From NCBI GenBank assembly GCA_035285865.1, contig JAYKHS010000011.1, positions 92,659-156,658 of the forward strand: 64,000 bases of DNA. Direction: 5' to 3'. The stretch comes from Candidatus Sericytochromatia bacterium. Lineage in GTDB: Bacteria; Cyanobacteriota; Sericytochromatia; S15B-MN24; VGJW01. The notes under the pieces were generated by a model. The model was given only the letters and a program-made list of their open reading frames with translations. It had not been told where the DNA came from and searched no databases. Positions 1 to 64,000 of this stretch are shown here, in pieces. Numbering within the stretch: position 1 is the stretch's first letter; every line of letters begins with the position of its first letter. The translations under genes and the position numbers were made by a program.

Positions 1-1
1 G

Positions 2-2125
2 ATGGGGCTGTCGTTTTCGGAGACCAACGACCTCTGCAAGAAGGTCGGTGACGACCTCGGCGTCACGCTGGACGACGCTAGCCGCGAGGGCACCGAGCTG
101 GCCAGCGTCATGGACCGGGACGAGCGTGTGGCCGAGCTGGTGGGGCTGGCCAAGCGCCTCGAGGGCCTGAGCCGCAACACCAGTGTCCACGCAGCGGGAG
201 TCATCATTGCCGAAGACCCTCTGGAACAGCTCGTGCCACTGACCCGCCTGGACCGGGACAAGGGAGACGAGGGGGGCCTCGTCACGCAGTACGAGCAGAA
301 GTATCTCGAGATGCTGGGTCTGCTCAAGATGGACTTCCTCGGCCTGCGCAACCTGACGATGATCGGTCGGGCTCTCGAACTGGTGAAGCGCAACCACCCG
401 GATCGGGTTCCGGACTTCAGCAACCAGGACTTCACGGATCCGGCCGTCTACGAGCTGCTTCGCCGGGGAGACACCATCGGTGTCTTCCAGGTCGAGTCTG
501 AAGGCATGACCAAGCTGATCCGGCAGTTGCAGCCGACAAACTTCGAGGACATCTCGGCCATTCTCGCGCTCTACCGGCCGGGACCGCTGCAGAGCGGATA
601 CGTCGACGAATACGTGGACCGAAAGCATGGTCGCAAGGCCATCGACTATCCTCATCCGGCGCTTGAGCCCATCCTGAAGGACACCTACGGGACCATGGTC
701 TACCAAGAGCAGATCATGCAGATTGCCCAGGTGCTTGGGAACTACTCGCTGGGCGGCGCGGACATGCTGCGCCGCGCCATGGGCAAGAAGAAGGCCGAAG
801 AAATGGCCAAGCAGCGTGCCACCTTCTTGGACGGCTGCCTAGCCAACCAGGTCGACGAGACCGTCGCCAACGACATCTTCGACAAGATGACGAAGTTCTC
901 GGAGTACTGCTTCAACCGCGCTCACACGGCTGCCTACGCGGTCCTCACGTATCAGACGGCCTACATGAAGGCGCACTTTCCCCGGGAATACATGGCGGCC
1001 CTACTGTCCAGCTACGCAGGCAACACGGACAAGATCATGGTAACGGTGCACAACTGTCGGCAGATGGGCATCCCCGTGCTGCCGCCAGACGTTTCCTCGA
1101 GCGACGCGGACTTCTCTGTCGTGCCGGAGGGCATTCGGTTCGGGCTGGCCTCGGTCAAGAACGTCGGACTTCCCGCCGTCGAGGCCATCCAGAGGGCACG
1201 GGCAGAACGCCCCGGAGGCCGCTTCACGGACCTGTTCGATTTCCTCGAGGACCTTGACCTCAAGATCGTGAACCGGCGCTGCCTCGAGTCCCTGATCGAA
1301 GCGGGGGCCTGCGATGGATTCGGGGAACCAAGAGCGCACATGCTCGCGCACCTCGAAACCGTCATGAGCTGGGCACAGGCGCAGGCGCGAGAGGGTCACG
1401 CCAATCAGGCTTCGCTGTTCGGCGATCTGTCCGCGGTCACGGCCCTGCCGCGTCCCATTCTGGAGCGCGTGCCTCCCGGTGATCCTCAAGAGACCCTGCG
1501 GGCGGAAAAAGAATTGGTCGGCCTCTACTTGAGCGCCCACCCACTGGACCATCTGCCATGCCGGCTGGACTGGCATGTGACGGCCACGGTGGCCGATCTC
1601 GCCGCCGTGGCCAGCGAGCGGCCCGTGGTGCTCGGCGGTATTCTGCAGGGCTGTCGGCGAATCATCACCAAGAAGGGCGATGCGATGATGGCCGGCAAGC
1701 TCGAGGACTTCACCGGCACCCTCGATTTCGTCGTCTTCCCCAAGGCCTATGCCCGGATGGAGAGCCTGCTGCAGGAGGATGCCCGCCTGCTCATCAAGGG
1801 TCGCTACTCCGGCAGCGAAGATGAACGGCCACAGGTCGAGGTCGAGGAGGCAACGGAACTCGCTGCGCTTCGCAGCCTGCACCTCACCATTCCGGCGGGC
1901 ACTCCGGGCAACCGGATGGTCGTGCTCAAGGACACCCTGCGCCAGCACAAGGGCAGCGATCCCGTCGTCCTGCACATCGTCGGCACGGACCGTCAGGTCG
2001 TCGCGGGAGATGGCTTCTGGGTCCAGCAATCGGACTCCCTGGATCGAGCCCTTGCCCAGCTGGGAGCCGGCAACGCCCATCCGATCACCCACCGCTGGGT
2101 GGACCCGAGGCCGCTCCTGGCCTGA
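2..2125 (+). CDS. dnaE: DNA polymerase III alpha subunit, C-terminal ~700 aa (5' end outside window)
   Basis: ORF is open to the window edge. Pol III alpha hallmarks are present: LKMDFLGLRNLT, GVFQVESEGM, ALYRPGPL, MVYQEQIMQIA, FNRAHTAAYA. A C-terminal OB-fold-like region follows. Confidence 0.95.
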   Translation: MGLSFSETNDLCKKVGDDLGVTLDDASREGTELASVMDRDERVAELVGLAKRLEGLSRNTSVHAAGVIIAEDPLEQLVPLTRLDRDKGDEGGLVTQYEQKYLEMLGLLKMDFLGLRNLTMIGRALELVKRNHPDRVPDFSNQDFTDPAVYELLRRGDTIGVFQVESEGMTKLIRQLQPTNFEDISAILALYRPGPLQSGYVDEYVDRKHGRKAIDYPHPALEPILKDTYGTMVYQEQIMQIAQVLGNYSLGGADMLRRAMGKKKAEEMAKQRATFLDGCLANQVDETVANDIFDKMTKFSEYCFNRAHTAAYAVLTYQTAYMKAHFPREYMAALLSSYAGNTDKIMVTVHNCRQMGIPVLPPDVSSSDADFSVVPEGIRFGLASVKNVGLPAVEAIQRARAERPGGRFTDLFDFLEDLDLKIVNRRCLESLIEAGACDGFGEPRAHMLAHLETVMSWAQAQAREGHANQASLFGDLSAVTALPRPILERVPPGDPQETLRAEKELVGLYLSAHPLDHLPCRLDWHVTATVADLAAVASERPVVLGGILQGCRRIITKKGDAMMAGKLEDFTGTLDFVVFPKAYARMESLLQEDARLLIKGRYSGSEDERPQVEVEEATELAALRSLHLTIPAGTPGNRMVVLKDTLRQHKGSDPVVLHIVGTDRQVVAGDGFWVQQSDSLDRALAQLGAGNAHPITHRWVDPRPLLA

Positions 2126-2134
2126 AGCCCTCCC

Positions 2135-2668
2135 TCAACGAACCGGCTTGCCAACCTCGTCGTCGAACAGGTCACCCAGGGCCGTCACCAGCGTGCCCGC
2201 AGTAACGGCCACCATCCCGGGCACGAGGCCTACGGCCGGCACGAACGCGACGACCCCGCCACCCACCTGGATGGCATCGCCGGCGACCCGCAGGGCATCA
2301 TCCCACTTGCGCACGTTCGCCGGGCCATCGAAGCCCTTGCGGAAACGCTCGTACAAGGAGTAACCGGCAAATCCGCTCGACAGGGCAGGGGTCAGCTTGC
2401 CCAGAAGAAAACCCGCCGGCTTCCCGGTGGCGACGACCTTGGCCGCCTGTCTGAGGGTAATGCCATTGAACAGAGTGGACAGACCGGCGCCGATGCCGAC
2501 GCCGATGCGGTGGCCGCGCCGAATGACTGCCTGCTCCTCACGCGAGGGGGCGCTGAGGCTGACCCGATCCCGGGACGGTTCGACGGTTCGAGGCGGTTGC
2601 GACGCGTCGGGGACAACCTGCGCGCTTGGCGCGACAGGCACCTTGCGCGCTGCCTGGACTGACGGCAT
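2135..2668 (-). CDS. hypothetical membrane protein with Gly/Ala-rich (glycine-zipper-like) segments
   Basis: ORF 2135..2695. I moved the start to ATG 2666-2668, which has an AGGGGG SD-like motif upstream. Hydrophobic Gly-rich stretches include GVGIGAGLSTLF and GGGVVAFVPAVGLVPGMVAVTAGTLV. No family recognised. Confidence 0.45.
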   Translation of the reverse strand: MPSVQAARKVPVAPSAQVVPDASQPPRTVEPSRDRVSLSAPSREEQAVIRRGHRIGVGIGAGLSTLFNGITLRQAAKVVATGKPAGFLLGKLTPALSSGFAGYSLYERFRKGFDGPANVRKWDDALRVAGDAIQVGGGVVAFVPAVGLVPGMVAVTAGTLVTALGDLFDDEVGKPVR

Positions 2669-2817
2669 GACCACCCCCTCGCCCCCCCAGGGCATGGTGG
2701 TTCATCGTGCAGGCGCAATGGCGAGGTTCTTGTCTCGGGGTTAAGTTTTCTTGATTCTTGATCGACAAGCGTCGGAACCCTCGACGGCCCGCGGGGCCGG
2801 GTGTAACGTAAGGCCGC

Positions 2818-3252
2818 ATGATTCTGATCATCGGCTGCGGTCGGCTCGGGGCGAGTTTCGCCCAGCGCCGGGTGGCACGGGGCGACAAAGTCACGATTCT
2901 GGACTTCGACGCCCAGAACTTCCAGGCGTTGCGTGACCTGCCGGTCCGGACAATGGTCGGCATGGAAATCGACACGGAGGTGCTGAGTCGGGCCGGCATC
3001 GGTCAGGCCACCTGCGTCATCATCGTGTCGCGGGATGAGAACACGAACATCATGATCGCCGACCTGGCCCGCCAGCACTTCCACATCGACCAGATCATCG
3101 TGCGGATCGACAATCCCGAGCTGCGCGCCATTTACGAGGCAGACGGCTTCGAGGTGATCAGCCCGATTCTGGAAGCCACCTTGTCGCTCGAGGCCAAGCT
3201 CGAAGCCATGAAGGGAGGCGGGCGTGCAGATCCTGATCGCGGGGGGCGGTAA
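2818..3252 (+). CDS. RCK/TrkA N-terminal (NAD-binding) domain protein
   Basis: Rossmann start MILIIGCGRLGASFA with an acidic residue after beta2 (TILDFD). Overall TrkA_N-like layout. It overlaps the next RCK gene by 29 nt. Confidence 0.75.
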   Translation: MILIIGCGRLGASFAQRRVARGDKVTILDFDAQNFQALRDLPVRTMVGMEIDTEVLSRAGIGQATCVIIVSRDENTNIMIADLARQHFHIDQIIVRIDNPELRAIYEADGFEVISPILEATLSLEAKLEAMKGGGRADPDRGGR

Positions 3253-3883
3253 GGTCGGCCTCCATCTGATCCGGACCCTGCGCCAACGGGGTCATGTCAT
3301 CGGTCTGGTCGAACGCGATCCCCGTGTCTGCAAGCAGATCGTGGCCGAGTTCAACGAGATCGTCGTTCGCGTCGGCGACGCCACGAATCCGGCCCTGCTC
3401 GCCGAGGCCAACAGGATTCAGGCCGACGTGGTCATCGCTGCGTGCGGCCGGGATCAGGACAACTACGCCATCTGCAAGATGGCACGCAAGCTCTTCGACA
3501 TTCCCAAGTGCGTGGCGCGTGTGAACGACCCGCGCAACGAGACGCTCTTCAAGCTGGCAGGTGTCGACCACACCATCTCCGTCACCACGATGGTCACCAA
3601 CGCCATCGAAACTCAGATTATCCCGGCGGAGCTGACCAATCTCTTCACGTGGCACGAGCGCATGGCCATGGTCGAGATCGAGTTGTCCGAGCACAGTCCG
3701 GTCGTCGGGACCCGGATCCGCAAGCTCGACTTCCCGCCGGGCTCAATTCTTGCCGCCATCTGGCGGAACAACGGCCCGCTCATCCCGGATGGCGAAACGG
3801 AACTTCGGGCGGGTGACGAGATCTTTGCCGTGACGATGAAGGCACAGCAGGACGAACTGCGCCGCATGCTCCTGGGGCACTAG
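3224..3883 (+). CDS. RCK/TrkA-type K+ transport regulatory protein (TrkA_N + TrkA_C)
   Basis: GTG start preceded by GGGAGG. N-terminus is MQILIAGGGKVGLHL (GxGxxG). The C-terminal TrkA_C-like segment reads VEIELSEHSPVVGTRIRKLDFPPGSILAAIWRNNGPLIPDGETELRAGDEIFAV. Confidence 0.8.
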   Translation: MQILIAGGGKVGLHLIRTLRQRGHVIGLVERDPRVCKQIVAEFNEIVVRVGDATNPALLAEANRIQADVVIAACGRDQDNYAICKMARKLFDIPKCVARVNDPRNETLFKLAGVDHTISVTTMVTNAIETQIIPAELTNLFTWHERMAMVEIELSEHSPVVGTRIRKLDFPPGSILAAIWRNNGPLIPDGETELRAGDEIFAVTMKAQQDELRRMLLGH

Positions 3884-3885
3884 AC

Positions 3886-5886
3886 ATGGCTTCGGTCACG
3901 GTAGCCGCCAGATCCGCACATTCGGGCGGTCACCTGAAGTGGTGGTTGGCAGCCGGTCTCGTCGGTGCCGACATCGGCACTTCCGTCTTCTACTCGACGG
4001 GCATTCTCCTGCCCCACGTCGGCTTCGCTGCCCCGCTTTTCATCCTGCTGGTCGTCATCAGCATGTGGCTGTTCAAAGCCACTTACCAGGAGGGCTGCAG
4101 CGTCAATCCGGTCAATGGCGGCGCCTACGCCATGGTCCTCGGCTCGATCGGGAGAAGGGCTGCACTGGGGATCGGTTCGCTCACCCTGCTGTCCTACCTT
4201 GCCACGGCCGTGGTCAGTGCACTTTCCGGGGCCTACTACCTCGGCTCACTTTGGGGCCATCACCCCTCCAAGCTCTTCGTGGTGCTGGTGGCCGCCTTGC
4301 CCGTAATCTTCTTCGGCCTGCTCAATCTGGTGGGCCTGAGGGAATCCACCCGGGTCGTGCTGGTCATCTCGGCCTTTCATTTCCTGATGTTGCTGGCCAT
4401 GGACGCGTGGGGCATCGGCATGCTCGTGACGCAAGGCCTCGACTGGCAGCGTTTCATCGACGGTGCAGCAGGCTTCCCGGGCCTCTCCGACCTGGCGCCG
4501 ATGGGCATCATGCTGGGATTTGCCGGAGCGTTCCTCGGCATCACGGGTTTCGAGTCGGCCGCCCAGATCGTCGAGGAGCTCGAGCGGCCCATCCACGAGG
4601 CCGTACGCAAGGTCTACGTGACCATCGTGGCCCTCGTCAGCATCACCTCGCCCCTATCGGCCTTCCTCGCCCTCGCACTGGTGCCCACGGATCGGGTGGC
4701 CGGTGGCAAGGAGTTCCTGATGTCCGAGTTAGCGCGGGTCCAGGGCGGACAAACCCTGGTCCTGCTGCTGGTCATCAATGCCATGCTGACGCTGTTCGCT
4801 GCGGTCAACACCGCCTATGCAGGGGCAACCGGACTGATGACGACCATGGCACAGCAGGGCAACCTGCCCGACATCGTCGGGCGACGCTGGACGGATCGCC
4901 ACCCGGCACTGAAGGGTTATCCCTATGTGGCCTTGCCGTTCATGGCCATCAGCCTCCTGATGCTGCTGGCCTTCCCCGGCCAGGTGGAGACCTTGGGCGA
5001 CATCTACGGACTGGCCTTCCTGGGCGTGATGATCTCCTACTGCGCCGGCGTGGTGCTCACGCGCCTGAACTACCCCAACAAAATCGCCAAGTCTCCGTAC
5101 CTGAATCGCTGGACTGTCGTCATCGGCGGCCGCACGCTGCCTTTGGCTCCTATCGTCGGCGGGGCCCTGCTGCTGGTGGCCGAGGTCGTCCTGATCGTGA
5201 CGAAGAGCGAGGCAAGAAATCTGGGCAGTCAAATCCTGCTTGGCACCATGCTGATCATGGCCTTGTATCGTCTCGGCAAGGTCGAGGTCCGCATGGTCCA
5301 GCTGCCGGACCTGCGGCTGGGCATGGGGCAGCTGCATCAGGCGAAGGATCTCCCTGCGGATTTGCCACGCATCGCCATCTGCATCTCGGATACCGAACCG
5401 ATGAGGCTGGTCAACCTGCTCACCTACCTGCTGCATCGTCACGCCGAAGACCGAGCGATCGAACTCGTCATGTTCCACGCCCAGACGGCCGACGAGCCCG
5501 CAACCGTCTATGAGGCGCTCGAGCGCTTCATCTCGCAACATCTCGAGGAGTTCGATCTTTTCAACAACTTCGTGTTCGTCCTGACGGCCAAAGTTCTGCC
5601 AGGGAATCTGATCGAGGTGTTGCCCGAGTACCTGAAGAGTCAGCCCGAGGGGTCCTTTGAGGTCGTTTACATCGGCACCGGCAAGGACGCAACTTCCAGC
5701 GAGACGCTTCGTGAACACCTCTCCGGCGAAGTCGCCATCGTCGTCGAACGCATCGACGAGGCCAAGGTCCCGACGGGACCGGGCATCTGGTTCACGCAAT
5801 GGTCCAAGGACCGAGCAAACTGGGGGCGGTTTCGCGGCACGGGTGACCTCGGTGCCCAGGGCTTCGACCCGGACAGGAGTTCCTGA
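3886..5886 (+). CDS. APC-superfamily permease with cytoplasmic C-terminal domain; KUP/KimA-like K+ transporter suspected
   Basis: About 12 hydrophobic segments followed by a roughly 190-aa soluble C-terminus. The TM1 motif GADIGTSVFYSTG resembles the KUP signature GDIGTSPLY rather than the GSGIF-type amino-acid permease motif. It starts 3 nt after the RCK gene stop. Confidence 0.7.
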   Translation: MASVTVAARSAHSGGHLKWWLAAGLVGADIGTSVFYSTGILLPHVGFAAPLFILLVVISMWLFKATYQEGCSVNPVNGGAYAMVLGSIGRRAALGIGSLTLLSYLATAVVSALSGAYYLGSLWGHHPSKLFVVLVAALPVIFFGLLNLVGLRESTRVVLVISAFHFLMLLAMDAWGIGMLVTQGLDWQRFIDGAAGFPGLSDLAPMGIMLGFAGAFLGITGFESAAQIVEELERPIHEAVRKVYVTIVALVSITSPLSAFLALALVPTDRVAGGKEFLMSELARVQGGQTLVLLLVINAMLTLFAAVNTAYAGATGLMTTMAQQGNLPDIVGRRWTDRHPALKGYPYVALPFMAISLLMLLAFPGQVETLGDIYGLAFLGVMISYCAGVVLTRLNYPNKIAKSPYLNRWTVVIGGRTLPLAPIVGGALLLVAEVVLIVTKSEARNLGSQILLGTMLIMALYRLGKVEVRMVQLPDLRLGMGQLHQAKDLPADLPRIAICISDTEPMRLVNLLTYLLHRHAEDRAIELVMFHAQTADEPATVYEALERFISQHLEEFDLFNNFVFVLTAKVLPGNLIEVLPEYLKSQPEGSFEVVYIGTGKDATSSETLREHLSGEVAIVVERIDEAKVPTGPGIWFTQWSKDRANWGRFRGTGDLGAQGFDPDRSS

Positions 5887-5916
5887 CAGCTGTCCGGGTG
5901 CCAGCAAACAGACGAG

Positions 5917-5945
5917 GAAGCCCCCGCAAGACTTGCGGGGGCTTC
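5917..5945. terminator. GC-rich hairpin between convergent genes (candidate bidirectional terminator)
   Basis: GAAGCCCCCGCAAG-A-CTTGCGGGGGCTTC is a perfect palindrome lying between the permease stop (5886) and the His-rich gene stop (5970). A T-containing tract follows on the minus-strand side only. Confidence 0.55.
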
Positions 5946-5969
5946 AAGTGCACGCGGGCGCAACGAGGC

Positions 5970-6467
5970 CTAGTGGTGGCCGCCGTGTCCCTCGTGCTTG
6001 GCGCCGTCGCCGTGATGCTCGGCATGGCCCTCGTGATGATCGTGATGGGTGGCCTTCACGATAGCTTCGAACGCCCCATGAACGTGGTCAAGCGCTGCGA
6101 TCATCTCTTTGTCACCCTTCTTGGAGGCCGCCTCGAGATCCTTCACGGACTTCACCAGATCTCCGCAGGCCTTGACACACTGCTCCTCGGTCATCTTGCA
6201 TGCTGCCACCTCGGCAGCATGCTTCTGGAGGGCCGGGATGGCCGCACGGATGGCCTTGAGGTCCTTCTTCGGCAGGGCGTCATGGAACACGGGGTGAAGC
6301 ACGTCATGGAAGGCCTCGAGTGCCTTGGCCATCGGCTCAGCGTGTCCGGCATCATGTGCCGCGTGGGCAGCATCCTTGGTGGCGTGCTCGTGGCCGTTGG
6401 CCCAGGCAGCGGGACTGGTCACCAGTCCGAGAACCGTCGCAGCGAACAACATGCGGCTGAGCTTCAT
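5970..6467 (-). CDS. secreted histidine-rich (putative metal-binding) protein
   Basis: Start moved to ATG 6465-6467, which has an AGGAGA SD upstream. Signal peptide is MKLSRMLFAATVLGLVTSPAAWA. His-rich N-terminus and tail (HHDHHEGHAEHHGDGAKHEGHGGHH). An internal Cys pair is present (CKMTEEQCVKAC). Confidence 0.7.
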   Translation of the reverse strand: MKLSRMLFAATVLGLVTSPAAWANGHEHATKDAAHAAHDAGHAEPMAKALEAFHDVLHPVFHDALPKKDLKAIRAAIPALQKHAAEVAACKMTEEQCVKACGDLVKSVKDLEAASKKGDKEMIAALDHVHGAFEAIVKATHHDHHEGHAEHHGDGAKHEGHGGHH

Positions 6468-6596
6468 GGATCGTCTCCTGCAGGATGGAAGCGTGTGCGG
6501 GCTCCGCAGCTGTATCGCGACGGACCCGAGGTCATGGTACACCCGTCCGCCGCCGCGTGGCCGTGTTAGGATGACGCCAGTGGAGGTGCCATCCGC

Positions 6597-6848
6597 ATGC
6601 AAGCCCGTCGCTCGTCCTCTCCTTCCGTCGTACCGGACGTCGGTGCAGGCTCAGCCCGTCGCCAGCAACCGGTCGAATACAAGGTTCTCGCAGAGCTGCC
6701 CGAGCCCCTGGAAGCCGGCCTCAATTCGCTTGGTGATGAAGGTTGGCAACTGGTGGCCACGGTACCTGCCTTCATCTTCCGGCGTCCGAAGATCGAAGAT
6801 GGCGACGGCCTGCGGGCTCGGGTCGGTTTCGCAGCCCCAAGGGACTGA
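6597..6848 (+). CDS. small DUF4177-like protein
   Basis: Core YKVLAELPEPLEAGLNSLGDEGWQLVATVPAFIFRR matches the DUF4177 pattern (YKV...LN.LG.EGWELV). The start codon is uncertain. Confidence 0.45.
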   Translation: MQARRSSSPSVVPDVGAGSARRQQPVEYKVLAELPEPLEAGLNSLGDEGWQLVATVPAFIFRRPKIEDGDGLRARVGFAAPRD

Positions 6849-6859
6849 GCCTCCCCGCC

Positions 6860-7462
6860 ATGGCTGAAGGGCCCCGCGAGACTCGGCCTCTGGGTACTTC
6901 CGGTCCGGCCGGCGGCGATGCTTGGGTATCGTCCCGCGGCGGGCGTTCCACCGAGCGTCGTTTGTCGTCGACAGGTGGCGAACGGCTGCGGAATGAGCTG
7001 GTGGCTGCGCTTGAAGAGGCCGTTGACGAGGCCTCGGAGGTCATTGCGCGCTACGACCGCGGCGTCGGGATTCTGGGATCGCTGGAGCTGGAGGGAGCCA
7101 GCGCACGGGAACGCAGCATCGCGCTGCATCAGTTCGAGGAAGCCATTCGCCTCCGTGACGAAGCGCGGTCCCTGTTGACGAGGATGGACAGCCTTTCACC
7201 TGTCGAAGCACTCGATGCCCTTGATCGCTGCCCTCCCGCTCGCCTGCTGGGTGCCCTGCATCCCTTGCACGGTTTCCACGACCACTTCTTCACCATCGCC
7301 GGATGCGCAGGCCTGTTCCCTCCACCTCGACCCGGGGAAGGGGGAGGCATCGGCACGCGACGCCTGCGGGCGGCGCTACAGCCCGCAGGCTCTGCCGAGC
7401 CTGCCGATTCACACCCCCCTCCGGGCATCTGGGCCCGCCTTCGTCGCTGGCTCGGGGGTTGA
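6860..7462 (+). CDS. hypothetical protein (helical N-half); weak call
   Basis: Internal ATG of ORF 6743..7462. It has a coding-like helical segment (ERLRNELVAALEEAVDEASEVIARYDRG...). No SD and no recognised family. Confidence 0.3.
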   Translation: MAEGPRETRPLGTSGPAGGDAWVSSRGGRSTERRLSSTGGERLRNELVAALEEAVDEASEVIARYDRGVGILGSLELEGASARERSIALHQFEEAIRLRDEARSLLTRMDSLSPVEALDALDRCPPARLLGALHPLHGFHDHFFTIAGCAGLFPPPRPGEGGGIGTRRLRAALQPAGSAEPADSHPPPGIWARLRRWLGG

Positions 7463-7488
7463 ATGGGCTGCGACACGATCCGCTGACG

Positions 7489-8535
7489 TCAGGCGATGAC
7501 GATGCGACCGCTTCCGGACACCACTTCCCCAATCGGCCAGCCGATAGCCCCACGATGGGCAAGTGCGGACAAGAACGAACCGGCGGCATCCTTGGGGAGT
7601 GCCACAAGCAAACCTCCGGAGGTCTGGGGATCGGATAGCACGGCAAGCACGCGGTCGGCTTCGGCAACCGCTACCTCGAGACGGTCGCCCAACGCTGCGA
7701 GGTTGCGCCGACCGCCTCCGGTACCGGACCAGCGGTCCATTACCGCCGGGACCAACGTCATGACCGGCACTCCCTCCCAGTCCAGCCGAACGTCACAGGC
7801 CGAATCGGGAAACATCTCGCGCAGGTGCCCCAACAAGCCGTAACCCGTCACGTCGGTCACCGCGTGGACCTGGAGATCTGCAAGGGCCTCGGCAGCCGTC
7901 CTGTTCGCCGTCTTCATCCAACGCAGCGGTTCCTCGAGGTCGGAATCTTCAATCAGATCTCTCATCCTTGCGCCTGTCAGCAGGCCGCTGCCAAGAGGCT
8001 TGGTCAGAATCAGCACGTCGCCGGGCACGGCTCCCACATTGCGCCAGACATGGGCCGGGTCCACCACACCTGTGACGGAGAGTCCGAAACGCGGCACATC
8101 CTCGTCCGTGGTGTGCCCCCCCAGAACGGCGACGCCGTGGGCTGCACAGACTTCCATGCTTCCGGCGAGGATCGCTCCCGCCAAACTGACATCCAAGTCA
8201 TCGAATGGGAATCCCAGCAAGTTCAGGGCCGTCCGCGGCACCCCACCCATGGCCCAGACATCCGACAGCGCGTTGGTCGCCGCGATCCGCCCGAAGTCCC
8301 CCGGGTCATCAACCATCGGCGGAAAAAAGTCGACTGTCTGAACCAAGGCGAGGTCGTCGCGCAGCAGGTAGACCCCGCCGTCGTCTGAGGTGGTGTAATC
8401 CACCAGCACACGCGGATCCCGGGGTACCGAAAGCTGTCCCAGAACCTGGGACAGGGCCGAAGGGCCAGCCTTGGCCGCTCAGCCACCGCTCGTCGCGAGC
8501 CGCGTCAGCCGAATGCGGTCTGCATCGCTAGCCAT
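7489..8535 (-). CDS. selD: selenide, water dikinase (selenophosphate synthetase), selenocysteine-containing (UGA at 8479-8481 read as Sec)
   Basis: The track ORF 7489..8409 carries the SelD/AIR-synthase-like core (VQTVDFFPPMVDDPGDFGRIAATNALSDVWAMGG). The same frame continues upstream through a single TGA to ATG 8533-8535. That gives MASDADRIRLTRLATSGG-U-AAKAGPSALSQVL, colinear with E. coli SelD [21 protein letters not shown]. Confidence 0.85.
8434..8454 (-). promoter_or_regulatory. candidate SECIS hairpin for the selD UGA
   Basis: mRNA reads CUGUCCCAG-GUU-CUGGGACAG, a 9-bp perfect stem. It starts 24 nt 3' of the UGA. The apex CAGGUUCUG has G/U in the loop, as in the fdhF SECIS apex. Confidence 0.45.
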
Positions 8536-8543
8536 GCCGCAGT

Positions 8544-8864
8544 CTAGCACGCACGACCAGCGAGGACGCGATCAAGCGCGGATCGCGCACAGGCCTCGAG
8601 GCCGGCCTCCCGGGCCGCGGCGAAAAGCTCGCCGCGAACGTGCGGACCGTAGGCGAGTACGCGCCACCCGGCATCACGGGCTGCGCAGGCGAGTTCGAGC
8701 GCGTTCGGTTCGAGCAGATCGACGATGAACCAAGAATTCTCCGATGAAGGGAGGCCGGCCGGTACCTCGTGCCAGTGCCTGGCATCCAGCCCCAGGCCAG
8801 CAGCCATGGCCTCGATGCGACCCAACTCGAAGTAGTCCCTACAGAGATGTGCCAACAAGGGCAT
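8544..8864 (-). CDS. hypothetical small protein immediately upstream of selD
   Basis: Start is the internal ATG 8862-8864 of ORF 8544..9071, with a GAGGAGA SD upstream. The stop lies 8 nt before the selD ATG. Sequence looks globular (FIVDLLEPNALELACAARDAGWRVLAYGPHV). No family recognised. Confidence 0.5.
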   Translation of the reverse strand: MPLLAHLCRDYFELGRIEAMAAGLGLDARHWHEVPAGLPSSENSWFIVDLLEPNALELACAARDAGWRVLAYGPHVRGELFAAAREAGLEACARSALDRVLAGRAC

Positions 8865-11157
8865 GCGTGCTCTCCTCGGCCGGCAGATCCAGCCACTGCT
8901 CTTCCGTTCGCGCCAGATGACGCGGCCGGATCGGATCGGGACACCACTGGATTGGCGGCAACAGCACGTGCCCACCCGAGCCCGCAGAGGCGTCCCAAAC
9001 CAGACGATGGCGGCCTGCGGTAACGTAAGGCAGGCGCACCTCGAAGCTGCCCGATGCCAACTGGCGCACAACCAGATGCCGCTGGCCGAGTCTGACCCGA
9101 GGTGCCCCGCCCCCGGTCCAGGAGGTCCAGAGCAGCCGACCAGCCGGCAATTTTCGCGTGACTTGCCACATCAGCTCCCCGGTGACGCGTCGGCCAGAAT
9201 ACCGAGGCGCATCGGCGTGGCGCAGGGAACCTTCAGGCAGTGGGGTCGCCGGTCGCGAGTCCCCCCGGACATCTGCCTGCCAGACTACCGTGAGGCTGCC
9301 CGAATCCCATCCAGGGGCGCTGCCGACCTCCAACACATGTCGCGCTGGCTTGAGGCGACTGCCGACCAACTGCCAATGACGAGCCCCTCGAGATGGTCGC
9401 CCCGGGCCAAGCGCAACGCCGTCGAGCCAGAGGCCAGGTGGGGCGGCACTCGCGGCCATTGCCGGCACTCGGGCCTGCAGGGCCGCGAGGGCGTTCAGCA
9501 CGGCAGCCGTCTGGACCGGTGTTTCCCAAGCCGGGCCAAGGCGCTGCTGGTCCAGCCAGCGGTAACCCGCAAGCAGGGCACCTGGCTCGACCCCGACGTC
9601 CAGCAGACCCTCCAGGGCCTCGGCCGTCACGGTCACCCCGCCATCCCAGTACAGGAGGCCCGAAGCATTACCCTTTCGACGCGTCCAGAGATGGCGCGCC
9701 GCCTGCGTCGCTCTCGGGTGGCCCCAGGCTTGGGCCGCGCGCAGCACATGCAGCAGGTCCTGTTCACGAGTCCCCTGCGGTGGCGGCCACGATGCGGCGA
9801 ACCACCCGGGCATAGGCACGCCTGAGACCGCAAGCACTTCGGCTTGCAAGGCTCGTCCGGCAAAGTCCCGAGGAGGTGAGGGGAACCGCGGAAGGACCGG
9901 CAACAGTGGCCCGACGAGCGGCTGCATCTGCCCACGGGCAACGGCCTCGAGCTCCCCGGGCTTCCAGCCTGGCGGCACCGTGCCGGGCCAACCTCGAGGC
10001 AAGTCGACCCATGGGAGACGGCGCTTCAATCGAGCAAGCTGCACCACCGTGGCTGCCCGAAGTTCCGGTGTCACCTCGTCAGCGCGAGCAAGCGCCCCGA
10101 GGGCTGGAAGGAAACCACCCCACGGATTCGCCGTAGCCAGTACCTCAAGGCGCAAGGAACCCGGAACGACATCCCCCGGAAAGGCCACCTCGACCCTGGA
10201 CGAACGTCCCGGCGGCAGAACCGCGCGACGTCCGAATCTGCGCCGCTGCCCCTCAACGCGCATCGAACGCTCGGATCGCCAGGACGGCAGCACCCCGTCA
10301 AGGCACCAGGCAAGTCGGTGCTCACCGGCCGCAAGCGCTGGAATCTCCAGGCTACCCGTCAGTCGGGCGAAAGGTGGAATCGTACAGAAGCTCGTGTCAG
10401 CAAGCGGATTAGACCGCAATTCGGCCCCGGCCATGCGAACCGACAGACGAAAGCGCGCGGGATCGGGCCCGGGATTGAGGACGGCCCAGGGCACCAGCGG
10501 GCGTTCCCCGTAACGCACGGCACGCGGTGCCCTGACCGTCACGGAGCAGGTCGCCGCATCCGGTGCTACGGACTTCACGTCTCGGACATCTCCGGCACCG
10601 GCAAACCAGCCCGGTCGAGACCAAGGCCAGCGAAGGACCTGTTCCACCTGACCGGCATCGGCAGAAGGGGGGACAGTGATGCGATCCTCAAGCTGCCCGG
10701 CCCTGAGGCGAAGGTCCCGCGCTCGGCTTGCAGGCGGCCAGGCGATTCGGCCGTCGCGAATCAGGACAACGCCACTTTCTCGCCCCGGAGGCTCGGTCCA
10801 CCACGCAAGCCCTGAGCCGACCGGGGTTCCGTCCACGCGACGCACCCACAAGCCTCCGACAGCAGGATGAACGCGCAAGGTTGCTGTCCGGCGCGCGTCG
10901 GCGCCGATTGGCCAGATTCCCGGGACTCCGGTACCCACCCAGTGCGAGCCGCCCTGCGATCGCAGCAGCTCCGTTCCGGTCGGCAAGCCCCTTAGCACCT
11001 GCCCGGAAAGGACACTCCGCGCGCGCGACTCCCACGACAAGGTGACCGTCTCGCGGGCGGACCATTCGGGAGCGGACGCGAACGCCCAAGTACCCGCCAC
11101 CGTCAGGACCAGAGGGATCACGGCGGCGGCTGGGCGATTGAGGGCTGACTTTGACAC
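8839..11157 (-). CDS. large secreted hypothetical protein (~770 aa)
   Basis: ORF 8839..11316. GTG 11155-11157 gives a canonical signal peptide, VSKSALNRPAAAVIPLVLTVAGTWAFA/SAPEW. Long beta-rich N-half and a helical-repeat-like C-half. No CxEQ thioester motif. The start is uncertain (the ORF maximum is 11316). Confidence 0.6.
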   Translation of the reverse strand: MSKSALNRPAAAVIPLVLTVAGTWAFASAPEWSARETVTLSWESRARSVLSGQVLRGLPTGTELLRSQGGSHWVGTGVPGIWPIGADARRTATLRVHPAVGGLWVRRVDGTPVGSGLAWWTEPPGRESGVVLIRDGRIAWPPASRARDLRLRAGQLEDRITVPPSADAGQVEQVLRWPWSRPGWFAGAGDVRDVKSVAPDAATCSVTVRAPRAVRYGERPLVPWAVLNPGPDPARFRLSVRMAGAELRSNPLADTSFCTIPPFARLTGSLEIPALAAGEHRLAWCLDGVLPSWRSERSMRVEGQRRRFGRRAVLPPGRSSRVEVAFPGDVVPGSLRLEVLATANPWGGFLPALGALARADEVTPELRAATVVQLARLKRRLPWVDLPRGWPGTVPPGWKPGELEAVARGQMQPLVGPLLPVLPRFPSPPRDFAGRALQAEVLAVSGVPMPGWFAASWPPPQGTREQDLLHVLRAAQAWGHPRATQAARHLWTRRKGNASGLLYWDGGVTVTAEALEGLLDVGVEPGALLAGYRWLDQQRLGPAWETPVQTAAVLNALAALQARVPAMAASAAPPGLWLDGVALGPGRPSRGARHWQLVGSRLKPARHVLEVGSAPGWDSGSLTVVWQADVRGDSRPATPLPEGSLRHADAPRYSGRRVTGELMWQVTRKLPAGRLLWTSWTGGGAPRVRLGQRHLVVRQLASGSFEVRLPYVTAGRHRLVWDASAGSGGHVLLPPIQWCPDPIRPRHLARTEEQWLDLPAEESTHALVGTSL

Positions 11158-11636
11158 GGCAGTGGCCAGGGACGCACCACCACCATCGTACGGGAAAGCG
11201 GAGACGATTGGCCCTGCGACCCGGATGCGTGATATCTGGCCTCGAACATCGTGAGTGGCCCGATGCGCCACTCCGTTCCCTCGGTCCAATGCAGCAACCG
11301 ATCGCCCTCGACCCACGCGTCACTCAGACCCGCTTCGGCGGGAGAATGCGACGTGCGACGAACAGCCCCATCCCAACAACCGAGCGCCTCGCCCAGCATG
11401 CCGACGGCACCAGTCGCATCCCCTTCGCCGACCAGCCAGAGTCGGTCGGCCCAACCGTCCACGGGACGACCGCGGGCGTCTCTGCCCGGGACGAAGAGTC
11501 GCCAACCGACAAGGCCCGGTAGCCGGAACTCCAGCACCGGCCACGGGTAGCCCGCAGGTGGGGGAGCCGCACCGACGCGCTCCTCCAGCACCTGGACAGG
11601 GGGGCCGGACACGACGACATGCGGTTCCGCTTGCAT
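11118..11636 (-). CDS. hypothetical protein, divergent from the kinase gene
   Basis: Internal ATG 11634-11636 of ORF 11118..11798. Its 3' end overlaps the next gene's signal-peptide region in another frame. No family recognised. Confidence 0.35.
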   Translation of the reverse strand: MQAEPHVVVSGPPVQVLEERVGAAPPPAGYPWPVLEFRLPGLVGWRLFVPGRDARGRPVDGWADRLWLVGEGDATGAVGMLGEALGCWDGAVRRTSHSPAEAGLSDAWVEGDRLLHWTEGTEWRIGPLTMFEARYHASGSQGQSSPLSRTMVVVRPWPLPCQSQPSIAQPPP

Positions 11637-11785
11637 GCCGCAATCGTGTTGCAAGTCCCGCAACCCGTGGACGGCCGTTCGGAACGAGGGGCCCTGTTCC
11701 CCTCCAACGTGGTTGAACCTTTGCCGCTCCGGGTAGGCCGTGCTAGGATGCCCACTGTTGGCCTTGTGCCATCCTCCACCCGTAG

Positions 11786-14700
11786 ATGATCGAGCCACTG
11801 CCCCACCGTTACCGGGTGATATCCACGCTCGGCCAAGGCGGCATGGGTGTGGTCTACCGGGCCGAAGACACCCAGGATGGCCGCGAGGTTGCGGTCAAGG
11901 TGCTGTCCGCGCCCGAAGACGACGGCGAGGCGCTGTTCGGTTTCCGGCAGGAGTTCCGTACGATGGCGCGCCTGCGTCATCCGCACGCCGTCGAGGTCTA
12001 CGACTTCGGCGAGACTCCCGGCGGCCAATCCTACTATTCGATGGAAGTCGTCGAAGGCAGGGGACTCGACGAGGTCCTGCCGATGCCGGCCGAGACCGTT
12101 CGAGACGTCCTGATTCAGGTGCTCAGGGTCCTGGGCTTCGTCCACGGCCAAGGCCAGGTCCATTGCGACATCAAGCCCGAGAACCTCAGGCTCCGCCATG
12201 ACGGTTCACTGAAGCTGATGGACTTCGGCCTGATGGTCGACGTGGGGTCCTCCGGCTCGACCATTCGCGGAACACTCGCCTACATGGCCCCGGAAGTCGC
12301 GCGTCGCGGCAAGCTTGATGGACGGGCCGACCTCTACTCGCTCGGGGCCGTGGCCTATCACCTGCTCACGGGGCAGGTGCCCTTCCCCGGCGACGACCCC
12401 GTGCTGGTCCTCAAGGCCCATCAGGATGAAGCGCCGCCCGCGCTGCCGGATGACGGAAGCGTCCCCGATGATCTCGTCCAGTTGGTTGATCGCCTCCTGC
12501 AGAAAGATCCACGCCATCGGCCGGCATCGGCTGCCGAAGCGCTCGCCGAGCTGGGCATCCAGACGGATGAGGAGCGCCGCACGCAACTGCTTGGCAGTCC
12601 GCTCGTCGGTCGCGCCACGGAGACTGCCGCCCTCCACGACGCCCTGGCGGGGCTGTCCGAAGGGCGGCCGGGTATCGTGACCATCACGGGCGAGCAGGGC
12701 ATGGGCAAGTCCCGCCTGATCGACGAATTCCGCTTCCACGTCCAGTTGGAAGGCATCACGTACGTGGCCGGCAGTGCCCAGGGCACTGCCGTCCCCTACG
12801 GTCCATTCGCCCAGGTTCTGCGGGCCCTCGTGCCCGTCGTCCCGGCCGGGCTGCTCGATGCCCATCGTGGGGTACTGGCGCGGCTCATGCCCAGCCTTGC
12901 GCTGGAGCGGACGGTGGAGCTCGATCCGGATGAAGAGCAGGTACGGCTGCGTGCGGCGTTCGCGGACCTTCTGGGTCACGCGGCCGAGCGCGGTGTGGTG
13001 CTTGTGCTTGATGACTGGCACGACGCGGACGAGCTGAGCCGCAAGATGCTGGACCACGTCCTGCGCAAGCTGGAGGACGGCCGATCGCTGGTGGTTCTGG
13101 GCGGTCAGCGGCTAGCGGTTCGCGGCAGCCTGCTGGAGCTCAAGGCACTGGATGCCGATGCAACGGGCGAGATGGTCCGGGCCATGCTCGGCACGAACCA
13201 GGTCGACGACGGGTTCGTCTCGGCGTTCCACCAGCTGACGGACGGTCATCCCCTCTTCGCCGAGGCTTCGCTCCATCTGCTTCTCGAGCAGGACCTCCTG
13301 GTCCGGCGCGACGGGGCGTGGACGACTCGGGAACCGCTCGCGGCCCGACACCTGCCCAGCAGCGTGCAGGACCTGCTCAAGGGACAACTGGCGAGCCTCG
13401 GGGCCGATGCCCGCGATCTGGTCCTCGTCATGGCCCTGCTGGGCGAACCGGTTTCGCTCGGCTTGCTGGCCAGGATCCTGAATCTTGACGGCGAATCTCT
13501 GCTCGAGCGCGTGGAGCCACTCCGCGGGCAAGGTATCGTGGGCCAGGATGGCGATACGCTGCGGTTCGTGCAAAGCCAGTACATCCCGCTGCTGCGCGAT
13601 GAGCATCGCGAAGGGGTGGCCGATTGGCACCAGCGCATCGCCGAAGCCTTGCTGCACCAGGCCGGTGGCGATCCCGAGGCCGTGCGGGAAGCCCGGATGG
13701 CAGGCCAGATGGCGCGACACTTCCTTGCCGCCGGTACGGATGCGCGCCGTGTGGTGATCGCCCTGGTAGCCGGCGAGGAGAATCTCAAGCTGTTCGCCCT
13801 GAGCGTGGCTCAGGAGTTTCTGATGGCAGGCCACGCCCTGCTGGGACCGGACAACGACGCCTTGTCGTTGCGTTACCTCTCGGCACTGGCCAATGTCGAG
13901 CGCTATCAGAACCTCACGGTAGAGGCCCTCGATCACGCCCGGCAGGCCTGCGTGCTGGCCGACCGACTCGAACGGCCGGCCGAGGCGGCCAATCTCTCCA
14001 CGTCCATGGCCGTCCTGCACCAGATTCGTGCGGAGTTCGACGAGGCCCTGGCGTGCGTGACACGGGCAGAAGAACTCGCCCAGAAGCACGGTCTCGTCAA
14101 GGAGTGGCTGCGGGCGCTCAAGACGGCCTCTCGTATCCATTACAAGCGGACCGACATCGTGCAGGCCATCGAGACCTGTCGCCGGGCGCTGCCTCTCGAG
14201 CACCTCGAGGGGGGGCCCCACGATGTCTCCGCGCACCAGGCCTTCCTGGGTTTCCTGCACGTGACGAACGAGGTGCCCGGTCTCACGACGCGGGAACGCA
14301 TCGATCTCGGGGTGCGGTACCTCGAGCAGGCAGCCACCTTCCGCCGGACCTCGGGCGACAGGGTCGGACTGGCTGACAGCTTGAACCTGCTGGGCAACGC
14401 CCTCTGGCAGTTAGGTCGATTTGCAGAAGCCACGACGGCCTTCCGCGAGAACCTCGAAGTCACCACCGAACTTGGGGTCACGAACGACGAGGTCTGCGCG
14501 CTGATCAACCTCGCCATTCAGGCTGAGGAACGGGGGCAAGCCGACCAACTTGTCTCTTGGGGACGCGACGCCCTGCGTCGGTCCGAAGAAATTCGCAGCG
14601 ACGACTATGCGTTCATTGCCGGCCACCTGCTGTCCCTGGGACTGGCCCTCGAGGGTCGTGTAGACGAGGCCTTGATCGTCCGTTCCCAGGCGGATGCCAT

Positions 14701-17170
14701 CCTTGATCGGGTCCCCGAAGGCGGGCGGATTTTCCTCGAACTGAACGTCCTGCCGTACGCGGCACAAGCCGACCTGGTCCTCGGTCGGACTTATGGGGCC
14801 CTCCAGGCGGCGAATCGGGCGTGGGAGCATACCGAGGCCACTGGCGTCCGCGAGTTCGAACAGCGAATTCTCGTGCTGCAGGGCGAGGCCTTGGTGCAGT
14901 TGGGAGAGGCAGCCGACGCCCTTGCTCTTTCGCGCCGCGCCAAGGCCATCGGCGAGGAGGTCGGCAGCCCCTCCACGGTGGCCCGTGCAGGCAGAGTCGA
15001 GGCCCAGGCGCTTTGGTCTCTCGGCGGGACCGACGAGGCGGTTGCCCTTCTGGAACCGGCGTGGACTGCTGCGGAAGCGTGCGGAGCAACGGGTGTTGCT
15101 CGGGATGTTGCCGAATTGGGCATCTCCCAGATGGTCGCACTTGGGGACCGCAAGGCCGCGAAACCGTGGCTGGACCGTTTGGAATCACTGGCCGATCTGC
15201 TGCCTGAGGCCGACGCGCAGGCGCGCCTGCAGATGGGCCGGGCAAGGGTTGCAGGGCGAAGCGAGGCCGGTGGCAAAGCTCTGGTTGCTGCTGCCCGATT
15301 GCTCGACGAACTGCTGGCCGGTCAGGATGCTGACCACGTCGAGGACTACATGTCCTTGGAGGTCCGCTGGGCCATCCGCCGGGGGGATCCGACCATCCCG
15401 GTCGTGCTGCGTGCCGACGAGGGGGTATCCGGGGCCGGTGGTGCCGATCTCCAGCGCCGTTACCTTCTGGCGCTCCAGGAAAATCGGACCCTGCAGACCG
15501 AACTCGAGAACGTGACACAGACCCGTGACCAGCTCGAGACGATCGTCGACTTCTCGCGAAAGACCAGTCTCGAGAACAATCTGAACGAGCTCCTGCACCA
15601 GATCATGGACCAGATCGGGAATCTGATCGGGGCCGACAGGGGCTTTCTGCTGTTGGCAGACAGGGATGCCGACGGCAACGTCTACCTGAGGCCCAAGGCC
15701 ACCTACAACATCTCCACTCAGGATCGTCGGCCCCAGACTTGGAAACGACCCGAGACCCTGGCCCGGACGGTCTTCGAGTCCGGACAAACCCTCTACATCG
15801 CCGATGTGCGCGACGGGACGGCCTCCGAAAGCACCCGGAGCGTGCTCGATCTCAATGTGCGGACCGTCCTATGCGTGCCCCTGCCCAGCCTTGATCTGTC
15901 GAACGGTTCATCGGGGCCCGCGATCGGTGTCATCTACTTGGACAGGCAGGCCATAAACAATGCTTTCCAGGAGCGGGACCTGAAGCTGGTGGAGACACTC
16001 GCCTTGCAGGCTTCGCAGGCCATAGACAAGGCTCGCCTCTACAGTTCCGTGACGGACAAGGCCCAGAAACTGGAGCACCTCAACGATCTCGCCAAGGTCG
16101 CCTCGACGACACTGGAGCTGCAGCGCGTTCTGGACGTCGTGGTGCGCAAGACCCTGCAGCATACCAATGCGGAACGCGCCTTCATCTTCCTCAAGGGCCC
16201 GGACGGGGGGCTGGTCTGCGAGCGAGCGATGAACAAGCAGGAGTTCGACATCCAGGACCAGCACGATCAGGTGTCCATGTCGGTCACGACCTCCGTCCTG
16301 CAGTCGGGAGAACCCGCCTGTCTCAGAGACACCCGAAACAATTCGGTCTTCCAGGCCCAGAAGTCGATTCTTGACCTCGACCTCAGGACCGTGATGTGCG
16401 TGCCTTTGCGCCGACCCCAGCCCCCCCAGCAAACCGTTCGCAAGCACGACCAGGACAAGCGGAACCGCATGGCTCCCATGGAGACGCGTGCACCGCGGGA
16501 AGAGTACGTCGGCGTGCTCTATGTAGACTCCAAGGTCGTTGTCGAGGAGTTCTCGGACAAGGATCTTGCCCTGCTGGAATCGATCGCCAGCCTGGCGTCT
16601 TCGGCCATCTACAACGCACAGATGTACAAGCGGGCGACGGAGGACGCGCTCACCGGCCTGTATTTCCGTTCGTACCTCGAGACCCGCATGGAGGAGGAAG
16701 CCCACAGGGCACAACGAACGGGTGGCGAGCTGTCCATTCTCCTTAGTGACATCGACCACTTCAAGCGCTTCAACGACACCTACGGCCACGCCGTAGGCGA
16801 CGACGTCCTGCGTCACGTGGCTCAGACCATCCGCAAGACCATCCGCGAGGACGACGTTGCCTCGCGATTCGGGGGAGAGGAGATGGTCGTGCTCATGCCG
16901 GATACGGGGCCTGCGGGTGCAGCCGTGCTGGCCGAGCGCCTTCGAGCCTCCATCGAGTCGAACCCGCTGCCCGGCTCGGACGGCGAACCGCTCAAGGTCA
17001 CGGTAAGCATTGGCCACGCCTCGCTCCAGCCCGGAGAAGAGCCCAAGCACATGCTGGAGCGGGCAGACCTCGCGATGTACCGTTCCAAGCATGGCGGCAG
17101 GAATCGCGTTTCGGCCGCTGAGGAGCAGAGCAGCGTCAGCGGCGACCCTGCCCCTCAGGGCCATGGCTGA
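11786..17170 (+). CDS. multidomain signalling protein: Ser/Thr protein kinase - AAA/STAND ATPase - TPR-like array - GAF - GAF - GGDEF diguanylate cyclase
   Basis: Kinase motifs: GQGGMGVVY, VAVK, HCDIKPEN, DFG, APE. Walker A is GEQGMGKS (aa 302-309) and Walker B is VLVLDDWHDAD. A helical repeat region of about 550 aa follows, then two GAF-like blocks. The C-terminus is GGDEF with RFGGEEM (16871-16885) and an upstream REDD I-site-like motif. Confidence 0.9.
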   Translation: MIEPLPHRYRVISTLGQGGMGVVYRAEDTQDGREVAVKVLSAPEDDGEALFGFRQEFRTMARLRHPHAVEVYDFGETPGGQSYYSMEVVEGRGLDEVLPMPAETVRDVLIQVLRVLGFVHGQGQVHCDIKPENLRLRHDGSLKLMDFGLMVDVGSSGSTIRGTLAYMAPEVARRGKLDGRADLYSLGAVAYHLLTGQVPFPGDDPVLVLKAHQDEAPPALPDDGSVPDDLVQLVDRLLQKDPRHRPASAAEALAELGIQTDEERRTQLLGSPLVGRATETAALHDALAGLSEGRPGIVTITGEQGMGKSRLIDEFRFHVQLEGITYVAGSAQGTAVPYGPFAQVLRALVPVVPAGLLDAHRGVLARLMPSLALERTVELDPDEEQVRLRAAFADLLGHAAERGVVLVLDDWHDADELSRKMLDHVLRKLEDGRSLVVLGGQRLAVRGSLLELKALDADATGEMVRAMLGTNQVDDGFVSAFHQLTDGHPLFAEASLHLLLEQDLLVRRDGAWTTREPLAARHLPSSVQDLLKGQLASLGADARDLVLVMALLGEPVSLGLLARILNLDGESLLERVEPLRGQGIVGQDGDTLRFVQSQYIPLLRDEHREGVADWHQRIAEALLHQAGGDPEAVREARMAGQMARHFLAAGTDARRVVIALVAGEENLKLFALSVAQEFLMAGHALLGPDNDALSLRYLSALANVERYQNLTVEALDHARQACVLADRLERPAEAANLSTSMAVLHQIRAEFDEALACVTRAEELAQKHGLVKEWLRALKTASRIHYKRTDIVQAIETCRRALPLEHLEGGPHDVSAHQAFLGFLHVTNEVPGLTTRERIDLGVRYLEQAATFRRTSGDRVGLADSLNLLGNALWQLGRFAEATTAFRENLEVTTELGVTNDEVCALINLAIQAEERGQADQLVSWGRDALRRSEEIRSDDYAFIAGHLLSLGLALEGRVDEALIVRSQADAILDRVPEGGRIFLELNVLPYAAQADLVLGRTYGALQAANRAWEHTEATGVREFEQRILVLQGEALVQLGEAADALALSRRAKAIGEEVGSPSTVARAGRVEAQALWSLGGTDEAVALLEPAWTAAEACGATGVARDVAELGISQMVALGDRKAAKPWLDRLESLADLLPEADAQARLQMGRARVAGRSEAGGKALVAAARLLDELLAGQDADHVEDYMSLEVRWAIRRGDPTIPVVLRADEGVSGAGGADLQRRYLLALQENRTLQTELENVTQTRDQLETIVDFSRKTSLENNLNELLHQIMDQIGNLIGADRGFLLLADRDADGNVYLRPKATYNISTQDRRPQTWKRPETLARTVFESGQTLYIADVRDGTASESTRSVLDLNVRTVLCVPLPSLDLSNGSSGPAIGVIYLDRQAINNAFQERDLKLVETLALQASQAIDKARLYSSVTDKAQKLEHLNDLAKVASTTLELQRVLDVVVRKTLQHTNAERAFIFLKGPDGGLVCERAMNKQEFDIQDQHDQVSMSVTTSVLQSGEPACLRDTRNNSVFQAQKSILDLDLRTVMCVPLRRPQPPQQTVRKHDQDKRNRMAPMETRAPREEYVGVLYVDSKVVVEEFSDKDLALLESIASLASSAIYNAQMYKRATEDALTGLYFRSYLETRMEEEAHRAQRTGGELSILLSDIDHFKRFNDTYGHAVGDDVLRHVAQTIRKTIREDDVASRFGGEEMVVLMPDTGPAGAAVLAERLRASIESNPLPGSDGEPLKVTVSIGHASLQPGEEPKHMLERADLAMYRSKHGGRNRVSAAEEQSSVSGDPAPQGHG

Positions 17171-17269
17171 CGCATAGTCCTATCGGCCGGTCTGTTCCCT
17201 GCCCTGTGGTTTTGACTTGTACCTCGCGGGGCAATTTTCCGTTGGGTCCATCTCTGTCGAGGTCATCGC

Positions 17270-19489
17270 ATGCGTCATCGCCGTCTCGGCTTCCGGGTGC
17301 TGGGTGCCACGGTCCTCGCCGGCTGCGTGCAGAACTCGACGCTCCTTTCCCAGACGGTGATCGTGGACCCGCCGGCAAAGCCCACCGACGTCGCGACCAC
17401 GCCGGCGCCCGCCAACCCGGCGAACCAGCCTGTCTACGCGCTTTCGGACAAGGAGGCGCAGACCCTCGGATACATCAAGGTGGCACCTGGCCTCAATCTG
17501 ACCGGTAGCGTGCTGGGACCGGAGCGACTCGTGGCCAACGGTGCGGCTGGGCTCATCGCCAACGGTGCGGCTGGGCTCATCGCCAACGGTGCGGCCGGGC
17601 TCATCGCCAACGGGGCAGCGGGTCTCATCGCCAACGGGGCAGCGGGTCTGATTGCCAATGGTGCCGCTGGGCGTCAGACAAGCAACAACCAGGTCACTCT
17701 TGACTATCCCGTCGCAGATGGCTGGGTAGCCCTTTCCTCTCCTCAGGGAGCCTTGCTGGCAAGGCCCGATGGCCAGCCTTACGGGGGCCTCACGGATGCT
17801 TCCGGCTCATTCACGCTTGAGGCACCGGCAGGGCAGATGGTCGTCACCGTCCTGCTCGAAGGCAACCGCAGACTTTCTGCACTCGTGGTCAACGACAGGG
17901 CGGACGGCAAGATCGCCGTGGATCTCGGGACCACCCTCGTCACCGAGTACCTGCGCAGCCGAACCCGGAGGATCGGCAAGGATCTGGAGCGTGTCTTCGC
18001 CGCAGATGTCGGTCTCGTGCAGTACAAGGAGCTTGTGGCGCAGACCAACGCCATGTTGCGGAACAATGACCTTGCAGGCCTGACGGCTGCGGACCTCGGA
18101 CTCGATGCCACCGAGTCCATGCTGCATCGGTATGCCCTTGCGGTCGGGCGCGACAACAGCGGTCTCCTGGGTAAGGCGTGGGTCGCGATGATGAAGCGCA
18201 TCCTCGGCGAGCAGGCTCCGGTCGAAGAACTGATGCTGCAGCCGCTGGCACTCGACACCTCCGCGCTCGAGGCTCCCGTCAGCGAGACCTCCCGCGTGCT
18301 GGCCTTCGACCGCGACGCGGGTCGTATGTATCTGAACAGCTACGGTTTCACGACGGAGTCCCTCATCGCCCTTGATGCCCAGGCAACGGCATCGCGGGTC
18401 GTGGCGAGACGGTACAAGTTCGCCGCCAATGGCATGTATGACGTCCAGGCCATCCTCCCGGATGGGCAAAAGGACAGCGTCCTGATATCGGGTGTCTTCG
18501 GGGACCTCTTGGACAGCAGCTACTACCCGATCTTCGGCCTCGCGCGCCTGGATGGCAGCAGGACATTTGCGCCAGAGGGCCCGGAGCTCGCCCCGTTCCT
18601 CCGCGGAGAGTGGCAGAACGCCAGCCTGCTCCGGCCAGCCTTCGATGCCAGCGATTCCGTGATTCCGGAGACCGGCCTCGGGTACTTCATTCAGGACCTG
18701 GCACTTGCCACACCTGAATCGTCCGGTGCATCCCGATCCTTGTTCGCTGCCGATCCCGGACTGGGATGCGTGCGGGTCTTCGAGATGGCGGCGGACGGCC
18801 AGATAGCCGGGGAGGTCGGCCTGATCGGCAATGGCACCGACCTCCCACCGGAAGAGCGGGAGGCCAGGGCTGCAGCCCTTCCGAGTGCAGGTACGCAGAC
18901 GGAACTCTACTTCATGGCTCCTACCAACCTTTGCTTTCACGAGGCAGGCGGGAAACGTCTGCTCTTCGTTACGGACACCGAGAGCGGCGTCATCATCGAG
19001 GTCGATCTGTCCGACAATTCGTGGCGCCGCGTTGCGGGCAAGCCCGCGCCTGCGGACAGGTCCCAGAGGGAGCAGGCTCGCAAACTGGGCATCGACCCGA
19101 CCAGCATGCTCCCCGTGGACGACGGCAAGCCTGCAGCCGTCGTTGCTCTGAACTATCCCCACAAAGTGGTCATCGATACACGCAGGCGGATGTTCATCGC
19201 CGACTCGGATCACCAGATCATCCGGATGATTCGGCTGGACGATCCGACCCGTCGCATCTGGACCGTGGCTGGCAGCCTGCTGGAAACGGTCATCAAGGAA
19301 AACCCCGGATCCCGAGCCATGGTGGAGCGCTACATGACTCAACGCTCCGTCAATGTACGAGACGGTGAATCCAGTGTCGTCACGCTGGGAGAGGTCAACT
19401 CCATCGCTCTCGACGGGAATGGTGACCTGCACCTGACGGATGACCGCACCCGTCGCGTCCGCGTACTCCGCATCGGCAACAGGCCCTGA
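17270..19489 (+). CDS. lipoprotein A: octapeptide repeat + CarboxypepD_reg-like domain + helical region + NHL-type beta-propeller
   Basis: Lipobox VLAGC with a GAGG SD upstream. ANGAAGLI is repeated about 6 times. TDASGSFTLEAP is a CarboxypepD_reg-like motif. C-terminal NHL-like blades include LLFVTDTESGVIIEVDL, MFIADSDHQIIRMIRL and DLHLTDDRTRRVRVLRI. Confidence 0.8.
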   Translation: MRHRRLGFRVLGATVLAGCVQNSTLLSQTVIVDPPAKPTDVATTPAPANPANQPVYALSDKEAQTLGYIKVAPGLNLTGSVLGPERLVANGAAGLIANGAAGLIANGAAGLIANGAAGLIANGAAGLIANGAAGRQTSNNQVTLDYPVADGWVALSSPQGALLARPDGQPYGGLTDASGSFTLEAPAGQMVVTVLLEGNRRLSALVVNDRADGKIAVDLGTTLVTEYLRSRTRRIGKDLERVFAADVGLVQYKELVAQTNAMLRNNDLAGLTAADLGLDATESMLHRYALAVGRDNSGLLGKAWVAMMKRILGEQAPVEELMLQPLALDTSALEAPVSETSRVLAFDRDAGRMYLNSYGFTTESLIALDAQATASRVVARRYKFAANGMYDVQAILPDGQKDSVLISGVFGDLLDSSYYPIFGLARLDGSRTFAPEGPELAPFLRGEWQNASLLRPAFDASDSVIPETGLGYFIQDLALATPESSGASRSLFAADPGLGCVRVFEMAADGQIAGEVGLIGNGTDLPPEEREARAAALPSAGTQTELYFMAPTNLCFHEAGGKRLLFVTDTESGVIIEVDLSDNSWRRVAGKPAPADRSQREQARKLGIDPTSMLPVDDGKPAAVVALNYPHKVVIDTRRRMFIADSDHQIIRMIRLDDPTRRIWTVAGSLLETVIKENPGSRAMVERYMTQRSVNVRDGESSVVTLGEVNSIALDGNGDLHLTDDRTRRVRVLRIGNRP
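17534..17671 (+). repeat. in-frame 24-bp tandem repeat (~5.75 copies) encoding ANGAAGLI
   Basis: GCCAACGGTGCGGCTGGGCTCATC is repeated head to tail. Copies 1-2 are identical, and later copies differ only at synonymous sites. Confidence 0.9.
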
Positions 19490-19496
19490 GGTGACC

Positions 19497-21728
19497 ATGT
19501 CTTACTTCCGCCTTGCTCCAGCGTTTCGCGTGGCAGTGACCGTTCTTGCGGCCACAACATCGGCTTGTGCCATGCCCCCCTATCCTGCAACCAAAACACC
19601 GGGTAGGGTGCCGACGGATTCCAGCCAGCCGATGGCGGAGGGAATTGAGGTTGCAGCGAACCGGGTGGACGGTGCGGGCTTCGTTGCCGGGCCGGGCGTG
19701 CGTTATCGCGTCCTTGAGGGCACCATCAACGGGGGATCCACGAAGGTTTCCGGTACCGCGATTTCCGCAGGCGGCGTGCTTGCCGGTGCCCTCGTGACCT
19801 TCATGGATGATGACGGCCGCTTCCTGGTCCTTCGGGATCCCGAAAAGACAGACAGGTTCGCCTTGCTCTCCAGCCGGTGTGATGCCGAGGGACGATTCGA
19901 GACCCCAGCAGTCTTCCCTGTCGACCAACCTGTCGTGGCGCAGGTCCTGTTCGGCCAGCAACGACGCCTCATGTCCCTGGGCAAGGCGGGCGCGCCTCTC
20001 GCGATCGATGAAGCCTCGACCATCGTCCTCGAGTTCCTGCGTGGAACCCAAGTGGCGCGTCATCCCGGACAGGCCTATCTCACGGCGGGCACCAAGGCAA
20101 GCGCCAAGGTCGTGCTGTCGGTCTTCACCGGAGAGGCCGAGAGGCTGCGTCTCGCGGTCAAGGACGGCGTGTTCAGCTTGCCTGCGAGGGTAGGCAACGA
20201 GGCCATATCCGATGCGTTCACGATTGGCCGAGGCAACGAGCTGGCCAGGGATTACCTGTTGGGCATCGTGACCGGCAATGTCGATAGCCACAAGGCCTGG
20301 GGAACCGTTCTCGAACACGTGCCACTGGCCGTGCTCACGGACGCGGGGAATACCCTGCTCAACAACCAGACCCTTACGCGTCCTGCTACCGCCACGCAGG
20401 AAGCATTCGGCGAACCCATCAACATCGAAGCCTCCGGCAGCAGCTACTTGCTGGTCGGGGGGCGTGCGGGACTCATCGACCGGGTTTCGGGCGGTCAGCG
20501 CATCACGTACCTCGGCAATTTGCCAAGCGGTGAAGATCCATCCGTCTGGCGAGACCCCGTGTCTGCGGATGGCTCGGAGACCGGGAACCTGTTTGCTGGC
20601 AGCTTGCTGGCGAATGGCGACATCGCAGTGACGCCTGCTCTGACGCTCCGCACCCTGATCGAGGCCCGGCAGGACAGCATGGGCAACGTCGCCATGTGTT
20701 TCGACGAGTCAGAAACGCTCGGATTCGCATGCAGGGTCTCTGGCACCTACTTCGGCAGGGCCATGGAAGCTGGCCGCTTCTATGCTCTGGGCAACGATAG
20801 CCTGCCCTTCCGGGGCGAGCGCGAGACGGAACTCGCCAACACCAGATGGGGAAGGCCTTTCGGCCTGGCTTTCGATGACGCCGACAACCTCTTCGTCGCG
20901 GATCGCGGGGCGAACCGCATCCGGATGGTCAACCGAAAGACGGGAGTGGTCCAGACGGTGCTCGGAGATGGATGGCCCTATACCGAATCCGTGCTTGGTG
21001 GCCTCGAAGGAGGCCTGGGAGACCTCGCCTACGCCCCTGTGACCGAGGTGGAGACGCCTCTGCAGGGCGGCGGTACGGCATCGGTCGCCGTGCCGGACTT
21101 CGGCCGGATGAAGGACAGCTCGGACGGACTCCAGCCCGGCCTGACGGCGTCATTCCATCGTCCGACCCGAGTGGCGTGGCAGCGGCGCAAGGATGGGCAT
21201 GCCGAGCTGTACATCCTCGATCTCTACAACCAGGCCGTACGTCGGGCTGTGGCTCCACTTGGCGATGATTTCCGGGATGCCAGCGTGACCACGCTGGTTG
21301 GCGCGGCTGCTGACGAGATACGTCCGCTGGATGCGTCGACATCCTACGTCGTGCCTGTGGGCAGGCCGGGCAAGACGCCAACCACGCTCCGGCCACTCTC
21401 CGAAGTGGGGCTGGACCTTGTCGAGGTCGTTTCGGCTTATCGGTGGGTTCAGGCCGCAGACGCGGGCATCGCCCTGGATCGGGCGCGCCAGCGCCTCTAC
21501 GTGACTGCGCCGAATGCCCGGCAGGTCGTGATGGTCGACCTGACGACGAATCAGGGGCGCGCCATCGCGACGGATGGGGGCGGGCTCTTCGAGGGACCGG
21601 CCATGGGCACGGTCATGCCGACCAAGCTCGGTGGGCTCGGGGTGTTGGCAAACGGCGACGTCATTTTCGCCGACACGGCCAACAATGTGGCGCGCCGTCT
21701 GCGCACGGGAATCTGGATTCCGGAGTGA
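19497..21728 (+). CDS. lipoprotein B: CarboxypepD_reg-like + helical region + NHL-type beta-propeller
   Basis: Start is the internal ATG 19497 (GAGGTG SD 5 nt upstream) of ORF 19440..21728. Lipobox TSAC. NHL-like blades include NLFVADRGANRIRMVN, ELYILDLYNQAVRR, RLYVTAPNARQVVMVDL and DVIFADTANNVARRL. Confidence 0.8.
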   Translation: MSYFRLAPAFRVAVTVLAATTSACAMPPYPATKTPGRVPTDSSQPMAEGIEVAANRVDGAGFVAGPGVRYRVLEGTINGGSTKVSGTAISAGGVLAGALVTFMDDDGRFLVLRDPEKTDRFALLSSRCDAEGRFETPAVFPVDQPVVAQVLFGQQRRLMSLGKAGAPLAIDEASTIVLEFLRGTQVARHPGQAYLTAGTKASAKVVLSVFTGEAERLRLAVKDGVFSLPARVGNEAISDAFTIGRGNELARDYLLGIVTGNVDSHKAWGTVLEHVPLAVLTDAGNTLLNNQTLTRPATATQEAFGEPINIEASGSSYLLVGGRAGLIDRVSGGQRITYLGNLPSGEDPSVWRDPVSADGSETGNLFAGSLLANGDIAVTPALTLRTLIEARQDSMGNVAMCFDESETLGFACRVSGTYFGRAMEAGRFYALGNDSLPFRGERETELANTRWGRPFGLAFDDADNLFVADRGANRIRMVNRKTGVVQTVLGDGWPYTESVLGGLEGGLGDLAYAPVTEVETPLQGGGTASVAVPDFGRMKDSSDGLQPGLTASFHRPTRVAWQRRKDGHAELYILDLYNQAVRRAVAPLGDDFRDASVTTLVGAAADEIRPLDASTSYVVPVGRPGKTPTTLRPLSEVGLDLVEVVSAYRWVQAADAGIALDRARQRLYVTAPNARQVVMVDLTTNQGRAIATDGGGLFEGPAMGTVMPTKLGGLGVLANGDVIFADTANNVARRLRTGIWIPE

Positions 21729-21729
21729 A

Positions 21730-24081
21730 TCAGCGCCGCGCCCCGGAGGGCACGAGCCTGAGCAGGGTGCCGGAAATCCTGTCCAGCATGACGAGTTCCC
21801 CATCCGGGCCGACTGCCAGCGGACCTGGCCTGAGCCACTTCTGATCCAGCAAGGGGAGGTAGGTGCCTTCAGGCTTCCTCTCGCCTTCCCCACCTGCGAG
21901 CACGGTACGCCCTGAGGGCTCGAGCACGATCAACCGACCATGGTTGCCATCCGCTATCCAGAGGTCACCGCCCACCAGAGCCAACCCACTGACCACGCGC
22001 AGGCTGACGGCCATGGGATCGACCGCAACAGGGCCCCCGTCGAGCCCTCCGTGCCCGACAAGCGCCGTGAATCGGCCTGCGGGACACATGCGTCCCCAGA
22101 GGCGAACATCCTGACGCGGCCATGCCCAGACGCGCGCGGTGCTTCCGACCAACAAGGATCCGTCTTCGGTCCACGCGAGGGCTGATGCCCGCACAAGCGC
22201 CTCCTCGGGTGCAACCACAGGAAGGTCGGGCTCTGGAAAGGTCTGCCCATGGGCAAGAAGCAGGGTCGACCATTGTCCATCGGGCGAAAGGCGCATCAGT
22301 TCAAAGCGTCCAACGGACTGGATGGCGACGGCGAGGCCCCAGTCACGATGCCAGGCCACCGGCCCCGGCACGCCATCGTGGCTGGCAAGCCCCGGCACGG
22401 CGGGCAAGCGAGTCCAGGAAGCTGGCTGCACGTCCACGCCGCAGACGCGCGTCGCTTCGGGTTGCCATACTTCGAGCGCGCGGTCGCTTTCGCTCACGAG
22501 CACGACACCGAGCCCGAGGCGCGCAGCCTGACTCCACCTGACTCCGGCGCCATCAGGAGCCGATCGAACGACTCGGACCTCGCCATCCGGGGCAAGGCGG
22601 CGAATCTCCGGTAGTTCTGGCAAACGGACCGAGCTCACGGAGCGCCTGTCACAGAACCACCATCCCCCATCCGGCCCGGCCAGCAACCATGCTGGATGAA
22701 AGAGGCGGACGCCTGTCCGGCCTTCGGTCTGGCCCGTCCCTGCACCAGGAGCCTCAAGCAGGATTCCGGCAAGATGGGAAGAGACCCTGACATCAGCCGT
22801 GGCCATCAAGCTACCCAGCCTCCAAGTGCCAAGATGGCGCCCTCGGACAGTCGCCCTCCAGCCGCCATCCTCAAGCACCGCCCAATCCGCCGATCCACTC
22901 CAGGACCAGGCCCCGGCATCGGGCAGCGGCCTTCCTCCGACATCGAGCACCCGCAGGCCGGGATTCCAGACCTCGCCCAGGGCGATGGAAGCAGTGGGAA
23001 CGTCCACGGACCAACTGGCCGCCACCGAGAACGTGGCAATCTCGGACCGTGAACCGTCCACCGCAACGGTAATCGGCCCCGTTGCCAGCAGGTTCGGCCA
23101 GACGAACCGGATATGGCGATCATCAAGGCGACGCGCCTGAGAGAGTTGAACATCCCCCACGTAAAGGCCCCAGGGACGCCCGCTCCACGAACCGAAATTG
23201 TCTCCCTCCACCGTCACCTCGGTGCCGGGAGCCACCACATCGGGCAGAACACGTCGGATACGCGGAGGAGGCTCTGCGAGGATCACCTCGCCGAGCGAGA
23301 CCTCCGGCCCCTCGAACGCCTCGAGGCTGCGAACCTGCGCAGGTAGACCATCGGCGATGAAGGCCACCGCCGACGTACCGGGCGGGACACCCGCAAGGGC
23401 GAAGAATCCGTCGGAACCAGGCCTGACCCAACGATCCCCACCGGGCAGGAAAACCACGACTTCCTCGGGACGACGCCCGGGTGGGACGGCCACTTGGCCT
23501 CGGATCGTCCACGTGCGGGCGAGGACGACTGGCCCGAGATCCAGCGTTGCCGTGGCACCCTGCAGGACGATCTGGCGCGAGGCCATCTGCCCGTCCTCCG
23601 AGCCCACGACCTTGAGGGTGAAGTGACCGGTTCTCGGAGCGTCCAGAACGAAATGCCCCTGAGCATCCGACCGGGTAGCCGACAGGATGCGGACGGGCAC
23701 GAGCGGACCGACCGGATATCGCAGTGCCAATGGTGATGTCTGCAGGACGCCATCAAGGGGCGTGGACTGGAGGCTGCCATCCATGGGTGTCGACTGCAAC
23801 GCACCATCCAGTCCGGAAGTATCGGCGGCATCGACGAAACCGCCAAGACTCTCCGACGTCGGCGCCCCCTCGGGGACGTTGAAGCCCTGGATCAGATAGA
23901 CCTTGGCCAAGTTCACGGCAGAGCCGCGCAAATCCCGCACACGCCCCTGTATCCGCGTCTGGAGAGCCGATCCGCGCACGTCTGTCGCTTGGGGGGCACG
24001 AGGCACAGGCAACTGCAAACAGGCCGCCAACAGGGCGCACAGCAAGCATGTCCACCAGGCCGAGCTTCTCACGGCAGCCAT
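21730..24081 (-). CDS. lipoprotein C: CarboxypepD_reg-like repeats + IPT/TIG-like domain + beta-propeller
   Basis: Start is the internal ATG 24079-24081 of ORF 21730..24318, giving MAAVRSSAWWTCLLCALLAAC (lipobox). IPT-like segment reads VLPDVVAPGTEVTVEGDNFG...GPITVAVDG. The C-terminal half looks like a propeller. Confidence 0.8.
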   Translation of the reverse strand: MAAVRSSAWWTCLLCALLAACLQLPVPRAPQATDVRGSALQTRIQGRVRDLRGSAVNLAKVYLIQGFNVPEGAPTSESLGGFVDAADTSGLDGALQSTPMDGSLQSTPLDGVLQTSPLALRYPVGPLVPVRILSATRSDAQGHFVLDAPRTGHFTLKVVGSEDGQMASRQIVLQGATATLDLGPVVLARTWTIRGQVAVPPGRRPEEVVVFLPGGDRWVRPGSDGFFALAGVPPGTSAVAFIADGLPAQVRSLEAFEGPEVSLGEVILAEPPPRIRRVLPDVVAPGTEVTVEGDNFGSWSGRPWGLYVGDVQLSQARRLDDRHIRFVWPNLLATGPITVAVDGSRSEIATFSVAASWSVDVPTASIALGEVWNPGLRVLDVGGRPLPDAGAWSWSGSADWAVLEDGGWRATVRGRHLGTWRLGSLMATADVRVSSHLAGILLEAPGAGTGQTEGRTGVRLFHPAWLLAGPDGGWWFCDRRSVSSVRLPELPEIRRLAPDGEVRVVRSAPDGAGVRWSQAARLGLGVVLVSESDRALEVWQPEATRVCGVDVQPASWTRLPAVPGLASHDGVPGPVAWHRDWGLAVAIQSVGRFELMRLSPDGQWSTLLLAHGQTFPEPDLPVVAPEEALVRASALAWTEDGSLLVGSTARVWAWPRQDVRLWGRMCPAGRFTALVGHGGLDGGPVAVDPMAVSLRVVSGLALVGGDLWIADGNHGRLIVLEPSGRTVLAGGEGERKPEGTYLPLLDQKWLRPGPLAVGPDGELVMLDRISGTLLRLVPSGARR

Positions 24082-25934
24082 TCCAGGAGGTGGCCAGACA
24101 GCGGGTCGGCCTGAAGCAGGCGACCATCCCCAAGCGGCATCAAGGACGTAGGCCTGCCCAGGCGCACCGCCAAGGCCGGAAGGGGAATCTCCCCCGGCGT
24201 CAGGGGAATTCCGGTCACCAGCCCTTCGCCTGCCAACTGCCTGAAGCCGGCATCGGGGCTCCAGCGCCACAGCCGCGCTCGCGCCACCTCCGCCAGCAGC
24301 AGGGAATCGCCGAGCCACGCCATGGCCCGCACTTCACCGGAAGGAGCTGCAAGGGCGCGCCGATCCACGACTTGCCAATCCGAACTGCCTTCCGACCTGA
24401 GCCAGATGGCGCCCGGACCTGCAACAGCAACCTGGCCCAACCGCCCCACGGCCACGGACTCCGCACGGCTACCCGGGGGCAGGGATAGCAAGGTACGCCC
24501 ACCTTCGTCGCGCAAGTGGCCTGCCTCTGACATGATCAGCAGCCCATCGGGCCGGACGGCAAATGCATCGATGCTCCCTCGGGCAACTTCCCGGGAAGTG
24601 CCATCGGACCACTGGAAGCGGCGCAGGACATCAGCACCCGGGCCGGTGCGCCCGAGAACAAGGACCTGCCCTCTGGAATCGACGGCAATGGAGCGCGGTC
24701 GATCGACGTGCCAGGGCAGAGTCTGCCATAGGCCCTCGGGAGAGCGATGCAGGCAGCGAGCACCGAGATGATCCCCCACGAGCCAACCACCATCGGGAGC
24801 GAGGGAAAGGGCATAGGGCGTCACGCCCGCCGGCAGGACAGGCAAGCGACGAAGCCGGGCATCGTCAATCAGAACGGACGCCGTAGCCACGAGCGACCCC
24901 CCGGTGACCACGAAATCCAGACGATCGAAACCTGCTTCGGTGCGACGCGTACGTACGATGGCCGCATCCTCGAGCATCGCTCGATAGCCGTCATCGGCCT
25001 CACCTTCCACTTGAGCCTGGGGAATGGACCCGTGGGGGACCACGGAAGGCAAGCCGACAAGGCGGAGTGCCCGCATGCGATGCCAGAAAATGCCGAGACC
25101 CTCGACACCGTCGCGGATGACACGCACAGGACCGGACACGGCCTCCTCAGGGACACGTACCTCCCAGAGACCGTCCGCCACCTGGCGTGGGGCCACGGCC
25201 TCGGCGCCGGTGAATCGAATCGTGAAACCGCCCTGAATCCGGGGATCGACCGCGACGGACAGGATATCCCCGGGACTGCTGAAAGCCGGGGAAAGGGCAA
25301 GCAGGGGAACTTCCTCCGGACGCACAGGGATCTGGAGATTGGATGCGTCCGTGGCACTCGGATTCCAGAGGGCGACTCCCGTGAAACCGGTCCCGCGTAC
25401 CCGGATACGCCTTACACCTGCAGGCATGCCATCGATCCTGAACCCACCTTCAGAATCAGCCCACCCGATGCGCGGGAGACCCTCGACTTCAATCCGGGAG
25501 CCAATCGCTCGCGGCAATTCCGGAGGAACCTGAAGGCGACCGGACAGTGTCAGGGCAGCCTCCCACATCGGGGTTGCCATCCTCGTGACACCGGCACTCC
25601 AATGGAATCCCGTGCTTCCCGTGACCCAGTCACGGCCCTCGAGCTGCACCAGCAGCAAATCCGCCCTGCCGAAGGGCAACGCCCTGCCCGGAAGTGCAGG
25701 AAGGGATTCAGGCATCCCGAGCGTGCGGCCCGAGGAATCCAGCGCCACCCAATGGAGCGTGATCCGGTCCTCGGGCAGTCCGGGATAGCCAAGGTCCTCG
25801 GGGAGAATGACGGAAGCAATTGCGGACTCCACGTCACGGCCCCGGTCCTGAACACCGGCCACGCCGAGCTCCTGTTGGAAGCACCCGGCGAGCAGGGCCC
25901 CGGACAGAAGAACGTATCTCTCGAGGGCTGACAC
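24069..25934 (-). CDS. lipoprotein D: CarboxypepD_reg-like + IPT/TIG-like + beta-propeller
   Basis: GTG start lies 1 nt after the upstream gene stop. Lipobox LLAGC. Motifs: SEGGFRIDGMPAGVRRIRV, and IPT-like SPGDILSVAV...SGPVRVIRDG. It overlaps the start of lipoprotein C by 13 nt. Confidence 0.8.
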   Translation of the reverse strand: MSALERYVLLSGALLAGCFQQELGVAGVQDRGRDVESAIASVILPEDLGYPGLPEDRITLHWVALDSSGRTLGMPESLPALPGRALPFGRADLLLVQLEGRDWVTGSTGFHWSAGVTRMATPMWEAALTLSGRLQVPPELPRAIGSRIEVEGLPRIGWADSEGGFRIDGMPAGVRRIRVRGTGFTGVALWNPSATDASNLQIPVRPEEVPLLALSPAFSSPGDILSVAVDPRIQGGFTIRFTGAEAVAPRQVADGLWEVRVPEEAVSGPVRVIRDGVEGLGIFWHRMRALRLVGLPSVVPHGSIPQAQVEGEADDGYRAMLEDAAIVRTRRTEAGFDRLDFVVTGGSLVATASVLIDDARLRRLPVLPAGVTPYALSLAPDGGWLVGDHLGARCLHRSPEGLWQTLPWHVDRPRSIAVDSRGQVLVLGRTGPGADVLRRFQWSDGTSREVARGSIDAFAVRPDGLLIMSEAGHLRDEGGRTLLSLPPGSRAESVAVGRLGQVAVAGPGAIWLRSEGSSDWQVVDRRALAAPSGEVRAMAWLGDSLLLAEVARARLWRWSPDAGFRQLAGEGLVTGIPLTPGEIPLPALAVRLGRPTSLMPLGDGRLLQADPLSGHLLEWLP

Positions 25935-25935
25935 G

Positions 25936-27435
25936 TCAGGGGGCGGTCTTGACCCGCCTGACCCGATTGGCAGAGAAATCCGTAATCAGGATATCGCCCG
26001 TCGCATCCACGGCGAGGTAGGTCGGAAGAGCGAGTCGCCCTGCAGCAAGGGGCACGGGTCCATCAGGCTCGGTGGCAGGTCCCGGTCCGGCAAGGCGGTG
26101 AACGAGGCCCGTGTTCCTGTCGAACAGACGAAGGCGGGCGAGTGTGGGCTCGAGGAAGACAAGATGACCCTCCGGAGTCACGGCCATGGAGCTGGCCTTG
26201 AACACGCTGGCTTGAAGGCCCGGCAGGCCATCGCCCTGATCCACCTGGCTCTTGACGTCGGTGCTGGCGCTATAAGGGGTACGAGGCCCCTCGCCAATCA
26301 TCGGATACACCCGACCGGCTGTCCGCCGACCACCAAAGCCCTCGATGTCCTGAAGGCAAACCAGCATGATCCTCGCGACACTCAAGGACTGGGTGGTGCT
26401 GTCCTGTTGCGTCAGCAGCTGGGTGGACACCTCACTGAACCAGACATTGCCGTCGGGATCCACGTGTGGCGCTGACGGCCCGGCAATCGGTGCCTCCGCC
26501 AGCAGCGCACCCTCCTCACCAATCAGTCCGGTTGCCGAACCGCTCCCTGCAAGGACGACCACGGCCCCATCGAGATTCAGGCGATAGAGGTACCGATGGG
26601 CGGTAATGCTCGCCTTGTTCTGATTGACGACCGTGAAGACAAGCGTCCCATCCGGGGCGGCTGAAAGGCCATTGGGCTTGCCCAACTCGGCAGGCAGGGG
26701 GACCACATGCGCCTTGCCCGCCTCGAGGTCCAGACCATAGGCACGACCCGATGCAACGGGCATCAGCAGAAGCTGGCCGGACCCGTCGACAACCCACACG
26801 GAACCATCGGGGGAAACGGCCACCTCGGCAGGAACCGCGGAAGCCGTCGTGCCCAGAAGGCGGACTTCAGCCTGATTGACCGGCACTCCTGGTGCCGCAG
26901 GCGTTCCGGGCACCTGACCCGCCCAAGTCGCTGCCACTCCGTGATCGTCGACACGGATGACACCGTGGCCACGGTCAAGAACCAGCCCTCGACCATCCGG
27001 CAGAAAGGCCACATTCGTCGGTTTGCTCAGGTAGGCAGAAGCCACTGGCAGACCATCGCCCAGCATCCCGCCCGGGGCATCCGCCGCCCCGTTCTCGATA
27101 CCGCTGCCGAAGCCGGCCGCCACGGTCCAGAATGCAGCCGGCGCCCACGCCTGCTGCCTGGCCGGGGCGACCGCCGGAGTGGGGCCAGGTGTAGGCTCAG
27201 GCGTTGCTGCCGGGGTAGGTTCGGGAGTCGGCACCGGGCTAGGGGTAGACTCAGGCGTTGGTGCCGAGGAAGGCTCGGGAGACATGGACGCAGACGCCAC
27301 GCCCGATGCCGACGGCACCGACGTTGCCTGAGCAAGGGTGGTGATCCGCTGCAGCAGCGCCCCGTCCGAGCACGCGACCAGCACGGCAAGCGCCAAGGGC
27401 GCAGCGATGAAAGTTACCGAACCAAATTTACGCAT
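25936..27435 (-). CDS. lipoprotein E: Pro/Thr/Ser-rich linker + NHL-type beta-propeller
   Basis: Start is the internal ATG 27433-27435, giving MRKFGSVTFIAAPLALAVLVAC (lipobox). The linker reads PEPSSAPTPESTPSPVPTPEPTPAATPEPTPGPTP. Blades include ILITDFSANRVRRV and VWFSEVSTQ. Confidence 0.8.
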   Translation of the reverse strand: MRKFGSVTFIAAPLALAVLVACSDGALLQRITTLAQATSVPSASGVASASMSPEPSSAPTPESTPSPVPTPEPTPAATPEPTPGPTPAVAPARQQAWAPAAFWTVAAGFGSGIENGAADAPGGMLGDGLPVASAYLSKPTNVAFLPDGRGLVLDRGHGVIRVDDHGVAATWAGQVPGTPAAPGVPVNQAEVRLLGTTASAVPAEVAVSPDGSVWVVDGSGQLLLMPVASGRAYGLDLEAGKAHVVPLPAELGKPNGLSAAPDGTLVFTVVNQNKASITAHRYLYRLNLDGAVVVLAGSGSATGLIGEEGALLAEAPIAGPSAPHVDPDGNVWFSEVSTQLLTQQDSTTQSLSVARIMLVCLQDIEGFGGRRTAGRVYPMIGEGPRTPYSASTDVKSQVDQGDGLPGLQASVFKASSMAVTPEGHLVFLEPTLARLRLFDRNTGLVHRLAGPGPATEPDGPVPLAAGRLALPTYLAVDATGDILITDFSANRVRRVKTAP

Positions 27436-27528
27436 TATAAAAAAGTGTAACAGATGGCAACACACCGGACGGGCGACATGACACGCATCCGCCAGCTTGA
27501 TCTACAGGTCAAATAATGTCATACTGAT

Positions 27529-29190
27529 ATGAGATACCATGCTGAGCTGGACTTGAGCAGTACCGCCACGGGGATTCATTTGTCTCCGATTGACATCATC
27601 CCGCTGGGGCCCTTGCTGGCTGTCGGCTCCTTGGGTTTGGCAATTCTTGTTGCCGTGGACGAGTTGCCTGCATCCCCGGTCAATCTCGGGACCCTTCGGC
27701 ATCTTGCAGAGCAAGCGCTCCGGCGTCACTTCTCTGCTGGCATCAGAGTTCACGGACCCAACCTGCATTCGGCATCCGAGTGGTCCTGGCTCGGGACCAC
27801 GATTGCCGAGCTTGCCGCGGAAACCGTGCAAGTTGCGAGCGACGGCCGCGAGGCAGGCTCGACCGCTGACTTCTCCATCGTGAAGATTGCCGATTCGAAG
27901 GCCACGCTCTGGCCTGATCATCCGCTGGCGCAACCGCAAGACGACCAAGGATGGCAGCAGTTCAGCGACACCGCCGTGCGGCTCACACGACTCGGAGCGT
28001 GGGCGGAATCGCTCGGCGATACGCGATGCCTTGATGAAGTCATTGCAATCTGGCGCTTGCATCCGCCAGCGGCGACCAACAACGAGCTCATGCCGCTGAT
28101 TGCAGCAAGGCGGGAACTCGCGTGCGGCAATCCTGCCGAAGCGTGGGAAATGCTGGACCGGTGGCAGCCCAGCGCACGGGCAGTACGTCGCAGCCGCTGG
28201 CTGGCCATGGTCAAAATCCTGGAGTTCCTTGGTGACTATCAGGCTGCGAGTGGCCTCCTCGACCTCGCCGAACGCCTGTCGGACCCCAAGGACTGGGAGG
28301 TCCGGGCACACAGGGCAGTCCTGCAACTCAGGCTCGGCCACCTGGATGATCTGGCTGCATCCCCGTTGCCCGACGACAACGCCGAGCGTATCCCCGACAC
28401 CGTTGAATCGGCGATGTGGGCGTCGACTGTCGGCATCGCATGTTTCCGCCTCGGACGCTACCGGAACGCCATCGCGTGGCATCAATTGGCTCTGTCGGTC
28501 AGGAATCGGCTCGGGGACCTTGTTGCCGTGGCGAGAAGCTGGAACAACATCGGCAATGTCCACATCGAGTCCGGTGCCTTTGATGAAGCGCGCGAGGCCT
28601 TTGAAATGGCCGAGTCCCTGCTCGCGCAAGCGGGAGAAGTCGTGCTCAGAGCGACGGTAGCCAACAATCTTGGCAGCCTGCTGCTCCTCACTGAACGATT
28701 CGACGAAGCCAGAACAACCGTTTCACGCGCTTTCGATCTCAAGGAGGCCTCTGGCGAAGCACCAGGGCGCGCAATCGCCCAAGCGACTTTGGCGGCCATC
28801 GAGCTCGGTGCAGGCAATCTTGAGGAAGCGAGGAGGTATCTCTGGGACGCTCGCATCACGATTGAATCCTGTGGGCTTGAAGAGAACTTGCCGGATGTCG
28901 GGATTCTGGATGCAGAGCTCGCGCTGGCAGAAGGCGCCCATGAAAGGGCTGGCAAACTGCTTCTGGATCTACTTGCATGCGTCGAGGCGAGTCGACCGAC
29001 GTTGTTGCCTCGCATCCATCGGGGGCTGGCCCGGGTCGCACACGAGATGAGCCAGCACTCAAGGACCGACCACCATCTGTTTCAGGCCCTGCGCGCATCA
29101 GGGAACAGCGAGCGCCGCCACGAGCACTCGCGAACGCTTGCGCTTGCCGCGAAGCTCGGACGTCCCCTCGAGGACGCAGATGGCGCATGA
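27529..29190 (+). CDS. membrane-anchored TPR-repeat protein
   Basis: N-terminal TM segment IIPLGPLLAVGSLGLAILVAV. C-terminal TPR-like repeats include WNNIGNVHIESGAFDEAREAFEMAESL and NNLGSLLLLTERFDEARTTVSRAF. Confidence 0.7.
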   Translation: MRYHAELDLSSTATGIHLSPIDIIPLGPLLAVGSLGLAILVAVDELPASPVNLGTLRHLAEQALRRHFSAGIRVHGPNLHSASEWSWLGTTIAELAAETVQVASDGREAGSTADFSIVKIADSKATLWPDHPLAQPQDDQGWQQFSDTAVRLTRLGAWAESLGDTRCLDEVIAIWRLHPPAATNNELMPLIAARRELACGNPAEAWEMLDRWQPSARAVRRSRWLAMVKILEFLGDYQAASGLLDLAERLSDPKDWEVRAHRAVLQLRLGHLDDLAASPLPDDNAERIPDTVESAMWASTVGIACFRLGRYRNAIAWHQLALSVRNRLGDLVAVARSWNNIGNVHIESGAFDEAREAFEMAESLLAQAGEVVLRATVANNLGSLLLLTERFDEARTTVSRAFDLKEASGEAPGRAIAQATLAAIELGAGNLEEARRYLWDARITIESCGLEENLPDVGILDAELALAEGAHERAGKLLLDLLACVEASRPTLLPRIHRGLARVAHEMSQHSRTDHHLFQALRASGNSERRHEHSRTLALAAKLGRPLEDADGA

Positions 29191-30734
29191 TGAACGGCTT
29201 TGACCTCCGGGACGGAGTCTTCCTTGCCTCCCTCTTGCGGCATCTGGAAAGCGATAGCTGGCAAGAGGCCGCGTGGTTCCAAGACGTCGCGGAGATCACG
29301 CAGGCCGAAGCGGCGCACTACGATGCGTCCGGGGACCTCCGGCTCGTTTCCGTCCCCCGAGGCGACGGGGCCAACACGAGTCAGCTCCCCATCCCAGCCT
29401 CACTTCCGGTCGGGTCCGATGCCTGGTGCATCTTGCCGTTGGATCAGGGTGAGTACCTTGCGGTGGCGACACGAAGCCCAATGGGAGAGGGCATGCACGC
29501 TGCCATCAGAGTCATGGTGGCCCTCCGTCGGCAGGCCTTGGCGGGACGGCCGGAACCGCAGTTGCCTGATGCCCCTTGGGCTCAGGCAGGTCGGCTGCTG
29601 TCGCGGGGACGGTTCGACTCACTCGGCCTGACGCCTCTGCTGGTCTTGGCATGCAGAACGCTTGGTGCGGTGGATGTCCTGGTCCTGTCTTCGACGGAGG
29701 AAAATCGTCTTGATGTCGTTGCCCGCGCCGGTGGTGCGGAGGCAACGTTAGCGGAGGCACCGACCACCACCACCGGACGCACGGCCTGGGTGGACAGCCT
29801 GCTGGACTCGGCGCGTGTGCGCTTCACGCGGGGGGCCAGTGCCATCGAAAGAGAGTTGCCAGGCCTTGAATGCCTCGGCCAGGTCGGTCTCACCCTCTGG
29901 CATCCCCTGAGGCGCCGCGGAAGCCATGTTGGCATGGTGCTCGTCATCTGGGATGACGAGGCCGAACTGGACAGTATCCGCAGTCGATGGCTGGGGAGCC
30001 TCGCAGACCTGCTACAACTGCTATTCGAGCACTCGGCCATATCTCGGGAACTGCAACATACCCGCCTGACCGTCAGGCAGCATGAGTCGAGAACCGGCGA
30101 GGATCAGGCCTTCGTCAAGCAGTTGCTTCACGACTTGCGCAACGAAGTGCACGCGCTGGCGCTCCTCGCGGACGATATGCATCAACTGGCAACCCAGCAA
30201 GCCGAAGTCGAGACGACGGAGAGCCTGGTGCGGCAGGTTCGATGCATGTCAGGTTACCTTGGCCAGGTCGGTCGCAATTGGCAGGATGGTCGGGCGTGGA
30301 ACGAATCCGCCGGCTTGCAGGTGGCCGACATCTTGAGCAGAGCCCTCCAGATGGAACCCGCGCTTCAAATGGTCACGACGGATGATGCCCAGTCAGTCGA
30401 GCTCCTTTGTCCGCGTACTGTTGCGAACGATCTCGTCGCGGTCCTCCTGCAAGCGATGGAATCCATCGCACCGGGACACAAGCCGCGCCTCTCGACCCTG
30501 CTTACGGCAGGGTGGCTGACACTTGCCGTCGACACACCGGATCTGCAACTCGCCGCTCATCCGTCGGGAATCGTGCGCTTGTCTCCACGGCATTTCGGGA
30601 TGGCCGCAGCAGAGGCCATCTCCATGGTCGAAGACCTCTGCGTTGCGCACGGCTTCCAGTTCGGTGTCCGCTTGCATCCAGGACATCCACCCCGCCTGCA
30701 TGCCTCGGTACGCACGGAGTCGTGGGGCCAGTAA
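29187..30734 (+). CDS. GAF-like sensor protein with HisKA H-box and a degenerate HATPase-like C-terminus (pseudo-histidine kinase?)
   Basis: The ATG overlaps the upstream stop (ATGA). H-box-like FVKQLLHDLRNEVHAL. I could find no N, G1 or G2 ATP-binding boxes in the last ~150 aa. Confidence 0.65.
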   Translation: MMNGFDLRDGVFLASLLRHLESDSWQEAAWFQDVAEITQAEAAHYDASGDLRLVSVPRGDGANTSQLPIPASLPVGSDAWCILPLDQGEYLAVATRSPMGEGMHAAIRVMVALRRQALAGRPEPQLPDAPWAQAGRLLSRGRFDSLGLTPLLVLACRTLGAVDVLVLSSTEENRLDVVARAGGAEATLAEAPTTTTGRTAWVDSLLDSARVRFTRGASAIERELPGLECLGQVGLTLWHPLRRRGSHVGMVLVIWDDEAELDSIRSRWLGSLADLLQLLFEHSAISRELQHTRLTVRQHESRTGEDQAFVKQLLHDLRNEVHALALLADDMHQLATQQAEVETTESLVRQVRCMSGYLGQVGRNWQDGRAWNESAGLQVADILSRALQMEPALQMVTTDDAQSVELLCPRTVANDLVAVLLQAMESIAPGHKPRLSTLLTAGWLTLAVDTPDLQLAAHPSGIVRLSPRHFGMAAAEAISMVEDLCVAHGFQFGVRLHPGHPPRLHASVRTESWGQ

Positions 30735-30788
30735 TCACATCGGATGCCGGCTTGTCCGCCGGGCTTGCTGCGGGGTAGGATGCCCGCC

Positions 30789-32033
30789 ATGACTCCAAAG
30801 GAAGCCGCCGAAGCCCGGATCGGCCGTGCGGAGGAACGCCTCGAGGACACCTTCAGGGCCATTCGCGCCACGGAATGGGCCAACACCCGAAGAGTCCTGG
30901 AGGCCTTTCAGGCCGCACGTGTCGGTGAAGAACACTTTGCCGGGACAACGGGCTATGGCCATGACGACCTCGGCAGGGAGTGTCTGGACACCGTCATGGC
31001 CACGGTCCTGGGTTCTGAGGCTTCCCTTGTACGAGGCAGCATCGCCTCCGGTACTCATGCCATTGCCTTGGCGCTCTACGGTGCGCTTGCACCGGGCCGA
31101 GAGTTGCTATACATCACGGGACACCCCTACGACACGCTGGAGGAAGTCATCGGCCTTCGGGGAGGCGGGCAAGGCTCCTTGATGGAGTGGGGTGTCGGCT
31201 ATCGGGAGATCGATCTGCTGCCGGACGGCCAGATAGACCTCGCTGGCTGCCTCGCGGCCATTTCGGACAAGACTGCTGTCGTGGCGATCCAGCGTAGCCG
31301 GGGTTATGCATGGAGGCCGTCCCAGTCCATTTCGCGGATTGAAGAAGCCATCAGCACGCTACGGAAAGCCCACCCGCATCTGGTCTTCTTCGTCGACAAC
31401 TGCTACGGCGAATTCGTCGAAGACCGCGAGCCAACCCACGTCGGAGCCGATCTCATCGCGGGTTCGCTCATCAAGAACCCGGGGGCCGGCATCGTGCCAG
31501 CGGGTGGTTATGTGGCGGGCAGGGCCGATCTGGTGCACCGAGCGGCCTGCCGACTTACCGCCCCGGGAATAGGTGCAGCCGGCGGAGCGACGCTGGATTC
31601 GCTCCGGCTCATGTTCCAGGGACTCTTTCTGGCTCCCCACGTGGTTGCCGAAGCCGTCATGGGTGGAGTTCTCGCTGCTGCGGTCCTCGAGGAGATGGGG
31701 CATTCCGTCGATCCGGCTCCCACGGATCTGCGCACCGACATCATCCAGGCGGTACGGCTCGGCTCGGCGGAACGCCTCGTGACCTTCTGCCAGACCGTGC
31801 AGCGTACCTCGCCCATCCACGCGCACGTCACCCCGGAGCCCGCAGTTGTTCCGGGCTACGCCGATCATGTGGTGATGGCCGCGGGAACGTTCATCGAAGG
31901 CTCCACCATCGAGCTCTCGTGTGACGGCCCCTTGCGTCCACCCTACGTCGCGTACTGGCAGGGAGGGCTCAGCTACGGCCATGCACGAGAAGCCTTGGTT
32001 CGCGTGTGCAAAGCTCTGGACCAGTTGGCATGA
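30789..32033 (+). CDS. methionine gamma-lyase family / aluminium-resistance (YnbB-like) PLP enzyme
   Basis: Family-typical N-terminus ...VLEAFQAARVGEEHFAGTTGYGHDDLGRECLD...ASGTHAI, plus ...SLIKNPGAGI. Alternative ATGs lie at 30744 and 30780. Confidence 0.8.
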   Translation: MTPKEAAEARIGRAEERLEDTFRAIRATEWANTRRVLEAFQAARVGEEHFAGTTGYGHDDLGRECLDTVMATVLGSEASLVRGSIASGTHAIALALYGALAPGRELLYITGHPYDTLEEVIGLRGGGQGSLMEWGVGYREIDLLPDGQIDLAGCLAAISDKTAVVAIQRSRGYAWRPSQSISRIEEAISTLRKAHPHLVFFVDNCYGEFVEDREPTHVGADLIAGSLIKNPGAGIVPAGGYVAGRADLVHRAACRLTAPGIGAAGGATLDSLRLMFQGLFLAPHVVAEAVMGGVLAAAVLEEMGHSVDPAPTDLRTDIIQAVRLGSAERLVTFCQTVQRTSPIHAHVTPEPAVVPGYADHVVMAAGTFIEGSTIELSCDGPLRPPYVAYWQGGLSYGHAREALVRVCKALDQLA

Positions 32034-32476
32034 CTGGCCCCAGGATTCGACTTGGCGCAGTCCTGATTGAAAGTGGGCGACTCCTGCTGGTCCGCCATCG
32101 CAAAGAGGCGCGTACCTATTGGTTACTGCCAGGTGGCGGCCTGGAGTGCGGTGAGAGCATCGCCGAAGGACTCAAGCGCGAAGTCCGGGAAGAGACCGGA
32201 TATGAAGCGGAATTTTCTCGGATTCTGGCGCTTGTCGAGACTCGGGCACCAGACGCCACGCGCCACATCATCCATGTGGTCGCCCTGATGATCCTCGGAA
32301 CCAAGGGGGAGCGGAGCGATACCGATCCGAGACTGGATGGCCACGAATGGTTCCGCGCAGCAGACCTCGAAGGACTCGATCTGCGTCCTGCGGTCAACGG
32401 CTGGCTTGCATCAGGTCTGTGCGAGGGCTGGTCGGACAGCGCGACCCACCTCATACCCGACTGGATTAACGACTAG
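32030..32476 (+). CDS. Nudix hydrolase
   Basis: Nudix box GGGLECGESIAEGLKREVREETG. The ATG overlaps the upstream stop (ATGA). Confidence 0.85.
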   Translation: MTGPRIRLGAVLIESGRLLLVRHRKEARTYWLLPGGGLECGESIAEGLKREVREETGYEAEFSRILALVETRAPDATRHIIHVVALMILGTKGERSDTDPRLDGHEWFRAADLEGLDLRPAVNGWLASGLCEGWSDSATHLIPDWIND

Positions 32477-32574
32477 AATAGTTATCCAAGTAAATCATAA
32501 ACCCAGCACGACAGTGATCTTGCGAATTATTTTGACCAGCTCAGGCACTCAGCAAGGATAAAGATTAACCTCAC

Positions 32575-33324
32575 TCAAGATTTCAGTGAGACACCAATAT
32601 TCCACTGCCGGAAGCTCATGAAGCGAGCCAGTTGGTCTGCAGTCACCGCAAGGGGTCCCTGCATCGAGTAGGGATCATTGATGATGAAACGATCGCCCTG
32701 AAGACCACTGACGAGAATGAAGTGGCCTCCGTCGAAAGGAACGTACTGCTGGGGACTCAGGCCAGCATTGTACGCAGCAGGATTACCTGCCAGAACGATC
32801 AGTTCACCCTGTCTGACGGCCTGCTCCACGGCTGCCGGAGACTCGACGTAACGAGTCTTGAGACCAACCGCCTCGGCACCACGCCGCACATCGACTTCAC
32901 TGGTGAGTTCGAAGGGATCCTGCCGCCCCGTCATGGCCTGGCGCACCTGCATGACAAGCGCCTGACGATTGACCTGTGCGGGGACACGATGCAGGGCAAG
33001 CAGGGCCATCGCGAGAGAAGCCGGACCACAATTGGCCGTCGAGGAAGGCGCGTCCGGGTTGTAGCGCGGGTGGCGGACCTGGGCCACGAAGAACCGCTCG
33101 GGATCCCCAGCAGGCAGAACAACACCCGCAGACTGCGAACCGGGAACCCCTTGACCAACTGCCTTGTGACGCGCCGCGAGGCGCTCCAGAAGGTCCAGTC
33201 CCTCCTGCCGGTCTCCGGGCATCGAAGGCATCGCGGGAGTCGAAGGAACAGCACCACCCAAGGGCGTAGCCAAGCGCCCGAGGATACTTGAGGCGGAACC
33301 CTGTTGAATATATGGAGGCGTCAC
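32575..33324 (-). CDS. papain-fold cysteine peptidase, C39-like domain protein
   Basis: Catalytic-Cys context ANCGPASLAMALLAL, His context GGHFILVSG, and a following INDP. The start is uncertain (GTG 33322-33324 has no SD). It sits in an AT-richer segment. Confidence 0.65.
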   Translation of the reverse strand: MTPPYIQQGSASSILGRLATPLGGAVPSTPAMPSMPGDRQEGLDLLERLAARHKAVGQGVPGSQSAGVVLPAGDPERFFVAQVRHPRYNPDAPSSTANCGPASLAMALLALHRVPAQVNRQALVMQVRQAMTGRQDPFELTSEVDVRRGAEAVGLKTRYVESPAAVEQAVRQGELIVLAGNPAAYNAGLSPQQYVPFDGGHFILVSGLQGDRFIINDPYSMQGPLAVTADQLARFMSFRQWNIGVSLKS

Positions 33325-34238
33325 CAGATTATTGTCGCCCGGAGAAGGCTCGCTCGTGGTTAACGGGTGGTCAAGTTTGCATCAGAAATGGTCCGCGATT
33401 GCTCCTGTGGCAACAACAAGCCTCAAACCCAGTGGTGGCAGCCATTTCCATGGGCCGAGCCCTGGCCCCAGAAGAAGCGCTTGAGTCGCTTCAAAACGTC
33501 GCATAAGATTAGTTATGTCAATAAGACCGCCCCGCTCCACCTCTTCGGAGAACAGGCCGACCCTCGCTGTCGAGTTCGAGTTCGGGCGGCGTCCTTCGAT
33601 GCTAATGCATTATGTCATCTCCGGGCGCATCGCCCTCGACCTATGACTCGGCTTGCCATCAGAATTTGGTAGCCCCAGGCGCCATTCTGGAGAGCTGATG
33701 TCCGAAACCTAAGTGACGCAAGCGCTTTAGCCCATCCAGCCCTGATTCGGGTCGGCCGGAGCCTGCGGCAAGCGCGAATCCTGTCATCAGCCGGCCCCTT
33801 CCAGAGGGTCAATGGCCGCCCCTATCTGGAGCCGCACCATGCCACCAGGGTCTCGTCGGCCGGTCTTGACCACCCCCGTTTCGTCGGTGCGATCTGCCCG
33901 ACGTGGCATCGCGAGATTCATCACGGCCAAATGGCAAGCAACGAAATGCTGAATTGGTCAGTTGCCCGGCCGGAATCGAGCCGCACGACCGAAGCAGACA
34001 TCAGGGTCCAGCGAGATGCGCCCCATGGACCTGAATCTCAAGAGTCGGGCAACCTCTCCGTGGGCACGAGCCCGAATCGCCACGGTCGAAAAACTAACCA
34101 CAACATTAGTTAACCAATGCAGCCATTCACCAAGAACATTATCGGCAGCCCAACCCATGCTCTCCATCTTGAGTAATCATAAATCCACCTAATCATGAAC
34201 CTGAGAAACTATTCAGTCATATCACCCAACAATGAAAG

Positions 34239-34266
34239 CCCCCGACTCCTTCTCGGGAGTCGGGGG
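34239..34266 (-). terminator. rho-independent terminator of the small gene 34292..34582
   Basis: 11-bp perfect stem CCCCCGACTCC/GGAGTCGGGGG with a 6-nt loop. On the minus strand it is followed by CTTTCATTGTT. Confidence 0.65.
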
Positions 34267-34291
34267 CGTGATGCCATCGCGGGCGGACTGG

Positions 34292-34582
34292 CTACAGGCC
34301 GGGGGGATTCTTCCGCTCAGCCACGGGAGAGGACGTCGCCACCTTCGGACCGGCCATCTCCTCGAACGCGCTGATTCGGTTACGGAGATAGTAGAGGGTC
34401 TTCAGGCCACGGGTGAAGACATCCTTCAGGTTGCCGGAAGAGTGCTCGAACTTCGCCAGATCATTACGCTGGTTGGCCTCCTCCACAAGGTCGATCTCGA
34501 CCAGGCCTCGGATGAAGTCCTTCTCGAGAGCGTTGATCTGCCGATGGATGACCTCGACGTTCTCGGCGTGATTGGCTGCCAT
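34292..34582 (-). CDS. small (96 aa) alpha-helical hypothetical protein
   Basis: Start is the internal ATG 34580-34582 of ORF 34292..34618, with a GGAAGGAAGG SD upstream and its own terminator downstream. Sequence begins MAANHAENVEVIHRQINALEKDFIRGLVEIDL... No family recognised. Confidence 0.6.
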   Translation of the reverse strand: MAANHAENVEVIHRQINALEKDFIRGLVEIDLVEEANQRNDLAKFEHSSGNLKDVFTRGLKTLYYLRNRISAFEEMAGPKVATSSPVAERKNPPGL

Positions 34583-34774
34583 GTCTGCCTTCCTTCCGAA
34601 GCGGAATGTGCGTTTCATCTTGCTGGAGTATAGGGATTGACGGCAGGCGAACGGCCGGGATTATGTCAATCGTGACCGCCGCCACGACGAACAGCCAGCC
34701 TTGGCCGCGACGACGGTGGCCCCGAAACGGAGGGGATGCAGGATCAAGTGGTACCCCGCTGTCAGGAAGGGCCC

Positions 34775-35506
34775 ATGATGCGATACACCAGACCCGACCG
34801 AATGCTGCCGGTCCTGCTCGGCCTCTCAGGCTGCCTTGGCGGCGCCGAGCCCCCCCCGGTGGCGAGTGTCGCTGTGCCCGAGACGACCTCGCGCTCGCGC
34901 ACGGCCATTGGCTGCGGGGACTGGACGCTGGAGAGCGGGCCCGGCACCTCGCTGTCACTCTACCGCGGAGCCCGCAGCCTCTCCGTCGACCTCTTCCCCG
35001 ATGAGATCTCCGGGGGTGCCAGCCTGCGCCCCGGAACGCCGGTTGCCGACATGAGTCTCGTCTCCAGCGTGGTGCTGGCGTCGGAGTTGCCGGAGGGAGC
35101 ACGCATAGAGTGGGGCCTGCACGATGGATCCGACCGCCTGCCCAAGGCTGCGATCAGGTTGGAGCGCGAGGGCATTCCATCCGTAAGGCTGCTGCGACAG
35201 GCCAGACCCGGTGAGGCGGCCACGATTGATGGCCTCGTCGTCGAGGCACAACGCCTCGAGGCGACCCGCGGCACCGTGGTCCTACAGCGCCGAGGCCCAT
35301 CGGTCCTGCTCAAGGCCCTGTGGGGCCGGGCCACCATGGTCCAGCGCGCTGAGATCGGCAGTGCACCGCTCGAGCTTTCCGTATCCCTGTCGTGGCCGAG
35401 AGGTGCCGACAAGGCGAGGGGACGCAGCATCGGCCTGCTGTTCGAGCGCCTCGAAGTGCAAGACACGAGCGGGCGCATCACCCAAGACGTCCTGGCCTGC
35501 CCGTGA
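34775..35506 (+). CDS. hypothetical lipoprotein
   Basis: Start is an internal ATG of ORF 34736..35506, giving MMRYTRPDRMLPVLLGLSGC (lipobox). It is convergent with the S8 protease gene, with 6 nt between stops. Confidence 0.5.
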   Translation: MMRYTRPDRMLPVLLGLSGCLGGAEPPPVASVAVPETTSRSRTAIGCGDWTLESGPGTSLSLYRGARSLSVDLFPDEISGGASLRPGTPVADMSLVSSVVLASELPEGARIEWGLHDGSDRLPKAAIRLEREGIPSVRLLRQARPGEAATIDGLVVEAQRLEATRGTVVLQRRGPSVLLKALWGRATMVQRAEIGSAPLELSVSLSWPRGADKARGRSIGLLFERLEVQDTSGRITQDVLACP

Positions 35507-35512
35507 CCCCTG

Positions 35513-36736
35513 TCAGCGCACGAGCGCCTGTACGGCAGCCAGTGCATCGATGCGGCCGGCACCGAACGCGGTATCGAAGCCCGGCTCACCGAGATCCACC
35601 GAGGTCTTTCGAATGTGCTCGGCCACCTCGGCGGCCGTCCACTCCGGCCTGAGATTCCAGACCATGGAAGCCAACGCCGCAACCAACGGAGTGGCCATCG
35701 AGGTCCCTGACAAGACCTGATACTTGTCATAGCGATCGGTTGAAAGAATCTTGGATCCGGGGGCTGTGACGCTGATGTGGCTGCCACGATTCGAGAACCC
35801 GGATCGGGTGTCGTCCGCGCGGGTTGAACCCACCGCGAGGACACCGGGGTAGGCTGCCGGATAGCTCGGTTCGTCGCTGTCCTCATTGCCCATGGCGGCA
35901 ACGACGAGGACACCCTCGCCGACGGCCCACTTGATGGCCTGTGACAGCGTGAAGTTCTTCTGGGGGGCACCAAGTGACAGGCTGACGACCTTGGCGCCCC
36001 GGTCGACGGCATGCACGATGCCCTGAGCAATCTGGTCGTAGGTCCCCATGCCTTCCCAGTCCAGAGCCTTGACGACCAGCACCGGGGTATCGGGCGCACC
36101 GCCTGCGACACCAACGCCATTCCCGGTAGCAGCGCCGACGATACCGGCACAGTGCGTGCCGTGGAAGTGGTCATCCTTGGGATCCGGATCCTGATTGACG
36201 AAGTCCCAGCCGGATACAACCTTGTCCTTCAGGTCCTCGTGGCGAATGTCCGCACCGGTATCGACGACGGCAACCGACCGCCGAGAACCTCCTCGGGCAA
36301 GGGTCCAAGCCTCGGGAAAGCGGCACTTGCCGAGGGCCCACTGCTCACCAAGCATGGGATCGTCCGCGGCGCGCAAGCTGAAGGAGGGGGGACGTACCGA
36401 GGGAGGCTCATCCTGCCTCGGCAGTCCGAGACCTGCACGCCCGTTCGGCTCGGCCCAAGCCGCGCCCGGCAAGTGACGCGCACGCGCAGCGAACGCCGCC
36501 GGGTCGGCTGCGGCGTATACTTCCAAGCCGAGGCGCGCCACACGCCGGACAGGCGCCACACCCATCGCCTTGCGGCCTTGCACGGCCAACGCACCGGGTG
36601 CCCACGCCACGACGACCTCCCGGACGGAAGTGGCCTGAACCCGGGAGCCTGAGGCGGCCAGCGGCGTTCTTGCAGCAGGAAGACTGCCGCAGCCGACCAG
36701 GCCCAGCAAGGTCAAGGCGATGAAACGATTCACCAA
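35513..36736 (-). CDS. subtilisin-family (S8) serine protease lipoprotein with I9-like propeptide
   Basis: GTG start with a GGAGG SD upstream. Lipobox LLGLVGC. Catalytic triad contexts: VAVVDTGAD (Asp), HGTHCAGIVGA (His), SGTSMATPLVAA (Ser). Confidence 0.9.
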   Translation of the reverse strand: MVNRFIALTLLGLVGCGSLPAARTPLAASGSRVQATSVREVVVAWAPGALAVQGRKAMGVAPVRRVARLGLEVYAAADPAAFAARARHLPGAAWAEPNGRAGLGLPRQDEPPSVRPPSFSLRAADDPMLGEQWALGKCRFPEAWTLARGGSRRSVAVVDTGADIRHEDLKDKVVSGWDFVNQDPDPKDDHFHGTHCAGIVGAATGNGVGVAGGAPDTPVLVVKALDWEGMGTYDQIAQGIVHAVDRGAKVVSLSLGAPQKNFTLSQAIKWAVGEGVLVVAAMGNEDSDEPSYPAAYPGVLAVGSTRADDTRSGFSNRGSHISVTAPGSKILSTDRYDKYQVLSGTSMATPLVAALASMVWNLRPEWTAAEVAEHIRKTSVDLGEPGFDTAFGAGRIDALAAVQALVR

Positions 36737-36767
36737 GGACGCCTCCAGAACAAACGGCGAACAGGTC

Positions 36768-36797
36768 TTGTAAAGAACGGTTTAACATTGGAATAAT
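36768..36797 (+). promoter_or_regulatory. candidate sigma70-type promoter for the OPT transporter gene
   Basis: TTGTAA-N18-AATAAT in the AT-rich divergent intergenic region 36737-36839. An alternative is TTTAAC-N16-TATAAC. Sequence pattern only. Confidence 0.25.
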
Positions 36798-36839
36798 AAC
36801 CTTATAACCGACCTGATACAAGTCCCCCCGAGGTAGCCG

Positions 36840-39128
36840 ATGGCCGTCCAGCAACCGACCCGTGAGGAGCCTGCGACGGCTTTCCGTCCCTACATCCCGG
36901 ATCATGCATCACTGCGCGAGTTCGGTATCCTGCCCCTCCTCGTGGGGACCCTGCTCGGTGCCGTGTTCGGGGCCTCGTCCCTCTATCTGGTGCTCAAGGT
37001 CGGTCTCACCGTTTCAGCCTCCATCCCGGTTGCCGTGCTCTCCATAGCGCTGTTCCGACTGCTGGGCAAGTTCGGTGTCCGTCCGGCAACCATCCTCGAG
37101 AACAACCTTGTCCAGACCGCGGGCTCGGCTGGTGAGTCCATCGCCTTCGGGGTTGGGGTCACGATGCCGGCCATCCTGATTCTGGGCTTCGACCTCGAGC
37201 TCACGCGCGTGATGCTGGTGGCCACGCTGGGCGGGTTGCTCGGCATCATGCTGATGATTCCGCTTCGCAGGGCACTCATCGTCAAGCAGCATGGCGTGCT
37301 TGCCTACCCCGAGGGCACGGCCTGTGCCGAGGTCCTGAAGGCAGCAGCCTCGCCCGAGTCCCGTGCAGCCGCATCCGGGGCAGAAGGTGCGACAACGACG
37401 TCGGTGACAGACCCGGCCAGTGCACGGGCCATCTTCGGGGGGTTCGGCCTGGGCTTCGTGTACCAGATCCTGATGCTGGGCCTGAAAGGCTGGAAGGAAG
37501 TTCCGGAGAGGGTCTTCGGTGCCCCGCTGGCCGGTGGTTCCGTCGGTGCGGAGGTCTCGCCCGCCCTGCTGGGCGTCGGCTACATCATCGGTCCCCGGGT
37601 GGCCGCCGTGATGACCGCAGGCGGCGTGCTGGCATACCTGGTCTTCATCCCGGCCATCCGCTACTTCGGAGGCTCGGGCATCATTCCGCCCGGTCTGGTG
37701 CCCATCGACAGCATGGCGCCGGGGCAGATCCGCGGAACCTATCTGCTGTACATCGGAGCCGGAGCCGTGGCCACCGGTGGCATCATCAGCCTGTTCCGCT
37801 CCCTGCCCCTGATCGGCCACAGCATCCTTGCCGGACTCGATGACCTGCGCGGCAGCCGGGAGGCGGGCTCGGAGGCCGTGCGACCCCGAACCGACCGGGA
37901 CCTTCCGCTGGGTCTCGTGCTTGGCGGAATCCTGTTGCTGATCGCCGGCATCCTTGCCGCGCCATCCCTGCATATGAACCTGCTAGGCGCCCTGATGATC
38001 CTGCTCTTCGGAGCCCTCTTCGCGACCGTTTCGTCGCGCATCACGGGCGAGATCGGCTCCTCGTCGAACCCCATCTCGGGCATGACGGTGGCGACCCTGT
38101 TGCTGACCTGCCTGGTCTTTCTCGGCCTTGGCTGGACCAGCCACAACGACTACGTCACGGCCCTGTCGGTCGGTGCCATCGTCTGCATCGCCGCATCCAA
38201 TGCCGGCACGACCTCTCAGGACCTCAAGACCGGCCACCTCGTCGGAGCCACGCCGCGCCTCCAGCAGATTGCCATCCTCTTCGGGGCCTTCGCTTCGGCC
38301 CTTGCGCTGGGCCCCGTACTGCTCGGACTCAATCAGGCCGCGACGGTCTACGTCCCCCAGAAGGTCGTGCTCACGGAAGGAGCCAGCACCAGCGTCCGGG
38401 TGGCCTTCCCGGAAGGCTTCCGGGCTCCTGTGGGCGAATTGGGCAATGAGGAGCGCCTCGAAGGCCCGCAAGCAGTCGACGACAGGGCGACCTACCGCGT
38501 CTGGCAGCAGCAGGATCCCGATCGAGGGCCTGTCGGCAAGTACCTCTGCCGCGAAGATGGAACCGTGACCTGGCTCGTGGATCCCGGCATCAACGGCAGT
38601 TGGGACCGGCGACCGGACGGTACGACGGTAGCCAAGTACGATGCCCCGAAGGCCACGCTGATGAGCTACATCATCAAGGGAATCCTCAATCGGGAGCTGC
38701 CTTGGACCCTGGTGATTCTCGGTGGCTTCGTCAGCATCGTCCTCGAACTGGCGGGCATTCCCTCCCTCGCCTTTGCCGTCGGCCTGTACCTGCCTCTGGC
38801 GGCCTCGGTGCCCATCATGGTCGGTGGCGCCATCCGCTGGTGGGTCGATCGACGCAAGCCAGCGCTCGAGGGCGATGCTGACGAGGGCAGTCCCGGCGTC
38901 CTTCTGGCCTCTGGCTACATTGCCGGTGGTGCATTGGCCGGAATCGTCATCGCCTTCCTCGCAGGCGTGACGCAGGCCTTCTCGGCCTCGGTCGAGGAGT
39001 GGTCGACCGAGCACAACCCGTTCTTCGCGGGCCCATGGTCGGACGCCCTGTCGCTCCTGCCGTTTGGCCTCCTGGCATTGCTGCTGCTCAACGTCGCTTC
39101 CCGCCGACCGAACAGCCCTCGCGCCTAG
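36840..39128 (+). CDS. OPT-family oligopeptide transporter
   Basis: 762 aa and polytopic. OPT-like N-terminal block FGILPLLVGTLLGAVFGASSLYLVLKVGLTVSASIPVAVLS...QTAGSAGESIAFGVGVTMPA, with a large central hydrophilic insert. Confidence 0.8.
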   Translation: MAVQQPTREEPATAFRPYIPDHASLREFGILPLLVGTLLGAVFGASSLYLVLKVGLTVSASIPVAVLSIALFRLLGKFGVRPATILENNLVQTAGSAGESIAFGVGVTMPAILILGFDLELTRVMLVATLGGLLGIMLMIPLRRALIVKQHGVLAYPEGTACAEVLKAAASPESRAAASGAEGATTTSVTDPASARAIFGGFGLGFVYQILMLGLKGWKEVPERVFGAPLAGGSVGAEVSPALLGVGYIIGPRVAAVMTAGGVLAYLVFIPAIRYFGGSGIIPPGLVPIDSMAPGQIRGTYLLYIGAGAVATGGIISLFRSLPLIGHSILAGLDDLRGSREAGSEAVRPRTDRDLPLGLVLGGILLLIAGILAAPSLHMNLLGALMILLFGALFATVSSRITGEIGSSSNPISGMTVATLLLTCLVFLGLGWTSHNDYVTALSVGAIVCIAASNAGTTSQDLKTGHLVGATPRLQQIAILFGAFASALALGPVLLGLNQAATVYVPQKVVLTEGASTSVRVAFPEGFRAPVGELGNEERLEGPQAVDDRATYRVWQQQDPDRGPVGKYLCREDGTVTWLVDPGINGSWDRRPDGTTVAKYDAPKATLMSYIIKGILNRELPWTLVILGGFVSIVLELAGIPSLAFAVGLYLPLAASVPIMVGGAIRWWVDRRKPALEGDADEGSPGVLLASGYIAGGALAGIVIAFLAGVTQAFSASVEEWSTEHNPFFAGPWSDALSLLPFGLLALLLLNVASRRPNSPRA

Positions 39129-39170
39129 ACCGATCGCGGGCCATGCTCCCCTCTATCGGGGGGCATCGGC

Positions 39171-40754
39171 ATGGCCCGTGACGTCTTCTACTCGATCCGC
39201 CTGGGATCCTTTCAGGATAGCGACGGCGATGGCATCGGGGATCTGGGCGGCCTGATCGGGCGCCTCGATCACCTCGTGTCGCTGGGCGTGACGGTCATCT
39301 GGTTGCTGCCGATACATCCTTCGCCCGGACGTGATGATGGCTATGATGTCAGCGACTACCTGGAAGTGGACGCCCGATATGGCAGTCCCGAGGACTTCAG
39401 GAAGCTGGTCGCGGCCGTCCACGCACGCGGCCTTCGCCTGATCCTCGATCTGGTCCTCAACCACACGTCGCGTGCGCATCCGTGGTTCGTGCGTGCGCGC
39501 CATGCGCCATCTGACCATCCCGACCGCGCCTGGTACGTCTGGAGTCCGACCCCGGATCGCTACCCGCAGGCAAGAGTCATCTTCGCCGAGGAGGAACCTG
39601 CCAACTGGTCATGGGATCCAGTGGCCGGCGCCTGGTATTGGCACCGGTTCTATCGGGAGCAGCCTGACCTCAACTGGGAACATCCCCCGGTGCGTGCGGC
39701 GATGCTGCACGTGATCGACCATTGGCTGGATCAGGGCGTGGACGGTTTTCGCCTCGACGCCCTGCCCTACCTGCATGAGGCAGAGGACAGCCCATGCGAG
39801 GGCCTGCCGGAGACCCATGCCACGCTGCAGGCAATCGCCCGCCATGTCCGGGCGCGGCGGAAGGACGCCATCCTGCTGGGGGAGGCCAACGGTAGCCTCG
39901 AGGGCATCCGCACCTACTTCGGCCACGGGCAGGGCTGCAGCCACATGCTGCACTTCCGGCGCATGACCGCCACCTATCTTGCGGTGGCCCGCGAGGCGGC
40001 AGAGCCACTGGCTGCTGTCCTCGGAACCGAAGGCCGCCCCCCGGCAGGCTGCCGCTGGGCAACCTTCCTGCGCAACCATGACGAACTCACGACCGAGCAT
40101 CTGTCGGATGCCGATCGAGAACTCCTCCTGGCTCGATTCGCACCACGCGGAGGCCAGCGACGGTTTGGCGGGATTCGCAGGCGACTCGCACCCCTAGCGG
40201 GTGATGCGAGGCTATGGCAGTTGCTTCACGCCCTCTGGCTGCTTTCCCCAGGCGACCCCGTCCTCTGGTACGGGGACGAGATTGCCATGGGGGACGCCCC
40301 CGGCCTCCCGGACCGCATGAGCGTCAGGACACCGATGTTGTGGGACGAGGGAGCATCCGCAGGCTTCACGACGGCCCGTGAAGAAGACCTGCCGCTGCCG
40401 CTTGCCCGTGCACGTGGCGGGCCTGTGTCCATCCAGGCGACCGCCACACGGTCTGCGCTGGGCTTCGTGCGACAGTTGCTCGCCATCCGCAGGGCCCATC
40501 CCGAGATCGAGGACGGCAGGCGCCGAATCGAGCACGCCGGTTCGCTTCTGGTCGTGAGCCCCCCGGCCGGTGCGTCAGGGTTGCTGGTCGTCGCATGGGT
40601 CGGAAGGACAGGAGGCGTCGTGGATCATGCCCTCGAGGTCGGCTCGGATGCGCGGGTGGAGCGTTTGATCGGAGGCCGGACTCTGACCCTTGTCGGAGGC
40701 AAGCTGCATGGGCGAATGGGACCTTGGGGCCTTGCGGTGCTTGCCGTGCGGTAG
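39171..40754 (+). CDS. treS: GH13 alpha-amylase-family enzyme, trehalose synthase (maltose alpha-D-glucosyltransferase)-like
   Basis: Motifs [45 protein letters not shown] and [13 protein letters not shown]...LPETHA are colinear with my recollection of TreS. Confidence 0.7.
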
Positions 40755-40789
40755 AATCGAGCAGTTGTTGCACGACTCAGGAGAGCCCG

Positions 40790-43513
<2,724 letters not shown>

Positions 43514-43529
43514 GACGACGCCTCGGTCG

Positions 43530-43571
43530 GCAGCACGGCCCCTTGGAGGACACTCCGGGGGGCCGTGCTGC
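43530..43571 (+). terminator. GC-rich hairpin downstream of acnA (candidate terminator)
   Basis: 13-bp stem GCAGCACGGCCCC/GGGGCCGTGCTGC with a 16-nt loop, 17 nt after the acnA stop. No clear U-tract. Confidence 0.5.
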
Positions 43572-43667
43572 TCCCGGTCATCCGGCATGGAGGCAAGAGG
43601 CCCCTGGCCAACGAGAAGCGGGGCCCCTCATCCGAGGTGCCCCGCTATCCTTGGGCAGGCCTGCGGC

Positions 43668-44918
43668 CTACTTCATGACTGCCTTGTAGGCATCGACACG
43701 ACCAGCGCCCGAGTTAGAGTCCGGGCCGGGATTGTCGATGTCGATGGCCGTCGAAACCAGCCGGTCCTTGATGACCTTGGGGCTGCGCTCGATGCCGCGT
43801 CCGAGCATCAGGGCCATCACGCCAGCGGTGATCGGCGTCGAGAAGGAGGTTCCATTGGTGGAGCCATAGCCGCCACCCATCTTCAGCGTGAAGATGTTGA
43901 CGCCCGGGGCCGCAACGGAGCACCAGCTGCCACGGGTGGAGAAGTCCGCCACCCGATCCTTGTTGTCCGTCGCGCCGACCGCGATCAGGTCAGGGACTTC
44001 ATTGCCGGCGAAAGCCGAGGGGACATTTTTGCTGACCGTGCCCGTGTTGCCCATCGAACAGGCCATGGGAGTGCCCTTGGCCATCACGGCCTCGGCTGCG
44101 CGCTTCGTCGCCTGGACGGCCGTGGGGTACTCGGCCATGTTCGGCTTGAACGAGAGGCTCATCGTGATCATGTCGGCATTGTCCGCGGCCCACAGCATCG
44201 CTTCGCATACGGAAGAAGCCGAGTTGCCAACCTTGACCGGGACAATCCGGGCGTTCGGAGCGACACCGGAGATGCCCTTGCCGTTGTTGGAAACAGCACC
44301 GACAAGCCCTGCCGTCATCGTGCCGTGGCCCTGGCCATCCTGCGGGGGACGACCGGGCTGATCGAAGTTGGCTCCCTCCTCAAGGACGCCCTGAAGGTCG
44401 GGATGCTTGAGGTCGACGCCCGTATCGACGACAGCGACCTTCACGGTCCTGAGATTGCCGGCCTCGGCCCAGATCTTGGGAATGCCCATGGTGTCGAGGT
44501 ACCACTGGTCCTTGCGATTGGGGTCAGCGTCCGAGTAGGCGCGGAAGCCGGGGAGGGCAACCGCCTCCTGCATCACGGGGATGTCCACCTCGGGCATGAG
44601 TTCGGACTCAACGAAGCTTACACCGGGCAAGGATGCGAGACGCTGCCGGGCCTTTGTCAGGTTACCCTGGACCTCGAAGACCTCCATCGCGAGCCGCGGC
44701 ATCTTCTTGACGGAGGCAACGCCAGCGCCCTGGACGAGGGCAGCGGACCGCGCCGCCGTGGCGCCGTCCTTGAAGCCGACGATGAGGCGGCGCGCGAAGA
44801 CAGCGCGAGCACCCATCAGGCTCGTGTCCTGCTTCATGCCGGTGACGGCAGGGGTCTGGACGCCGCAACCGACGAGCGTGACGGCGAGCAGGCCAAGGGC
44901 GCGGGACTTCAGGTTCAA
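43668..44918 (-). CDS. subtilisin-family (S8) serine protease lipoprotein with I9-like propeptide
   Basis: TTG start with a GAGGAG SD upstream. Lipobox VTLVGC. Triad contexts: VAVVDTGVD, HGTMTAGLVGA, NGTSFSTPITAG. Confidence 0.9.
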   Translation of the reverse strand: MNLKSRALGLLAVTLVGCGVQTPAVTGMKQDTSLMGARAVFARRLIVGFKDGATAARSAALVQGAGVASVKKMPRLAMEVFEVQGNLTKARQRLASLPGVSFVESELMPEVDIPVMQEAVALPGFRAYSDADPNRKDQWYLDTMGIPKIWAEAGNLRTVKVAVVDTGVDLKHPDLQGVLEEGANFDQPGRPPQDGQGHGTMTAGLVGAVSNNGKGISGVAPNARIVPVKVGNSASSVCEAMLWAADNADMITMSLSFKPNMAEYPTAVQATKRAAEAVMAKGTPMACSMGNTGTVSKNVPSAFAGNEVPDLIAVGATDNKDRVADFSTRGSWCSVAAPGVNIFTLKMGGGYGSTNGTSFSTPITAGVMALMLGRGIERSPKVIKDRLVSTAIDIDNPGPDSNSGAGRVDAYKAVMK

Positions 44919-45038
44919 GGCGGTTCTCCTCAGCCGGGGGACACGAGAGGTAAAGGCTGAGTGAACTATAGACCAAAGAATGCTTGAACTTGCCTGTTTG
45001 GCAGCTGTTATTTCAAATTTCGGCTGCCGTCGCGGGAT

Positions 45039-46436
45039 TCAGGCGTGAATGGCCTTGCCGGTGACGGCAAGCGCGGCTTCCTTCAGGACCTCGGCAAGCG
45101 TGGGATGCGCATGCGAGGCCATGGCTAGGTCCTCGCTGCTGGCCCCGAAGGCTATCGAGACGGCCGCCTCGGCAATCAGGTCGCCGGCCCTCGGGCCAAT
45201 GACATGGACACCCAGGACCCGATCCGTCTCGGCGTGCGCCAGAATGATGGCCTTGCCGTCGATGTGACCGAGCGCCCTGGCCCGGCCGTTCCCCCTGAAA
45301 GAGAAGGTGCCCTTCCGGAAGGGGATGCCTTCCCGTTCGAGTTCTTCGGACGTTCGGCCCACGGAGGCAATCTCGGGCTCCGTGTAGACCACGGCCGGGA
45401 TGCTCATGTAGTCCACGTGTCCGTGGCCGCGGACGATGATGTCGACGCACGCCACCCCCTCCTCCTCGGCCTTGTGGGCAAGCATCGGGCCGCGGACCAG
45501 GTCACCGATGGCGTAGACGCCAGGCGCCGAGGTTCTGAAATGTTCGTCAACGGGCACGATCCCGCGGGGACCGGTCTCGATGCCGACCGTTTCGAGGCCG
45601 AGGCCATCCGTATTGGGCACGCGGCCCGTAGCCAGCAGCACCTTGTTGCCGATGACGGGCTCCGCTCCCTCGATGCGGACCGCGACCCGACCGTCCTCGA
45701 GCAGATCCGTACCCAGCACCTTGACTCCGAGTCGGAACGTCAGGCCCTGACGGCCGAAAATCCGCTCGGCCTCGCGGGCGAGCTCGGGCTCCATCCCGCC
45801 AAGCAGGCGCGGCAGGTATTCGAGCACCGTCACCTGCGCGCCCAGACGGGCCCACACCGAACCCAACTCGAGCCCGATGACCCCTCCACCGATGACGACA
45901 AGATGCTCCGGAACCTTGTCGTAGGCGAGTGCCTCCGTGCTCGTGCCGACGTGAACGCCGTCCACGGTGACACCGTTGAGCGAAGCTACTTTCGAGCCGG
46001 TTGCGAGGATGACATTCGTGGCCGTGAGGGTTGTCTCCGCGCCGGACTCATCCCGTACCACGACGGTTCCCGGCCCAGCGAGGCGCCCCCGCCCGACGAA
46101 TCGGCTGACGCCATTCTTGCGGAAAAGCCCGTCGATGCCCTGGGTCAGGGCCTGGACCACCTCATCCTTGCGCGCCATCATCGTCGTCAGATCCAGGCTG
46201 ACGCCTGCGACACGGACGCCATGAGCCTCGAGACCCGACCGAGCCTCGTGGAAACGCTCGCTTGACTCCAGCAGGGCCTTGCTGGGGATGCACCCCACCC
46301 GAAGGCACGTCCCGCCAAGCCGCGCCTCCAGCTCCACGCACGCCGTTCGCAAGCCGGCCTGCGCCCCCCGGATGGCAGCGACATAGCCGCCCGGACCTCC
46401 ACCGATGACGACGAGATCGAACTGCTGGGTCTCCAC
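45039..46436 (-). CDS. lpd: dihydrolipoyl dehydrogenase (E3)
   Basis: Motifs: FDLVVIGGGPGGY, redox-active GGTCLRVGCIPSK, second Rossmann VVIGGGVIGLE, and C-terminal HAHPTLAE. Confidence 0.95.
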   Translation of the reverse strand: METQQFDLVVIGGGPGGYVAAIRGAQAGLRTACVELEARLGGTCLRVGCIPSKALLESSERFHEARSGLEAHGVRVAGVSLDLTTMMARKDEVVQALTQGIDGLFRKNGVSRFVGRGRLAGPGTVVVRDESGAETTLTATNVILATGSKVASLNGVTVDGVHVGTSTEALAYDKVPEHLVVIGGGVIGLELGSVWARLGAQVTVLEYLPRLLGGMEPELAREAERIFGRQGLTFRLGVKVLGTDLLEDGRVAVRIEGAEPVIGNKVLLATGRVPNTDGLGLETVGIETGPRGIVPVDEHFRTSAPGVYAIGDLVRGPMLAHKAEEEGVACVDIIVRGHGHVDYMSIPAVVYTEPEIASVGRTSEELEREGIPFRKGTFSFRGNGRARALGHIDGKAIILAHAETDRVLGVHVIGPRAGDLIAEAAVSIAFGASSEDLAMASHAHPTLAEVLKEAALAVTGKAIHA

Positions 46437-46438
46437 GG

Positions 46439-47614
46439 CTAGACCTCCAGCAGCATGCGGGCCGGGGACTCGAGGCAGTCCTTGATGCGCCGCAGGAAGG
46501 TCACGGCCTCGCGACCGTCCACCAACCGGTGATCATACGTGAGCGCCAGATACATCATGGGCCGCAAGACGACTTGCCCATCGACGCCGACGGGACGCTC
46601 CTGGATGGCGTGCATGCCCAGCACGGCGCTCTGGGGCGGATTGACAATGGGTGTCGAGAGCATGGACCCGTAGATGCCGCCGTTGCTGATGGTGAACGTG
46701 CCACCCTGCATCTCCTCGGGCTTGAGCTTGCCTGCCTGGGCCCGCGTTCCGAAGTCGGCGATGGCCTTTTCGATGTCGGCAAAGCCCAGACGGTCGGCAT
46801 CGCGCAGGACAGGGACCACGAGGCCCTTGCCGCTGCCGACGGCCACACCGATGTCGAAGTAATGCTTGTAGATGATGTCCGTGCCCCGAACCTCGGCGTT
46901 GATCGCCGGGAAGGCCCTGAGCGCGTCCACGGAAGCCCGCACGAAGAAAGACATGAAGCCAAGCTTGACGCCATGCCGATCCTTGAAGCCCTCGCCGTGC
47001 TGCTTGCGCAGGTTCATGACCGCCGACATGTCCACCTCATTGAAGGTCGTCAGCAAGGCGGCATCCTGTTTGGCCTGAACCAGACGCTCGGCGATGCGCC
47101 GACGCAGGGAGGTCATCGGCACGACCTCCTCGGACCTGGCCGCCGCCCGGGGCGCGGCCGCCGCCCGCAGCGCATCCTCCTTGAGCAGACGTCCACCTGG
47201 TCCTGTGGCCGCAGCATCCGCTGCCGTGAGTCCAGCATCTGCCAGCACGCGCGCCGCAGCAGGCATGACGACCGGAGCAGCCTTGGTCGGTGCGCCGGAG
47301 GCTGGCTCGATGACCGGCGGAGCGGCTGCAGGCGCCGCGGATGCGGAAGCTGGAGGCTCGACTGGGGGAGCAGCCGACTCCTCGACCCGGGCGATGACCT
47401 CACCGACCTTGGCGGCAGCGCCCTCGACCTTCAGAACCTCGAGCAGCACGCCATCTGCGGGCGCAGGCACTTCGAGCGTGGCCTTGTCCGACTCGATCAG
47501 CACCACCGTCTCGTCCCGGCGGACGCGCTCGCCCTGCTTGCGGGCCCACGGGCCGAGCGTCACGTCGGTGATGGACTCGCCGACACTGGGCACGACGATG
47601 TCGCGAACGGTCAT
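46439..47614 (-). CDS. sucB: 2-oxoglutarate dehydrogenase E2, dihydrolipoyllysine succinyltransferase
   Basis: Start is the internal ATG 47612-47614 of ORF 46439..47833. Lipoyl domain ([16 protein letters not shown]), Ala/Pro linker, E3-binding region, and catalytic DHRLVDG. Confidence 0.9.
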
Positions 47615-47658
47615 GGTCTTCCTCTCGGGTTGTGAATGCGGGACACGTCCCGCGTGGT

Positions 47659-50430
47659 TCATCGGACGGGAGCCACGGGCAGAGGCGCGAGGGCCTCGTC
47701 GAGGATGGCCCGGTGCTCCTTCTTGTGCTGCGAGGGACTGCCGGCTGCAGGGCTGGCCGATGCGGGCCGCGCCACGGGCCTCCAGGAGCGCCCGGCAAGG
47801 GCGTCGCCAAAGGCAAGCCTCAACCAAGGCCACGCGCCCATGTTCAAGGGCTCTTCCTGAACCCAGAGCACTTCGGCCTGTCGGGAGGCCTCGGCAAACA
47901 GGGCCGCAACCTCCTGGACAGGGAAGGGATGCAACTGCTCGACACGGATGATGGCGACCTCGTGCATGGCCTTGGCCTCGCGTTCATCCATGAGATCAAA
48001 GGCCACCTTGCCCGTGCAGAGCAGAATTCGGCGAGCCTTGGCAACGGGCACCTGGTCATCGGTCAGCACCCTGCGGAAAGTTCCGCCCGCGAAGTCTGCC
48101 ACCGTTCCCGTCGTGCGCCGGTGGCGCAGCAGGCTCTTGGGCGTGAAGACCACAAGCGGCTTGCGCCACGGCCGCAGAACCTGCCGCCGCAGGAGATGGA
48201 ACAACTGGGCCGCGGTCGTGGGGTAGGCGACCTGAAGGTTGTCCTGAGCCGAGAGCTGCAGAAAGCGCTCGATGCGCGCGCTCGAGTGCTCGGGTCCCAT
48301 GCCTTCGTAACCATGCGGCAACAGCATCACGAGGCCGTTGAGCAAGCCCCACTTGGCCTCGCCGCTGGTGATGAACTGATCGATATGGACCTGTGCGCAA
48401 TTCGCGAAGTCTCCGAACTGGGCCTCCCACGCCACGAGACCGCGAGGAGTCTCCAGCGCATAGCCGTACTCGAAGCCGACCACGCCCATCTCGGACAGCG
48501 GACTGTTGTGAATGGCGACGGGCCCCTGCGCATCCGCGAGGTGTTGCAGGCTATTGTGGCGCCTGCCATCCCTGACGTCCGTCAGAACGGCGTGACGGTG
48601 GCTGAACGTCCCGCGACCGCAATCCTGGCCCGTCAAGCGCACCGGATGGCCCGCGACGGCCAGACTGGCAAAGGCCATCGCCTCGCCCGCCGCCCAATCT
48701 AGGGGCTCATCCCCGGTCGCCATCCTGCGACGCTGCTCAAGGATGCGCTCCACCTTGGGGTGAGGGGTGAACCCTTCCGGCATGGTGGCCCAGGCCGTCA
48801 GGAGCCGCTCCAGATCGGTGGAAGCAAGGCTCGTGTCCACATCGGGGGCCTCGGCTTCGGGCCCACCGACCACACCGACCCAGTCACCTTCCGCTTCGTG
48901 GACCCCGGGCTTGCCTTCCGGTGAGCGGGCGAGCGCAAGCTGCCCCTCGAGCGCATCGCGAGCCGCGGTAACCATGCCATCCACCTCGGCTCGCGTCAGC
49001 ACACCAGCGGCAACGAGGGCGTCTCCCTGTGCCACGTGCAGCGGTGCCCGCGCATCGATGGCCGCATACATCGCAGGCTGCGTGAAACGGGGTTCGTCAC
49101 CCTCGTTGTGTCCACGCCGGCGATAACCGACGAGGTCCACCACGACATCCCCCCCGAATCGGGCGCGGTAATCGACGGCCAGAGACAGAACCTGCATGAC
49201 CGCAGCGGGATCCTCGGCCGAGACGTGGAATATCGGGGCATCCAGCATCCGGGCGACATCCGTCGCATACTCGCCGGAGCGCGCCTCATGCCAGGAGGTG
49301 GTGAATCCGACCTGATTGTTCACGACGAGATGCAGCGAGCCGCCGGAAGCGTAGGCCGGCAGGCGAGAAAGATTCAGCGTTTCCTGGGCAATGCCTTCAC
49401 CGATGAAGGCGGCATCTCCGTGAATGATGACGGCCATGGCATCCGTACCCCGGTGATCCCGAAGAGCCCGGGCACGCCCCATGGCCACCGGGCCAACGAA
49501 CTCCAGATGGCTGGGATTGAAGCAGAGCGAAACCTCGACCGGGTCCGCTCCGGTGACGTCCCACGAGCGATGCCAGCCCAGATGGTACTTGACGTCCGCA
49601 TGCCCGGGATAATCCCCGTCGGTATCCTCGAACTCACGGAAGATACGCGCAGCCGGCTTGCCGGCAATGTGCGTCAGCACGTTGAGGCGTCCACGATGGG
49701 CCATGCCGATGACCAGATGCCGCGTGCCAGCAAGCCCCGCCCGCTGGATCAGGTGCTCCAGTGCCGGGATGAGAGTTTCGGAACCCTCGAGCGAGAAGCT
49801 CTTGGCCCCGAGAAACTTCTTCTGGATGAAATCCTCGAATACGGCAGCACGCGTCAAGGCATCAAGGACAGACCGCTGACCGGCATTATCGAGCGGGGCC
49901 AGAAGGCGTCCACGCTCGACCTCACGGACCAGCCATTCTCTGGAGTCCACTGCATCGATATGGCCAACCTGAACCGCCACGCGACCCGCCCATGTCCGGC
50001 GAAGCCAATCGAGGAACGCCTGACCACCGGCGAGCCCGGCAGGAAGGCCGATCCCATCGGGCACGGGACCCGCCATTTCCTCAGGCGAGAGGCCGTGCCA
50101 AGCGGGCTCGAGTTCGGGAACCGGCCCCCGTGGAGTCCCGAGCGGATCCAGCGGAACCGCCCGATGGCCGTGTCGGCGGTAAGCATCCACAAGGCGGACC
50201 AATCCCGGACGCGACGTCCCCTCGGCAACGCCGCTGCCCCCGAACAACGGGCCCGCAACGGCAGCCGGACCGACACGCGTCGGATGCTCGGCGTGGGCCG
50301 CCGCGAAGGTGGCGCGCCAATCGGGAGCCACGGACTCCGGGTCGGACAGCCAATCGGCGTAGAGACCCTCGACGTAAGCCAGGCTCTGGGGATCAGGAAA
50401 CGAGTTCGAGTTGGACACGGTCATCCGCAC
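47659..50430 (-). CDS. sucA: 2-oxoglutarate dehydrogenase E1 component
   Basis: 923 aa with a typical SucA N-terminus ([18 protein letters not shown]). ThDP-binding region [18 protein letters not shown]. Also [11 protein letters not shown] and [17 protein letters not shown]. Confidence 0.95.
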
Positions 50431-50510
50431 CTTCGGGGAGGATGTGACGCCCTATTGTAGCCTGACGGCTTCACACGGGCCATCATGCGCCACGCTGCGA
50501 GGGCGACCGC

Positions 50511-53500
50511 TCAGTCCCCGGCGACCAGAGCAGCTCCCGGTACCGGTGTGGCCACGGAATTCTCGGCGACTACAGTCGCCCTTCGGCCTCGGCCGAGGAG
50601 CCTGCCGGTACCTCCCTTGAGGTCGTCCAGCAAAGTGTAGAAGACGGGCACGACGAGCAAGGTCAGGAACGTCGAAGTGACCAGACCACCAATGACCACC
50701 ACCGCCATCGGCGAACGGAACTCGGAACCGGCACCGAGGCCAAGCGCCATCGGGAGCATGCCAAGCACCATCGCGGCCGTGGTCATGAGGATGGGCCGCA
50801 ACCGAACCTTGGCTGCCTCGATGACGGCATCCGTGCGCGTGCTCCCCCGCTCCCTCATGGTCAGCGTGAAATCGATGATCAAGATGGCGTTCTTCGTGAC
50901 GATGCCCATCAGCATGATGATGCCGATGAGCGCCATCATGCCGAGATCCTTGCCGAAGACCAGAAGACCGAGAAACGCCCCGATGATCGAAAGCGGCAAA
51001 GAGATCATGATGGTCAGCGGGTGCAGGAACGATCCGAACTGCAAGGCCAGGATGAAGTAGATCAGGATGATGCCCATCAGGATGGCTTGGCCGAATCCCG
51101 AGAAGGAATCCTGCTGCTGCTTGGCCTGACCGTCCATGTCGGCAACTACGGTCGGCGGCAGCTCGAGCTTCGGCAGCAACTCGTTGCGAATCAGATCCGT
51201 CGCGGTGCCGACCGTCGTGCCGGGGACCAGATTGGCCGTCACGTGGACCAGCCGCTGACGATTCTTGTGCTCGATCTGCGAGAATCCGCCACCGAAGGTG
51301 ACCTCGGCAAGGCTGGACAACGGCACCGCCCCGCGCGGGGTCGTGACGGAGAGATTGCGAATCCCGTCGAGGTCCCTGCGGTAACGATCCGAGAGGCGCA
51401 CCCACACATCCACCTCATTCGGACCAAACGTGATGGTGCTCGGCGTCTCGCCACTGGTCGCCAGACGCAGCGTGAGCGCCAATTGGGACGCCGTGACGCC
51501 GTACTGGGCCATGCGCTCGCGATCGGGCACGAGGCGAATCTCGGGCTTCTCGTCCCCGAGGGAGGACTCGAGATCCGCGAAGATGGTCTTGTCGGCCATC
51601 AGCGCCACGAGCCTTGAAGAGTACTGACGCAGCTCCTCGAGGTTGTCACCCTGAAGCTGGACGTCCACGGGCTTGTTGTTGCCGGGCACCAGGCTGAACT
51701 CATCGGCAAGAACCTTGTAGCCCGCCGTGCCCGCGAACTCCTCACGCACCCGCTTCGCCAGCTGGGCATCGGAGATGGACCGCTCCTCCTTGGGCACCAT
51801 CAGGATGGACAAGCGGGCATCGTCGACGGTGCCGTAGTTGCCGATGGTCGTCAGCACGTGCGCCACCTCGGGATGTGCTTTGACCTTTGACGCCACGGAA
51901 TTCGCCACGCGGGTGGTTTCCGCGAGCGGAGACCCCTTGGGCAACTGGACGCGTAGCAGGAACTCGCCGCGATCGGCGTTGGTCAGGAAGGTCTTCTGGA
52001 TGAACTGCGTCAGGCTCAGGCCCCCGAAGAAGGTCACGCCGGCCAGAACCAGCACCAGACCGCGATGTTCGAGGCCCCAGCGGAGCATGTGTCCATAGCT
52101 GCGCTCCATGGAGCTCTCCCCTCCATGAATGCTCTGGTCCTTGGGCGCCACTTTGAGCAGGTACGCCGACATCATGGGTGTAAGGGTCCGTGCGATCAGG
52201 AGGGAGAAGGCCACGGCAAAGGTCACCGTCAGGCCGAAGCTCTGGAAAAACCTCCCGATGAAGCCGGACATGAACGACATCGGCAGGAAGACACCGATGA
52301 TCGTCATGGTGGTCGCCGTGACGGCCAGCTGGATCTCCCCCGTCGCGTTGATCGCGGCGCGGATCGGCTCTTCCCCGAGCTCCATGTGGCGGTAGATGTT
52401 CTCGAGATCGACAACCGCATCGTCGACGAGAATGCCTACGACGAGCGACAGGGCCAGGGTCGTCAGGTTGTTGAAGGTGAAGCCCATCAGGTACATCGGG
52501 ATGAACGCGGCGATGATCGACAGCGGGATGGCCAGCCCGCTGATCAGCATGGCTGGCACGTTGCGCAGGAACACGTAGAGCACCAGCACCGCCAGGACCG
52601 CACCGATGGCCAGGTGCTCCCAGACGGCCGCATTCGACATCTTCACGAACTTCGTCGTGTCCTGGGCCTTGGTGATCGTCAGGCCTTTGGGCAACGTGTC
52701 GCGAAGGGCGGCCATGCGGGTATCGAGGGCACCCACCATCTCGACGGCGTTGGCATCCGTCTGCTTGGTCACGGAGAGGATGACGGCCTGGGCACCGTCC
52801 ACGGAGGCATAAGTCGTCCGATCCTTGCTGGTCTGCCGGACCGAGCCGAGGTCACGAAGCCGGACCTGCCCGCCCGCAGGCGTATTGACCACCATCCCGG
52901 ACAGGTCTTCGACATCGGCGAACTTGCCCATCGTCCGAATGTTGTATTGACGCGGAGACCCCTCCACGACGCCTCCGGGCAAGTTGTAGTTCTCGGCCTG
53001 GATGGTCTGGAAGACGCCCGGCAGCGACAGACCATAGGCCTGCAGGCGCTCCGGCTCGAGCGCCACCTCGACGGCCGGTTCGACGTTGCCCGAGAGCAGG
53101 ATCTGGGCCACGCCCGGCACCTGCTCGAGGCGCGGCTTGAGCGTGTCCTTGACCCAGGTGGACAGGGCCATGTCGGACATGCCGGGAGCCGAAACTGCAT
53201 AGCTGACAATCGGCGTCGAACTGAAAGAGAAGGTCGAGAAGCTGGGGGGCTTCGCATCCTTGGGCAACTTGTACTGGACGGCGGAAATCTTGTCGCGAAT
53301 GTCCGAGGCCGCCTCTTTCGAGGAGGTCCCCAGCTTGAGCGTCACGATGACGGTCGAGAGGCCGTCCTTGGATTGTGAGGACAGCGTATCGAGCCCATTG
53401 ATGCCGCCCACTGCGTCCTCGATGGGCTTGGTCACCAACGTCTCGACCTCGGACGGAGCCGCACCGGGGTAGACGGTGTTGACGACGACGACGGGGAATT

Positions 53501-53672
53501 CGATGTTCGGGAAGAGCTCCAGAGGCATCTTCATGAACGAAGCAAGGCCACCGATGACAAGCATCACCATCAGGATGATCGTGGTGACAGGATTCCTGAT
53601 GAAGAACGTGGAGAAGTTGAAGCCGGTCGGCTCTTCTCCGACACGGTCGCCTTGCTGGTCGCTCATCGACAT
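50511..53672 (-). CDS. RND-family efflux transporter, inner-membrane permease (AcrB-like)
   Basis: 1053 aa. FFIRNPVTTIILMVMLVIGG at the N-terminus. Two large periplasmic loops and a 12-TM layout typical of the HAE1 family. Confidence 0.95.
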   Translation of the reverse strand: MSMSDQQGDRVGEEPTGFNFSTFFIRNPVTTIILMVMLVIGGLASFMKMPLELFPNIEFPVVVVNTVYPGAAPSEVETLVTKPIEDAVGGINGLDTLSSQSKDGLSTVIVTLKLGTSSKEAASDIRDKISAVQYKLPKDAKPPSFSTFSFSSTPIVSYAVSAPGMSDMALSTWVKDTLKPRLEQVPGVAQILLSGNVEPAVEVALEPERLQAYGLSLPGVFQTIQAENYNLPGGVVEGSPRQYNIRTMGKFADVEDLSGMVVNTPAGGQVRLRDLGSVRQTSKDRTTYASVDGAQAVILSVTKQTDANAVEMVGALDTRMAALRDTLPKGLTITKAQDTTKFVKMSNAAVWEHLAIGAVLAVLVLYVFLRNVPAMLISGLAIPLSIIAAFIPMYLMGFTFNNLTTLALSLVVGILVDDAVVDLENIYRHMELGEEPIRAAINATGEIQLAVTATTMTIIGVFLPMSFMSGFIGRFFQSFGLTVTFAVAFSLLIARTLTPMMSAYLLKVAPKDQSIHGGESSMERSYGHMLRWGLEHRGLVLVLAGVTFFGGLSLTQFIQKTFLTNADRGEFLLRVQLPKGSPLAETTRVANSVASKVKAHPEVAHVLTTIGNYGTVDDARLSILMVPKEERSISDAQLAKRVREEFAGTAGYKVLADEFSLVPGNNKPVDVQLQGDNLEELRQYSSRLVALMADKTIFADLESSLGDEKPEIRLVPDRERMAQYGVTASQLALTLRLATSGETPSTITFGPNEVDVWVRLSDRYRRDLDGIRNLSVTTPRGAVPLSSLAEVTFGGGFSQIEHKNRQRLVHVTANLVPGTTVGTATDLIRNELLPKLELPPTVVADMDGQAKQQQDSFSGFGQAILMGIILIYFILALQFGSFLHPLTIMISLPLSIIGAFLGLLVFGKDLGMMALIGIIMLMGIVTKNAILIIDFTLTMRERGSTRTDAVIEAAKVRLRPILMTTAAMVLGMLPMALGLGAGSEFRSPMAVVVIGGLVTSTFLTLLVVPVFYTLLDDLKGGTGRLLGRGRRATVVAENSVATPVPGAALVAGD

Positions 53673-53675
53673 GCT

Positions 53676-54758
53676 CTACCCTCCGGCCTTGATCGTCAGG
53701 GAGTCACCATCCTTGACGAAGGCTGCCCCGTCCGCGACCACCCTTGCCCCTCGAGCGAGGCCCGAAAGCACCTCGACCCGCGCAGCTTCACGAAGGCCGG
53801 TGCGCACGGGCGTGCGGACCGCCCGGCTGCCATCGGCAACATAGACCACCTGTTCCGCGCCGTCGGTCTGCACGGCCGACGTCGGGACGACCAGACCCTG
53901 ATGCGTGCCCGCCGCGAGTACACCCACGACGTTCATGCCGACCCGCAGACGCCCGGTGCGTTCCAGCGCGACCTTGGCGGAGATGAGCCGTGATTGCGGA
54001 TCGACGACCTGGGCAATGTCCAGGATCCTGCCCCGGAAGACCTCGCCGGGCAGGGCCACGGAGGTTACGGTCACGGGCGCCCCCTCGCGCACCAGAGCAA
54101 GGTCGCGCTCCGAGAAGGCGAGTTTCGCCTGGAAACCGTCTGCCCGAGCGAGCGTGAAGAGTGGCGTGGAAGGGCCGGCCATCGCACCGACCTCCACCTG
54201 ACGCTGGAGCACGATGCCCTCGATGGGGCTGGTGACGACGGCATTCGCCTGCGTTGTCTCGAGCAGGCGGATGGAAGCCCGCGCCTGCCGAACCTGACTG
54301 TCGTTGAGCCGGACGCTGCCCTCGGCAGAGCGCAGCTGCTGGTCGCTGGCGACGTCCTGCTCCCGCAGCTCCTTGACCCGTCGCAGGTTGTCGCGAGCCA
54401 GCTCCAGGTTGGCCTCGGCCGCAGCAAGGGCACTGCGTCCCTGCTGCAACTGCCAGGCCATTTCCGGAACATCAAGGCGGGCAAGGACCTGACCCTTCCG
54501 CACGCGCGCACCCTCTTCCGCCCCCAGATCGAGCACGCGACCGGAGGACTTGGGGATGATGGTGACCTGCGCCTTGGGGATGACCGTGCCGGACAACTCC
54601 AGACGTCGGGACATCTGCTCGGTGCGGGCCGCCTCAACGGTCACCGCGACGGGTTTGCGCACGGAAGAGGTCGCCTTGGACGCCGGAGCAGCCCCCTTCT
54701 GGCAAGCGACCAACACCGTCGCGCACAGGGCAAGGGAAGCGATGGCCACGAGTCTCAC
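53676..54758 (-). CDS. RND efflux periplasmic adaptor (MFP) lipoprotein
   Basis: Lipobox VLVAC. Lipoyl/hairpin pattern GRVLDLGAEEGARVRKGQVLARLD...coiled coil...SPIEGIVLQRQVEVG. It is 3 nt upstream of the RND gene. Confidence 0.9.
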   Translation of the reverse strand: MRLVAIASLALCATVLVACQKGAAPASKATSSVRKPVAVTVEAARTEQMSRRLELSGTVIPKAQVTIIPKSSGRVLDLGAEEGARVRKGQVLARLDVPEMAWQLQQGRSALAAAEANLELARDNLRRVKELREQDVASDQQLRSAEGSVRLNDSQVRQARASIRLLETTQANAVVTSPIEGIVLQRQVEVGAMAGPSTPLFTLARADGFQAKLAFSERDLALVREGAPVTVTSVALPGEVFRGRILDIAQVVDPQSRLISAKVALERTGRLRVGMNVVGVLAAGTHQGLVVPTSAVQTDGAEQVVYVADGSRAVRTPVRTGLREAARVEVLSGLARGARVVADGAAFVKDGDSLTIKAGG

Positions 54759-56227
54759 GGGCGTCCTCCGGTCGAAGCAAGGCCGACGCCCGTCGCCACG
54801 AAAGCAACCGGGTCGAGGCCCAAGGATTGAGCGAGACGCAACTCGGCCGCGAGCGCGTCGTAATGAGCCTGGACGGAGCCGGTCCGCGCCTGGGTCAAGG
54901 CCGTCTGGGCGTCAATGACCTCATAACCGGTCCCGACGCCCGCCTTGAAGCGCACGTCGGACAGACGCTGTGCCTCAGCCGCCACGGCCAGCCCCGATTT
55001 CGCGATGCGCACCCTGTCGCGAGCCTCCTGACGACCCAGCCAGGCCGCCGTGATGTCCGTCGACAGTGCACGCCGCAACTGCGTGAGCTGCAGGTCCGTC
55101 TGCACCAGATCAAGGCGACCGGAGGCCACCTTGGAGGCGTTGCGCCCCCAGTCGACCAGCGGCACTTGAAGAGACGCCGAGACATTGAGCGACCGCCCGG
55201 TTGCCAGGCCCAGCTGCGTGTAACTGGCCGAGCCGATAACCTTGGGATACACGCTGGTCTCGGCGAGCGTGAGGTTGGCTTCGTCCATCCGGCGCTTGGC
55301 CATCAGCGTCTGGATTTCGGAGCGAAGCTCGACTGCCGGACCCAGATCCCGACCAGGCTCGAACGCAACTTGCGGCAAGACAGGCTGGGCCTCCAACGGA
55401 CGCTGACCAAGCGGCTCACCCAGCGCGGTGCCCAGTGCCAGACGCGCCAGCTCGAGACCACCCGAGGCGGCACGAAGCTGGCCCTCCACGGTAGCCAGAC
55501 GACTCTGGGCCTGCAGAACCTCGAATCGGGTTCCCGTCCCGGCCCGGAACCTGCGCTCTGCGGATTCGACGTGGCTCTGGGCCTGACGCTGAGCCTGCAC
55601 CGCGACCTCGAGGAGAGAGGATGCCCTGAGAACCTGCAGGAAACCGTTTGCCGCATCATATCCGGCCTTGCGCAACTGGGCACGACGGTCCTCTTCGCCC
55701 ATGGCTACGGAAGCCTCGGCAAGGCGGAGGCCCGCACTCGTCTGGAAACCGTCGAAGAGTACCTGACTGACGTTGAGTCCCGAGGTCATCAGCATGAACG
55801 GAGCGTCGGTCACTGCACCGAAACCGCCCAACCCGCCGAGTCCTCCAAGGCCACCCATGCCGAGTCCCCCACCCAGACCACCGGCCCCCACGCCGCCCTG
55901 CGCTCCACCCGGACCGCCGAGGCCGCCAGCCCCGCCGAATCCGAAACCGCCCAACCCTATGGCATTGCTGTCCACCTGCTTGAACATGAGGCCGGATGCG
56001 TTGGCACTGATTTGAGGATAAAGCCCCGCATAGGTCTGGGTGATCAGCTCCCGGGCCTGAGCCACCTTGGCATCGGCGACAGCGACGGAGAGCGCACGGG
56101 CACGCGCGGAGGCCACAGCCTCCGCCAGCGTCAGCGGGGCGGACGCCGGAGCGGACACCTCGGCACGAACCTCGGCGGCACCAAAGAGCACCAGCAAGCT
56201 AGCCAGCAAGGATGCCTGACGCGTCAT
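54755..56227 (-). CDS. TolC-family outer-membrane efflux protein with Gly-rich insertion
   Basis: Signal peptide ...FGAAEVRA. Two TolC-like helical repeats (LTLAEAVASA..., LQLTQLRRAL...YDALAAELRLAQSLG). 4-nt overlaps with both neighbours. Confidence 0.85.
   Translation of the reverse strand: MTRQASLLASLLVLFGAAEVRAEVSAPASAPLTLAEAVASARARALSVAVADAKVAQARELITQTYAGLYPQISANASGLMFKQVDSNAIGLGGFGFGGAGGLGGPGGAQGGVGAGGLGGGLGMGGLGGLGGLGGFGAVTDAPFMLMTSGLNVSQVLFDGFQTSAGLRLAEASVAMGEEDRRAQLRKAGYDAANGFLQVLRASSLLEVAVQAQRQAQSHVESAERRFRAGTGTRFEVLQAQSRLATVEGQLRAASGGLELARLALGTALGEPLGQRPLEAQPVLPQVAFEPGRDLGPAVELRSEIQTLMAKRRMDEANLTLAETSVYPKVIGSASYTQLGLATGRSLNVSASLQVPLVDWGRNASKVASGRLDLVQTDLQLTQLRRALSTDITAAWLGRQEARDRVRIAKSGLAVAAEAQRLSDVRFKAGVGTGYEVIDAQTALTQARTGSVQAHYDALAAELRLAQSLGLDPVAFVATGVGLASTGGRP
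55817..55957 (-). repeat. low-complexity Gly-rich coding insert (aa 91-137 of the TolC-like protein)
   Basis: GLGGFGFGGAGGLGGPGGAQGGVGAGGLGGGLGMGGLGGLGGLGGFG is read directly from the ORF translation. Confidence 0.85.
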
Positions 56228-57294
56228 CGGCCACCCCGGTCCGGTCGGTAGGCGACACCGATCCGATAGTCCTGGACAGCTTCGGAGAGCGCGCTGCTGG
56301 CCCCGAAGCGCCGCATGGCGACGAGTTCGAGATCGAGGGAGGACTGCAAGGGCAAGGCAAGGGTCGCCTGCACGGTGGCCGGCTTGAACTCCGTGACGGC
56401 ATAGGGCGCAGCGGGCATGCCGACGGACTGAAGAACGGCGTAGCTCGCACCCGCACGCAGGGTAGCACCGAAGAGCACCGTTCCGGCATCCAGGCCCAAG
56501 CCGAGCCCCTGCCTGTTCTGGCTGAAGTCCATCGCCGTGCCGGTCCAGGGGACGCCGGCATTGCTAGCCTGCGTGTAGAGTCCCGTCCATACGAGCGAGG
56601 GTGACCATTCGAAGGCGGCGTCGCCGAAGACCGGACCCGCGGACAGACTGATGACCGTCTCCTCCACCGAGGGTTGCGGCTCGGGCTGCACGAGCAGACC
56701 GCCCACGTTGATCTTGGTCTTCACCCGGCTGGTCGCGAGACCGACGAGGAACTGGCCGAGGCGGACCTGGCCGCCGGCATCCAACATGTTGAGCGTCGTG
56801 CCCGACACGCTGCGCGCGGGTCGTGCACCTTCTCCATCCCGCAGCACCGTCCACTGCCGCGCCGAAAGACCAAGACCGAGGCGCGTCGGAAAGGCCTGCA
56901 CAGGCACCTCCTGCTCGGAGACGACGCCGTCGCGGGCCGGAGTCACGAACGCCGCCTCGTAGACAGGGACAGGCTCGAGCACGATGCGGCGATCACCTGC
57001 GGCTTCGACCTCCCGCGTCACGAAGCCGGGCGCGGAAACCACGAGCACGGCCAGCGGGATGCCGGGAAGGTCCAGCAGGAAGCGCCCCTCGACGTCCGTC
57101 ACGGCAAGACCGACGTGCCCACGGACCGATACCAGCGCAGAGGGAATCGGCCGACCTGCCGGGTCGAGGACCTGCCCCGACAGTTGCTGCCGCGCCGAGG
57201 CCGCCGGCGCGGCAGCAGCGGGAAGAGCCGCCGCAGGCAACGCAACGGCAACCAACGCCAGGCCAAGGCTGCGAAGCACGACTGACAACGCCAT
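56224..57294 (-). CDS. secreted CarboxypepD_reg-like domain + putative outer-membrane beta-barrel protein
   Basis: Start is the internal ATG 57292-57294. Signal peptide ends ...[30 protein letters not shown]...TDVEGRFLL is CarboxypepD_reg-like. Alternating-hydrophobic beta strands run to the C-terminus (YRIGVAYRP). Confidence 0.55.
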   Translation of the reverse strand: MALSVVLRSLGLALVAVALPAAALPAAAAPAASARQQLSGQVLDPAGRPIPSALVSVRGHVGLAVTDVEGRFLLDLPGIPLAVLVVSAPGFVTREVEAAGDRRIVLEPVPVYEAAFVTPARDGVVSEQEVPVQAFPTRLGLGLSARQWTVLRDGEGARPARSVSGTTLNMLDAGGQVRLGQFLVGLATSRVKTKINVGGLLVQPEPQPSVEETVISLSAGPVFGDAAFEWSPSLVWTGLYTQASNAGVPWTGTAMDFSQNRQGLGLGLDAGTVLFGATLRAGASYAVLQSVGMPAAPYAVTEFKPATVQATLALPLQSSLDLELVAMRRFGASSALSEAVQDYRIGVAYRPDRGGR

Positions 57295-57716
57295 CACTGC
57301 ACCACCCTGACGCTCACGGAGGCGTCGACGATATCCACGAGGTCGCCGTCGACGACAACCGCCCACTTCAGACGCTCGGCCCGGGTCGGAGCCTGTACCG
57401 GCGTGACGGGGACGAAGTCGAGTTGCGTGTCCGACAGCCGTGTCAGTGGCGTGGCCAACCCTCCGACGAGCAGCTTGAGACTCCGCGCCCGCGTCCAGCG
57501 CTCCGGCAAGGAAGATGCGCCGTCTGCCTGCAACAGACCACGGGCCGTCGTACCCGAAGCAGCCACGGTGTAGGTGACCGTGACCGTGACCGGCACGGCA
57601 CCGTCATTGAGGGTCGCCGTCAGGGGCAGAGGGCTGTCACAGCCTGCCAGCAGCACCGCTGCTGCCAGACACTCTCGAATGCGTAACAAGGCGTGACCTC
57701 GACAAGAAGGAAACAT
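57294..57716 (-). CDS. small lipoprotein, first gene of the efflux operon
   Basis: Lipobox VLLAGC, beta-rich, 140 aa. Its stop overlaps the next start by 1 nt (TGATG). Confidence 0.5.
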   Translation of the reverse strand: MFPSCRGHALLRIRECLAAAVLLAGCDSPLPLTATLNDGAVPVTVTVTYTVAASGTTARGLLQADGASSLPERWTRARSLKLLVGGLATPLTRLSDTQLDFVPVTPVQAPTRAERLKWAVVVDGDLVDIVDASVSVRVVQ

Positions 57717-57803
57717 CGACCCCCATTGTCGAGAGTCTGTCTAGATTTACAGTACGGTAGCCACTTTGCAGAAAGTTTGCAACCGCAGCAAAGGGACCCG
57801 CTG

Positions 57804-58592
57804 TCAGGTCGCGAGGTAGCCGGTCGACCGAAGCGTCTCCGTCCGCTGGCGGTCGACCCGCAGATGGCTCAGGAAGGTCCGGGCCCGCTCAGTGGCCGGC
57901 TGTTTGAAGAATACTGCCGGTGGCGCATCCTCGATGACCCTGCCACCGTCCATGAACACGATGCGATCGGCCACGCGTTCCGCGAAGTGCATCTCGTGCG
58001 TGACGACCACCATCGTCATGCCCTGGGCCGCAATGGTGTTCATGACTTCGAGGACCTCATGGACCATCTCCGGGTCCAAGGCACTGGTCGGTTCGTCGAA
58101 GAGCAGCGCGCGCGGTTCGAGTGCCAAGGCACGGGCAATCGCGACGCGCTGCTGCTGTCCGCCCGAGAGTTGGGGGGGCCAGGCCTCAGCCTTGTGCCCC
58201 ATGCCGACGCGCCCCAGCAGGACGCGGGCACGCTGTTCCGCCTCGGTCCGGCTCGCGCCACGAACCAGCGTCTGGGGCAGCGTCACGTTCTCAAGTACGC
58301 TCAGGTGCGGAAAGAGATGGAATCCCTGAAAGACCATCCCGACCTCCGCACGAAGCGCGGCCAACTCCTTCGCAGAGGCCACAAGCGGCTTGTCGAACAG
58401 CGTGATGCTGCCCTCGTCCACCTCCTCGAGCCGGTTCATGCAGCGCAACAGGGTGCTCTTGCCGGACCCGGAAGGCCCCAGGAGGACCACCTTCTCGCCT
58501 GCCTTGATGTCCAGGTCCACGCCCTGCAGGACCTTGAGTCCACCGAAGGCCTTATGAAGATTGCGACAGGAGATGGCAACGGCAGCAGTCAA
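57804..58592 (-). CDS. polar amino-acid ABC transporter ATP-binding protein (GlnQ-like)
   Basis: Walker A GPSGSGKST, signature LSGGQQQRVAIARAL, Walker B LLFDEPTSALD, H-loop VVVTHEM. Confidence 0.95.
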   Translation of the reverse strand: MTAAVAISCRNLHKAFGGLKVLQGVDLDIKAGEKVVLLGPSGSGKSTLLRCMNRLEEVDEGSITLFDKPLVASAKELAALRAEVGMVFQGFHLFPHLSVLENVTLPQTLVRGASRTEAEQRARVLLGRVGMGHKAEAWPPQLSGGQQQRVAIARALALEPRALLFDEPTSALDPEMVHEVLEVMNTIAAQGMTMVVVTHEMHFAERVADRIVFMDGGRVIEDAPPAVFFKQPATERARTFLSHLRVDRQRTETLRSTGYLAT

Positions 58593-58595
58593 GAT

Positions 58596-60086
58596 TCAGA
58601 TCCTCTGCAGTCTGGCTTCGGTCCACCGGGCAAGCAGGGCGGCCGGGTAGCTTATGGCGAGATAGAGGGCCGCCGTCAGGAGACCCAGACTGATGTAGTC
58701 GTAGGTTACGGAAGCCAGCATCCCGTAGCTCTTCGTCAACTCCACCAGCGTAATGACGGAAACCAGCGAACTGTCCTTGAACAACGCGATGAAGTCGTTG
58801 GTCACGGGGGGGATGGTCACCCTCAGGGATTGGGGCAGGATGACGTGCCGAAGCGACTGCCATCGCGACATGCCGAGCGCGGCGCAAGCTTCGTGCTGGC
58901 CCTTCGGCACAGCCTGCAGACCGGCACGGTAGTTCTCTGCCTCGTTGGCTGCGTAGTTGAGGCCTAGCCCGAGGACACCGGCGACGAAGGCGTCGAGCTC
59001 GACACCCAGCTTGGGCAAGGCGTAGTACAGCATGTACAGCTGGATGAGCAGCGGAGTGCCCCGGACGATCTCGACATAACCGGTAGCGAACCACCGTACG
59101 GGTGCCGGACCGAACACCCTGCCGAGCGCGAGCAACATGCCGACGGCCATGGCGAGGACCATCGCGGCCAAAGAGATGCGACAGGTCATCCACGCACCCT
59201 GAAGGAGAACGGGCAGATGTTCGAAAAGCCCCGGTCCATCCTGACGGGCAATGGGCTGTACGTCCCGATAGGTGGAAAGTTTCTCCTGCAGCGGATTCCA
59301 TAGCCGCCAGCGACGCAAGATACGCTCCAGGCTGCCATCCTCGATCATGGAGCCAATGGCCCGGTCCAGCTCGCGCTTCAGCTCCTCATCCCCCTTGCGC
59401 AGCGCCAGGCCATAGAAGCCGAGGCCGCGAGTAGGCTCAATGAATCGGACCCGGGGATTGCGCGAGGCGTAAAAGTCGGCCACGGGCTGGTCGATGTAGA
59501 CGGCGTCCAGCCTGCCGATCGCGAGGTCTTCATAGACCGCGAACATGTCGGTGTAGTGCTTGATGTCTACCTTGCCTAGCTTCTCGAGCTCTCGGTGCGC
59601 CGCCGAACTCGTGATGGTCCCGACCTTGAGACCGCGCACGTCCTCGAAGACCTGGACCCGTTCGTCGCCCCGACGAACCGCGATGCGCTGCTGGTAGACG
59701 CAGTACGGGCGGGTAAAGAGGGCACCGCGTTGATGGTCTTCGGTAATCTCGATGCCGGCCATCGCCACATCTATGGTGTTGCGGGCAAGGGCCGGTATCA
59801 GGCTGTCCCAGTTGACTTGAACGGGCAGGAACGGCCGCCCCACGCGCTTGCCAAGCTCATCGGCAATCTCGCGTTCGAAGCCGATGATGCGGGCAGGATT
59901 CTTCGGGTCCGCGTAGCCGTAGGGCGCTCCACCCTCGAGGTCGAGGCCCCAACGCAATTGCTCGGCAGCCGGCGCCGGCGCCGCCGAGGCAAGCCAAAGC
60001 AGGGCAAGGAAGAGCAAGTCGAGCCAACGTAGGCGCACGGCGTCCCCCCAAGGATGACGCGCCATCGTACCAAGCCAGGCAGCCAT
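58596..60086 (-). CDS. fused periplasmic binding protein (SBP family 3) + permease of polar amino-acid ABC transporter
   Basis: The N-terminal ~250 aa are SBP_bac_3-like (LRWGLDLEGGAPYGY..., IDVAMAGIEIT, YIDQPVADFY). The C-terminal ~220 aa are a HisM/GlnP-like permease with the EAA-type loop (ANEAENYRAGLQAVPKGQHEA). Confidence 0.85.
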   Translation of the reverse strand: MAAWLGTMARHPWGDAVRLRWLDLLFLALLWLASAAPAPAAEQLRWGLDLEGGAPYGYADPKNPARIIGFEREIADELGKRVGRPFLPVQVNWDSLIPALARNTIDVAMAGIEITEDHQRGALFTRPYCVYQQRIAVRRGDERVQVFEDVRGLKVGTITSSAAHRELEKLGKVDIKHYTDMFAVYEDLAIGRLDAVYIDQPVADFYASRNPRVRFIEPTRGLGFYGLALRKGDEELKRELDRAIGSMIEDGSLERILRRWRLWNPLQEKLSTYRDVQPIARQDGPGLFEHLPVLLQGAWMTCRISLAAMVLAMAVGMLLALGRVFGPAPVRWFATGYVEIVRGTPLLIQLYMLYYALPKLGVELDAFVAGVLGLGLNYAANEAENYRAGLQAVPKGQHEACAALGMSRWQSLRHVILPQSLRVTIPPVTNDFIALFKDSSLVSVITLVELTKSYGMLASVTYDYISLGLLTAALYLAISYPAALLARWTEARLQRI

Positions 60087-60130
60087 TGCAAGTACCGACG
60101 GCGCAGGACAAGTTCCTGCAGTACTGATGC

Positions 60131-61531
60131 GTGGTTCGGAGGCTGGTGATGTTGCGATGGCGGCCCGTCCTCTCGCTCATGCTGCTTGGTTGCGGTGCCA
60201 CGGGCTGGACCGCTCCAACGGCGATCCCGGCGGCTGATCCACCGGTCATGGTGGTCCTCGGCCCGCAGGGCGCACACGTGACGATGGTACGGCGTCTCGC
60301 CTTTCCGGAAGGCCAGACCCATGCCGTGCTCGGTGGCCTGCCGCCGGGCCTCGAAGGCGGCAGCCTGTCCCTCGAAGGAGTACCCGACCTTGCCGAGATG
60401 CGCGTCCGTCCGCACGCCGGGGACACGGCGAGCCTCGTGGCCGATGCCCACGGCAGCGAAGTCCTCGTGGAAACTCATCCAGGGGCCTCGCCCCGACCCG
60501 TTCGAATCGGCGGCCATCCGGAGCGTCCGCTCTACAAGATGGGAGAGGTCTGGTACGCGGAACTCCCGGGGAAGCTGGCATTGCCGTCTCTTCCGGCCGC
60601 AGCCGAGGGTACGCGGATCGACATTGGGCGCAAGGGCGGTGCGCCCCCTTGGCAGGGTCTTGCGACACTTCGCTTTCTCGATGGCCGGAGCCACTGGCGT
60701 TCGGACACCCGCATCGTGCTTGATGCCACGGCGCGCCGGGCCGACCTCGAGAACTGGGCGCTCGTGCAGTGGGCTGCCGGCGGGTACGGCAACAGCGTAG
60801 GCCTCGACCTCGTCGTCCAGCCTCTTCGTCAGGGTCCCGGATGGGAGCTGCGGAGCCTCGCGGCCGACGCCATGGCACCCGCCCTGCAGGCGGAATCCGG
60901 CCTCTGGCGCTGGCGAGCGCCCGGTCCGGTTGACTCGGGAAGGAGCGGCCTTGTCCGCCTCCTATTGAGTACCAGAAGCGGTGTACCAGCGCGACTGGAG
61001 CAGGTATTCAGGCTCTCCGTGCCGTGGAATCCGTGGCAGGATGACACCCCGCATCGCGCAGAAACCGAATTGAAGTTGGGCACGGATGGGGGAACAGGCC
61101 TGAACTGTCCCCCAGGACGCTGGCAGGTCAGTCGTCGGGACGCCACAGGCCGCCCCATGCCCGTGGCACAAGGCCAGTCATCAGGTGCGCCCGTGGATGC
61201 CCGGCTCAGCCTGGGACTCGGTCAATCCCTCGACACCCTGGCAAGGCTGGTCCAGAAGCGCTGCACCGACGACGAGAAGGGTTACAGGCAGGTCGCCCTC
61301 GAGGTGCGATTGACCCACGCAGGCAACGAACCGGCTACGGTTCACCTCTCGCTGCGGCCGGATGCGCCATGGAGGTGGCTCGCGGGCACGCCGTCGCCCG
61401 ACCTGACCGGAACGACGGAACTGGCGTGGACGTTGACCATGCCTCCCGGCAGCACGCGGTCGATCGAGGTGGAGATGACGCGCGTTGCCTCCGTCAGCCG
61501 TGTCGCCGAACCGGGACCCGGACCACAGTAA
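60131..61531 (+). CDS. DUF4139-like lipoprotein
   Basis: Lipobox SLMLLGC. The C-terminal pattern VRLTHAGNEPATVHLSLRPD...TELAWTLTMPPGSTRSIEVEMTRV is typical of DUF4139 as I recall the family. The start is uncertain. Confidence 0.55.
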   Translation: MVRRLVMLRWRPVLSLMLLGCGATGWTAPTAIPAADPPVMVVLGPQGAHVTMVRRLAFPEGQTHAVLGGLPPGLEGGSLSLEGVPDLAEMRVRPHAGDTASLVADAHGSEVLVETHPGASPRPVRIGGHPERPLYKMGEVWYAELPGKLALPSLPAAAEGTRIDIGRKGGAPPWQGLATLRFLDGRSHWRSDTRIVLDATARRADLENWALVQWAAGGYGNSVGLDLVVQPLRQGPGWELRSLAADAMAPALQAESGLWRWRAPGPVDSGRSGLVRLLLSTRSGVPARLEQVFRLSVPWNPWQDDTPHRAETELKLGTDGGTGLNCPPGRWQVSRRDATGRPMPVAQGQSSGAPVDARLSLGLGQSLDTLARLVQKRCTDDEKGYRQVALEVRLTHAGNEPATVHLSLRPDAPWRWLAGTPSPDLTGTTELAWTLTMPPGSTRSIEVEMTRVASVSRVAEPGPGPQ

Positions 61532-61970
61532 TGCCGGAACGCGCGAATTTCAGGCGCAGACGCAGGAATTCGCCAGCACGCAAAGGGTGAACAGGGCCCA
61601 TGAGCATCAGATGCAAGCCGTCCGGACTCAGCCTTACGGAATCTCGTGCGGGTATCCTGAGGCCGTCGACGGGGTTCATCAAGGCCCCTCCCCGGGGGCC
61701 TCGTCCTGCTGCGTGCACCCGCACCGCACGCACGCCCTCGGCCGACGCAGAGATCAACCGATCGGGCGCTCCGGAGCCCGTGATGCGCCCGTAGGCAGCA
61801 AGCACCTCGACTCCGGGCGGAGATTCGGCAATCCAGAGATCGACGCGAGGCCGAGCGACCGGGTCGGCACGTCCCGTGCCATCGGCAGATACCGACGCAT
61901 CGACCGCCCACCCTGGGACCAGGCCGCCGAGAAAGAGGCACAGGCCAAGGCTGGAGATCAAGGTGCGCAC
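61494..61970 (-). CDS. copper chaperone PCu(A)C (DUF461)
   Basis: Signal peptide present. Family motif ...LSPDGLHLMLMGPVHPLRAGEFLRLRLKF (H-x-M-x-M-G). Confidence 0.8.
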   Translation of the reverse strand: MRTLISSLGLCLFLGGLVPGWAVDASVSADGTGRADPVARPRVDLWIAESPPGVEVLAAYGRITGSGAPDRLISASAEGVRAVRVHAAGRGPRGGALMNPVDGLRIPARDSVRLSPDGLHLMLMGPVHPLRAGEFLRLRLKFARSGITVVRVPVRRHG

Positions 61971-61979
61971 GTGTACATG

Positions 61980-62549
61980 CTACCCGCCGAGGGCCCGCGC
62001 GAGTTCGCCGCGAACGAAAGGCGGGGAGAGATGGCCCCGCAGGCGACCCCGCGGATCAATCAGGAACACGTCAAGGGAGTGCTCGATCTCGCCGCCGCCC
62101 TCGGCTGCAGGGGCAAAGGCCGCACCGAACGCCTTGCAAACCGCTTGCAAGTCATCGGGATCCGCAATCCGGACCCCGAGAAATGCAGGATGGAAGTAGG
62201 CAACATATGAAGCGAGTTGCCGCGTCGCGTCCCGATCGGGATCCACGGTCACCATGACAACCTGGACGCGGTCGCCTCTGTTCCCGAGAGCGCGCACCTC
62301 CCTCGCAAGGTCCGAGAGTGCCGTCGGACAGGCCGTGGGGCACCCGCGGTAGCCGAAGTAGACGAGTCCCCACCTGCCGGCCAATCGCTCCCACGTGAAC
62401 GGACGGCCATCCGAAGCCGCCATCGCGACATCGGGGAGTTCCGACAGCCGCACGGACCACCACGCCCCGGTGAGACCCACGGCCAGTACCGACAGCAGGG
62501 CTGCCAGCAAGGACCGGGGTCCAAACCGAAGGCGTGGTCGTCCGCGCAC
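61980..62549 (-). CDS. SCO1/SenC-family copper chaperone (thioredoxin fold)
   Basis: N-terminal TM anchor. YFGYRGCPTACPTAL is the CxxxC motif, and a conserved downstream His is present (IEHSLDVFLIDP). Confidence 0.85.
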   Translation of the reverse strand: MRGRPRLRFGPRSLLAALLSVLAVGLTGAWWSVRLSELPDVAMAASDGRPFTWERLAGRWGLVYFGYRGCPTACPTALSDLAREVRALGNRGDRVQVVMVTVDPDRDATRQLASYVAYFHPAFLGVRIADPDDLQAVCKAFGAAFAPAAEGGGEIEHSLDVFLIDPRGRLRGHLSPPFVRGELARALGG

Positions 62550-62556
62550 GAAACGG

Positions 62557-63846
62557 CTACTTGACCAGAGTCCGGTCGATCACGGAGATGCTGCTTTCGG
62601 TAATGTTCGAGACGAATGCCCGTGTTGCCGTGAAAGCGGCCTTGTGGTGCCCGACACCCACCTCAATGACATGCAGCACCTTGAAAGACACGGAGTCGAT
62701 CACCGTGACCGAGGCGTCTCCATCGCCCATGACCCATATCTGATCCGGGCCACCGGCTTCAGGAGAAGGTACCCTGTAGACATGGACGGGCGAGGCTGGC
62801 TTTTCGTCCAGCCTGCGGCCAACCAGGACATGGGTCAGGATCTGGCCGCTCGCCAGATCGACGACAGCCACTCGGTCCGCTCCCTTGCAGGTGACAAAAG
62901 CCCTGGCCTTGTCAGCCGTCAGGACGGAATCCGTAGGGGTGGACAGGGTCGTGGCCTTGTTGACCACCATCCGGCCTTCGGGGTCATAGACCACGATGGT
63001 GTTGCTGGTCTTGTTGCCGAATACCAACCGATCCTTGCCGCCGACCAGACCCATCTCGATGGGGCCCGGCTCGTTGCCCTCCTTCAGGATGGTCTTGTCT
63101 CCCACGGGGGTGCCATCGGCAGGGGAGAGCGCCGATACGACGACGGCATGGTCGGGACCGCTGGGCGCCGCGACGAAGGCCTTGCCCACGGCAATGAAGC
63201 CCCCCGCACTGCCGGTTCCGACCGGAGCAAGGTCGAAGGAGGCCGTGGCAGGACTTGCGGCGAAATCCGTCACGCCCGCAACCGAGGGCCAGCGCACCCA
63301 GAAGACGCTTGCCGGCACGGCGGACTGCTGGAGAAGCGCCGTGCGATCATCCCACCACCCCACCCGGGAGCCGGGCTTGCCCTGCATCGGGATGAAGGCG
63401 ACCTGATCCCGGGTCGTCGGGGACACGATCCGCATGCCTTTGGTGGCGCCATCGAGGGCAATGGCGACGCGGTGCCGAGGATCGGCCTTGGTGTAGCTGG
63501 GACTCGCCGAAACCGTGGCACCGGGTGCCCCCGGGAAGATGGCCGCGAAGTCCAGAGTCTTCAGGACGGCCTTGATTCCGGCATCCGGCAACGTGGCGTC
63601 GAATTGCGGATCGATGATCTCCAGCTTTCCTGCGGAAGGATTCGCATTGAAAACGAGGCCTTCGGCCACATCGATGCCGTGGGGCCCCTTGGCCGTAGGG
63701 ATCGTGGCGATCGGCCGGAGTGCCGGTGCCCCGGATGTGGTGACCGTATTGATCGTGGTGTTGCCGGAAGTGCCGGTAGACGGGGTGCTGCACGCTGTCA
63801 GGATGGCAGCAAGCAGAGCAGTGGAAGTATGCGAGGACTGTCGCAT
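62557..63846 (-). CDS. YVTN/YncE-like beta-propeller lipoprotein
   Basis: Lipobox ILTAC. Repeated ~40-aa blades (RVAVVDLASGQILTHV, ASVTVIDSVSFKVLHVI, SSISVIDRT). It is 7 nt upstream of the SCO1 gene. Confidence 0.7.
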   Translation of the reverse strand: MRQSSHTSTALLAAILTACSTPSTGTSGNTTINTVTTSGAPALRPIATIPTAKGPHGIDVAEGLVFNANPSAGKLEIIDPQFDATLPDAGIKAVLKTLDFAAIFPGAPGATVSASPSYTKADPRHRVAIALDGATKGMRIVSPTTRDQVAFIPMQGKPGSRVGWWDDRTALLQQSAVPASVFWVRWPSVAGVTDFAASPATASFDLAPVGTGSAGGFIAVGKAFVAAPSGPDHAVVVSALSPADGTPVGDKTILKEGNEPGPIEMGLVGGKDRLVFGNKTSNTIVVYDPEGRMVVNKATTLSTPTDSVLTADKARAFVTCKGADRVAVVDLASGQILTHVLVGRRLDEKPASPVHVYRVPSPEAGGPDQIWVMGDGDASVTVIDSVSFKVLHVIEVGVGHHKAAFTATRAFVSNITESSISVIDRTLVK

Positions 63847-64000
63847 GGATTAGGAACCGATGCCTCCATGTAGCCTTGTCGGAACATTCCGACGAGGCAG
63901 GGGTGAACGCGCTGAATCAGGCGTTCGCGCGGCGCGGAGGCGGAATCGGCGGCCCCGGGGCCTGTTGGCTCGGCAGGTTCCTTAAACCGACCTGGGGCAA

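Follow-up and report, generated by a model that had tools for sequence, protein, structure and literature searches.

A block of signalling and lipoprotein genes in an uncultured Candidatus Sericytochromatia bacterium, a relative of the cyanobacteria, raises the question of whether nine neighbouring genes form one undescribed system or whether only some of them belong together. The locus lies within a window of 64,000 nucleotides (contig JAYKHS010000011.1, the whole stretch analysed); in the initial annotation it was interpreted as a single 20-kb system of a giant kinase/cyclase gene, five lipoprotein genes (here LpA to LpE) and a membrane-anchored TPR protein paired with a histidine-kinase-like protein (see Table 1). 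The homologues available for comparison all derive from few uncultured lineages of Candidatus Sericytochromatia (about eight, all metagenome-assembled). According to these comparisons, the interval is probably not one system but a set of three transcription units lying next to each other in a lineage-specific neighbourhood: the first (plus strand) would comprise giant gene-LpA-LpB, the second (minus strand) LpE-LpD-LpC, and the third (plus strand) would start with the TPR gene.

Table 1. Coordinates of the features discussed (positions of the window).
Feature	Position	Strand	Description
Small conserved ORF	11121..11534 (also given 11118-11534)	-	~138 aa; between 825-aa upstream ORF and giant gene
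Giant gene	11786..17170	+	Single ORF, 1794 aa; assigned by Pfam and NCBIfam, hydropathy and orthologue architecture
LpA	17270..19489	+	Lipobox LAGC; octapeptide-repeat stretch, beta-sandwich region, helical region, C-terminal NHL propeller
24-bp tandem repeat in LpA	17528..17671	+	Codes (L[VI]ANGAAG) x6; TRF period 24, 5.8 copies
LpB	19497..21728	+	Lipobox TSAC; N-terminal beta-rich region, helical region, NHL propeller; second of conserved pair
LpC	21730..24081	-	Lipobox LAAC; CarboxypepD_reg, more Ig-like sandwiches, NHL-type propeller; last in LpE-LpD-LpC
LpD	24069..25934	-	Lipobox LAGC; beta-rich; 3' end overlaps LpC start by 13 nt
LpE	25936..27435	-	Lipobox LVAC; Pro/Thr/Ser-rich linker and NHL propeller; first in LpE-LpD-LpC
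LpE/TPR divergent intergenic region	27436..27528	.	93 bp, A+T-rich; presumed promoter site for both units
TPR gene	27529..29190	+	Pfam TPR_12 and related families; one N-terminal hydrophobic segment
Kinase-like gene	29187..30734	+	GAF-like N-terminal part, intact H-box HDLRNEVHAL, degenerate catalytic domain
PF06838 (Met_gamma_lyase family) enzyme gene	30744..32033	+	Pfam E 2.9e-175

The giant gene does not start at 11118; this first coordinate of the block is accounted for by the small minus-strand ORF, which contains no known domain and shares 47% identity over 139 aa with a 138-aa counterpart in L012 (tblastn). The kinase-STAND-TPR-GAF2-GGDEF content ascribed to the giant protein was borne out by Pfam: Pkinase (residues 9-253), AAA_16 (272-437), TPR/TPR_MalT (approximately 705-934), two GAF stretches (best 1265-1413) and GGDEF (1618-1774). 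Inspection of the alignment by eye revealed intact kinase motifs (GQGGMG, VAVK, HCD, DFG, APE) and likewise intact Walker boxes (A, GEQGMGKS; B, VLVLDD); the cyclase motif reads RFGGEEM and is preceded at a distance of five residues by an I-site of the RxxD type (REDD). The protein is a Hanks-type, PknK-like STAND Ser/Thr kinase that continues into two GAF domains in tandem and a GGDEF cyclase, the latter apparently active. Its orthologues are of equal length and architecture; hydropathy analysis detected no membrane segment, which points to a soluble cytoplasmic protein.

The five lipoproteins are encoded by consecutive ORFs, each with an N-terminal hydrophobic stretch ending in a lipobox cysteine that is kept in every orthologue examined; as described initially, two are located on the plus and three on the minus strand and meet stop to stop (LpB 21726-21728 and LpC 21730-21732, 1 nt apart). 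The modules attributed to them were confirmed in part: CarboxypepD_reg exceeds the Pfam threshold in LpC (38.4 bits versus a cut-off of 32.3), but stays below it in LpA and LpD; NHL propellers are supported for LpA, LpB, LpE (Pfam 28.8 bits versus a cut-off of 20, with matches of the profile to NHL propellers in the PDB) and LpC, but not established for LpD, whose Pfam NHL match is sub-threshold and whose profile found no sequence match in the PDB; IPT/TIG modules escaped detection by sequence (E 0.9) and may be present only as far as fold matches of the LpC model suggest.

The five do not constitute one paralogous family; among them, paralogy is restricted to LpA and LpB (hhalign 99.1%). The LpA profile matched the NHL domains of NHLRC2, SOQ1, Pizza and PknD in the PDB, and that of LpB matched NHL propellers down to E 1.7e-26; the AF2 model of LpB was poor. 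The octapeptide repeat of LpA recurs in every LpA orthologue, there as LVSNNAAG x4-5. Full-length LpB homologues are rare (only 6 in 5.8 billion clusters), and all of those with enough context lie two genes after a giant-gene orthologue. The gap between the giant-gene stop and LpA amounts to 99 nt, in which a pattern scan revealed no terminator-like hairpin; this arrangement makes joint transcription of LpA and LpB with the giant gene probable, and the two lipoproteins would hence be made alongside its product. Since the giant protein contains no membrane segment, the two putative envelope lipoproteins are more likely co-expressed envelope components than its sensors.

The full nine-gene order is present in all close relatives (L005, L012/L015/L016, L002, L003 and L001/L006; giant protein 77-97% identical). 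However, unrelated flanking genes are equally collinear in these genomes (AIR-synthase-family gene, 68% identity; 825-aa upstream ORF; small ORF; PF06838 gene, 81-83% identity), and conservation of the nine genes at this distance is therefore indistinguishable from plain relatedness. At approximately 48% identity of the giant protein, three of four lineages (L007, L008/L009 and L013/L014) keep giant gene-LpA-LpB, including the lipoboxes and the octapeptide repeat, at 27-38% identity for LpA and 32-34% for LpB; none of LpC, LpD, LpE, the TPR gene or the kinase-like gene was found within 7-10 kb downstream. The genes following LpB differ among these lineages, and the surroundings of the trio are different, inverted or replaced, whereas its order, orientation and short spacing are kept. 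The proposed synteny thus holds for giant gene-LpA-LpB, the only part of the block with linkage that survives deeper divergence, but for the rest of the block only within the close clade. The fourth lineage (L018) lacks LpA and LpB after the giant gene and carries an AAA_16-TPR plus kinase-like pair approximately 6 kb upstream of it, opposite to the side on which the pair lies in the window; an AIR-synthase-family gene is located near the giant gene in both. Even the trio is thus dispensable or movable. Positional orthologues at approximately 39% identity (L010/L011, L019) share the chromosomal context and have no lipoprotein genes. The small flanking genes of the deeper relatives have window homologues at 6597-6842 and 8562-8720; such a residual shared neighbourhood could explain part of the persistence of the trio.

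Alternatively, the adjacency might be devoid of functional meaning: lineage-specific, fast-evolving envelope lipoprotein genes would have gathered in a permissive spot behind a conserved signalling gene, the trio being held together by inertia and read-through. The giant gene as a positional orthologue without lipoprotein genes, the lack of LpA/LpB in L018, the lineage-specific genes after LpB and a neighbourhood still partly common to all lineages are consistent with this explanation, as is the much faster evolution of the lipoproteins (47-60% versus 77% identity for the giant protein in L001/L006). We consider it unlikely, though deserving of some weight, as the trio persists at approximately 30% LpA/LpB identity amid rearranged neighbours, every LpB homologue with context adjoins a giant-gene orthologue, and purifying selection on LpA and LpB is clear (dN/dS 0.09 and 0.16). 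Indeed, all genes of the block are under purifying selection (dN/dS of 0.06 for the giant gene, 0.09-0.31 for the lipoproteins and 0.54 for the kinase-like gene, the latter relative to a 97%-identical strain). In dS, the giant gene, LpA and LpB differ by a factor of about five from the other genes of the block, and both dS and nucleotide identity shift inside LpB, which suggests separate histories of the two parts.

In the remainder of the block, the minus-strand genes overlap or abut and would form a unit of three mutually unrelated envelope lipoproteins; LpD is weakly similar to the last blades of LpC. All three are confined to the close clade (only 4 LpC homologues were found) and look like recent additions. 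The AF2 model of LpC is of medium confidence (pLDDT 61), and its Foldseek matches include teneurin, the filamin-NHL part of Lin41, Bacteroides Ig-plus-propeller lipoproteins and PknD.

Upstream of the divergent TPR gene, a consensus promoter scan of the intergenic region found nothing; the promoters of both units are nevertheless presumed to lie there. The description of the following pair as a membrane-anchored TPR protein coupled to a GAF-HisKA protein without ATP-binding boxes agrees with the sequences: the single strong hydrophobic segment of the TPR protein (residues 21-48, hydropathy 2.27) is conserved in the orthologues of L012 and L003, and the TGA of the TPR gene and the start codon of the kinase-like gene share an ATGA (29187-29190), by which the two are translationally coupled. 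The kinase-like protein itself has no Pfam match; its family is GAF-HisKA-HATPase_c (HATPase_c matched by 8 of 11 members), with a profile that matches solved histidine kinases, and HDLRN is invariant in the family, but no N, G1 or G2 box can be recognised in the window protein. An AAA_16-TPR protein of 734 aa in L018 shares 32% identity with the TPR protein along 363 aa, and the latter looks like a truncated relative of such a STAND protein. The pair is probably a degenerate descendant of a STAND-TPR plus GAF-histidine-kinase pair, in which the kinase-like protein cannot bind ATP in the usual manner, but could still serve as phosphoacceptor, phosphatase or scaffold. The PF06838 gene, likewise on the plus strand, follows the kinase-like gene after a gap of 9 nt, a position shared by L005, L012 and L015, and is probably part of the same transcript; the right-hand border of the block (30734) is thus arbitrary, and the third unit would consist of the TPR, kinase-like and PF06838 genes, followed by a NUDIX gene called downstream of the latter in L005.

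The original proposal, in which the nine genes together make up a single sensor-controlled module of the cell surface, with c-di-GMP levels set by the kinase-cyclase, the lipoproteins as output and the pair as dedicated modulator, appears improbable in the light of these data. Besides the gene order in close relatives, it is favored by the location of the TPR plus kinase-like pair within approximately 6-10 kb of the giant gene, which the window clade and L018 share despite rearrangement, and by the restriction of the block to signalling and envelope proteins (there is indeed no enzyme or transporter gene within 11786-30734). Moreover, the TPR protein might contact the TPR region of the giant protein; TPR-TPR control of a cyclase has a precedent in RcbAB (PMC12282931). 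The collinear flanks, however, weaken the first argument; in three of the deeper lineages the trio is not accompanied by LpC, LpD and LpE, the giant gene exists without lipoprotein genes in L010, L019 and L018, the change within LpB argues for separate histories, and the unit of the pair continues into an enzyme gene. A connection between cyclase and lipoproteins in the form of a c-di-GMP receptor/effector, an adhesin or a secretion component was not detected. Conservation as a unit is thus supported for the three-gene core, but not for the proposed 20-kb system.

Likewise improbable, if anything slightly more so, is a role of the lipoproteins as ligand- or nutrient-binding surface proteins independent of c-di-GMP signalling, by analogy to the "auxiliary nutrient binding" lipoproteins of Bacteroides with Ig domain and propeller. 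Several structures matched by the LpC model (4hw6, 3tc9, 3hrp, 3kya) belong to such lipoproteins, and NHL propellers are common ligand-binding modules (e.g. the PknD sensor, 1rwi); but the model confidence is only moderate, the matches are generic for Ig plus NHL folds (equal or higher scores were obtained with teneurin and TRIM proteins), and the block and its immediate neighbours contain no uptake gene such as one for a SusC/SusD-like transporter or a glycoside hydrolase. An anti-phage defence island is hardly credible: STAND NTPases occur frequently in defence systems, and the giant protein gives matches to the PADLOC models PD-T4-6, mad6 and MkoA, but these span only its generic kinase domain (residues ~5-265), no other block protein matches a defence component (apart from a weak match of the TPR protein to the generic PADLOC TPR-repeat model), a nuclease or other effector is absent, and the giant gene, the positional orthologues of which are highly conserved (dN/dS as given above), lies in a housekeeping context.

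Within the neighbourhood of three units, giant gene-LpA-LpB is hence the sole candidate functional core: a putative, undescribed operon of a STAND-kinase/diguanylate cyclase and two paralogous NHL-propeller lipoproteins. In these Sericytochromatia, the giant protein would most likely convert cytoplasmic cues (STAND nucleotide state, GAF ligands, phosphorylation) into c-di-GMP synthesis and be inhibited by its product via the I-site, while LpA and LpB would act as paralogous lipoproteins in the envelope.

The run of signalling and lipoprotein genes that follows the 825-aa open reading frame is best read as three adjacent transcription units, and behaviour as a conserved unit is limited to the gene of the 1794-aa kinase-cyclase (the giant gene) together with the first two of the five lipobox genes, LpA and LpB, a trio that is itself lost in one lineage (locus L018). 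The initial annotation had treated positions 11118-30734 as one nine-gene system; its description of the genes was largely correct, although its left border and part of its domain assignments were not. Position 11118, given there as the beginning of the block, is the stop codon of a small minus-strand ORF and lies outside the giant gene. The small ORF and the 825-aa ORF overlap at the 5' end annotated for the latter, whose true start probably lies further downstream. No Pfam, NCBIfam or PADLOC match was found for the 825-aa product, and exact look-up revealed no identical protein on record for the product of the PF06838 gene (Met_gamma_lyase family) at the other border. The G+C content of the window is 63-68%, and a scan for promoter and terminator consensus sequences performed no better than on shuffled sequence.

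Features of the window and repeat positions in relatives (dN/dS from one pairwise comparison with the 97%-identical strain at locus L005)
Feature	Position	Strand	dN/dS	Remarks
825-aa ORF	8839-11316	-		one hydrophobic segment, no known domain (ORF map, family scans)
Small conserved ORF, ~138 aa	11121-11534	-		no domain; between 825-aa ORF and giant gene
Giant gene	11786-17170	+	0.056	ORF map, family scans
LpA	17270-19489	+	0.09	ORF map
24-bp tandem repeat in LpA	17528-17671			encodes (L[VI]ANGAAG) x6
LpB	19497-21728	+	0.16	ORF map
LpC	21730-24081	-	0.22	ORF map
9-residue repeat in LpC	~23740-23830			residues ~85-118
LpD	24069-25934	-	0.31	ORF map
LpE	25936-27435	-	0.29	ORF map
A+T-rich gap, 93 bp				between LpE and TPR gene
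TPR gene	27529-29190	+	0.22	ORF map
Kinase-like gene	29187-30734	+	0.54	ORF map
PF06838 enzyme gene	30744-32033	+	0.055	starts 9 nt past kinase-like gene
Aconitase and 2-oxoglutarate dehydrogenase set	40595-50430			E3 45039-46436; E2 46439-47833; E1 47659-50430
RND efflux operon	50511-57366	-		AcrB-type pump 50511-53672; membrane-fusion protein 53676-54758; outer-membrane factor 54755-56227
380-aa CarboxypepD_reg protein	56224-57366	-		precedes the RND efflux genes
LpA octapeptide repeat, L007	7323-7442
LpA octapeptide repeat, L008	15964-16059
LpA octapeptide repeat, L013	8000-8095

The giant protein was confirmed as the kinase-STAND-TPR-GAF2-GGDEF product of the initial annotation: family scans identified Pkinase (PF00069, 157.9 bits), AAA_16 (PF13191, 93.6 bits versus a cut-off of 32.6), TPR (TPR_12, 46 bits), two GAF domains and GGDEF (PF00990, 150.1 bits versus 23.8; TIGR00254, 176 bits versus 37.4). 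The kinase motifs GQGGMG, VAVK, HCD, DFG and APE are readable in the orthologue alignment (HCD marking a non-RD kinase), and the Walker A (GEQGMGKS) and Walker B (VLVLDD) motifs are intact. Since the two GAF domains and the GGDEF cyclase come after the TPR region, the predicted output is c-di-GMP. In its domain order (a Hanks kinase at the N-terminus, next an AAA_16 NTPase, then MalT-like TPR repeats), and in being soluble (hydropathy analysis revealed no membrane segment), the protein resembles the PknK-type STAND Ser/Thr kinases, known from M. tuberculosis PknK and the MalT/AfsR-like AAA and TPR regulators; it differs by the two GAF domains and the GGDEF domain added after the TPR region and by the two lipoprotein genes downstream. 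The GGDEF domain is comparable to I-site diguanylate cyclases of the PleD/DgcA type in its GGEE core and the RxxD I-site five residues upstream of the GGEEM motif, but the fifth motif residue is Met instead of Phe, cyclase activity is predicted, and a kinase-STAND-TPR-GAF array takes the place of receiver or PAS domains as the input. Proteins built in this way are common in the group: 60 relatives were retrieved at E <= 1e-100, the majority with a length of about 1600-1850 aa and the same domains.

The five proteins encoded after the giant gene (LpA-LpE) are putative bacterial lipoproteins, as had been annotated: inspection of the sequence pattern revealed a signal sequence and a lipobox with invariant Cys in all five, retained in their orthologues. 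Automatic gene calls for LpE in the contigs of L005, L012 and L002 (compare window 25936-27465) begin 65-105 codons too far downstream and thus omit the lipoprotein signal peptide, a spurious opposite-strand ORF of 67-84 aa being called as well. LpA and LpB are paralogous over about 490 columns (hhalign); a family of five paralogous lipoproteins was rejected, as relatedness was found only between these two. The modular composition previously proposed held in part. NHL propellers were detected at the C-terminal part of LpA, LpB and LpE by profile comparison with the PDB (E 1e-12 to 1e-26) and in LpC by model fold (TM 0.65-0.73 on target against NHL domains), whereas the profiles of LpC and LpD gave no significant PDB sequence match. 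The CarboxypepD_reg module exceeded its threshold in LpC only (38.4 bits versus 32.3; sub-threshold in LpA, E 0.045, and LpD, E 0.019), and the IPT/TIG-like module stayed below significance by sequence (E 0.9 versus PDB 5e7g), Ig-like sandwiches being visible solely at fold level in the LpC model. CarboxypepD_reg is in any case not specific to the block, because the 380-aa protein preceding the RND efflux genes possesses one as well.

The AlphaFold model of LpC is of medium confidence (pLDDT 61); that of LpB, built from a six-sequence alignment, was too poor for structure search (pLDDT 44.8). The best fold matches of the LpC model were teneurins, the Lin41 filamin-NHL protein, Bacteroides Ig and propeller lipoproteins, TRIM NHL domains and PknD. 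With the Bacteroides surface lipoproteins (BT_3476, 3tc9; BACOVA_00264, 4hw6; 3hrp) the model shares an Ig-like beta-sandwich combined with an NHL-like propeller; sequence identity to LpC is, however, about 10-13%, and the genes of the Bacteroides proteins lie in polysaccharide-utilisation loci together with SusC/D, which are missing here. Two repeats were observed. An octapeptide, L[VI][AS]N[GN]AAG, occurs in 4-6 copies in every LpA orthologue despite an overall protein identity of only about 30% (LVSNNAAG x4-5 in the distant orthologues); it may represent a stalk or spacer element and had no match in the literature searched. In LpC, a 9-residue unit, DG[AS]LQSTP[LM], is present three times within a low-confidence linker, its residues being identical in all five LpC sequences.

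A Ser/Thr kinase genetically associated with NHL propellers is also known from M. tuberculosis PknD (PDB 1rwi), and the propellers of LpA, LpB and LpC match both 1rwi and the Pizza proteins, which were designed from the PknD propeller. The PknD propeller, however, is fused to its kinase via a membrane helix. In the present case the propellers are separate lipoproteins and the giant kinase is soluble, lacking any membrane segment; direct sensing by the PknD route, with the propeller lipoproteins as sensors of the giant protein, is therefore impossible.

Downstream of the lipoprotein genes, the TPR and kinase-like genes overlap by their stop and start codons, respectively (ATGA). The kinase-like protein, which on its own gave no Pfam, NCBIfam or PDB match and no HATPase_c match even at E 10, was placed via a representative-library search and family alignment. 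Only 11 relatives were found among 1.84 billion representative proteins; HATPase_c was matched in 8 of the 11 family members, GAF and HisKA in several, and the family profile matched solved histidine kinases including DivL (4q20) and RetS (6dk7). The HDLRN H-box with the phosphoacceptor His is invariant in the 11-member alignment, whereas the N, G1 and G2 boxes have been lost from the window protein and from the members closest to it; in the window protein, LLQAMES, DTPDL and FGMAAA occupy the positions of NLLDNA, DxGPG and GxGL of active members. On account of these lost boxes the initial assignment as a pseudo-histidine-kinase without ATP-binding boxes was right, and, judging from the alignment, the protein should not be classed as an active kinase. 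It resembles degenerate histidine kinases of the DivL and RetS type in the retained DHp phosphoacceptor motif and a catalytic domain devoid of ATP-binding boxes. DivL itself has lost the phosphoacceptor His that is kept here; further differences from this type are the GAF-like N-terminal part, the coupling to a TPR gene and the absence of a response regulator nearby.

The TPR protein is similar to a 734-aa AAA_16-TPR protein at locus L018 over the C-terminal two-thirds of the latter and looks like a truncated STAND relative, its N-terminal hydrophobic segment being conserved in orthologues. At L018 (25-3851) the partner of the kinase-like protein is this full AAA_16-TPR STAND protein; in the clade of the window it is a 553-aa protein with the hydrophobic segment where the former has its NTPase. 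The TPR and kinase-like proteins appear to be degenerating together.

The test of co-occurrence and synteny gave different results at different evolutionary depths. Every named homologue belongs to Candidatus Sericytochromatia or to a related uncultured 'Cyanobacteria' MAG, and most unnamed ones stem from JGI, ENA or Logan metagenome assemblies; a few weaker giant-protein matches came from outside the group. The entire gene order is carried by the close relatives L005 (giant protein 97% identical), L012/L015/L016 (84%), L003 and L004 (LpB 74-80% identical; contigs stopping before the giant gene), L002 and L001/L006 (77%). The flanks, however, are equally collinear: L012/L015 share the 825-aa ORF, the small ORF and the PF06838 gene with the window, and L006 retains an AIR-synthase-family gene (68%) and the 825-aa ORF (43% identity; 48% at L015). 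As these unrelated flanking genes are just as collinear, gene order in the close clade says nothing beyond relatedness. Several block genes are narrowly distributed: a search of 5.8 billion protein clusters yielded no more than four homologues of LpC, each from the close clade, and full-length LpB homologues numbered six. Profile scans yielded one locus for LpA in the genome collection and three for LpB in metagenomes, which did not widen the sample of lineages.

In the second tier (giant proteins about 47-48% identical to that of the window), L007, L008/L009 and L013/L014 retained the trio in the same orientation and with close spacing (LpA 27-38% and LpB 32-34% identical; lipoboxes and repeat intact), but LpC, LpD, LpE and the TPR and kinase-like genes were not found within 7-10 kb downstream, and the gene content after LpB was different in each lineage. 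Homologues of small flanking genes of L008/L013 lie in the window at 6597-6842 and 8562-8720, differently ordered and oriented; the trio stayed intact as its surroundings were rearranged. A 769-aa ORF upstream of the L008 giant gene gave a weak profile match to the 825-aa ORF (hhalign 54%, over the Y-W-D...R-W-L...W-E-T-P region), which is only suggestive of homology. L018 belongs to the same tier, its giant protein sharing 77% identity with the L013 protein; no LpA or LpB follows, the homologue of the L013 post-LpB gene coming directly instead. Here, the AAA_16-TPR gene overlaps the gene of a kinase-like protein of full length (family match by hhalign, 100%); about 6 kb upstream of the giant gene, both stand beside an AIR-synthase-family gene. 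In the third tier (giant proteins about 39% identical; L010/L011, L019), two small minus-strand genes, the ones found after the trio in L008/L013, come after the giant gene, at L019 together with dihydroorotate-dehydrogenase-like and aminotransferase genes, and no lipoprotein genes stand beside it. As this tier keeps the giant gene and its context without them, the giant gene was ancestrally resident here, the lipoprotein genes being accessory.

In the comparison with L005, the dN/dS ratios show all genes tested to be functional, with constraint relaxing toward the degenerate pair. Synonymous divergence differed about five-fold (dS 0.24-0.36 for the giant gene, LpA and LpB versus 0.03-0.08 from LpC to the kinase-like gene), and nucleotide identity stepped from about 0.86-0.94 to about 0.96-0.99 within LpB near 20.4-20.9 kb. 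Because both measures change inside LpB, this one pairwise comparison suggests a recombination breakpoint within the gene and different histories of the two halves. Across 13421-33763 the conspecific alignment forms a divergence mosaic, in which identity is lower across the giant gene and LpA and through most of LpB.

A defence island can be rejected, the PADLOC matches being generic (the kinase domain of the giant protein, and a weak TPR-repeat model match of the TPR protein) and missing for the other seven block proteins. The nine-gene module did not survive either: the full block was found only where the flanks are also collinear, and what stood of it is the three-gene core. As to the proposed sensor-controlled surface, adhesion or S-layer-like function, family scans of the block detected no adhesin, no secretion or S-layer component and no receptor for c-di-GMP, whether PilZ or other. 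A more elaborate reading, which we consider improbable, would make the trio an undescribed c-di-GMP-linked envelope module of Sericytochromatia, in which the STAND kinase-cyclase in the cytoplasm controls how two NHL-propeller lipoproteins, forming a heteromeric pair with one member on a (L[VI][AS]N[GN]AAG)n stalk, are produced, exported or displayed, with the degenerate TPR and kinase-like pair as dedicated modulator via TPR-TPR contact. Such regulatory contact has been shown for the bicistronic RcbAB pair of Vibrio vulnificus, where a TPR protein de-represses a TPR-GGDEF cyclase (PMC12282931). A separate TPR protein is likewise encoded near a cyclase with its own TPR region here, but its gene lies about 10 kb from the cyclase gene, in another transcription unit and coupled to the kinase-like gene; contact between the TPR protein and the giant protein is conceivable purely by analogy. 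Apart from this loose mechanistic precedent, the literature on Sericytochromatia cyclases, kinase-GGDEF fusions and the octapeptide repeat yielded nothing directly relevant. Within the reading as three transcription units, the most economical model is that of envelope proteins co-expressed with a c-di-GMP-producing integrator, and the TPR and kinase-like pair is a decaying two-gene cassette lingering near the giant gene.

Elsewhere in the window, an RND efflux operon and aconitase with a complete 2-oxoglutarate dehydrogenase set are encoded. To our knowledge, classical cyanobacteria are devoid of this dehydrogenase complex, so its presence fits a non-photosynthetic relative.

The main yield of the analysis is the correction of an over-extended inference, a 20-kb signalling and lipoprotein run resolving into separate units of different evolutionary depth; it cautions against inferring gene clusters from a single genome. 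Each component is of an ordinary, known domain type. The putative operon that joins a STAND-kinase/cyclase to two paralogous NHL lipoproteins is undescribed but narrowly distributed, and its support is limited to the order of genes seen in about eight MAG lineages. The signalling and cell envelope of Sericytochromatia, relatives of cyanobacteria that are non-photosynthetic and uncultured, are almost undescribed; should the trio operon prove functional as a unit, it would connect a kinase/STAND/c-di-GMP integrator with two defined envelope proteins and would offer an entry point for the study of surface behaviour in this group.
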